Source of the DNA: Patellaria atrata CBS 101060
Lineage: Eukaryota
Reading direction: 5' to 3'
DNA length: 38,561 nucleotides
Assembly: GCA_010093705.1 (NCBI GenBank)
Contig: MU006125.1
Coordinates: 19,050-57,610 of the forward strand
The position numbers and the translations under genes are program-made. The notes beneath the pieces are model-generated. The model ran no database searches. It worked only from the letters and a program-made list of their open reading frames with translations, and was not told the origin of the DNA. Positions 1 to 38,561 of this stretch are shown here, in pieces (the stretch's first letter is position 1; each line of letters begins with the position of its first letter).

Positions 1-2634
1 GGTGCCGTCGTCTGATGCCGATGCCACGACCTGGCCGTCCGGCGAGAACGCTACGGCGCTGACCGAGTCCGTGTGGCCCTCGAGCGTGCTGAGGCAAGCG
101 TCCCAATTATCTTTCATCTTTGGTAGCTGGGTAATCCATCCCGGTATATACTTTATAAATGTCTTCCGTATTATACTCATCTCCGGAGCAAAAATAAGCG
201 CTGAAGAATAGATTTGTAGAGGTGCGTTTTCCAATATAGGTCGGAACCGTAATATAAATCTTTCTGCATCGCGAAGAAAATTTGAGCTAGCACTCCTATC
301 TGACTATACTATAGGTAAGTATAACGATCAATAGAATGTCTAAAACAATCTTACATTTTCGAGCATCTGTAAGCTATTGATCATATGGATACATTTATAT
401 GCATCTCCGATAAGGCTTATAGCTTCCAGCCAATATAGGAAATACTTCTGGAGAAAATGGTGGATGGCATCTCCGTCGTGTATGTGCCGTTTACTTTGCT
501 CCAAATGATGTACCCAATAACGGCAAGCATATTGTAACTCAGGCGGTAAACAGCTAGCTATTGTACCTTTATCAATCTCGCTTTTTAGAGTTCCTAGTCT
601 TTGGAGGTTACATATGTTTTTCTGGAGGCCTTTCGAACTGGACATTAACTGAAGACACTTAGCTACTAGCCTCTCGTGTGTTTCTTTCTCATCTATCCAG
701 AACGGACTCTTTCCCTTCTTTCGAGGATCGACTAGGAACTCGCGAAATGATAGATGTAGGAGCCTTATAGGTATATCCTCACTATCAGGAATGCTAAGAA
801 CAGATCGTAAAGAATCTAGGCGGCATCTAATATCTTCTTTTGGGATACTGAGGAGACGTGCAAGTGAGGGAATAGAGAGAGGACTTTCAAGAACGACGAT
901 ACTCCCAACTACTTCTCGAAACTCGCTGGTCCGTCTTTGCATGTCTGCTTCATCTTCGTCCTCAAATAGCTGATTTAGGATAGGAAGGTATGTTCTATCA
1001 AGCTTTGAAACATGAGTGACCGACTGATATTGAAGGACGGCTTCTAAGCGCTTTTTAGGATTATCTCGTTGATCTCCGATATATCGACACACAGTGGCAG
1101 CGAAAATGAACAATGGGATAGCGAGCTCGGCTAAGGCCTGCATTTGGGCTTTACTAGGCCAGTTGGGGGACAGCGAACGCTGCTGCTGTATCTCCCCGAG
1201 CTCATGCTCTAAGAAGAGACGTATATCGTGCTCGATAGTTTGCTTCGCCACCTGGTGAAGGATTAGGTCCTTATATGTGCCATCGGGCATACGTTTGAAC
1301 CCAAGGTGAATATGTAGCTCCGGCCTACTAGTTACAAAGACCCGTAACGACACTGGCGCAAGATCCGTAGTTCGTGAAAGAAGTTGGAGAATTGCTCGTA
1401 TATCTTCGACTCGCTCACATTCGTCCAGCGCGTCTATTACAATAACCAGTTCCATAGTTTGAATGGGTGCCGCCCGTAAGAGCGGCCGGAGGATTAGCTT
1501 CTCATACTGATCTTTTAAAGCCTTCTTAGAAATAGCTGGGTCGGCGTCGATTGCTTCCTCCATGCCTGATTTCATGCCTGGTACTCGACCCATCAGATGT
1601 GTAGCGATGGTGGTGAAGAATAGTCTGGCACTGGCGCGTTCTGCCTCGCCTTTCTTGAAAAAGAAGCTGGCTCCTAATTGACCTTGGTCGGCGAATGACT
1701 GGGCGAGAGTCCTTGCAATTGTAGACTTTCCTGTGCCAGCCATACCGTTTAGCCAGAATATACGTTTACTGTTTCTATCCTCCGCCCATTCTGTTATGTG
1801 GCGGAGTAACTCAGTTCGAGTACCTTGAAGGCATTTGGGATTATATTCTTCCATGTGAGAGTCGAAGGACGCTCCTTTCGCGATCGGTAGGTTAATCGAG
1901 ATATTATCTTTAATCTCTCTCTGGAGTCGATTTAACGCCTTCTGCCGTCCTTCGCCATATATAAGCGGCATGTGAACATCAAAAATGCCTAGTAAAGAAT
2001 ATGCTGCGTCTTCTTCGCGTTTAGTCTCGCGCCTTTCTGCCCATAATATCCGCTCCTTAACGCTAAACCCAGATAAACGGCTTCCTTGAAGAGCGAGAAC
2101 GGAAATTCCTGTTATTTCGTGAATTTCTTGTATAAGTGAAGATTTACTACCAAGTCGGTTACCCTCTACGGAGAAAAATTCCACGGATCTTGGAGCGATA
2201 AGTTCTTGGAGAGTCCAGCCTCGACGGAACCATCTGCTGTTCTGAAAGGCTAGTTTCCATCCACCTTGAGAGAGCACGTTGCTATCACTAGATCCAGTCG
2301 AAACATCTGAGAGATATACATAGCATTTGGCAGCATTTTGGTACCAGCGGAACATAGAGTTAATAGCCTCTGAAAGCTCGGCGTCGCTTGATTTATTGAT
2401 GCAGCAAGTGTCGACCCAGCAGAATTCCAGACCGTCATTAGCAGCTTGCGCTCCGCAGAATTGAATCTTTTTGTAGCCAGCCTTGGTTTTGCCTGTGCCC
2501 TTCACTAGATCTCTAAAGGTGACCTCTTCGTTATCATCTCCCCAGGTATGCGAAAGAATAGCATATTGGTGAATAGGAGTGCCTAAGAATTCAACCGGGG
2601 TGAGCTTGTCATCGTTAACTTGTAAAAGACGCAT
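1..2634 (-). CDS. HET-NACHT-WD40 (HNWD-type fungal NLR); exons 2634-355 and 303-<1, runs off window edge
   Basis: HET motifs YAILSHTWG, WVDTCCINKSS, WFRRGWTLQEL. NACHT Walker A GMAGTGKST and Walker B IVIDALDEC. Phase-0 intron 354-304 (GTAAGA..TAG) leads to APLQIYSSALIFAP and the first WD40 repeat TLEGHTDSVSAVAFSPDGQVVASASDDGT. Confidence 0.95.
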
Positions 2635-2842
2635 AACTAGTAGATTCTTGGAGAACTCTGGATAAGGGAACCGTTAAAATAATTGTAGATAAAATTTAGC
2701 CCTATGAAGTAGTCAAAAGAACAGCGATTGTGCTAGTTAGTAGATTCATGTTATGAGACTAAAGGAAGGCGAGCGGGGAGAATATGGGGCAGGGGCAGTG
2801 CATAATGGCTACAGTAAGGTCGATTGGTTCAATAGGGTATTA

Positions 2843-2957
2843 TGAGATAAACTGAATCTGCAGGTGCACGGAGTATATCGCTTGATTGTTCTCCATATGG
2901 AGGTAACACCTCGTTATATACTAGAGTAGAAACAATCTGTTGAGTCGTTGAGAATAC
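2843..2957 (+). repeat. Left arm of outer inverted-repeat pair, including the 81-bp shared core (2877-2957)
   Basis: 2843-2887 is the reverse complement of 31188-31208 plus 31403-31426 (3 mismatches). 2877-2957 matches 6143-6223 and the reverse complement of 27978-28058. Confidence 0.9.
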
Positions 2958-3375
2958 AAAACAGAGGTACACCAAAAGATAGGCTTTTGGTGAGTTCTGA
3001 CAAAACTGACAGTTTACAGGGAACCTATACATTAACACCTCACCATCTAATAGGTATAGCTGGTAAGCGTGCTTTGAAGCAAAGAGCGTGGCCGATCTAT
3101 TTAGAAAAGAGTAGGTAACCCCATTGCCTTATCAAGTGCTTTGCCCACTTAATGAGACTTGATATACGACAAATCCTTACAAAGCCGATGGAGCCTCGAA
3201 AAAGGCATGGATGGATTGTAGCACAGGATATAAAAGCTGGACATGTAATAAGGTAGGTCTAATCGTAAGATGTAATTCTAGAAACTGGGCATCAGGAAAT
3301 CGGCCTCTGCACCTCTACGTGGTGATGCCTAGGAACCTGAAGGTGCAGTTATAACGTTCTAGTCAATCTAGATCG

Positions 3376-4168
3376 TGTTATAGACCCTTCAGAGCCAACG
3401 CAGAGACGTCTCTACGGCTGCGCAGCGCTTGCGTTGTGTCGTGGTTGTGATGGTGAAAACTCTGCACCAAGGGGTGGAGAACTTCACCAGCTCGTGGGTG
3501 AGCACGACGACAAATAGACACTACAACTACGGCTCGTACGAGGAAGAACATCAGTATCACGAATCTCCATACCATACCAAACAAGCGATAGCCTTACTCC
3601 TCTCTACACTTTACCGCAGCAACGACGCTCCTCCATCGCCGCACCTGCGCCTCGCCAGCGCCTACTCGAGCTCGTTGCACACACGGATTTTAATTCAAAA
3701 CAAATACACGGCTTACAAACAATTCCCGTACACCTACGCCCTGCACGCGTGCTGCCTACTTAGCACGGCTTCGCACGAAATACCCGTACACCTGCGTCTT
3801 ACATGCATGTTGCCTGCTTAGCAAGGCCTCGTACACGCGATATACCTCTAATACCTCTGCTGGCGGGTAGACTGGTCCCCCACTCGCTGGCTTGTCCACA
3901 GCTGCGCTCCACAGCATACGTACCCGGAGTAGGATACCGGGTTATCAAGGGGATAGGACGTCCTTAGAAAGAGCTTGGAGAAGTATACGTATGCACGAGA
4001 TACCCCTACAGTCATTCGACACGCAGACACGACGCAGGCGAGACGGAAACAAGTGCTACGCCCCTACAGCTATTCGGCACGCAGGCACGGAGCAGGCGAG
4101 ACGGACGGAACACGTACACAAGTAAGGGGAGAGGAGGAAGGTGAGGGCCATACACAAGGATGATAACA
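3376..4168. mobile_element. Possible long solo LTR / LTR relic
   Basis: GC-richer block bounded by TGTTAT...ATAACA, with internal imperfect direct repeats (~3724-3835 and ~4020-4110). No matching TSD (GATCG vs CACGG). Confidence 0.4.
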
Positions 4169-4276
4169 CACGGATTCAACTAGATACTCCGTTCCGGAGT
4201 GCTGCAGAGCGACTCTCAATTGGAACAAACGATCAAGGGTAATAGCGAGAGGGGGGGGGGGGGGGGGCTGTATTTA

Positions 4277-4845
4277 TGTTACTATGGGAGTCTATACTTA
4301 TCTGGACAGAACCTGACAAGCCTAGAAACGCACAAGGATTCTCACTTAACGTGACCTTCCTCCTATACGAGTATAGGGTGGGTTTGGCAAAGTGATAGGA
4401 AGCAGTACAACGCTTGTACTTCAAGTTGACGATACAACTTGCGGACTCCTTAACTCAATCACGGGTGCTCACGAAGGAGGCAAGGTATACTGTATGGAAA
4501 CAGAGTGACAAGTATGAGTTAAGTTGTAAACTGTAACATCCAAATCTTATGGGTAAGATTCAATTGTAAGAATAACTACGAAGAATCTAAATACATGAGG
4601 GAAAGACCGTCCTTAAATATTCCTATCCTTCACAGTTCAATTTGGTGGTGCTCATACTGCTCAGTGTTCATAACCCTTGAGCACCCTGATCACTGATCTC
4701 GTTGCTCATACTGCTCAGTGTTCACAACCCTTGAGCACCCTGATCACTGATCTCGTCACGTGACCTCCGTGTTAGTTGTTCCGTTCCGGCACTTCATGCT
4801 GCCGTTTTACTGGTGATGCCTTTTCCTTGTCTTGTGGCTGTAACA
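4277..4845 (-). mobile_element. LTR relic related to 34258-34530; left boundary uncertain
   Basis: Minus strand starts TGTTACAGCCACA and shares ATCAGTGATCAG and AGGAATAtTTAAGGACG..ATTTAGATtCTTCGTAGTT with the 34258 copy. Ends are TGTTAC/GTAACA; TSD not preserved. Confidence 0.6.
4649..4756 (+). repeat. 54-bp tandem duplication inside LTR relic
   Basis: TGCTCATACTGCTCAGTGTTCA(T/C)AACCCTTGAGCACCCTGATCACTGATCTCGT twice, one mismatch. Confidence 0.95.
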
Positions 4846-5025
4846 ATAGACCCTAAAAAAGGGACCGCATCAGACATTAAACAAGAATCAATCAATCAAT
4901 TAATTCTAGAAACTTCTTCTACTTCTATTCTTAAAGGATGTTATAAAGGATCTCTTAATAATAGGGATTCGAATGTCTATGCGATTAAAGAACATGTATG
5001 ATGGAAAGATAAGAGACTAGGATAG

Positions 5026-5189
5026 TGTTATGAAACGAGCATAGAGCTGTGGTAAAAGTGGGTTGAATTCCTCTAGTTCTAGCTACGAGTAGACGAGAAG
5101 ACATGCGTGAGCCAAGCCTCTCGGACCGACCCTTACCGTGAGACTAGCGGTGCCTAGTCACCGACCGGTTAGTATACCGTTCCGTAACA
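5026..5189 (-). mobile_element. 164-bp solo LTR, copy 1
   Basis: TGTTA...TAACA termini with perfect 5-bp TSD GATAG (5021-5025 / 5190-5194). Near-identical inverted copy at 5889-6052. Strand is relative to copy 2 only. Confidence 0.9.
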
Positions 5190-5888
5190 GATAGGTAGAT
5201 AGCCCACGTCGCATAGAACTAACCGCTTCGTGCAGCCGCTAGGTTTATGCAAAAAGCGAATTCAGTAGATATACTTTTCAAAATTTGATTACTAGATGAA
5301 AGCTTTAGATATTTAGATAATTCATGCTTTTGATACCTTAGAAATAGGGTGGTGGATGTAAGCGCGCGCTGATACCAGCTGAGCGCGCTACTTTAGGCTT
5401 GAAGAATCAGGGTTTCTAAACGCCTTGTCCACTTCACCTCTTATCCAAAATTTGAAATAGTCGACTGTGTTTTACACTATAACCGCTATTCGTCTCAACT
5501 TAGCTTATTCTAAAAAATCTACGCCTTTGTTCCGAAAGCTAGGCGCTAAGCAGTGCTTTAACGTATATCATCCGCGCACAATCATCACTAGAACTACCCA
5601 GAGCATTAGAGGAAGTACTCTACATAGCTGGGGACATCTTCGAGCATAGGTAACACCTATAGTACTGTGCAAGGGACCTTGGTAGTTCAATCCTTAAGCT
5701 AGGCTCAATTCACGTAATTCATCTTCAGCTCGTAGCACTGTTCTTTATAGCGTTATCGTCCAGCCCACCGTCGCTATTAACATTATCAAACAGTCACTCT
5801 GGTTATCACGAATGCTTTTGCTGAGGAAGATATTGTATAAGTAATGTTCGCTACTTTTTCTAACTATGTAAGCCTTAGCTCAACCTAC

Positions 5889-6052
5889 TGTTACGGAACG
5901 GTATACTAACCGGTCGGTGACTAGGCACCGCTAGTCTCACGGTAAGGGTCGGCCCGAGAGGCTTGGCTCACGCATGTCTTCTCGTCTACTCGTAGCTAGA
6001 ACTAGAGGAATTCAACTCACTTTTACCACAGCTCTATACTCGTTTCATAACA
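5889..6052 (+). mobile_element. 164-bp solo LTR, copy 2 (opposite orientation)
   Basis: TGTTA...TAACA termini; TSD CCTAC/CCTAT (one transition). Confidence 0.88.
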
Positions 6053-6111
6053 CCTATCTTTTATATCGTACAGCTCTAGAACTATAACCCGAAGAGCATA
6101 TAACGTACTCA

Positions 6112-6269
6112 TTAGACGTAGGAGTGCTGATAAATAGAGATAATCGCTCGATTATTCTACATATGGAGGTAACACCTCGTTATATACTAGAGTAGAAACA
6201 ATCTGTTAAGTCGTTAAGAATACGTTCCGTGGTAATTCCATATACTCCGTCTCCACCCTCATTCAACAG
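6112..6269 (+). repeat. Left arm of inner ~158-bp inverted repeat
   Basis: Reverse complement of 27932-28088 with about 10 differences, five of them RIP-type (CA>TA, TG>TA) in this copy. Confidence 0.95.
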
Positions 6270-6367
6270 TACTTAATCACGTTTCAAGATATGCTACCGA
6301 CCGATTCAAGATAGTCTATATTAAACAATTGTTCTAAGGTCTATCAAAGTATCTAAAAGAACTTAAG

Positions 6368-8233
6368 CTAGGCGATTCCAATCTTCTCTTTATAGCGTGC
6401 CCATGCGGATATGAAATCTGCGCGCTGCTGATCGTTCATTGAGTTGACGTCCTCCACGCCAAATAGGTCACAGTACAACTGTTTAAAGTCCGCCATTTCG
6501 AGTTCCTGCCCTTTACCTCCGGTTGGAAGTGTACTTTTCACCGAGCGCTTGGGTACAACTGCCAAACTTGGGTTGGTTGACAGCTCACGTTGCCCGCGAG
6601 TGGTTTCGACTTGGAGTCCAACGGACGGGGAACGGTCCTTTGCTGCGCGTTTACCCGTCCTCACCTCATCAAATCTTTCTTCTGCTTCACAGGCCGCTGC
6701 GTAGATTGCCTTATCAGCTTCATGCGCACCCCACCTTTGTCGCAATGTGGCTCGTGTTTCCCACTTCTTCACCGACTCAGTGTCCTTTTCCCAGTGAATG
6801 AGAATGTACGTGGATGGATACCTTGCCCCTTTCTCTTTGACGACTTTCGGATTGATCAAGGCAAGTTCAGCATCCGCATTCGAACCGGCACCTGGCTTCG
6901 CCAGCCATGCAACGCCATAGATAGCCCGAATATGACGTTTCGTGTACTTGTACTTACCGCTTGCTAATCTCTGCTCTCCCTTCCGATTAGCAGGGTTGCT
7001 AACCTTCTGGTCATCTGGAGGATCATCGTCGTAGTTGGACTCACACCAGCTCTCAAGTCGATATTTCGGAGCGTTAGGCTGACCGTATTTGTTAATGAAC
7101 TTCGTCCCTCTCCCGGAGGACCAGCCGACGGTAGTGACGGGAATCGATGGGTCATTTTGCGGCCCAGGTCTATGAATGAGTGGCCTACCCAACTCCGGGT
7201 CTAGGGGAAGGTGCTTATCCTCTTCTTGACCTTGCGGATTCTCCTCGTCTTCCCGTTTGATTGATATGGGGACGTACACTGGCTGTTTCTGGGGGCTCCC
7301 GGTTCTTTCGGTGCGGTCTCTCCAAGGATTCGAAATTTCGGCCTCTGCAACGCCGTGATATTGCGTTTCATTGCCTTGGCTCACTAGGCCTTGTGGGCGC
7401 TCTCTGGCTCCCTATTATTAACTTATTAGTACATTATCATGCTGTTGCGTTTCGTTGTCTTTGCTCACCAGGGCTTCTGGGCTCTCTAAAGATTTGATTT
7501 TCTTCGCGATAGCTTCCAGCTCCTCCTTAGCATCTTTCTTCTTTTTGGTTAATTGTGCCTTCTCTTCCTTTGAAAGGATATTTCCCGCATCATTGAGGTC
7601 CTCGAGACATTTCGCTAGAATGACTCGCTGCTCTTTATCCTTGGCCTTCAAATCCCTTAACTCTTGTGTCATCTGATCCGTCCCGTTCTCATTCTCATTC
7701 TCATTCTCATTCTTATTCTCATTCTCATTCTCATTCTCATTCTCATTCTCATTCTCATTCTCATTCTCATTCTCATCCTCATTCTCATTCTCATCCTCGT
7801 CTTCAATGCGGTCATAATCTGACGTATACATTTCCTCGTATTCTGATAGATCTTCTTCTACAGCTGCATCTTCCGCCTCAAGTGCCGAGATCGAGCCCTT
7901 AAGTGAATCGATGGCTTCATTCTTTTGCTTAATCTGTTCCCTTAATTTCTTTTCCTCCCGTTTATGGGCTACCGGGTCTTCCGGGTGCGATTCCAGCTCC
8001 CAATCATCGAAATCATTCTGTAGGCGTTTAAGTTCCTCTATAAGCTTCTCTACTTCCTTCCTTTTCTGCTCTATCGTCTGCCGTCGGGATTTGCGGGCTT
8101 GCAGCGCCCTCCTTATTTTCGGGTCCAGCACCTTTTTGCCTTTATTGCGTAGATTTCTTTCCTTATCAATGATTGATCTCGTATTTTTCGTGCCCTTAGT
8201 TTTAGATGAAGATGACTTGGCTTTCTTTCCCAT
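6368..8233 (-). CDS. ~602-aa protein: basic N-terminus, coiled coils, (EN)n tract, C-terminal chromo-like domain; exons 8233-7469 and 7411-6368
   Basis: A 57-bp phase-0 intron (GTGAGC..ACTAAT..TAG, 7468-7412) joins ORFs 7418-8233 and 6368-7384 in frame (EAL|GARERPQGLVSQ). Confidence 0.8.
7686..7795. repeat. (TTCTCA)n coding microsatellite giving an EN dipeptide run
   Basis: Direct hexamer run read in the sequence. Confidence 0.95.
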
Positions 8234-8680
8234 TGTGATTAATATGACTGATAAATGGAAATCTTAATGAACAAACTATAGTAGAAAGGATGTTGAAGAA
8301 TGGGTGAGGATTATTGAATAGAAATCTCAAGTCCAGCTTGAGAGTTATTACTACTAAGTATAATGAGTTTAAGACTCTACTTGGGTGGTTTTATAGCTGT
8401 GGAAAACAATAATCATGGCTTTTAGCGCCGGAAGGAAATTCAGAATGTGATTACTAGATATTGCAACTCACCGTCTGAGATTCGGGCTATTGTAGATAAG
8501 TTCACAGTTTCCACTTCTGTTTTCCATGGTTTCTTCCCCTAATTTACGCAAGCGCTTTTAATAGATTTACCTTAGCCGCGCGGAAAGTTGAAAACCTAAC
8601 GCAACGGCTTTAGAACTTAATAATCACTTAGATAATATGGAGATGGCCGACTAATTTACTTTCGATCCGTATACTTCACA

Positions 8681-9392
8681 ATATTTTTATCTCTCTTCTT
8701 AATTCTTTATACGGCTCCACGCGCTATAGCATCATCATCCCGATACGGCTAAGATGTATCCTGGAATGAGACTATCCCCCGCGATCATGATACAGGATAT
8801 ACGGCATATAATAATACCGTGCAGCTTACTTTCGGGACCGCTAGCCGGCTTCAATTTGACCTATAAACATTACACGTCTTGCCGGGTACCACTCTGACCT
8901 TCAATTTCCTCGGTCTAAATCATACTTTAATACAAAGTTCATTCCAGCACCTATACAACCATACCGGCCCTATCGACACTGGCTTTAATCAATTCAATTC
9001 CCACAATGTTTCTAGAAGGTCCTTTATAAATGTCTTAGTCAATTCAACCCGACCGCTGTGGTTCTACTGCGCTCAAACTTTAAAGATAAACCACTGTAAG
9101 CAGGGAATGGTCTTCAGCGTTAACCTAGGTTTAGAAGATGTTGATTAAGCTTTCCGGCTAAATATAATACTGAGTGCACAGCTCTACGACTGCTATCTCC
9201 CACTCATGGCCGAACTCTACTACTGTCATGACTTAGTTGCTACTTAACTCAACAACTGTTATTTCTCAATTTTCGAGAACTATCCAGAACACCTGCGTAG
9301 GAGTAACGGCTCCTAGAACCCAATCTACTATAGCTCTCTCGACGCTTACTCACTACCACACGCCTTGCCAAACCACGAACGTCCGGCCGAGC
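8681..9392 (+). pseudogene. RIP-inactivated tandem copy of the cupredoxin-like gene
   Basis: Colinear with 9838-10580. ATG>ATA at 8681; stops at 8750, 8864 and 9146 (the last CAA>TAA); CCA TGC>CTA TAC removes a Cys. Confidence 0.9.
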
Positions 9393-9394
9393 TT

Positions 9395-9550
9395 GAGTCC
9401 GGCTTAAGGGTTGAGGAAGGTGAATTTAATAGTTAAATAGAAGTCTTAAGTCCGGCTTAAGAGTTAAGACAGGTGAATTTGGTAGTTAAGTAAAAGTCAA
9501 GTCCGGTTTAAGAGTTGTTACTCCTGAGCAAGGCGAATTTAATAGTCTAC
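9395..9550 (+). repeat. Three imperfect ~52-bp tandem units at the duplication junction
   Basis: AGTCCGG(C/T)TTAAG(A/G)GTT...AGG(T/C)GAATTT..TAGT three times; the third unit resembles 8329-8380. Confidence 0.8.
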
Positions 9551-9807
9551 CCCGCTGGTTTTTATAATAGCGAAAAAAAGGGAGGTGACGTTTTAGCTTT
9601 AAAATAGAATTTAGAACCTACTTAATAGTTACTCACTTCAACGATTATTATTTAGACGCTTTATAAATGAGCTTTTTATGGTTTCTAATTCTACTTCTCC
9701 CTTTCCCTTCTACGCGAGCGCTTAAAATAGTTCTACGTTAACCGCGCGAAGCTAAGAGTCTAAAATAATAGTTCTAGAACCTCTAAATTACTTAAATATA
9801 TGGCGGA

Positions 9808-10719
9808 ATGAATTACATTTCGTCCGTATGCTTCACGATGTTCTTAACTCTCTCCTTAATTCTCTGTACGCTGACGCTACGTACTATAGCATTGTCTTCT
9901 CCATATAACAGCGATGTATCTTGGAATGAGACCACTCCGCGTGTCTATGATATAGGGTATACGGCACATAATAGTACAGTGCAGGTCACTGTCGGAGTTG
10001 CTGGCCAGCTTCAATTCGATCCACATACTTTAACCGTCCCACCGGGTACTACATTAACCTTCAATTTCCTCAGCCTAAACCATACCTTAACACAGAGTTC
10101 ATTCGAGCATCCATGCAATAAAACAGGTTCTATCGACACTGGCTTCAATCAGTTTAATCCCCAAAATATCTCGGGAAGATTCCTTGTGGATATCATAGTC
10201 AATTCGACCCGCCCGCTATGGTTCTACTGCGCCCAAACCCTGAAAGCAGACCACTGTAGTCAAGGGATGGTCTTCAGCGTTAACCCTGGATCAGAAGCTA
10301 TTGATCAAGCCTTTCGTTCGAATGCAGTACTAGACATGCATACAACTAATGGGCAGGGAGAGCATTGCCCTACGACTATCGTCTCTCACTCATGGCCGAA
10401 CTCTACCACCATCATAAGCCAATCGGTGCTCAGATCAACGACTGTTATTTCTCAACCATCGAGACCTGTCCAAAACTCTTGTGAAGGGGCTACAACTCCT
10501 CGAATGCAACATTCTGGGCCTCTATCCATCTTCACTCACTCTCGGGCCCCCGCTCCGACCACGAGCGTCCGGCTAAGCTCGAATTCTAGTTCTTCGCCAA
10601 TAGACAATTCTCAGCCAAGCTTGAATAGTACCTCACCTACTTTAGATAATTTTGCATACCGTACAAGCTTGGAATGGAAATTGTTTCTGCCTTTGCTGCT
10701 CTTGAGCGTATTTGCGTAG
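9808..10719 (+). CDS. Secreted, probably GPI-anchored cupredoxin-like Ser/Thr-rich protein (start may be 9838)
   Basis: Hydrophobic signal-like N-terminus. NHTLTQSSF and PLWFYCAQ..HC..GMVF give the H/C/H/M type-1 copper ligand pattern. S/T-rich stalk and hydrophobic C-terminal tail. Confidence 0.88.
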   Translation: MNYISSVCFTMFLTLSLILCTLTLRTIALSSPYNSDVSWNETTPRVYDIGYTAHNSTVQVTVGVAGQLQFDPHTLTVPPGTTLTFNFLSLNHTLTQSSFEHPCNKTGSIDTGFNQFNPQNISGRFLVDIIVNSTRPLWFYCAQTLKADHCSQGMVFSVNPGSEAIDQAFRSNAVLDMHTTNGQGEHCPTTIVSHSWPNSTTIISQSVLRSTTVISQPSRPVQNSCEGATTPRMQHSGPLSIFTHSRAPAPTTSVRLSSNSSSSPIDNSQPSLNSTSPTLDNFAYRTSLEWKLFLPLLLLSVFA

Positions 10720-10907
10720 GCAAGACGATGCGGTAAGCTCATTAAGTGCATTCCAGGTTGGGAAGGTTAGATGATCACAATATACTCTAGTAGTAGTTAA
10801 TAGAACTTTTTCCGGCTATAACTAGATCATATTATCTTCTATAAGTTCTAAAATTTATAGGTTATCTACGAGCACTTCTATGAACCTATACTTTTACTTT
10901 GCCTAGC

Positions 10908-11285
10908 TTATCCTTCAAGCCTATCTTCCTTAATAGCTCTTAGAGAAGGTAAAAATCCACTATGTCGCGATTTGGAGTTCACTACGCGTCTTAGACTAGC
11001 TTTAGGTGATGTTGGTAGCGAGGGAGGTGGTGGTAATAGTAGCGTGATCTTTATCTGAGGAGATCCTAGCACTGCCTTCACAGTCATACTATCGCTATAT
11101 CTCTCGTACATGGCGGATATATCTAATACTCTTTGGATAAGGATGCGTGCTGCGGCGTTGATGTGAAGACTCTCTTTTCTCGCTAGATCATTGAAAATTT
11201 TGGTGGCAACCACTGAGTTTGGAGCAGTAAAGGTGACAGAAACTCCGTTCTGGGTACACTCTTCTACGAGTGAGGGATAAGACAT
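10908..11285 (-). CDS. Hypothetical protein, 125 aa
   Basis: ATG-started ORF with good context (AACAATG), convergent on the cupredoxin gene; no recognised domain. Confidence 0.5.
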   Translation of the reverse strand: MSYPSLVEECTQNGVSVTFTAPNSVVATKIFNDLARKESLHINAAARILIQRVLDISAMYERYSDSMTVKAVLGSPQIKITLLLPPPPSLPTSPKASLRRVVNSKSRHSGFLPSLRAIKEDRLEG

Positions 11286-12348
11286 TGTTTTGTTAAGAAG
11301 ATTCTGGGCGAATAAGGGTCTTATTATTTGGTGATAAGATCCATATATCTAGAGCGTCTAGTGAGAGGTCTATAATCGTGTCAGGCTATTCATAGGACAT
11401 AGATTTAGGAGATTTATGAAAATGAATCTGATGATAGCAGGACTACAAAATATAGAAGATGAAAACCTATTCCACGGTCCTAAATATGAGTTCTATAATA
11501 AATACCTAAACGCGCGCTAACCTCTAACAGTACTAAGTCCTGGCGGCTATATCGAGCTCTTGAACTATAAGTGAGATGATTGCATTTGGTAAGTGACTCT
11601 AATGTACCGTGAATAAGAAATCAACATGAGAATGATCATTATTACGCTAAGTCTATTGTTCGCAACCGCTCGATCCCAGTTCGTCACTTTCGAACAATCC
11701 CTTCCTTGTCTGACCAGTCCCGTTGCGGAGATGAAAGCGGGAGATGACCTGATTTTCCAGTGCGTAGTCTTCATAATGATCATAAATTCCAAAGCAGTTG
11801 GAGCTAATCCCTAAGTTAGACTTTCGAACTCCCGTAATGCGACTTGTCGAGCGACTCTCCTATTCACAGATCCTACTTTCTTGCCGATTAGTGTTATTGC
11901 AAAGCCACATAATTGCTCTAGAGATTAGTTGGCTTCTCTCAAGATTCCTCCCAGTTCCCCAAATGGAACAGCATTCATAAACTGGTACGTTCTCAGAATG
12001 ATTTCAAAAGGGCAATGTTGAACAAGCTAGGCGATGTGTCGGATCCACCGCGTCCTCTTGCGCAATGGTGAACATTACTAATGGCGAAAGTGACTACGAG
12101 GGGTATCAGTATGATCAGGAGAACCTAGAAGCTACAATCAAATGTTGGAACAGTTCTGCAGTTTTTCATCCACTGCCTCGACTTTCATCATCTGGCGGGG
12201 AGTGTCGCAGATCAATTGACTTCCGAAGAATCTAAGGCACGCAATTATAGTAGATACATACATAATAGATTTGGTTAATGTTACGAGAACGTCATAATTA
12301 ACTGTATTCGAGAACTTAGACAAGCGCCACAATAACTGCAATACATCA

Positions 12349-13283
12349 CTAATGATCCGTGCTTCGTTTGTTGCCACCAGATAGGCGCTGTTGCTGCTCA
12401 CAAACTTGTGCAAGACGGAAAACGTTATGCTGTCCATCATTGTAGGATTCAGGCCCATTGTGTGGTGGCATTGAGCTTTGGGAGATGCCTGTAAACCGTT
12501 TAGCGTCACTAGGCTGCACCACAGTGTGAGCTGGACGCTGGTTAGAAAAGGCAGAACCGGAAAGGGGCTTTAATCTCTTATACTGAGATCGCTTCGGAAT
12601 ATTGTGGGTAATTACTTCAGCTTGAGAAGGACCGAAACGGGGTGGTGGAGGTTGGTGTCTGTATTCGTTGGTATAAGGGGGTACCCTCATAGATGATGTA
12701 GGCTTTTGCGCTTCCCCGGTCTGGGAGTGGCCTCGTTGGAAGTGATAGAATCCATTAGCCTAGATGTTGTGAGCTGAGTTAATGTGGACGTTAATTCCTA
12801 AACTGACATGCATAGTCGATTGCCCCATCCCGTGTTCTAAATGAGTCAAACGCATCTCTATTTGTTGCAGCCTCCAGTCTTGGTAATTCAGAATATTTGG
12901 AACCATTTCAAGATTCTTCAACACTGAGTCCATCCTAGCGAGTTCATTGAGAACTAGGTTATGTGTGTTTCTCGTGTCGCCAGCAAACTGGAGCGAGAGA
13001 AGTCCTATGTTGGCCGGTCCACTCTGCGAAAGAGGGATTCTCATTCTTCCCCGTGGTATGGTGCCGTGACCACTCTGTGTAGGGGGTTGGAATGGGGACT
13101 GAAGTGACTTCATTACTTCTGATAGTTGCAGTTCGAAATATTGAGGAGATTGGGGACCTGGAGAAAAATAAAGAACAATTCGGGGAGTCAGAGACCTTTT
13201 ATATTTCCTTAATACTAGCACCAATCGTTCTAGTTCTCATCTGGCTTGCCGGAAATAGTACCGCTGTGACAATCCCATGACAT
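12349..13283 (-). CDS. Hypothetical spliced protein with short coiled coil; tentative exons 13283-13262, 13157-12808, 12759-12349
   Basis: A 48-bp intron GTCAGT..TAG (12807-12760) joins ORFs 12760-13224 and 12349-12690 in frame. The first exon is tentative. Confidence 0.55.
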
Positions 13284-13753
13284 GATCCGGACTCTCACAG
13301 AGCGTTGGCATTCAATGATCCTTACGCATAACAAATGGCTCCAGCAATGCCCGAGGATAGCGGGACATGTGACAGTGATGTGTATCGTCATGACCACTGA
13401 GTGATCCTCTTGGGTTGAAAAAAGCAGGATATACGGCCAGGCATATCGTAATTGATACACTGGGAGTTCGAGGCGCAGTCCACCAACAGGTCTTTGAGGG
13501 CGATTAGAGAGGAGTAACCAATAAACGGCTAAGTAAATGTGCCCCCCGATATGTCTAGGCCGGAGAAGGGATGATGATGGTGCTTCGTAGGTCTGTCCCC
13601 GGCGCTTGTGCTATGGAAATCCGAGACAAAAATGTAAAGTAACGTTCGATGCAATGAAGTATAAGGACTAGGAAGACCTTCGCCAGTTCAACTCGTTCTA
13701 CACCCACAAAAACATCCATTTGTTAAGTGAAATATCCACGCAACTCTTCTATT

Positions 13754-15050
13754 ATGTCGAACAGGAAAAACGCGAATGCCATAATGGCAAGTCAGTATAT
13801 CTTTCTCTGTCTCGTGGTTCGAACTGCTTTTAACTGTTACCAACAGATACCAATGAGCTTGCGCAGACCTTTGTTTCCCCCTGGCAGCTTGAACTGGTGA
13901 ATGAGCAAACTGTCAATTTTGACAATGACCATCTTCTTGATCCTATATTCATGGGGCGCAACGACGAGCTGTCTTGGAATTTTGACTACGTGGAAGCTCT
14001 GAAACGTCAAACCTTACCCTCAGAGCCCAGCATCAGTGACTCAGAGGGGCTATGTGTTGATGTATTCCTCCCCCAACAATTAGATGCCTGGGAGGTATCG
14101 ATATGCAATAGCGGCCGAGCAGTCAATGACGAAGTTCCTGATTCTCAATCGACCAATGGAGTTCTAGAGGAACCCGCAGCTGCTTTTCATACCGGCGTGT
14201 GTGAACCAAGCAAGACGGCATTTGACCATTTTGGTGTGGACACAATACCATCTACACTCATAACAGAACCAGAATCTGAAATTTTTGATTGGGAGAGCCT
14301 AGTTAAGATAGATGAAGACACCGGTTTCAACCCAACTGAGAAGATGCCTCACGAGGAACACCAAGGCGGACAATCCTGTCGTATTGGAGAACTAGATCTG
14401 ATGCGAGGTGAAGGTATAGCTATTGGACAAAGCGACGGGGATGACGATGTAGCTATACTAGCTATGATCGAAGAATACTTCAAGAACCCACAAGTGGCAG
14501 ATGGTAAGGATTCTGAAAGTCCGTCCCACTTCGAGCAACATGTTGATATTTTACAGTATCTCAGCATATTAAGCATGCTAGCGGGGAGAAAGCTTCAGTC
14601 CAACAGGTACCGAGAACCATCCGAGCACCTTGCCTTGATGGCATTTCAGTGGTTAGGTCATTAGCAGCGCATGAACGGCAGAAAAGGCCAGAAAGGAAGC
14701 GCCAGCAACCAGAACGGCTAAGCGACTACTATGCTTATGGTTTAGGATGTCCTCAACGTGATGAATTCATTCTGGAAGTACTGAAAAGGTGCAAAAGACT
14801 TAAGAGGCAAATTAAGAGATTGAGGACCGCAGGAAATGGTTCTGCACTTACCGCTTTGCGGAGGAAATGTCGACAGACATTTGAAGCAGCTGATTGTAAG
14901 CATTGGGAGGAGGTAAAGGCTTCAATAATGGAAATGAAAGAAGCTGCTGAACACATGATTCAGGCTGTGTCTAGCAGGAAAACCCAGCGCCTCGTGTTCA
15001 GAATTATCTCTTCACTTCATGATATTGAAGAGTATCTGGCACTTCTGTAA
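13754..15050 (+). CDS. Hypothetical protein with acidic N-half and basic helical C-terminus; exons 13754-13790, 13847-14606, 14657-15050
   Basis: Two GT-AG introns (56 and 50 bp) join ATG 13754 to ORFs 13897-14664 and 14649-15050 in frame. Confidence 0.7.
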
Positions 15051-15302
15051 ACTAGTAGACGAATCAAGAGTTTATTTATTCTGATCAAGCTTGAGCAATA
15101 CAACACAGACGATGCTGTCGAATTTAGCTGCACCACTAGTTCGTGTCACGTGGTTGGAACAAACATAATTTCCTTGTCAGTGTTACTCTAAATTGTATTA
15201 ATAAAGAACACAAGTTGTAACACCGGCATAACTTGAATCTTTATTAACTTCCTTAGGTAATTCATTTTACAATTTCTGTTCTATAGTGAATTTATGTCCA
15301 TA

Positions 15303-15653
15303 GGGTCTTCTAGAGTCGCAGGACTAAAATCTCCTATTAGCGAAAAGCCCCTATGGTCTTAATTTTAGTGAAAAAGCTTGGGTGAGCGGCAATTAAACGA
15401 ATAACCGCGTTTAGGCCGTAAGGTCTTTACGATTCGCTGGGAATTTCAACCCCGTGGCGGATCTGCCCCTACGGACATTTTTGTCAAAAACGCAGATCCG
15501 CCACAGGGTTGAAATTCCCAGCGAATCGTAAAGACCTTACGGCCTAAACGCGGTTATTCGTTTAATTGCCGCTCACCCAAGCTTTTTCACTAAAATTGTG
15601 CCCGTGGGGGCTTTTTGCTAATGCGAGATTTTGGCCCTGTGACGCCAAAGGAC
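15303..15653. repeat. Long foldback palindrome: 106-bp arms 15361-15466 / 15492-15597, 25-bp spacer, degenerate outer extensions
   Basis: Inner arms are reverse complements with 1 mismatch; the outer ~55 bp on each side still pair imperfectly. Confidence 0.95.
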
Positions 15654-15930
15654 CGAACGGTATCAACTTCCAACAGTTTCAAGCAGTCCTTGCAGAAATT
15701 CAAGTATCTCGAGGGGGGCTCCGCCCCGTGCATCACTGCGTTCGTCAACCCCCGCCGACTCAAGTCTATCCTAGGGAACGTCCCGTAACATCTTCAGAAT
15801 CAAGTATATTGTTGGAATTAAGGGTCACGCAAGGTGACTAGATATCTGAAACGGCCGAAGGCCATGCAATTGAGATAGCTGAATAGCCACCCATATGATA
15901 ATTGACAATCAATGAACACTTTACACCCTC

Positions 15931-16778
15931 CTATATATTACCGTCGCCATCTTGCTGGTACACAACACGCGGTATCCCTAAATCCAACTCTAGACCACGC
16001 TCTTCATCCAGTGCCTTGAACCCCGACCCATCCGCTCGATATCCTAGAAACACCTTCTTGTAGCCCCTCTCAGCCGAAAACATAAACCGGATCGATCCAG
16101 ATATTCGTAGGTCCTGTAGTTCACCCGGTCGTTCCTGTTCGACTAGGCTTTTCGCGAATAGCTTATGCCACGCCATTCTTTCAAGCTTTCTCGATTCTCC
16201 GGAGATCTTAGAGTGTAACTCTTTGAGAGATCTGTATATTGATAAGCGGTACACCTAAGATTACTATGGACTACGTACTTTCGAAGGGCCGTTACCTCAT
16301 TCTCTATTATAACTACTCTAGCACGTTGCGGTAGGCAAGATTCCATGCAGCATTCACCGTGCCGGGACGTGTTCGGAGGTGGTAAGAAAGGGTGCGGTAA
16401 AGATAATTGAGGAGCCATTATTATTTGTGACCATAATGAGGGTTGCGGTACGCCTTAGAACTCTAGTAGGAATATGTGGCCTAGGGAAAATGACGGGAGA
16501 AGAGGGCTAAACGAGGGTTGCATAGGAACATATGGAGGTGTAGGCCCAAAATTTTGAACATATGTTTGGAGTCCAGCATGTGCTGGAACGGATGTATTCG
16601 ATACAATAGGAGGAAGATCTAAACAGTCTCCAATCACTATGCCATAGGGCTGCGGGGTGGGTTGAGGTGTATTCCTCGAACTGTTGGGGACGAACTCCTC
16701 GCTGTCGGGCCTCAAATCCTGAGATTTATCAAGAATCGGACCGGATTCAGGCTGTTCGCAGTGTTGCACGGAGGCCAT
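15931..16778 (-). other. Cluster of short same-strand ORFs; possible degenerate gene
   Basis: ORFs 16455-16778, 16143-16418 and 15931-16254; no domain recognised and splicing unresolved. Confidence 0.3.
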
Positions 16779-16859
16779 AGTGATTAGAAGGCGCGCTCAT
16801 GAGGGTGGTGTGTAGGACATAAAGGAACTCTGATATTATAGGTACGAATGCGTATTCTC

Positions 16860-17290
16860 GGTCTGACCCCTCTGAAGTCGACTTCGAATTCCTCATTCAG
16901 TTCAATCGTCCCTCTCAAATGGGACACTGTAACTACAGATCCCTCATAAGCAGCTAAAGCTTGAGCAGCCATCACAATGATTTCGATTCGCTTGATTAGT
17001 GGTGCGCGGGTATGCGGCTCAGATTTTTTTTCACTTACACATCGGCCGTTGAGCTGTTTGCTAATCAAGTAGTCAAAGTCGGATTTAGTATACTCCGCTT
17101 TACCTTTGTCCGCATCTACCATTCGAAAAACTTTTTCCATACTTTCAAACGAGCTTCTGCGTTGAGCGGCTCGTACCTAAGTGACACATTGATTCTGTTC
17201 GCTACAGCATCATCAATACGGTTCACCCGGTTCGTAGTGAGAATTAGAACTCTGTTATAGTATTCAAGTCTCTGTAGAAGGATGCAGACA
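16860..17290 (-). pseudogene. C-terminal fragment of a fungal AAA+ ATPase
   Basis: Translation LQRLEYYNRVLILTTNRVNRIDDAVANRINVSLRYEPL..RLKVW, a frameshift near 17125, then LNGR..AQALAAYEG..HL..IELNEEFEVDF. No Walker A/B upstream. Confidence 0.8.
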
Positions 17291-17562
17291 AGCGCATTCC
17301 TATGAATGTCTCGAATGGAGCACAGCCTATAGCTAATAAATTATACCTACGTCCAAGCTCTTTCTAGCTCAAATAAAGATCAAATCGAACCATAAGAACC
17401 GCACCTACCGTCCCATGCATAAGAGACCCTGCACTCGCTTCTGCCCCGATGATAGAACTGGAATTGCTTTTTTACTCTAATCACTGCTGGCGGATGGATT
17501 GTTGCGAGCGTGCTTGGAAGCGTAGGACGCTAAAAATGCTTCCCCTTCTTAGACCTAGCTTT

Positions 17563-19540
17563 CTAACGCCTTGTTTTCGAGATTCCTTGCGGTTTCCCAG
17601 AGTACGCTGAGTTTGTGTGTACCGTGGTACGTCGTGTTGATTTTTGTCTGGCCGTTGAGCTCGACTGAGCAGGTTGGACATCTTGATCGGATCCTCGTGA
17701 ACGTAGTTTCTTTATACGATTCGGTATGCACGCACTTCGGCGTAGAGGACCAACCAAGCTAGGGGGTGGAGACGTTGGGTAGCATGTTCGTTGAGATATC
17801 CGTTTGCTCCTGCGTAAGGCCACCTTAGGTGGCTCCTGTACTTCTACATGCGCTATATTATCGGTACGACCCTCAGGCGGCCCCATTCCATAGCAAGTGG
17901 TGCTGAGCTTTTGATTTAGTGGACGTTTTCTCCTCTGGCCAGACTTAAATACTTTCGAAGGTTGGACCTGACTAAGTGGTGACCGTTCCCTGGCGGATTT
18001 TCTTTTGGGCCGAGTGCTCTTCCCCGCCACACTCGATAGAGAAGCATTGCGCACGGGCCCACTTGGTGATGGCTTCGAATATGGTAGGACGGCCCGGTCC
18101 TGGTCCTGGTGATTGCCGTTGAACTGGCTGTCCTGACTGAATGGCGTATACTTCGCAGCGATTTCCGGGAACTCCCGCTCGACCCACGCTAGTAGAGCTT
18201 TCAGCGGCCTTACACGGTCCTGCGGACATAGCAAGTCATTCATCACCTCTTCGGTCTTGGTCTTCTCCCGTTCTATTTCTAGGAAACAAGTCTCCTCTTG
18301 CTCATTTACGCGTTTAAGCCTCTCGCGCATGTATACGTAGTACTTCTCCCATCCGTCTAGTAGATCGCGGTTGTGTTTGCTCCCCCAACTAGATGATGCA
18401 TATTCCGTAGCTACTTCCGTAGACTGTCCCGCGATCCACTCTAGCAGAGTATCCAGCCGTTCCAGACGTGTGTTGGCATAATTCACACTTACCTGACAAC
18501 TCCCTAGGTTTGATCGCGCGACGTCTCTTTGGGCTTCCTTACGTAATTGCTCTATTTCATCCGACTTCTCTGCTTCCAATCTCTTCTGTGCCGATTTGAG
18601 ATCTTCCTCCGCCTGCTCTGTTAATATGTTCCTTTCGGTAGTAGATAGTAACTCCTCCACCCCTAATACTTCCAGTCTCTTCTGCGCTATTTCTACTTCC
18701 TTTTGTGCCTGCGATATTTTCTCTCTATACCTAACCATTTCTGCAGCCCGCTTCCATAATACGGCTTCGGGAATCCCTACTGACCCATTCTGCTTAGCTT
18801 TCATCATCCGCTCCTCTGCTGTTTCTAGCTCTCTTTTCGCTCGGCTAAGCTCCTTCTCTAGAGTATCGCGTTTCCGATACTCATAGATATAGTATTCCCT
18901 CCATTCGTCTAACTTCGTCTGCCGGTTTAGCTGTAGCTCTACGACCCAATCGGTTCCCTTCTCCTGTTGGTACCTATGGACAGCCTCCTTGTATTTATTG
19001 AATATCTTCGAATCCTCCCGCTTTTTGAACTGGTGCCACCGGAAGTCCAGCCATAGGGTGAGTTCATCCCGAGTCCGCCATAGTTCCCCATTCCAATGAT
19101 CTGGAGCATGATATCTTTTGTCTATATCAGATTTCCAAGGAGGGCAGGGACCGGGATCGGGGTTTATCTCGCGAGGAGGCCTACCGCCCACGTTCTTTAA
19201 ATCCTTATAGTTCTCGTAGGCACTATATCGTGTATGCTCAATCAGCTCTTCCTCCGTCAATTCGGCTCCAGCAGTTACAGGAGTACTAGGAGCATCGCTC
19301 GGGGTTGGGGAACGTCTTGGGGAGATTTGCCTGTATTGGATTGAGTAGTTAGCGCTGTATAAGCTTGGTATCGAGCGTGCACCTCACTCACCGTAACTTC
19401 GTGCTAAGTTCATCTGCGTTCACAGCGCGGGATTCAGATGGTTTATCCCTTTCACGTATAAGGGATCTTCGTACAAGAACGCTTAGCAGGAATTCTTGGT
19501 ATATTGAACTAGGACTTACGTGAGCCGTTCCAACCGCTCA
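17563..19540 (-). CDS. Coiled-coil hypothetical protein (>565 aa) with basic disordered tail; small 5' exons, start unresolved
   Basis: Long ORF 17563-19260 with GGRP, ELxxWxxFRxxQ and QTKLDEWREY motifs. Upstream in-frame exons lie between GTAAGT..GCTAAG..AG and GTGAGT..GCTAAC..CAG introns. Confidence 0.8.
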
Positions 19541-20148
19541 TGCGTTAGGTTATGCTTGTCGATGACGTCGATATATCTTAAAAGACAATGCTGCGTTAAC
19601 CCAAGAGCTCTATGCTGAAGCGGTTTATATGAGTTTAAGGGCACTCTATACTTACATGTGGGTTCTATCGCCTGCTCGCTGATCCCATTTCTGAATGTCC
19701 TGGACAGTCAGAGTGTCCAGCTCCTTGGCTAGAATTAGCGGCATATTGAGGTTGATGAGTGGGTGGGGGGTTTAAATGTGCTGAGCAGTTGGGAAAGGTG
19801 TGAAGTGGATGATGGAGGTGGGAAGGCTAAGTAAGCTTGAGGTTTTCGTTTGCGGAAATAGCTTAGTCATATAGTTTGGAGTCCTATTTCTCCGAGCCAT
19901 GGCCTGCATCTGGACGCTCGGGCTTTTCCCCAGTCGTTTCTTCGTTGCCAATCGTTCGCATCACAGCGCGTACTCCTAACATGCTGTGCATGCCAACAGG
20001 GGGCTACTCTAATAGCCAACACCTTATATCATGGCACTTGACCCTCTGCCCTGGTTTAAATGTAATTCTGCGTGTCTTTTATTCTCTTCAGAAGCTGCAA
20101 CGCCAAAGAAGTTCCCCACTCAAAGCTTCCTGACTGTATTCTATCAAA

Positions 20149-23100
20149 ATGAAAGAAGATCCGAACGTCATTTTCATACTAAGGGCAATCAGCCCTTACG
20201 CCCAGAGATGGTTCCAGCACTCGCACAACAAGACATATTACGTACCTCCACCTCATGTCGAGATAGTAGCTGCTGCCAGCCGAGAGTCAACGCCGGCGAC
20301 GAATGTAGGAGATGAAGAGGAGGATGCCGATGGGCTGGGTGACGTTTATGAAGATTTTAGTCCCCAACTCCGCTTCATATTCGACCAAAAGCCGAAGAAT
20401 ATCCAGGCCGGATATGTGTTCGGCAGTAACCCGAAAACCTGCGATGTCTTAATAGGGCGTTCTATAGATGGCATAAGCAGTTCGCATTTCAGGATCACGT
20501 TTGACAGTCAAGCCCAGCTTGTGTTGATAGACTCGTCCATGTTGGGAACGGCAGTCAGCTACGGTGGCCGCGCAAGGAACGACAAACGGAACAATCCACC
20601 GGACCGGAAACGGAACAGACCACGGGACAAATCCCTAGACTTCACGTGGATCCTGTTCCCTGAAATCAAGAACAAAACCGTCGTAATCGGAGGTGCTAAA
20701 CGCCCTAGCAGCTCCAACGTCCCCGTCATCGAGTTCTCGGTGGAGGTTGCGGAGCCCGAGACTGGGTCCTGCAAGGAACAATACACGAATCTGAAGAATG
20801 CATTTCTGGACGAGATGGGAAGGGCGATCCCGTTCGGTCTCGACATCGATAGTTCCCTAACCACCGCAGGCCAGACGGAATCACACTCTCCAACACAGCG
20901 TCCGATACAGCGTCTGAAACAGCGTCCGATCTGGATTGATCTTGAGGAAATCGGAAGGGGCGAATATGGGATTGTCTACCGGGCTATTAATGTGAGTACC
21001 GCTACAATATATGCTGCTAAAATGTTCCTACGGTCGGGAAAAGAGATTCGGGAAAAGTGGGATAGGGAAGTTGCGATTTTGCAGAGTGTTTCGCATGTAA
21101 GGATTATCTCGCTTTAGTAGACGACAATTAACTTGTTTTAGGACCACATCGTAAAGTTTGTAGATCACGATACTGAACATAAATGGCCTCGCCTTATAAT
21201 GGAATACCTGCCCCTTGGAAGCCTAGCGAATCAGCATAGAATCACGGAATATGAGACTATTACACTGCTCTATCAGGGACTTAGCGCTCTTAATTATCTA
21301 CACACTGAAGAGATCGTACATCGCGATCTCAAACCGGAGAATATCCTGGTTCAGTGTCGGGATACCGCCAATTTCTCAATCAAAATTGCTGATTTCGGAA
21401 TGGCTAAGGATGGCTCGTTCCTAAAAACGGTCTGCGGCACACGACTCTACGCTGCCCCGGAAATTTGGAAGGGGTCTCCTTACACCTCTAAGGTAGATAT
21501 ATGGTCGCTGGGTGTTATCGCGTTTAAGTACGCACGTGGCCTCCCGAACGTCCCGAAGGTAAATGGCCAATTCGATGCTGAATCCTGGTATCAGGCACTT
21601 GCTCGGGCGATTTCTAATCGGGGCTCACATAAGTTAGTAGACTTTCTCTCGTCCAGCATGCTGAAGGAGGATCCTCTCGAAAGGCTCTCAGCGAGCGAGT
21701 GTCTGGAAGAATTAGCCAATCTCCGCGAGGTAATTATACCAGCGCAGAATTTTGAAACTGACTACGGAACGCCTACGGAAAAAATGTCCTCGTCATGCAT
21801 CATGGATGCTCTCCGGGCTGCCGGATATGGAGGGGGTCAGGAGACGTCTGTTGAGGAGGCAGAAACACAGATTCACCTCTCCGCACTTAGTATACCCAAG
21901 TCTGACCGGCGACTTGGCAACTATTTTGATACAGCAAAGGAATACGAACGAAGTCGACAGGATGGAGGAGGTCAGGAGTTGGCTACTGAAGAGGCGAGAA
22001 CATGGTCCGCCTTCCCCACGCTTAGCACGCTTAAGTCTGTCCGTCAACCGGGCGAGTTTCTGGAAAGGCTGCCACAGATATGGGATCCTCCCGGCGAAAC
22101 TACGTGCAGGCCGGAAGAAGACGAAGGAAGTCGGCAGGAAGTTGGTATCGGCACAGGCAATGGTTCCGACAGAAAGCATCCGAAACGTCAACGTACCGAG
22201 GGATCCAGCGTTATCACATCCCAACTGACACACCAAACTTCCGGGGAGGTCCTCCTGGCAGCTTTCTCCGACCGTGGGTCCTCAGTCAATACTGATACCT
22301 CGTCTAAGATTACTGAGTGGGAGGGGTCATCGTATTTACGACCATTCAGACTGTCAGAAGTCTTGGAGAGACATTCAATCCAGCATCATGAAGACGACCA
22401 GTCCGCGCCGTCACCGAAGGCGGCAGACAAGAACCAACCATCAGGGTCCTTCCAAAAAGCCACCGTAGAATCTACGGCCCATTTACAGGACGTCCAAAAG
22501 GATTTGGATTTGTCTACGGTTCCGCATGGTCTCATCCGGGACACGGGTACGTTAACGGACGCTGGTGCCCAAGCAAACAGACATTATATGCAAGACACTT
22601 ATAATCGTAGCAAGGAGCAGTTCGAAGAGGTGAAGCAACGCTACACACTCGTAGGAATGAGTAGTCCTCCCTTCGCTGCGGATAAACTGCAATCGAATCT
22701 CCCAGATGAGGTTGGACATGGCAACGGTCCTACTGAACAAACTCAACAACCTACAGAAAAGAGATTTCTGGTGGTTTCGACTATCTATGGCGCTATTCAC
22801 TTACTTGTAGAGGGCTCAAATCTGCTAGTAAATGCCACTAATATTGCAAAGATATTTGGATATAACAGAATTTTATCCTTTAAGGGCAGGCCAAGGCCAA
22901 TTCTAAGCCTTACCAGAGAATTGGACACGCGACTGCAAGGGAGTTACTATACTGTTGAATCCGCGCTTAAATTCTGTGATCTCTTGCCTGCACAATCAGA
23001 TGCACAAGCAACGCATGCGATTGGTCAGGTGCTTAAGGAAACGTTACAGAGATGTATAGAGAATCATCGATCTGGACAAGACAAACTACTTATAAAACCT

Positions 23101-23281
23101 TTATACCGCAACAAAATTCGGCAAAGGTGCGGAAGATGTGCTCGACTGCATATCATTTGCAATCGTGAGATTCCCTGCCAGAATTGCACACAGGCTAGTA
23201 AAGGTGAGCACGATTGATTTAGGTACTAGAGAGTGCGTTCTGACGATTCGACTAGACTGTGTATACGGCGCCCGCCAGTGA
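20149..23281 (+). CDS. FHA - Ser/Thr kinase - KilA-N/APSES-like - Zn2Cys6 protein, ~1011 aa; exons 20149-21096, 21142-23203, 23256-23281
   Basis: FHA-like GYVFGS..CDV..GISSSHF..LIDSSMLGT. Kinase GRGEYG, AAK, HRDLKPEN, DFG, APE. VNATNIAK..LQGSY segment. C-x2-C-x6-C-x5-C-x2-C-x6-C completed across a 52-bp intron. Confidence 0.9.
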
Positions 23282-23403
23282 CACTTGCACGATTCTCTCG
23301 CTCAACTCGGTTTAAGCGGATTATAGCGGGCGGAGTTTGGGCATAACCTCACTGGGCCCTTACGGACGCCAAACTTCAACCCTTCAGATCTTCCCTCTTC
23401 CGT

Positions 23404-24004
23404 TTATCGCTTCTCCTCGAGAACAAAAGGGTGTTGGTGGGGCTGTATCAGCGGCCTGATGCTCTCCCGCAAAGTCCAAGGGCTGGCTGGTAAACCACGC
23501 AAACCAGCCCAAGACGTCGCGTTATCTCGCTCCTTCGGGTCGGCGCTACCAACCGCTCTCCTCTCGGTAGAATGGATTATCCCCTTCTTTGCACTTGTCG
23601 AACACGGCCTGCGCTGCCGGATCGAGACCTGCGACATCTCCGAAGAAGGCTTCGAAGAGATCAGGAACGTCAACGTGGAGTTCACGAAGCTGGCCGTGTT
23701 GCGGAGCAATGGTGTTTGTTGAAAGGGTGATGCGGGACGGGAGAGGGAGGGTCGATTCGGCGATGGCGTCGTAGACCTTGTTCCAGGTGACTTCATCGGG
23801 CTCATCATTAAGGTCTGCTTTTAGAAGAGGGGTTATTCGGTCGGTGCCGAAGTCATCGGTGTTGACTACGGTCATAAGTTTTGACATATCGTCAAGGAGG
23901 TTCTTGCCGCCACAGTTTGAAGGTAGATAACGTGAGGCAGGGAGGGTTTGCAAAGCGGAGACAAGAGCGGCCAATAGATCTTGGAGTTGAAGATGATGTC
24001 TCAT
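23404..24004 (-). pseudogene. N-terminal fragment of a FunK1-type fungal protein kinase
   Basis: QQTPLLRNTASFVNS and FEAFFGDVAGLDPAAQAVFDKCKEGDNPFYREESGW*RRPEGAR*RDVLGWFA resemble the region preceding the FunK1 kinase domain. Frameshift, stops, no catalytic domain. Confidence 0.75.
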
Positions 24005-25891
24005 CTCTTACCTACACATTCACACATTGTAAATGTGTTGTCATTGAAGATAAGAAGAACAGAACGGGTATCTAATCTTCCTCTAGGCTATCTGCGGAGA
24101 GTGTGCTCTTCCCGAAGACAGTATAGAACATCAAGATCCAATAATGCTTGTTTGTCCTTGTCTAGAACATTCGAAACACGGAGTCCAGCATTTGGCACGA
24201 TGTTACCAAGCTGTTTATCCAATTTGTACCGACGATGATGCGCAGATACGGCTTCCCTGTGGTGAGTATTTCATGAGACATCATATTTAACTGGAATTTA
24301 GGTATGCTTTAGGTCATTGCTTCTGCGAGGACTGTATTCAGAGACTGGTCCACGCACAGAGTAACGGGACATCTGCGATGTTTCAGTCTGGGTATCCTGA
24401 GCTATGTTCTAAGATGATCCGACATCGTTCGCTATAAATAATGCACATCTCCCATTAACCGAACGAATACTCCTTTCTAATACTGTTAGGAATATCGTCA
24501 GGTTTGTCCCCGCTGAACCGTGATGTTTGCCTTATCATTAACCTTAATGATTCTCGCAAGCCATGAGGTAGTTTCTCTTTTCATAAAGAGATATTTGCCC
24601 TCCTGGTACTGACGTTCTTGATTGCCAGAACGACACCGAATATGCGTATTCAAGGTGTTAAGGTATCTTAAGCAAGACTTCAACTCCCACCAATAACTAT
24701 TATATTCCCAATTGAAAATGAAACAGGTGCTACTATAGCAACGACTGGTCATCATTCACGGATTAACGAGCATTATATTGAAGGCTGACCTACTCAAATT
24801 GCCTTTAGTTGGCGGTGGCTAGGAACGCACGGAATAAGTAGACTATGTATGAGCCATGGAATAGAAATTTTTTATGCATCTTCTTACACCACGCATAGGA
24901 TGATCCGTTTTGGTTACCTCAAATTTAGTGCTCGTTTATTTAACTTCCTACAAAACCTGCTTTAGAATTAACAGTCGTCTACTTTGTTGTTCTAGATCGC
25001 ACTATAGAACGATTTGCCTGTAAATAGATTTTTGACAATCTGCATTTCTTCATTCCTATCTAATTAGAGACAAAAATTGAAGATTCCTTTTGAGGGCGGC
25101 AAGTTTCACTGTTTCCCGAGGTTCTATGTGACAAGTTTACTATCTGTGACGCCAACCATGGATGGTAATCGTCGTTTGTGGCCTTGACGCTACATGTATC
25201 TCGGAGCCGGACCCTCGGCTGAATCGGAAAGGGAGTGTGATGCCCGAGGGAGACGAGGAGAGAGGATAATATGGCAACACAGCGCAACGAAACTTATGCC
25301 GGGAAAATTTCCTTTTCTTTTTTTTGGGGTGGGGGGTGGGGGGATGGGGTATCTAGCTCCCTCACTCATCCTAAACGCATTCCCCGGGGTAGAAAAGTCG
25401 TAAGGGATATACCTGAGTGAGATGGAGATGGTAGTTATTGGCGGGCCATGGAACTCACGCCGAACCAGACCCGATATCTTGTGAAGATGGTCGGACACGG
25501 TTTCTATTATCATACGCATTTTGTGTGAGGAGCTAGAGGGTAGCTTGATAGCGACGGTGGTATACATGTATCCTACAGTTCTATGATTATTGATGAGAAA
25601 GGAGATAACTTGTAGGTAGTGATGAAGGGAGGGGAGGGGAGAAAATACGAGAGCGAGAGCGAGAGCGAGAACAACAGTAGATGTTCCACTAATTTCATAC
25701 CTTATGAAAGATCTTGAGAGAGAAGAGAAAAGTAAACGAAACATTATTCCTAGCCATTACAAACCCATCGAAAAGGCCAGTTCAATGTCAAAGCCCTCAT
25801 GTAACATCGAATATGGCCTTCCAGACGCTGTGTTATTCATACAAATTATAGCTGCGTAATAAACCCGTAAATCATTCCCTACCTCGCCAAA

Positions 25892-26757
25892 TTATAATTC
25901 CCTAACTGCAGTTTCTAAAGTCCATAATTTCTGATCCTTCTCCTTATTCTGTATTCTCAATCTCTTGATCTCGGCCCTAAGATCCGAGGGATCAGTCTCC
26001 TGTCCGCTACTTTCACCTGTTAATCTCCGTCTCTTCTGACCTGTCTTTTCGCCTTCACTGATCTCCTCATCCACCTGTGCGGGATTCGTAATAAGGGCAC
26101 CTGGAACTTCACCCTCAGCCTTGGCTCTATCAGACGATCCTGAGACATTTCGGTGCATACGTCGGATATGCTCGTGCAGATTTTCCTTGCGGGCAAATTC
26201 TTGACTATAAGAGCGCTTGCACTCTTTATAAGGACAGAAGAGCGATTGCTTTATACCGCTGTAGAGTTTGTGCACCTCGCGGAGGTGGCGAGTCAATCCA
26301 CCATTATAAGTGAAGCCCCTCATATATTTACAGCTTGGGTATTTACATTTGTAAGGCCGGTCATGTTTATCCATATGTCGACTGGGGCAAATAATTAGTG
26401 AGAGTCCTAAATAGGTGAGAATGATATGGAAAAGGGAAAAAAGTAAACATAATAGGAAGATGAGATGAGAAGTAACGAACGTGTAAATTTAGATACTTAT
26501 ACATGATAATAGAGATTAAATTAAGGGATAGAGGAGGTGTATACTCACCTCCAGTCGCATTTGCGATTGAATGTCAAATGACTGCACTTTACGCTTCGCG
26601 TACATATCATTTTGTTCTCTGTATTCCGTTCGGGAGATTCTCTTCGTTTATATAAATGCCCACGTCTAGAAGAAGAGCACATGCCGCGACCTTGATCTTC
26701 AGGAGAAGTAACATCCTCCGAAGAGTCTTGTGCCGGATATTGTACTCCTTCCAACAT
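25892..26757 (-). CDS. Three-finger C2H2 zinc-finger protein with C-terminal coiled coil; exons 26757-26549 and 26381-25892
   Basis: Intron GTGAGT..CAG (26548-26382) completes finger 1 (CTRSVKC..CDWS-RHMDKH); fingers 2 and 3 are CKYPSC..HLREVH and CPYKEC..HIRRMH. Confidence 0.88.
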
Positions 26758-27931
26758 TTTCCTCGACGGGGGACTCTTTAATCACGAATAACTGTTCGAA
26801 CTCACTAGAATTAGAGGAAGTTGGCTAGATTATATAGTCAAGTGATAGCCCCTTATGTTAAGGCTCTCATTAGAAACACCTCTTAGTTTGGGATGCGTCA
26901 TAGGTATACGTATTTGGATAAAGGTGAGCGTGGTAAACTAGAGGCGCAGCATCAGGCACCGGAGGAACGAGGTTGACACTTAAAGGAGAGTTAGTGAGGC
27001 TGGCTTGCCTCTATTATAGCAATTCCAGCGATAGGTTACGGCCGGGTGAGGTGTCGCTTTCACAGGCATTAATATTTACCTCAGGCGAAGGTGAAAAGGC
27101 TGAGGCTCGTCCCTGTAATTGAATGGAATCCTACTTAATGAGTTTGTCAAAGAGCGCTTTCACCCAGACACACCAAGGCTACAATCGTCCTCTTACATTA
27201 CTCATAGGAGGATCCATTTGATTGCCTCAAATATAGTGCACGTTTATCTAACTTTCTACAAAACCTTCTTTAGAGTTATCACATATCAACAGCATCATTC
27301 GTCTGCTTCGGTGCCTTAGATAGCTCATAACTAATCATAGGTACTCCGAAAAGTTTAGGTTAATGTCCTTTTAAGCTTGCTATTGGTTCACAATCTAGTG
27401 CTTTAGGTGCCACCTAACCAGTTATTTTCTAGTTACTTCCGGTGAAATATTTGGGGGAATTCTGTTACCTATCTGATAAGTTAGGTCCAAGGATCTCCTG
27501 TTATTTGAATAGGTTCTGTTGGCTTAGCCACTCAAATAACAACGGTATAACCTCCAATAACACCGCAAACCGTAAGCTGAGACGTCGGGGAAATCGGGAG
27601 ACAGCATAGGCTGTCTCAACACTTTCTTTCCTTAAGTTTAAGCTTCATGTACATATAGCAATATACCTTTCAGCTTCCATCTGAGGTTGAGCCATGACAG
27701 GGGACAAGGCTCACGTTCCACAACCAGAGAAATGGGACTGCAAATCAACTCCATACTTTCACTTCGAGCAGATTTTATTCTATAAATAACAGATCTTCCT
27801 TAGCTTTAAATCATTATCTATGATAACATGCTATATGGCCCTAATACTTACAACGGTGAGGGCTTTCGCCTAAAGAACTTACTTAAACCATCTTCAGCTT
27901 TGAAAAGTTCTTAAAGGGGGCGCAATTTCAG

Positions 27932-28088
27932 CTGTTGAATGAGGGTGGAGACGGAGTATATGGCATTACCACGGGACGTATTCTCAACGACTCAACAGAT
28001 TGTTTCTACTCTAGTATATAACGAGGTGTTACCTCCATATGTAGAACAATCAAGCGATTATCCAATTCATCAGCACTCCTACGTCTGA
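27932..28088 (-). repeat. Right arm of inner inverted repeat
   Basis: Reverse complement of 6112-6269; contains the core at 27978-28058. Confidence 0.95.
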
Positions 28089-28162
28089 CATCAGCAATAC
28101 TACGCCAACTTAGTTTCCCCAACAGCATTTTCTTCCAGTAGACGAGCAGTCCACAAGACTTC

Positions 28163-28760
28163 TCACTCTCCCTTGGCTACCTTCTCAAAATCTTCTCGCT
28201 GCTGCTGGAATCGCTTGGGTTCTCCCTTGTGAAGATCGGCCTTCTCAGCGACTGTAAGGAGAGATGAGTGAAGGAGCCTGAAACGTTCTGCATCCCATCC
28301 AAAGTTCCTGATGGCAGGCGGCAACAATGTCGCCAGCTGAAATATCATCTCTTCCTGTACGTGAGAGAGAGTGTGTTAGCCGATGCTTGAAGTATTATAA
28401 TCATCCACAAAAACCTACTGGAGGAGGGGGTAATTCTCCACTCGTATGATAAAGATCTAACACCTCTCTGATATCATCCTCCACCATCTGGTAAGACGAC
28501 TTCGTGTGCCGGGCGATATTTATCCGGATCCAACGATGATGGAAGGCGAGAAGCTTATTCTCTAATTCATCCTTCACTTGCGGTGGAATTTTCTCAAGAT
28601 GGGTCAACGCTATATCCGCTAACCGCGAGAGTTGGTCTTGTGTTATATCAGAGTTACAAAAGCTAGCACACCATTCGTCTGTTGCAAATTCGTAAAGCTG
28701 GCACAGCGCTCCGAAGTATTCATCACAAGTTTGCGGCGTGGAGGAGAGTTTCGGTGGCAT
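28163..28760 (-). CDS. Hypothetical helical protein, ~177 aa; exons 28760-28419 and 28354-28163
   Basis: A 64-bp phase-0 intron (GTAGGT..GCTAAC..CAG) joins two ORFs in frame (PPP|EEMIFQ). Confidence 0.75.
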
Positions 28761-28813
28761 TGAACGATGCCCTCGAACAATATACCAGTCCCTTATTATA
28801 TGTCAGAATAACA

Positions 28814-29143
28814 TTAGGTACTATGAATCAGATAGGAGTACCTTTCCATGATCCATACAAATAAATAATCCATACTCCCGTTCCGCAGACTCGATGCTAT
28901 ATTTACGCTTTCGCAAACAAGTTCATCTATGGTTTGGAAATCTTCACCTTCCGATAGAAAATGCTGGTACAGGAGGATCATATTCAGCAAAATAGAGAAT
29001 GGACCTTCCGCAGGGTCTCCCCGGGTTTCATAGAGATTGTCATCGCCAATATTGCGTCTCCTGAACCATTCAATGGTGCTTGAAGGAAGAGTTTGAACTA
29101 GATTAGTTGTTGAGGAAAGAAACTTCGAAGGAATATCAAACAT
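28814..29143 (-). CDS. Hypothetical protein, 109 aa
   Basis: ATG-started ORF ending 54 bp before the next gene; may be spliced. Confidence 0.45.
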   Translation of the reverse strand: MFDIPSKFLSSTTNLVQTLPSSTIEWFRRRNIGDDNLYETRGDPAEGPFSILLNMILLYQHFLSEGEDFQTIDELVCESVNIASSLRNGSMDYLFVWIMERYSYLIHST

Positions 29144-29978
29144 TATGATAAAACCCTCTAGAAGATGAATGATGAAAGTAATGATAGCTAAGGCGGTAGC
29201 TTAGGAGTTCTAACTATCAGTAGGTAGAAGGAAGAGAAAAGTTTATGGAGCAAATAGGTTATTACAACTTCTTGATTTAAAATAAATCCTGTCTTACAGC
29301 ATGAACCTTCAGTCCCTGTCCTAGTTAGTCAGTCAAAGCTTTCCAACCGCTGATACCGCGTTCAATAATTTATGCTTGTGGGTTCTCGTTCTACGCTACG
29401 TCCTTCTTCTGGAGTAATCCTTTAGGGGGGACTGCATTAAACTATAGTTGATGATACTGGAGATCTCACTCACTTCATTAGTTTATGCCGTTCAATAGAT
29501 CTCCGCAAATACCGCCTTGTCGCGGAACTCGGTTTCACGCTATTCTTACACCTGATCCTAGATTATGGTTCTAAGTGGCGTAAAGGGGCTGTCCCCTCCC
29601 CTTCCAAATTTGCCGTGTGGTTCTGTATATTCTATTATCTCTTAGATTAGAATATGTGACAATATTTTCTTATCCTCCGGATCAGGCCGTCTCTGCATGA
29701 GTTAGTTCGCCATATACGAATGTCGCCCACACCGCTATGAAGCTCAAGACTAGATCTAAGACCTAAGAGCCTCGAGAAGGGGCTCAAAACTTATCAAAAC
29801 TGCTGCAAGATGAGAATAAAGAATTAGGTCGTCGGCTTTGCAGTATTGTACAAGAAGCCCTAAACTCATTTGATTCGATCATATGCTACCCCAAGAGGGC
29901 GCGGTAACTTGTCCTTATCCTGAACTGCTTGCTTTCAACGTAACTTGATTCAATATGGCGGGTCAAGCCCCAGTAAAT

Positions 29979-30514
29979 CTAGTTGCTCGACTCTCCTACT
30001 TGATCCGGAATCAACGACGAATCGCGAACAGGATCGTAGAACCTCCGTCCCGATTCTTGTGACGTGGGGGTTAATTCTAATGTAACTTGTGTGGATCCGT
30101 TAGAGTTAATGTTTATTCACACATGTTCTAGGATACTCACCCGCTTCACGGATTGCTTCTCTAGTGCTCTGAAGTACTTTTGGCATGCACCAACCCGCAA
30201 TATCGGTATTCCAGCATGTTAAACCTTTACTACTTAAGATTTCGCTTACATGGTCGACAAAGTTTATCTTAACTGCTGGGGGGATCGTTTTCCACAATAC
30301 TTGGTTTTCGAAGGAGATCCCTATATCCGCCCAAAACTTATTATCTCCAAATACGAGTGCGTCCCCCTCGTCTCTAGTAATTTTCTTATACTAAATACTT
30401 GATTTATGGAGAGCTATGGGTCATACTTACTAGAAATTGTTTCCACTGATTGTTATCATACCCCAAAGCCGCTTGGACCTGTCCCTTTGTAGACAGCACC
30501 GTTATATCCATCAT
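29979..30514 (-). CDS. Small three-exon hypothetical protein with FYDPVRD near the C-terminus
   Basis: MMDITVLSTKGQVQAALGYDNNQWKQFL | GTAAGT intron | YKKITRDEG..REA | GTGAGT intron | ELTPTSQESGRRFYDPVRD..stop; all in frame. Confidence 0.65.
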
Positions 30515-31187
30515 ATCAGTTGTCGCACTTTTGAAGCTGGGTCATCGGAACTAGGGCCGCATAGACCTACGCACTGACACATGACGTTTTAGCGTCAGAT
30601 GTAGAGACACATCGAACTTTAGCGTGCACAGACAGCAAGTCCCGTCGGATCCAGGGCAGCCCTAACCTCCCGTTACTCGCCGTGCACTGACAGAGAACTT
30701 TTTAGCGTGCACAGACACATCCTACCTAACCCTAGGAACTCCACCTCAGGGCAGTGACGCAAAATCTTTCAGCTTGCATAGATAGAGAGCCTCGTCCAAC
30801 TTTTCTACTCGTATTGTTCTTGGATGTCTCACAGGACTACTCTCCGTCAATGGCTGATGATGATTTCATCCATGAATCCCTAAAGTTAATCGAACCATTT
30901 CTACCCTAGAACTAGTAACCTCTAGGTATCTTTCTTATATAAAGAAGTATACTAGGTATTAGATGGTGGAGCTGACGTATTGGTCATACTGGCGACTAGA
31001 GCTAACGAGCGACTCGCTTATTTGGTATCAGCGTAATTAGGGTTACTAATCTGATACAGTACTATCTTTCAGTTTTTACTGTTGGTATCTTTTTTTGCTG
31101 TATTCTAAGTCATAGACTTTATACTGTTCCGTCCGTTTTGGTACACACCTGCAGTATATAACAGCTAGATAGAACCACTCTTTTGAG

Positions 31188-31426
31188 AATCAAGCGATAT
31201 ACTCCGTGTGTCACGATCTGGATCTATGATCGCAACAGCGGCTCGGGCCACCACGGGTTAGCTAGTCGGCCCGAGCTTTAGCATATGGATATATCTCTCC
31301 CCTGATTGTAAATAGCTTTCTCTCCTCAACTTGTTGTTCTTAGTCAATGGAGTACTGCTTTAACCCATGCTACGTATCAAAGATACTCGCTGTGACATCG
31401 TGCACTTGCAGATCCAGCTTATCTCA
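31188..31426 (-). repeat. Right arm of outer inverted repeat, interrupted by a solo LTR and lacking most of the core
   Basis: AATCAAGCGATATACTCCGTG plus CACTTGCAGATCCAGCTTATCTCA reconstitute the reverse complement of 2843-2887. Confidence 0.85.
31209..31397. mobile_element. 189-bp solo LTR
   Basis: TGTCAC...GTGACA termini; TSD CCGTG/TCGTG; the empty site is visible at 2843-2887. Confidence 0.88.
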
Positions 31427-31550
31427 CACTAGGCCTACTAGTCAATTATCTGTCTCTAGTAATCTATTTCTAGTCTACGACGCCCTACTTTAGTAAGTAT
31501 ATATATTTGCCTTCTTTCTATATTTTTATCCCGGTCCATTTCCCCCCCCC

Positions 31551-32171
31551 NNNNNNNNNNNNNNNNNNNNNNNNNNNNNNNNNNNNNNNNNNNNNNNNNN
31601 NNNNNNNNNNNNNNNNNNNNNNNNNNNNNNNNNNNNNNNNNNNNNNNNNNNNNNNNNNNNNNNNNNNNNNNNNNNNNNNNNNNNNNNNNNNNNNNNNNNN
31701 NNNNNNNNNNNNNNNNNNNNNNNNNNNNNNNNNNNNNNNNNNNNNNNNNNNNNNNNNNNNNNNNNNNNNNNNNNNNNNNNNNNNNNNNNNNNNNNNNNNN
31801 NNNNNNNNNNNNNNNNNNNNNNNNNNNNNNNNNNNNNNNNNNNNNNNNNNNNNNNNNNNNNNNNNNNNNNNNNNNNNNNNNNNNNNNNNNNNNNNNNNNN
31901 NNNNNNNNNNNNNNNNNNNNNNNNNNNNNNNNNNNNNNNNNNNNNNNNNNNNNNNNNNNNNNNNNNNNNNNNNNNNNNNNNNNNNNNNNNNNNNNNNNNN
32001 NNNNNNNNNNNNNNNNNNNNNNNNNNNNNNNNNNNNNNNNNNNNNNNNNNNNNNNNNNNNNNNNNNNNNNNNNNNNNNNNNNNNNNNNNNNNNNNNNNNN
32101 NNNNNNNNNNNNNNNNNNNNNNNNNNNNNNNNNNNNNNNNNNNNNNNNNNNNNNNNNNNNNNNNNNNNNNN
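31551..32171. other. Assembly gap (621 N)
   Basis: Run of N preceded by a C-run. Confidence 1.
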
Positions 32172-32342
32172 ACGGGGGACTGGGCTTGGATTTCTGCCTT
32201 AGGATGTTTCCTGCCGAGTTTAACAAGCTTGCTTTTGTCCATTTCATCTCACCCCATCCCACCCCATTTCACCTCATCTCACCCCATCTCATCCCATCCC
32301 ACCTTTCCTATCCTCTCAAACTTTTGTCACCTCTACGACAGA

Positions 32343-33463
32343 ATGCCAGCATCACAACTTCCGAAAATTCTTCTTTCTCTAGAGAGTGAAAGGAGTCGAA
32401 CCTTTGACCCCTATTATGAGCCGGTAAAAGACAGACTCCAAAGTTGGATTAAATTACGCGGTATAGAACCCGAGACAATAAGCCACTATGCTTTCAAGAA
32501 AAGGGCATGTCGTTACGTACAGAAAATTTATAATCACAGTAAAGAGCTCTTTACCCTTTACGCTTTGACTATCCTATGGTCAACCCTCGGTAGCCTACGG
32601 ACAACTGATGAGGCACTGGAAATCATCAAATGGTGGGATAAGATTGAACATCCGCATTACCTAGAGGAAATTCTTGAGAAAGCATCATCAAGGTTGAGCG
32701 GTTAGTAAAACGAGCTCATGAATATATACATTTCGGGGCTGACTTTCAACAGGTCCACCCTCCAAGCGTGCAAAAACCTCGGAAAGCTCGCCGACAAACA
32801 ACTTTCCGGAATTCAGTCGTTGGTGTCCTTACAACCTAGTAATATACATGCTAAGATATTGGTATAGATACCGCCCCACATATAAACGGTACATCAACTC
32901 CAGTGTTCATGGAACCAGGCTAATCAAAGCTAGATGTGCCAGGCTTCAGAGATACATCCTATGAACAGGACGTTTAGCCGGACCAGCATCCAGAAGAATT
33001 GTACGGAGCTGAACAGTCGATAGTTCCCGGTGATATTCAACACAACGTGCGAGGTCTATGAAAGCTCCTCGTCCAGTTGATTATAAGCCTACTAACCCAC
33101 ATGCAGATTCTACCGCTCTCACAGCCACTTCAAACATAGATCTAGAGACTGTAACACAGCAGGCGGAAGGTATATGGCCTCAGATATGAAGCATCTGAAC
33201 AAGGCTAATCAAATTTAGATAGCCGGCTTTCGGACAAATGGAGAGGCATCAAAGTAGAAATGCAAACCGAGGACTTATTCAACTTCTTGTTAACATATGA
33301 CGGAGGTTGTAAGACAGTGGAAGTGGCGTGCCCATTTAATGGATTGCTATTGCCATCTGGAACAATAACATTCAAGTCGTCAGGGGAACAAGATATCAAA
33401 TTGGAATTCTCTCATAGGTTATGCAACGAGATACTGAAGAATGTCAGAGGAAATATTAGGTAA
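32343..33463 (+). CDS. Multi-exon hypothetical protein; internal exons unresolved, may be degenerate
   Basis: First exon MPASQLPKIL..SRLS followed by GTTAGT..CTGAC..CAG; last ORF 33260-33463; several short intron-like segments between. Confidence 0.55.
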
Positions 33464-34257
33464 GAAGATCCGGAATTACCTTATATTAGATAGAAGTAGT
33501 GAAGTAGCGAAATACTGACCGTCCAAATATCGCACATGTTTGCCCCTCCTTCACTATGATAATCTACTTGCGAGGCGACTTTGTTGGACTGGTCACAATA
33601 TCATTATCTACCTCCCTACCACCTGTAATTCTGACGGCTCCATCTCCGCTCCGTTCCGTGACCAATACTGCGCAGATTTCGGGCGGTGTAAATTCATGTG
33701 CCATTTCCCGTCCTTTCTGGACCAGCCTCGAGTGATATCAGCTTTTTCGTGCCTAACTATAAAGTGTCAGCGTATATCGACTGCTAGGTGTTATAAACCT
33801 CTTACGAGTGCTGCAGCTTCCCCCTCAAGCCCGCAATCATCCATGATATTTGTGACATCCTTTTTAATCTTTATTGCAGCTTCGCAACTTACGTATTTGA
33901 GAGGGAGGTCGAGTTGTAAGTATCAAGCCTAAAATACTAATCAGCCTCAGCACATCGCTAGTAGTGAGCCCGTATACATAATACACCCCTTCAAGCGTTC
34001 TTTGACCGGCAGATATAGCATGTATTATCCGGGTTCTGTTCGAGATCAAACGTCGAAGTCGTGTCGTCTTGTCTGTAGACGAGGATATAGACCTTGAGTG
34101 GAGACCCGACACAAGATTTTCGACGCTACCTCACCTTCCTAGATCCGTTTGCGCCGACTTTTGGCTTTTGTTCTTACTTTGTGCGTAAATACTTGGGAAC
34201 GAGAGAATAAGTATCAGGCCTTCTTAGAAGAGTTTGACTCTTGAAAAATAATTCTAT

Positions 34258-34530
34258 TGTTACAGCCACAGATTAAAGAGGGACCCAACCAGTGGAGGGA
34301 AATCACGGAGCGCTGAGATGCGGGGAATCAGTGATCAGAGATCCCGTGATGGAGCCGATATATACGATAAGATAGAGCCGTCGACCAAAAACTGCTAAGA
34401 GGGCTATCAAGGAGGAATACTTAAGGACGCTCATTCCCGCTTATATTTAGATCCTTCGTAGTTCTTGTCTTCTGTAAAGTTGTATAATAAAATAGATCGC
34501 TATTTACTTAGACGCTCACGTGTGATAATA
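34258..34530 (+). mobile_element. Degenerate solo LTR related to 4277-4845
   Basis: Starts TGTTACAGCCACA, shares the TATA-region block, ends ATAATA (RIP form of ATAACA). Confidence 0.65.
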
Positions 34531-35332
34531 TCGTTTATCATAGCGCTACCCGTACCCTGACACTACCGTTCCTAAACTTACTATCGGGTGAAGTTTTTAT
34601 CTCAGTATGATAGTTAGCGAATATATTTAGCTCGATTCCGTTGAAAGTCTCAGAGACAGCGTGAGTTTTCTTGTAAACAGACGTCAAAGGGGCCGGTTAT
34701 AGGTATATAGAAGCGTGTTCCATAACTGCACCGTCATATCTAGCTTATATCTCAGCTGTTTGGAGTCCTGCGCGCGTATTTTTGATCTCAACGGCGAAGA
34801 TTACCATCGTAAAATCGTAGTCTGAGGGTTAAACTTCACCCTCTAGCGTTTCTTTTGCTTCTTTGAAAGATGTTCAGAAGTATATATCTCGAAAATATCC
34901 GGCTTGGTACATAGAATCCCTGTTGTGAGTTGATATGTTCCGAGTATTAATTATATCCAGGCACCTTCGGTATCTTAGCGAGCGCGGAGTAGAACGTTGA
35001 CTTGCAAGTTACTTCGTTCTGTTTCTTAGTCGCAGTCTCAAGTTATTGCTTGTAGTCCTCTTTAGTTGGTTGGGAGATTTTCGCGAGATCGAAATACTCC
35101 AGAATTTTCTTGATATCATAGATATAAAATAAGAGATGACATTAAAAGAGTAAGGTGATATTATAGTTATGGTGATAAAACTAAGTTAGAGCCGAGCACT
35201 TAGCTCTGAAGATCTCTAACACAAATTCCTGGAGATCTTATATCTTCCAACATAAGGCTGTCGGGGATCAGCCGTCTGACACTGTTTTCGGTTATCCGTA
35301 ATCTCACATATAGTAGGACAGTCGCGTTTGCA

Positions 35333-35602
35333 GCGCGATGCCTAAACAACGGCAAACCAATGTTCACCGCGTCTGAGATAGCTCAGCTTGAGAATAGCTG
35401 TAGATCTTTTACCGAAACATATAGTGACACCAGCTACAATAAATGAAAGACAATAAAGCTGAAAGGAATATTACGTAGTCGTGGTATTGGTTTCGATCAG
35501 AGGTTAAGTAAGAAAGACCTTATTCGTGTGCTAGAGTAACATGTTAGATATATGTACGCAATCAACAATTTCATCGATAACGCAAATCGATAGGTAGAAT
35601 TT
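35333..35602 (+). pseudogene. Inverted paralogous copy of the JmjC gene's 3' end plus 3' UTR
   Basis: ARCLNNGKPMFTASEIAQLENS..SYNK*KTIKLKGILRSRGIGFDQRLSKKDLIRVLE* aligns to ORF 35791-36060; the UTR shares ATCGATAGGTAGAATTT. Confidence 0.9.
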
Positions 35603-35790
35603 GAGGGTGCGGATTTCTTTTCAGCAGCACTATTTCAAACAATGTTCTATGCACCGTGATGCACGAGTAGAGTTCAAAAATGCTCGCAGTGTTCGCTGGA
35701 AAAAGGAGAACCCCGTATTCTCGAATTAAATTCTACCTATCGATCTGGATCATTAATAAATTTGTTGATAGCGATAATAAAATCGTCATG

Positions 35791-37246
35791 TTACTCTAGT
35801 AGACGAACCAGCTCTTTCTTGCTTAATCTCTCATCGAAGTCGATGCCACGCCCACGTAAGATATCTCTAAGCTTCGTTGCTTTCCACTTATTGTAACTGG
35901 TGTGATTGTAGGTTTCAGTGAACAATCTATAACTATTCTCAAGCCGATCTGTCTCAGACGCGGTGAAAACTAGCTTGCCGTTAAGCAGACATCGTGCTAG
36001 AAAGGCGAGTGTACTACTATATAAGTTCTCGTTAGAAACTTCTGGCATGTCTCGTTGCAATCTAACGGCTTCTAAAGTATCTCCAAATGTTGTAGAAGTG
36101 TATATCTAGCCCCCAACAGCTAAGCAATCCTCTGGGCTGTAAACGGCATGGGGACAATTCGGAGGCATAACACTATGAATACGTTAGCGGGCATCTATAA
36201 GTTTCTCAGTACGGTGCTCAGGACATTATATCACCCCGAGTTAGTTGGATTTTGCTCCAACCGCCCGGGTAGTCTTCTGGAACCAGTGACCCTACTTGAC
36301 CTAACCGACACGTCGTTTCGGAGGATATATACCGCGGAAAGTACCATATCTTCTTACCACGCAGAATTCTTACCCACGTGACAGGCCCGCCAGTATCCAC
36401 ATGAATAGGAGATACCGCATATCGCTGGGATAGAAGAAAGAATTCTTTGAGTGGCCTCTGCTCCCATGTGGAAGCGGTTTTCCCTACATTTGAATGGTTG
36501 TGAGCATTCAACTTCAGTTCCAGCCGATTCCCCAGGTCTGCCTTGATAATCGGTGCCGGGGAGAACTGGAGTTTGGTCCGGTTTTCGATATCAAGAAAAT
36601 TAAGCCTAGTTGTGGTATTTTCTCCACTGAAAGCGTGTAGCATCTCTTTGGTCGTCGTACGGCGCGTTCTCTGTGCTGATTCTTCGACCTAGTAATCATA
36701 GACATCGATTGTTGCCTCCGTACTCTCATGGAAGAATGATAAGAAATCCTGGATACTTAAATTATAAGGTAGTATATCTGGCTGGTACTGGCCGCTTCTA
36801 TAGATTATAGGTGTAGTGAATCTACTATATAGAGTGCTATATAGTGACGGTGCATCGTAAATCCTGATTGCATCATAGTTCTGAGGATATTCATCCTGCA
36901 TCATTGAGAAATGTGAGACAGCTTCAATCCTATGCATAAAATCGCGTAGCTCTGAAGGGCCTAGATTACCAAGAGTAGGAAATCCAATATCGTACTGTAG
37001 CTGTTACGAGTTGTTGAATGTTGGAGAGCCTGAACGGTTTCGCTGCTCGCATGGTAATTTCTCTGGGGCCGAAGATGACTCTATAACCACTTCGGAACAT
37101 AGGTGGTGCCTGTTTCGAGATTCTACATAGACTGTGTTGCAATTTATGCAGGTAATGTGGGGTTTACATCTGTGTTTCCAGATGTTAGACCGAGTAATAG
37201 AGGCACTGCAACCTGGAATACCGCAAGAAACCTTATCCTCAACCAT
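35791..37246 (-). pseudogene. Cys/His-rich N-terminus + JmjC + SAP/HeH-like C-terminus; three in-frame stops
   Basis: ORFs starting at 37246, 36937 and 36643 share one frame, broken by TAA 37004 and TAG 36689. JmjC HVD..W....GKKIW, then after an intron MPPNCPHAVYSPEDCLAVGG*(36106). Tail KLRDILRGRGI..SKKELVRLL. Confidence 0.88.
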
Positions 37247-37262
37247 AGTCTAAAAAGCGTCT

Positions 37263-37471
37263 ACGACAGGGACGATAGGGACGAAGGGACGACAGGGACG
37301 ACAGGGACGACAGGGACGACAGGGACGACAGGGACGACAGGGACGATAGGGACGACAGGGACGACAGGGACGACAGGGACGACAGGGACGATAGGGACGA
37401 CAGGGACGATAGGGACGACAGGGACGACAGGGACGACAGGGACGATAGAGACGACAGGGACGACAGGGACG
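37263..37471 (+). repeat. 9-bp minisatellite (ACGACAGGG)n, ~23 copies
   Basis: Direct tandem array; variants are mostly ACGATAGGG. Confidence 0.97.
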
Positions 37472-37902
37472 AATTTCTAGGGAATTAGGTTACAAGCTAG
37501 TAGAGGATAACTCCTTAAAATTGAGGGCTATATAGGGCGCCTAAACGAGTGCGAGTAGTTCCGAAACGCTGGGCGCTTCCCACCTGGCATAAGAGGTACC
37601 CTTGGTAGAAGGCGGTTAGCAACGGAAGTGGTAGGAGTGCAAACCGCTAATTACTTCTTCCTAAGAAATTAAGGACCCGGCGAAAAAGTAACATGCTCTA
37701 CTTACTCCTTACGAATTTGACCGCTCTGGCTTCGTCATGTCCTTTATTGAGCCATTCAATTATCAGATTCAATCGATATAAACGAAGTCGATACCGCCTT
37801 AAAATAATATGAATCATCGAGTTATTTCACAACCTGTTTCGTCACGAACAAGAAATAAATGCGCGCCAGAAACTGTCAGATAGCTGATCCCCGATAGCCT
37901 TA

Positions 37903-38561
37903 TGTTGGAAGATCGTCAGGATCTCCAGGAGTTCGTGTTGGAGATCTTCAGAGCTAAATGCTCAGCTCCGACTTATCGGTTAAGTATCACCAAAACTATA
38001 ACATTAGCTCACTCTTTTGATGTCATCTCTTATTTTATATCTGACGTAGGTAGTATCGTTATGTTCGCCTTGATTTGGAGATTACGTAGCTAGGCTTCGT
38101 GACGTCAAAGGGTTAATCAATAAGGTGGTCTGTCATTATATAAACACTAGATAGAATCCGTAGTTGTACGGAGAAGGAAGCGACTACATTCAGTTACCCA
38201 CAATCTCACAGTTATGAGCCCGGCTTGCACGTAGCTTTGAGAGATCAGCTGAGATTTTCCGATATTTTAAGCATTATCTTTATCAGTCTTTTGACTCCTT
38301 TTACCCTTGTGGTGGTGCTTTTACTGCTCCATCTACTTTTGGATATATCTTTGCTTAAATATACTCCTATCTCTTCTGGTTTTAAGCTGTCTGCTTGCCA
38401 ATATGTCGTCTTCAACCCTTACCTCGAAGTCTTCCATTATACTGAACTCGTCTTCCGATTGGAACACGTGGATTGGTCTGATCAAAGGAAAAGCTGAAGC
38501 TAGCAAAGTATGGAAATACGTAAATCCTGATATAGCGGAACCCCCTGAGATCGACCAGCCA
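37903..38561 (+). mobile_element. 5' end of Ty1/Copia-like retrotransposon: LTR (~37903-38210), PBS-like site, gag from 38403
   Basis: TGTTGG...CA followed by GTTATGAGCCC. ORF MSSSTLTSKSSIILNSSSDWNTWIGLIKGKAEASKVWKYVNPD resembles a fungal Copia gag N-terminus and is open to the window end. Confidence 0.8.

Follow-up and report, generated by a model that had tools for sequence, protein, structure and literature searches.

Nested inverted-repeat pairs in Patellaria atrata: a possible 22-kb non-autonomous element within one of about 6.4 kb

Two nested inverted-repeat pairs

A 38,561-nucleotide stretch of the Patellaria atrata CBS 101060 assembly (GCA_010093705.1, MU006125.1:19050-57610; hereafter the window) was found to contain two inverted-repeat pairs, one bracketing the other (Table 1), which we tentatively interpret as a 22-kb non-autonomous terminal inverted repeat (TIR) element nested in another of about 6.4 kb. 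Located in an accessory region rich in repeats, both units would be of the cut-and-paste, DNA-transposon-like type and belong to a single, loosely related family. The outer unit (2843-31426), bounded by 45-bp terminal inverted repeats, would measure approximately 6.4 kb if the inner unit and an LTR insert were subtracted. The inner unit (6112-28088; 21,977 bp, with 158-bp terminal inverted repeats) would lie within it, with a foldback element on its left and the 3' end of the orphan gene P0121 on its right. Each pair may have served as substrate for a transposase that an unseen autonomous relative provided in trans, and the genes inside may have travelled as cargo.

Table 1. Features of the nested repeat locus in window coordinates; the outer and inner units are putative.
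Feature	Position	Strand	Remarks
Outer left arm	2843-2887	+	45 bp; tip TGAGAT; TA immediately before
Motif ACGGAGTATAT	2868-2878 (+), 6240-6250 (-), 27951-27961 (+), 31197-31207 (-)		Exact, one per arm
81-bp core copy on outer left arm	2877-2957	+	First 11 nt (ATCGCTTGATT) shared with the 45-bp arm
Left spacer of outer unit	2958-6111	.	Non-coding; 54-58-bp tandem repeats, poly-G run
Nested foldback element in left spacer	5021-6058	.	~1 kb
Inner left arm	6112-6269	+	158 bp; tip TTAGAC; CA before
Inner unit interior	6270-27931	.	About 21.7 kb
Inner-unit gene	6368-8263	-	
Tandem pair, secreted-protein gene	8533-10719		Inner unit
606-aa ORF	17563-19383	-	Inner unit
FHA-kinase plus Zn2Cys6 frame	20134-23217	+	Inner unit
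zf-C2H2	25892-26488	-	Inner unit
Inner right arm	27932-28088	-	157 bp; tip TCAGAC on minus strand; CA after
P0121, gene of outer unit	28163-29200	-	288-aa orphan, three exons
Second small ORF of outer unit	30106-30520	-	No family
Outer right arm, inner 21 nt	31188-31208	-	Exact reverse complement of 2867-2887 (21/21)
Solo-LTR-like insert plus second target copy	31209-31402	.	Insert 31209-31397, 189 bp, TG...CA
Outer right arm, terminal 24 nt	31403-31426	-	Tip TGAGAT on minus strand; CA after

The preliminary description of this locus had claimed that removal of a solo LTR uncovers a 45-bp reverse complement of positions 2843-2887, and this was borne out: with the insert and one target copy taken out, the two segments of the right outer arm match the left arm in 42 of 45 bases, all three mismatches being transitions. 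The terminal segment (2843-2866 against the minus strand of 31403-31426) is identical at 21 of 24 positions, and a second match to 2843-2866 arose in none of 100 dinucleotide shuffles. The inner arms align over 158 columns with seven transitions, two transversions and one gap (94.2% over 156 by BLAST). Within each pair, the left and right arms stop at the same base, and both pairs lie far beyond chance. The flanking dinucleotides likewise agreed with the earlier account, with CA following both right ends and TA preceding the outer pair; the inner pair is also preceded by CA, an exact-edge CA/CA agreement expected by chance in 1 of 16 cases. This chance expectation and the unequal outer flanks weigh against the preferred reading. 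RIP (C to T) is one possible explanation for the outer TA versus CA. The non-coding outer spacers are mildly RIP-like in composition (TpA/ApT 1.18-1.36, with 1.32 for the left spacer), which may just reflect non-coding DNA.

The insert in the right outer arm has the termini TGTCAC...GTGACA and lies between the target copies CCGTG (31204-31208) and TCGTG (31398-31402), of which CGTG is exact over 4 bp; it thus displays the TG...CA ends and the 4-6-bp target duplication of a solo LTR. Excision of the insert together with one target copy rejoins the arm exactly in register. An LTR retroelement may have entered the right outer repeat after the nesting had taken place; reduced since then to a solo LTR, it would leave the right end of the outer unit disabled today.

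A 621-N scaffold gap (31551-32171) starts 124 bp past the outer right tip. The layout could be an artefact of repeats mis-joined in a gapped scaffold, for which the nearness of this gap might be cited; however, the arms differ from one another by 6-7% and the insert bears a target duplication of its own, neither of which would be created by collapse or mis-joining, and all four arms are located in continuous sequence to the left of the gap. We therefore consider an assembly artefact almost certainly not to be the explanation.

Modular composition of the repeat arms

The four arms share sequence modules. The left outer arm had been described as continuing into an 81-bp core also present in the inner pair, and this holds for that arm, where the core is 80/81 identical to 27978-28058 and 76/81 to 6143-6223. 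The right outer arm carries only the first 11 bases of the core; past the 45 bp, its best local score of 20 was reached in 74/1000 shuffles and in 75/1812 genomic controls, i.e. at chance level. The core is accordingly present on three of the four arms, and the 11-nt ATCGCTTGATT is common to all four. Additionally, every arm contains ACGGAGTATAT: in the outer arms it is direct and close to the tip, and in the inner arms it is inverted and located at their inner end. This count was reached in 0/100 shuffles, and the score of the extended match (13/14) in 0/3000 genomic controls. A profile search recovered the four arm copies and no others in the whole window, in a + + - - layout that pairs like with like. 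The termini TGAGAT and TCAGAC, earlier thought to be similar, proved no more alike than expected by chance, as 726/5000 and 336/5000 genomic controls reached the score under two scoring schemes; the terminal 30-34 nt of the two arm types, the part normally recognised by a transposase, are not significantly alike.

The core at 2877-2957 is closer to the distant inner right arm (80/81) than the inner arms are to each other, a near-identity that may have arisen when neighbouring ends exchanged sequence by gene conversion or template switching. An interleaved pairing of 2877-2957 with 27978-28058 as element ends was rejected, as the two sequences diverge outside the core. No matches were returned by Rfam and tRNA scans of the window, and the core therefore does not correspond to a known RNA gene, while DNA folding of the arms and core gave z-scores of 0.33, -0.48 and -0.56 and hence no unusual structure in either. 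Metagenome scans yielded 0 matches to a 25-mer of the core and 0 to a 22-mer of the outer arm. The possibility that each arm is a self-contained MITE was also rejected, since the likeness between the tip and the reverse complement of the arm's own inner segment was at chance level (724/3000 and 1605/3000 genomic controls). Furthermore, no flank repeat around single arms was seen on reading of the flanking sequence; being neither self-palindromic nor equipped with a flanking duplication of their own, the arms are therefore unlike complete small MITEs.

The same modules could be viewed as leftovers of a dispersed repeat family in intergenic DNA, in which case the resident genes between the four arms never moved and the symmetry arose by chance, local gene conversion or perhaps inversion. 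That the core occurs on three arms only, and that 2877-2957 is nearest to a distant arm, points to sequence exchange over simple inheritance and thus favours relic fragments, as does the position of the inner arms: each lies 75-100 bp past the stop codon of a minus-strand gene (at 6368 and 28163, respectively), where small elements typically land. The interior genes, moreover, look ordinary (kinase, zinc fingers, secreted protein). Conversely, the outer and inner edges are precisely common within each pair, and a 158-bp unit that has neither inverted ends nor a flanking duplication of its own does not qualify as a recognisable small element. A + + - - arrangement with like-with-like nesting is furthermore expected at ~1 in 48 by simple, post hoc counting for four copies of two types. 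An origin from relic fragments is consequently regarded as rather unlikely, and two nested TIR units remain the preferred reading.

Spacers and resident genes

The repeat pairs might instead constitute scars of an inverted segmental duplication or inversion breakpoints, possibly produced by alternative transposition using the ends of two neighbouring elements; for maize, such joint use of termini from two closely spaced elements has been documented (PMC4270019). The similar lengths of the left and right spacers (3,269 bp and, with the LTR insert removed, 3,144 bp) are in keeping with such a rearrangement. However, the left spacer measures only ~2.2 kb when the nested foldback is left out, the arm edges are sharp with no graded decay, and the spacers are unrelated to each other at the DNA and protein level (best 23.7 bits versus up to 28.4 bits in 24 controls). 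As the spacers are unrelated, a single decayed 3.4-kb inverted duplication was rejected, and host rearrangement in its wider sense appears improbable. The ORFs of the left spacer gave no Pfam match. A HET-NACHT-WD40 NLR gene adjoins the outer left arm.

If the units are nested TIR elements, P0121 and the second small ORF would belong to the outer one. The P0121 product is all-helical and has no Pfam family above threshold; a search for relatives retrieved its own record alone, and structure comparison gave atlas scores below 0.9 and a TM of at most 0.53. The inner unit also contains orphan genes. A close paralog of its kinase was not found in Patellaria atrata and, since neither the kinase nor P0121 has one there, there is no sign of the units having multiplied.

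The two largest unexplained proteins of the interior, of 606 and 347 aa, belong to Pfam-less, patchy and partly multi-copy families that often occur on small contigs, and their models do not appear nuclease-like. The 606-aa protein, whose family has five paralogs in Zopfia rhizophila among the matches listed, is modelled as an all-helical coiled coil with a disordered tail, and its best PDB sequence match has an E-value of 0.13. The 347-aa family comprises 227 representatives and displays weak chromodomain-like sequence matches (E 0.024-0.45). With the 347-aa model, the best Foldseek match had E 0.19 and the tandem chromodomains of CHD1 followed at E 0.5-1.3; VIA-align matched the C-terminal helical hairpin alone (Z 5.3 or less), leaving this protein with no PDB fold match and no assigned fold.

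Signatures of mobility

None of the 329 ORFs of at least 40 aa in 2700-31540 matched a transposase, recombinase or reverse-transcriptase family. Neither pair is flanked by a target duplication of at least 4 bp, even with edges shifted by up to 3 bp, and no 4-11-bp flank match was obtained even when 1-2 mismatches and 3-bp edge shifts were allowed. The lack of both a transposase and such a target duplication speaks against nested TIR units and for relic fragments.

With respect to recognised classes, inverted repeats at both ends (42/45 for the outer pair; 158 bp at ~94% for the inner pair) are in agreement with a Tc1/mariner-type, ToxTA-like element, while the TA target duplication of that type was absent, the flanks being CA/CA at the inner pair and TA/CA, one transition away, at the outer pair. 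Mutator-like elements are characterised by 9-11-bp duplications and MURA-type transposases. TIRs of 100 bp or more, as in that group, were present in the inner pair (158 bp) and the outer arms are 45 bp long; no 9-11-bp duplication was detected at either pair. An inward-reading DUF3435 gene at the 5' end, as expected of a Starship, was not encountered among the 329 ORFs in 2700-31540. hAT elements are described as having 8-bp target-site duplications and TIRs of 5-27 bp (PMC12506042), whereas no 8-bp repeat was seen here and the arms measure 45 and 158 bp.

The locus had initially been described as a ~28.6-kb element holding a related 22-kb element. The nested geometry stands, as do the significance of both pairs and the sharing of the core, ATCGCTTGATT and ACGGAGTATAT; the case for a mobile outer unit is weaker, given its 45-bp repeats, the missing core on the right arm, the chance-level likeness of the tips, the unequal TA and CA flanks and the lack of a target duplication of 4 bp or more and of a transposase. 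Stepwise nesting or accretion of gene modules by such a family may be suggested from this single locus. A more far-reaching proposal, to which we attach very little confidence, is that Dothideomycetes harbour a new family of large TIR transposons that carry genes and have modular ends (81-bp core, 14-nt motif and exchangeable tips). These would grow by mutual insertion with stepwise gene accretion and might be moved by the 606-aa or 347-aa family, both with many relatives and one of them multi-copy in another fungus, rather than by a classical transposase.

It is conceivable that the window lies inside a Starship-like giant element with a tyrosine-recombinase captain beyond the window and that the pairs are small-transposon relics, a scenario compatible with nested TIR units. 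Starships are cargo-carrying DNA of filamentous ascomycetes, sometimes with TIRs and short flank repeats, in which NLR genes are described as recurrent (PMC9156397), and the NLR gene next to the outer left arm would be consistent with this. The scaffold is also repeat-rich and only 57.6 kb long, the interior gene families are patchy and multi-copy, and ToxhAT is reported to reside in the Starship Sanctuary (PMC12506042). However, no match to DUF3435, DUF3723, ferric reductase or patatin was obtained in any scanned ORF, flank ORFs included, the DUF3435 search spanning the window while 19 kb of the scaffold lie outside it. Starships are furthermore described as carrying a DUF3435 captain at the 5' end, with 76,706-195,340 bp given for the elements of that study (PMC9156397). 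The units reported here are smaller and a captain is absent from the window. Passage within a Starship-like element is deemed hardly probable.

Comparison with known elements

To our knowledge, large fungal DNA transposons that contain host-type genes and no enzyme of their own are barely documented. The worked example is ToxhAT/ToxTA, which is of importance since it moves a virulence gene. For the nested TIR units preferred here it is also the closest known analogue, being described as a 14-kb, non-autonomous element with 74-bp TIRs and a 2-bp duplication, nested in a larger element (PMC12506042). Both systems occur in the same fungal class and consist of a large gene-carrying unit with long TIRs (74 bp in ToxhAT/ToxTA versus 45 and 158 bp in Patellaria) and without a working transposase of its own. 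Going by the same description, they also have in common a possible 2-bp flank repeat, nested transposons and end-disabling point mutations (PMC12506042). Whereas ToxTA is described with a TA duplication that is proven, with empty sites and with copies at different loci, the Patellaria pairs show CA/CA and TA/CA flanks at one locus in one genome. Additionally, the inner unit, at 22 kb, exceeds the 14 kb of this precedent, which was counted against the preferred reading; here the nested unit belongs to a related type of the repeat family that bounds the outer one, and the Patellaria ends are mosaics with a common internal core and different tips.

Mutator-like and multiple-TIR elements resemble the locus in that more than two related inverted-repeat arms, exceeding 100 bp, can be present on one gene-carrying unit (PMC3310237), but the arms here are 3.2 kb apart, and neither a duplication of at least 4 bp nor a MULE domain was found. 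A hAT nested within hAT-1_Ptr in Pyrenophora is likewise a TIR element inside a TIR element in a Dothideomycete (bioRxiv 10.1101/2025.11.13.688278). According to that report, the Pyrenophora elements are a few kb long, with a conserved protein domain in the ORFs of each and a 6-bp duplication on the nested one (bioRxiv 10.1101/2025.11.13.688278), whereas no transposase is present in either Patellaria unit and ~22 kb of genes lie in the inner one.

A second case in a harmless wood saprobe, with one unit nested in a relative and with mosaic ends, would, if true, suggest that such carriers are more widespread, and the nesting itself would represent a route for assembling gene blocks. The locus constitutes a well-defined structure of putative mobility, and its value lies in offering a precise target for a whole-genome check. 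Further TIR and foldback elements, together with an LTR relic, were noted in its neighbourhood.

Structure of the outer and inner repeat pairs

The analysis was based on a single P. atrata locus, on protein databases and on the literature. Three proteins annotated in this Dothideomycete (strain CBS 101060) agree with ORFs of the window at 99-100% identity, each being encoded on a contig of 57,610 bp. Repeat finding identified an exact inverted match of 21 nt between 2867-2887 and 31188-31208, while a further 24 nt of the left outer arm (2843-2866) is matched on the minus strand at 31403-31426 with three mismatches; a second match to this tip was found in none of 100 shuffled windows. Between the two pieces of the right arm lies an insert of 189 bp (31209-31397, TGTCAC...GTGACA), bordered by CCGTG and TCGTG, which bears the hallmarks of a solo LTR together with its target duplication of 5 bp. 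With the insert excised, the right outer arm comprises 45 bp and agrees with the left arm at 42 of 45 positions, all three differences being transitions, and the 45-bp inverted pair that the preliminary description had obtained by removing a solo LTR is thus borne out. Alignment of the inner pair (6112-6269 and 27932-28088) spans 158 columns and shows seven transitions, two transversions and one gap, and the 24-nt tip of the inner arms is likewise exclusive to that pair. A profile built from the arms recovered four copies only in the 38.5-kb window, all of them these arms, and the arm sequences gave no match as queries in metagenome scans. The nested inverted-repeat structure is real, well delimited and mosaic-ended. 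A scaffold gap of 621 N (31551-32171), preceded by a poly-C run, begins 124 bp past the outer right tip, so that continuity of the right flank depends on scaffolding.

Two other geometries were considered and rejected. A single decayed inverted duplication of 3.4 kb would give the same order of arms; however, the spacers (2958-6111 and 28089-31184) are without shared sequence, as the best DNA match between them scored 23.7 bits, where 24 control segments reach up to 28.4 bits, and the ORFs of the right spacer had no protein-level match in the left. Alternatively, each arm could represent a complete miniature element, which is unlikely since individual arms are neither self-palindromic nor bordered by their own flank repeats.

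Modules common to the four arms

The left outer arm was confirmed to run on into the 81-bp core of the inner pair, the core at 2877-2957 being identical to the inner right arm at 80 of 81 positions and to the inner left arm at 76 of 81. The proposed relation of the arm types holds for this left outer arm but not for the right one, which has no more of the core than its initial 11 nt, ATCGCTTGATT. Past the 45 bp, the best local score between the right and left outer arms is 20. Since 74 of 1000 shuffles and 75 of 1812 genomic controls score at least as high, this is chance level, and the core is therefore without a partner on the right outer arm. ATCGCTTGATT itself is common to the four arms, the copy at 6143 having one mismatch.

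The similarity of termini that had been pointed out (TGAGAT versus TCAGAC) carries no weight, since the tips of the two types (30-34 nt) are not significantly alike: under two scoring schemes, their score was reached by 1515 and 901 of 5000 shuffles, and by 726 and 336 of 5000 genomic controls. The tip TCAG... may resemble mariner ends. A second real link between the arm types is ACGGAGTATAT, which is present exactly once in each of the four arms and has no other exact copy in the window. Allowing up to one mismatch, five matches were found against 0.76 expected (0 of 100 shuffles reach five), and when the motif was extended to a 13/14 match its score was reached by none of 3000 genomic controls. 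In the outer arms it is direct and starts 26 nt from the tip; in the inner arms it is inverted and lies approximately 128 nt from the tip. As ATCGCTTGATT and ACGGAGTATAT are common to all four arms while the tips differ, the arms are mosaics of common modules with differing tips.

Flanking sequences, enzyme search and proposed history

Flank repeats of 2-11 bp were sought at both pairs, allowing each edge to move by as much as 3 bp, and neither pair has a repeat of 4 bp or longer. At its exact edges the inner pair is flanked by CA/CA, for which the chance is 1 in 16, and with a shift of 1 nt by CAT/CAT, which is not significant across 49 offset combinations; the exact-edge flanks of the outer pair are TA/CA. 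All 329 stop-to-stop ORFs of at least 40 aa within 2700-31540 were compared with Pfam (E <=0.01 for 160 ORFs and <=0.001 for 169), and none matched a transposase, integrase, recombinase, reverse transcriptase or helicase family. The families above threshold in this interval were Pkinase and PK_Tyr_Ser-Thr (20134-23217) and zf-C2H2_aberr (25892-26488), while FHA fell just under its cut-off (19.9 vs 20.7 bits). Of the ~28.6-kb element around a related 22-kb element that had been proposed, the nested inverted-repeat structure is upheld, but neither a target duplication of at least 4 bp nor a transposase was found.

The repeat pairs and the insert are established, while transposition, the order of events and the cargo status of the enclosed genes are inferred. 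The structure plausibly represents two putative non-autonomous, cargo-bearing TIR elements, one within the other. The likeliest mechanism, to which we give slightly less than an even chance, is that a TIR element of ~6.4 kb hosts a 22-kb relative, both putatively non-autonomous and served in trans. The recipient would have been the ~6.4-kb element with tips TGAGAT, the relative with tips TCAGAC would have entered it by cut-and-paste, and an autonomous element outside the view would have served both units. The core of the inner left arm carries extra changes, mostly C-to-T or G-to-A, while the left outer and inner right cores are nearly identical, which may reflect gene conversion or template switching between neighbouring ends. 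An LTR insertion would later have split the right outer repeat, and the outer unit should therefore now be immobile.

Comparison with known systems

MULEs have long target duplications, which are absent at both P. atrata pairs. The idea of extra arms is common to both, as far as multiple long TIRs are described for MULEs (PMC3310237). The nearest known system is ToxhAT/ToxTA, presented in the relevant passages of PMC12506042 as a non-autonomous, cargo-carrying Dothideomycete transposon of 14 kb, with TIRs of 74 bp and a duplication of the 2 bp TA; it has nested transposons inside, is itself located within the Starship Sanctuary and has ends disrupted by RIP in some species. Membership fails at the TA duplication described there, given the CA/CA of the inner pair. 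Starships are stated to need a DUF3435 captain (PMC9156397), and this is absent from the window. Nested TIR transposons as a class are common, e.g. a hAT within hAT-1_Ptr (bioRxiv 10.1101/2025.11.13.688278). Patellaria species are characterised as saprobes of decaying wood and bark (PMC11767155), and none of the titles listed under the species name concerned P. atrata transposons.

Contents of the units

Features of the locus (window coordinates)
Feature	Position	Strand	Remarks
Outer unit	2843-31426		
Inner unit	6112-28088		
HET-NACHT-WD40 NLR (NOD-like receptor) gene	1-2673	-	left flank; Pfam scan
Foldback-type element	5021-6058		~1 kb, arms ~180 bp, 96.7% identical; 53 bp before inner left arm
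347-aa ORF	6368-7411	-	adjoins inner left arm; in gene 6368-8263 (-)
606-aa ORF	17563-19383	-	Pfam-less family
2.9-kb unit outside outer unit	35120-38042		~162-bp terminal inverted repeats, 84%

At least eight genes lie within the inner unit, and two of the protein families represented there (606-aa and 347-aa) are without a Pfam domain, none being detected in the 14 homologs scanned, nor in protein P0122. The 606-aa ORF has 24 relatives at E <=0.001, 13 of them 56-70% identical, including Pleosporales-type fungi and, among the matches listed, Zopfia rhizophila with five paralogs; its model predicts a helical coiled coil with a disordered basic tail, and no RNase-H-like fold. The 347-aa family has 227 representatives at E <=0.001 (33 at <=1e-30), and the model of this ORF is confident (mean pLDDT 80.6), with no fold match in the PDB; hints of a chromodomain-like nature are weak. 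The family, for which Pfam has no model, is defined by the C-terminal domain of the surrounding gene. The product of this gene also has an N-terminus rich in lysine, a coiled coil and an (EN)n run, the last arising from an array of TCTCAT hexamers at 7657-7812. Both families are patchily distributed, the 606-aa one being also multi-copy, as accessory or mobile DNA typically is, but this proves nothing about the repeats.

The 606-aa gene and the FHA-kinase gene (20134-23217, +) are divergent neighbours. Homologs of the two products (P0139 and P0011, respectively) each derive from an ENA contig of identical length (19,628 bp), which suggests linkage of the two genes in a further organism as well. 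Within P. atrata, the kinase lacks a close paralog. An unbroken frame of 691 codons (21142-23217, +) spans the end of the annotated kinase (P0008, partial) and the whole of P0001, a separately annotated protein of 523 aa with a C-terminal Zn2Cys6 cluster, and the public models may split one kinase-Zn-cluster gene. A tandem gene duplication (8533-9396 and 9701-10582, with a 307-aa ORF at 9796-10719) encodes a secreted-looking serine-rich protein; the copies are 70% identical (162 transitions vs 65 transversions), and the first is broken into short ORFs and is more RIP-like in composition than the second. The inner unit also contains a near-perfect hairpin (15304-15654; arms of 163 nt, 90% complementary, spacer 25 nt), and a 95-bp direct repeat (83%) occurs at 24879-24973 and 27188-27281.

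The left spacer of the outer unit is non-coding, with tandem repeats and the nested foldback element, which is compositionally the most RIP-like part of the window (TpA/ApT 1.58, composite index 0.82) and lacks a clear target duplication. The right spacer carries two small genes, one encoding the 288-aa P0121, predicted to be all-helical and without a family, for which a protein search for homologs returned its own record only. Some 170 bp separate the upstream end of the NLR open frame from the tip of the outer left arm. The 2.9-kb unit, whose ORFs have no Pfam family and which shows no flank duplication, holds a second inverted pair (35308-35602 and 35728-36022, 76%) and a 9-bp tandem array (~37249-37480). 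Finally, a 54-bp inverted repeat (4571-4624 and 34413-34466, 85%) joins the left spacer to DNA beyond the outer unit.

Follow-up and report, generated by a model that had tools for sequence, protein, structure and literature searches.

Can a checkpoint-type kinase be joined within one protein to two DNA-binding modules, and would such a protein act for a mobile element? The question is raised by positions 20149 to 23281 of a 38,561-nucleotide stretch of contig MU006125.1 from Patellaria atrata CBS 101060 (assembly GCA_010093705.1), hereafter the window. A sequence-only reading of this DNA had proposed an FHA-kinase fused to KilA-N-like and Zn2Cys6 domains, a DNA-tethered kinase possibly acting for an element associated with inverted repeats.

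One three-exon gene spans the kinase and its tail

We confirmed that 20149-23281 is one real gene (Table 1). Read as three exons, it encodes a spliced product of 1011 aa with 0 internal stops, in which an FHA fold, a kinase, a divergent KilA-N/APSES fold, and a Zn2Cys6 cluster follow one another from the N terminus to the C terminus. The frame is intact and RIP-like bias is absent (TpA/ApT 0.79). Intron 1 had gone unnamed in the earlier reading, yet the gene requires it. The same intron 1 is found in the public model P0012 and the same intron 2 in P0001, and the homolog exon-1 open reading frame P0145 terminates at the intron 1 junction position. If intron 2 were retained, the frame would terminate at 23217. 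Intron 2 recurs at the identical site in homologs: among unspliced homolog predictions with five Cys, a Gly lies six residues past Cys5 in 7/7, the position of the G|GT donor, and read-through reaches [DG]C-x-Y in 3/7, while the spliced homolog P0003 ends DCIYT. Because the case for intron 2 rests on splice signals, a public model, and homologs, its splicing, like that of intron 1, is one that we infer. These three lines of evidence agree on an intron at 23204-23255 and a 26-bp last exon giving the sixth Cys, as first proposed.

Several other splice sites for intron 2 restore Cys6, via the 23255 acceptor or by read-through to 23255; only 23204-23255 among the listed options combines six Cys, canonical spacing, and a GTGAG donor. 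Two read runs (probably DNA from one sample, possibly the source of the assembly) contained no differences or joints across 17000-27000; they are irrelevant to splicing or expression.

The NCBI annotation splits the locus into P0012 (395 aa, a partial FHA-kinase) and P0001 (523 aa, a zinc-cluster protein). That these are two genes, as their consecutive accessions and a conceivable internal transcript start would allow, is barely credible: 21142-23217 is open without a stop or frame break, P0001 begins at M489 within the kinase C-lobe, ahead of the subdomain XI Arg that P0012 (marked partial) lacks, and homologs P0144, P0008, P0005, P0007, P0010, and P0013 are single kinase-to-tail chains.

Table 1. 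Features of the window around the kinase gene
Feature	Position	Strand	Details
HET-NACHT NLR gene	340..2673	-	Pfam HET 51 bits, NACHT 32 bits; about 2.5 kb past captain end
Inverted-repeat arms, 131-156 nt	6114-6269 and 27932-28086		Third copy 2877-2957; 73% copy on contig C1
Partner gene, public model P0115, 662 aa	17563..19744	-	Head-to-head, about 400 bp from kinase start
Exon 1	20149..21096	+	ATG 20149; FHA fold (about aa 72-200) and kinase N-lobe, preceded by an N-terminus free of SQ/TQ sites
FHA core	20413..20556	+	aa 89-136; Pfam FHA and alignment with 33 family rows and L007
Ser/Thr kinase domain	20932..21708	+	aa 262-505, intron 1 inside; RD type, all catalytic motifs
Intron 1	21097-21141	+	45 nt, phase 0, GTAAGG...TTAAC...TAG
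Exon 2	21142..23203	+	Kinase C-lobe, linker of ~340 aa with little structure, KilA-N-like domain, Cys1 to Cys5 of zinc cluster
Divergent KilA-N/APSES-fold domain	22756..23052	+	aa about 855-953; family HMM, hhalign, AlphaFold2, structure comparison
Zn2Cys6 cluster	23128..23260	+	C979-C1005, interrupted by intron 2; Pfam Zn_clus on P0001
Intron 2	23204-23255	+	52 nt, phase 1, GTGAGC...CTGAC...TAG
Exon 3	23256..23281	+	26 nt; brings Cys6 and TGA stop ending 23281
FunK1-type fungal kinase gene, broken N-terminal fragment	23459..23962	-	Convergent with kinase 3' end; tblastn

An active-type kinase whose predicted checkpoint inputs are lost

Pfam Pkinase scored 136.3 bits on exon 2, and every motif of the catalytic set previously called intact could be read in the translation (G269-x-G271-x-x-G274, K291, E307, H376-R-D378-L-K-P-E-N, D400-F-G, and APE at 421-423; activation-loop Thr T412/T416). 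With Gly loop, Lys, helix-C Glu, HRD..N, DFG, and APE all present, the protein is predicted to be an active-type ePK, and HRD and DFG are retained throughout its subclade.

The FHA fold lies N-terminal to a CAMK-group kinase, the arrangement of Rad53/Chk2/ChkC, and scores close to the Pfam cutoff of 20.7 (19.9 bits on the protein; 22.8 bits in the genome search). The replacement of GR by GS in its core, noticed earlier, is indeed seen at G92-S93; S110-x-x-H113 is retained and Leu132 occupies the Asn position, and hence the pThr-binding Arg and Asn are both missing. At the Arg position, 33 family rows have S or T (30/33), R (2/33), or a gap (1/33); L007, the genome's own Rad53/ChkC-type gene, has R. 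In Rad53, the R70A change is described as weakening phosphopeptide binding (PMC2064674). No SQ/TQ site occurs in the first 80 aa of the kinase protein or of 4/5 homologs checked; L007 has two TQ sites, and ChkC kinases are described as carrying N-terminal SQ/TQ sites (PMC3591445). These comparisons show the loss of three predicted checkpoint inputs, namely, the N-terminal SQ/TQ sites, the FHA pThr Arg, and a second, FHA-like domain at the C terminus.

A ChkC-related kinase family with variable tails

The gene belongs to a scattered, multispecies clade of about 73 sequences. When 437 segments were scored with a profile of 25 family N-termini, the best two were L007 (64.6 bits) and a ChkB-type FHA kinase segment (8.0 bits). 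In a careful 50-row kinase tree, a branch (100/99) separated the 36 family rows from all others, with L007 placed between the family and 13 outgroup rows (100/94). L007 adjoined the family in both trees, the first of which warned of long branches, with ChkB and Mek1 outside the trees (ChkB was left out because introns split it). At the sequence level, these data point to descent of the family from a filamentous-fungal ChkC/Mus-59 (Rad53/Chk2-type) checkpoint kinase, of which the genome retains a normal copy, L007. A PDB sequence search did not distinguish Rad53 from other CAMK-group kinases, and the only relatives recovered in scans of metagenomes and viruses were distant kinases at 28-49% identity.

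Members of the clade often have 1-3 KilA-N-like repeats in the tail. Such domains were found in 30/72 family rows versus 0/34 outgroup kinases, with a profile built from family rows; many of the 42/72 rows without one are short or partial. The tail varies between close kinase relatives. A zinc cluster is present in 7/13 of the subclade and is scattered over the tree (6 changes; 152/500 shuffles as low). The same three-part architecture occurs in P0005, P0007, P0010, P0013, P0015, and P0016, and the degenerate KilA-N type recurs with a zinc cluster in P0003, P0005, P0006, and P0013. Homologs from Zopfia are fragments, and three tail homologs there have no kinase in their models.

Several homologs are annotated as Rad53, Srk1, or Atg1; by mislabeling these and splitting the present gene in two, automatic annotation conceals the family. 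We found no description of the family in literature outside subscription journals. Every part is known; the combination is apparently new and the family apparently undescribed.

The tail carries a divergent KilA-N/APSES fold and a Zn2Cys6 cluster

Pfam KilA-N (PF04383) had no match in the kinase protein; its cutoff was passed in homologs P0009, P0092, P0097, and P0144. A family-profile HMM scored the region at 14.6 bits, a value reached by 0/2000 shuffles, and the same family profile also detected the true APSES genes of this genome, the best of them at 79.5 bits. Profile-profile alignment with hhalign gave 93% (E 3.3e-7). The AlphaFold2 model of the tail (pLDDT 80) ranked Mbp1 first among 48,161 chains (Z 9.2 and 8.6; rmsd 2.6; 86 aligned) and also matched Bqt4 (Z 6.1 and 5.7). 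This model is partly circular, because the alignment behind it included KilA-N-like homologs; folded without an alignment, the tail reached an unusable pLDDT of 40. Foldseek found nothing for the model at E<=0.001, with Mbp1 at the top at E 0.54. In the ESM Atlas, the feature search gave no usable match for this tail or that of P0005, and structure rows stayed below the naming bar, with KilA-N clusters leading for P0005. The KilA-N/APSES-like call was thus upheld by family profile, hhalign, and fold model, although Pfam misses the domain.

The zinc cluster has the spacing C-x2-C-x6-C-x5-C-x2-C-x6-C, with the sixth Cys from exon 3. Against a Pfam Zn_clus cutoff of 21, unspliced versions scored 15.0-20.8 bits and the spliced version (P0001) 22.8 bits. 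Between them, profile and fold methods match the C-terminal region to both proposed domains. The six-Cys set and the intron position are conserved over 9 sequences. In Gal4-type proteins, the loop from Cys2 to Cys3 is typically basic and a dimerization region follows the cluster. Here, few residues between Cys2 and Cys3 are basic, the protein stops six residues beyond Cys6 with no dimerization region C-terminal to the cluster, and Pfam found no Fungal_trans (middle homology domain) in P0001. The layout of a Gal4-type transcription factor (N-terminal cluster, dimerization region, middle homology domain) was therefore not found.

Both targeting modules are thus degenerate, which is evidence against tethering. 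Where Mbp1 has helix B, the KilA-N copy here is modeled as coil. The QXGXGXXQ wing motif, described as reading CGCG in PCG2 (PMC4333399), is found in 0/45 family domains, and the kinase protein retains only its second (last) Gln. These absences would suit a tail that is a protein-docking module. In that case, the KilA-N fold would recognize short motifs on nuclear proteins, much as it does in Bqt4, and so deliver a constitutive kinase to particular substrates, possibly the partner described below or host cell-cycle regulators. The Bqt4 N-terminal domain, which matches the model, is described as a protein-interaction module (PMC6379675), and the Swi6 version of the fold as not binding DNA (PMC4333399). 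We nevertheless consider docking unlikely, given the conserved six Cys and intron of the zinc cluster, the lead of Mbp1 over Bqt4 by 3 Z units, and a basic helix-B segment that the alignment shows to be retained in most family repeats. Zn2Cys6 clusters also bind DNA as a rule. Of the proposed DNA-tethered kinase, then, the four-part architecture is supported, whereas a KilA-N copy without helix B and wing motif and a cluster without a dimerization region weaken the tethering itself. Judged from sequence, DNA tethering would still be the leading reading.

A head-to-head partner gene accompanies the kinase

The partner P0115 has a conserved N-terminal region, a long heptad-rich helical middle, and a basic Ser/Arg/Pro tail, and it matches no Pfam family. 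By consecutive accessions, a partner adjoins the kinase homolog in 4/4 named genomes (Patellaria atrata, Trematosphaeria pertusa, Paraphaeosphaeria minitans, and P. sporulosa), and the source contigs of kinase P0016 and partner P0123 are equal in span. The head-to-head pairing spans two fungal orders. Partner homologs number 27 proteins versus 72 kinases, and a partner could be linked for 5/13 subclade members; the source contigs of the three Zopfia tail homologs and five Zopfia partner homologs match in no case. Complex prediction for the T. pertusa kinase P0144 (1-530) and partner P0124 (8-365), run without alignments, scored 0.00, which counts neither for nor against a complex. The coiled-coil protein is likely a co-functioning partner of the kinase, whether regulator, scaffold, or substrate.

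A pair so linked might also serve the element as a selfish toxin-antidote or drive system, in which an unregulated kinase harms the cell or element-free nuclei and the partner neutralizes it. The linkage is fixed in the four named genomes, the loss of regulatory inputs suggests unchecked kinase activity, and Starship regions are described as carrying Spok and NLR genes (PMC9156397). However, the partner homologs found do not cover the whole kinase family, and we regard this explanation as very improbable.

The locus likely lies in a degraded Starship-like region

A DUF3435 captain match lies 22 kb upstream of the kinase gene, outside the window (G000:C37:14792-15772, + strand; 115.5 bits). It directly follows core genes and tRNA-Glu and faces accessory DNA, the orientation expected of a 5'-end Starship captain toward its cargo, but it contains five stops. 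The neighboring HET-NACHT NLR gene is described as a typical Starship companion (PMC9156397). The same source describes a Starship-like region as DUF3435 near DUF3723, FRE, PLP, and/or NLR genes, without a target-site duplication (TSD); captain and HET-NACHT gene together fit this description. DUF3723 is absent from the kinase contig and present on another. The contig terminates with the window, and no Starship boundary or TSD was found on it, nor any match within the window to the captain's upstream flank. Neighbors of the kinase gene include gene fragments, among them the FunK1-type fragment, which tblastn matched to L199, the full-length PF17667 gene of this genome (34% over 200 aa, E 5e-26). 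The kinase locus likely lies in the remains of a degraded Starship-like region, and the kinase-partner pair is accessory, probably mobile cargo outside the core checkpoint.

The inverted repeats were rejected as ends of the kinase's element: there are four apparently dispersed copies, one on another contig. Their outer ends showed no TSD by eye, and the 20 ORFs scanned included no transposase; the repeats may mark a nested element. Action on behalf of an element stays plausible, with the element now likely to be the Starship-like region whose captain lies outside the window.

The dead captain, the fragmentary neighbors and Zopfia homologs, the variable tail, and the scattered zinc cluster would also fit a decaying hitchhiker, a chimera shuffled together in accessory DNA whose tail drifts with no selected role. 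Against this stand an open frame of 1011 codons, the preservation of both introns, all six Cys, and the catalytic motifs, the repeated occurrence of the degenerate KilA-N plus zinc cluster in four homologs, and a partner kept head-to-head in two fungal orders. Drift alone thus appears quite unlikely.

A candidate mechanism and its significance

We give about even weight to the overall reading of a checkpoint-uncoupled, chromatin-tethered, ChkC-derived kinase with a swappable tail, carried as accessory cargo beside its partner gene. A nuclear-targeting tail of exchangeable KilA-N/APSES-fold repeats, which in this protein ends in a Zn2Cys6 cluster, would substitute for the lost inputs. It would dock the kinase on chromatin, the zinc cluster on CGG-type half-sites and the KilA-N fold adding nonspecific DNA or protein contacts. 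Local crowding could then stand in for the Rad9/Mrc1 scaffold, allowing trans-autophosphorylation of the activation-loop Thr, and nearby transcription or chromatin proteins would therefore be phosphorylated without a damage signal. Yeast Rad53 is described as being brought to promoters by SBF and as phosphorylating Swi6 and Nrm1 (PMC9797190), so the fusion would unite two parts that already cooperate. A bolder version, which we think unlikely, is that Starship-like elements carry a mobile pair of genes by which a checkpoint kinase is permanently wired to chromatin: freed from ATM/ATR control, aimed by exchangeable KilA-N and zinc-cluster domains, and activated by DNA-templated clustering, the kinase would with its coiled-coil partner rewire the host damage or G1/S transcription program in favor of element persistence or transfer.

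A Rad53-type kinase fused to the DNA-binding fold of SBF, its damage sensor dropped, would be a naturally occurring case in which to ask whether tethering by itself activates and aims a checkpoint kinase. The family also adds a class of fungal KilA-N proteins beyond the SBF/APSES transcription factors, and the conserved kinase-partner pair joins the unexplained cargo of Starship-like regions.

Comparison with known systems

Like ChkC/Mus-59 (PMC3591445), the protein has an FHA fold ahead of an RD-type CAMK-group kinase, an N-terminal region homologous to L007, and the activation loop L-K-T-x-C-G-T. Unlike them, it lacks the SQ/TQ cluster, the FHA Arg, and the C-terminal FHA-like domain, has a KilA-N-like and Zn2Cys6 tail, and belongs to a patchy, accessory family. 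With the APSES/KilA-N proteins (Mbp1, Swi4, PCG2, Swi6, and Bqt4; PF04383), the family shares the fold, the N-A-T and Q-G-x-Y/W motifs and, in four homologs, a passing Pfam score; in contrast, its domain is C-terminal, often tandem, attached to a kinase, and without ankyrin repeats or QXGXGXXQ, and in the modeled copy of the present protein helix B is missing as well. The zinc cluster shares its Cys spacing with Gal4-type factors (PF00172) and passes the Pfam cutoff when spliced, but it sits at the extreme C terminus, is followed by neither linker nor coiled coil, has a first loop poor in basic residues, and is not accompanied by Fungal_trans. The locus differs from Starship-like regions (PMC9156397 and PMC11162782) in its broken captain, in having no ends or TSD found, and in the placement of DUF3723 on another contig; the supplement of PMC9156397 lists 4 genes with KilA-N, all of them lacking a kinase annotation, and no gene with FHA (PF00498). 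It resembles them in a DUF3435 captain that faces accessory DNA, in the HET-NACHT NLR gene next to it, and in kinases as cargo, PF00069 appearing 211 times in that supplement.

Structure of the kinase gene

The kinase locus holds two same-direction ORFs (20134 to 21117 and 21142 to 23217) linked by a 45-nt intron (21097 to 21141), and a 52-nt second intron (23204 to 23255) brings in a 26-nt exon, giving a product of 1011 aa. Public annotation presents two models, P0012 (a partial kinase) and P0001 (a 523-aa zinc-cluster protein), in which both introns are used. Such a two-gene split, which we rank after protein docking (see below), is unlikely on sequence grounds, since the reading frame is uninterrupted, the P0001 start falls within the kinase C-lobe, and kinase and tail form one chain in homologs. 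Seven homologs predicted without splicing have five Cys and then Gly at the donor position, and read-through reaches [DG]C-x-Y in three of them; one, P0013, has an acceptor-side reading near that of this gene. Comparative support for intron 2 is thus good. Zn_clus scored 22.8 bits spliced (Pfam cut-off, 21) and fell under the cut-off unspliced. Together with P0001 and the homolog pattern, this bears out the sequence-only reading, which drew the sixth Cys of the Zn2Cys6 cluster from the 26-nt last exon. The catalytic motif set was likewise intact on translation, as was the activation-loop Thr, which we take to be equivalent to Rad53 T354.

A degenerate KilA-N-like domain in the tail

Pfam KilA-N did not match the C-terminal tail of this protein, yet a profile of 45 tail domains from kinase homologs, from which this protein and the six tails closest to it were excluded, scored 14.6 bits there, above 2000 of 2000 shuffles (best shuffle, 5.9); it also recovered three true APSES genes of the genome (79.5, 40.0, and 22.0 bits). 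Profile-profile comparison of the two tail types gave 93% (E = 3.3e-7). An AlphaFold2 tail model (27-row alignment; pLDDT 80), compared with 48,161 chains, matched Mbp1 best (Z 9.2, rmsd 2.6, 86 aligned; another Mbp1 chain, Z 8.6), followed by a granulovirus Orf22 domain (Z 7.8) and Bqt4 (Z 6.1 and 5.7). Since the alignment behind the model included KilA-N-like rows, model and profile are not separate lines of evidence. The proposed KilA-N/APSES-like call is supported, and both C-terminal modules, zinc cluster (Pfam, spliced) and KilA-N fold, were recovered.

This copy is degenerate: helix B is replaced by coil in the model, and of the QXGXGXXQ wing motif just the final Gln remains. In PCG2 this motif reads CGCG (part of PMC4333399); since it is absent from all 45 family domains, MCB/SCB recognition by this tail seems unlikely. 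The chief rival explanation is that the fold serves protein docking, with Bqt4 as precedent (part of PMC6379675), which we consider improbable. A decaying gene ranks after docking. In P0004 (Zopfia), the same degenerate domain is modelled fused to DUF7924, a hint that accessory genes may exchange this module.

Distribution of the family and its partner

With the kinase C-lobe as query, 110 proteins were recovered, and 74 rows of a 115-row quick tree (72 other proteins and this gene twice) formed one clade (SH-aLRT 99). Named members belong to Dothideomycetes, Eurotiomycetes, Lecanoromycetes, Leotiomycetes, and others, classes presumed from organism names; with few sequences per cluster, the distribution is patchy. 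Of 72 family rows, 30 carry KilA-N-like domains (15 single, 13 double, 2 triple), as do 0 of 34 outgroup kinases. All 13 distinct sequences of this gene's subclade (support 99) carry the domain, and seven carry the zinc cluster; further search added three zinc-cluster or tail fragments. The four-part architecture is thus rare but not unique. The tail is modular: P0005 and P0010 combine two KilA-N-like repeats with a zinc cluster, and P0144 and P0008 have two repeats without one. No description of fungal FHA-kinase-KilA-N proteins was found in the literature searched, nor did such a kinase turn up in term searches of PMC2838846, PMC3591445, PMC9934661, PMC13004909, and PMC12289983; fungal KilA-N is handled as the SBF/APSES family in part of PMC4862756. 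Specialists may already have met the plan, since it is apparent from the public Pfam annotation of P0144.

The head-to-head partner, P0115, has 27 homologs (40 to 78% identity over the region searched), and its family has five copies in Zopfia rhizophila. Kinase and partner accessions are consecutive in 4/4 named genomes of the close subclade: here (KAF2834207/08/09), T. pertusa (KAF2241935/36), P. minitans (KAF9733805/06, KAL5372043/44, KAL5401178/79), and P. sporulosa (KAK7178100/01); head-to-head orientation was observed in the Patellaria atrata genome only. Kinase homolog P0016 and partner homolog P0123 lie on contigs both sized 19,628. Among the remaining subclade members, covered by their longest contig, no link was seen; several of these contigs are too short. 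A toxin-antidote pair, suggested as a reading of this adjacency, also ranks after docking.

A Starship-like region

Ordinary core genes (named from their translations) occupy the opening 12.5 kb of the contig. They are followed by tRNA-Glu and a broken DUF3435 captain (together G000:C37:13772-16917, upstream of the window) and then, after an assembly gap, by the window. There, the order is a HET-NACHT gene, orphan genes, small inverted-repeat elements, the kinase pair, a FunK1 fragment, and the contig end (Table). Gaps (N runs) lie at window 31551-32171 and, between captain and window, at L008 from ~8750; continuity rests on the scaffold. By sequence, the region fits a published Starship-like definition (part of PMC9156397). 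The kinase pair is likely, and only likely, its cargo, since the search for Starship boundaries found none and the distance from captain to kinase is 22 kb. Kinases are common Starship cargo (211 PF00069 entries in the PMC9156397 supplement, first 30 examined); KilA-N occurs there in four genes, none called a kinase. One supplement file of PMC11162782 (~4 million characters, perhaps truncated) contained no KilA or FHA terms.

Next to a second captain, L020, lies a 37-nt fragment (86%) of this tRNA-Glu, and none was present in the stretch examined beside a third captain, L019; tRNA-Glu targeting is hinted at. Window 3183-3270 is an 88-nt copy (90%) of the captain 3' end, related also to L019, and would be the remnant of a further captain or the product of a rearrangement. 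Weak matches to the nested repeat lie at L009:69-117, where the contig begins, and on contig C1. The inverted-repeat structures are probably MITE-like or foldback relics. The C2H2 gene is another small regulator in the region.

Features of the window and the adjoining upstream stretch (L008)
Feature	Position	Strand	Remarks
Partner gene P0115	17563-19744	-	Divergent from kinase; no Pfam family
DUF3435 captain	L008:5193-7818	+	115.5 bits; five stops
tRNA-Glu(CTC), intact	L008:4673-4765	-	~430 bp before dead captain
Nested repeat copies	2867-2957, 6114-6269, 27932-28086, 31188-31208	two forward, two reverse	94-99% alike
Inverted-repeat structures	5021-6058, 15304-15654, 35120-38042, 35308-36022		Types: 180-nt arms (97%) around ~680 nt; 350-nt near-palindrome; 715-nt decayed palindrome within 160-nt arms
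Secreted cupredoxin-like Ser/Thr-rich gene, tandem duplicate (70%)	8533-9396, 9701-10582		Label from sequence, no Pfam match over cut-off; first copy without long ORF
Two adjoining ORFs	6368-8263	-	Coiled-coil with (EN)n run from hexamer repeat; 347-aa frame, no Pfam match, chromo-like in appearance
C2H2 zinc-finger gene	25892-26488	-	Pfam zf-C2H2_aberr, 34.7 bits

Ancestry and a possible mechanism

L007, the genome's normal Rad53/ChkC-type gene (FHA, kinase, C-terminal domain), was named ChkC by architecture, not by comparison with the A. nidulans protein. A profile built on 25 N-termini from the family scored 64.6 bits on L007 and 8.0 bits on a ChkB-type gene segment, which introns interrupt. 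In a careful 50-row tree, made after most outgroups and the long-branch rows had been removed, L007 took a position intermediate between the family branch (100/99) and that of the outgroup (100/94). In Rad53, R70A at the matching FHA position weakens phosphopeptide binding (part of PMC2064674). The family has Ser or Thr there in 30 of 33 rows, in agreement with the GS noted in place of GR.

Rad53-type kinases are activated when FHA-bound scaffolds crowd them, leading to mutual phosphorylation. In this family, such FHA docking has been lost and nuclear-targeting folds have been added. The earlier suggestion of a DNA-tethered kinase retains an intact kinase with a KilA-N fold and a zinc cluster; the KilA-N copy is degenerate, and tethering stays putative. 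In yeast, Rad53 is brought to promoters by SBF and phosphorylates Swi6 and Nrm1 (part of PMC9797190). The simplest reading, to which we give an even chance, is that fusion to the tail would make such promoter-type recruitment permanent, with no damage needed. SQ/TQ sites are typical of ChkC (part of PMC3591445); whereas the first 80 aa of this protein, and of four of five homologs checked, contain none, L007 has two N-terminal TQ.
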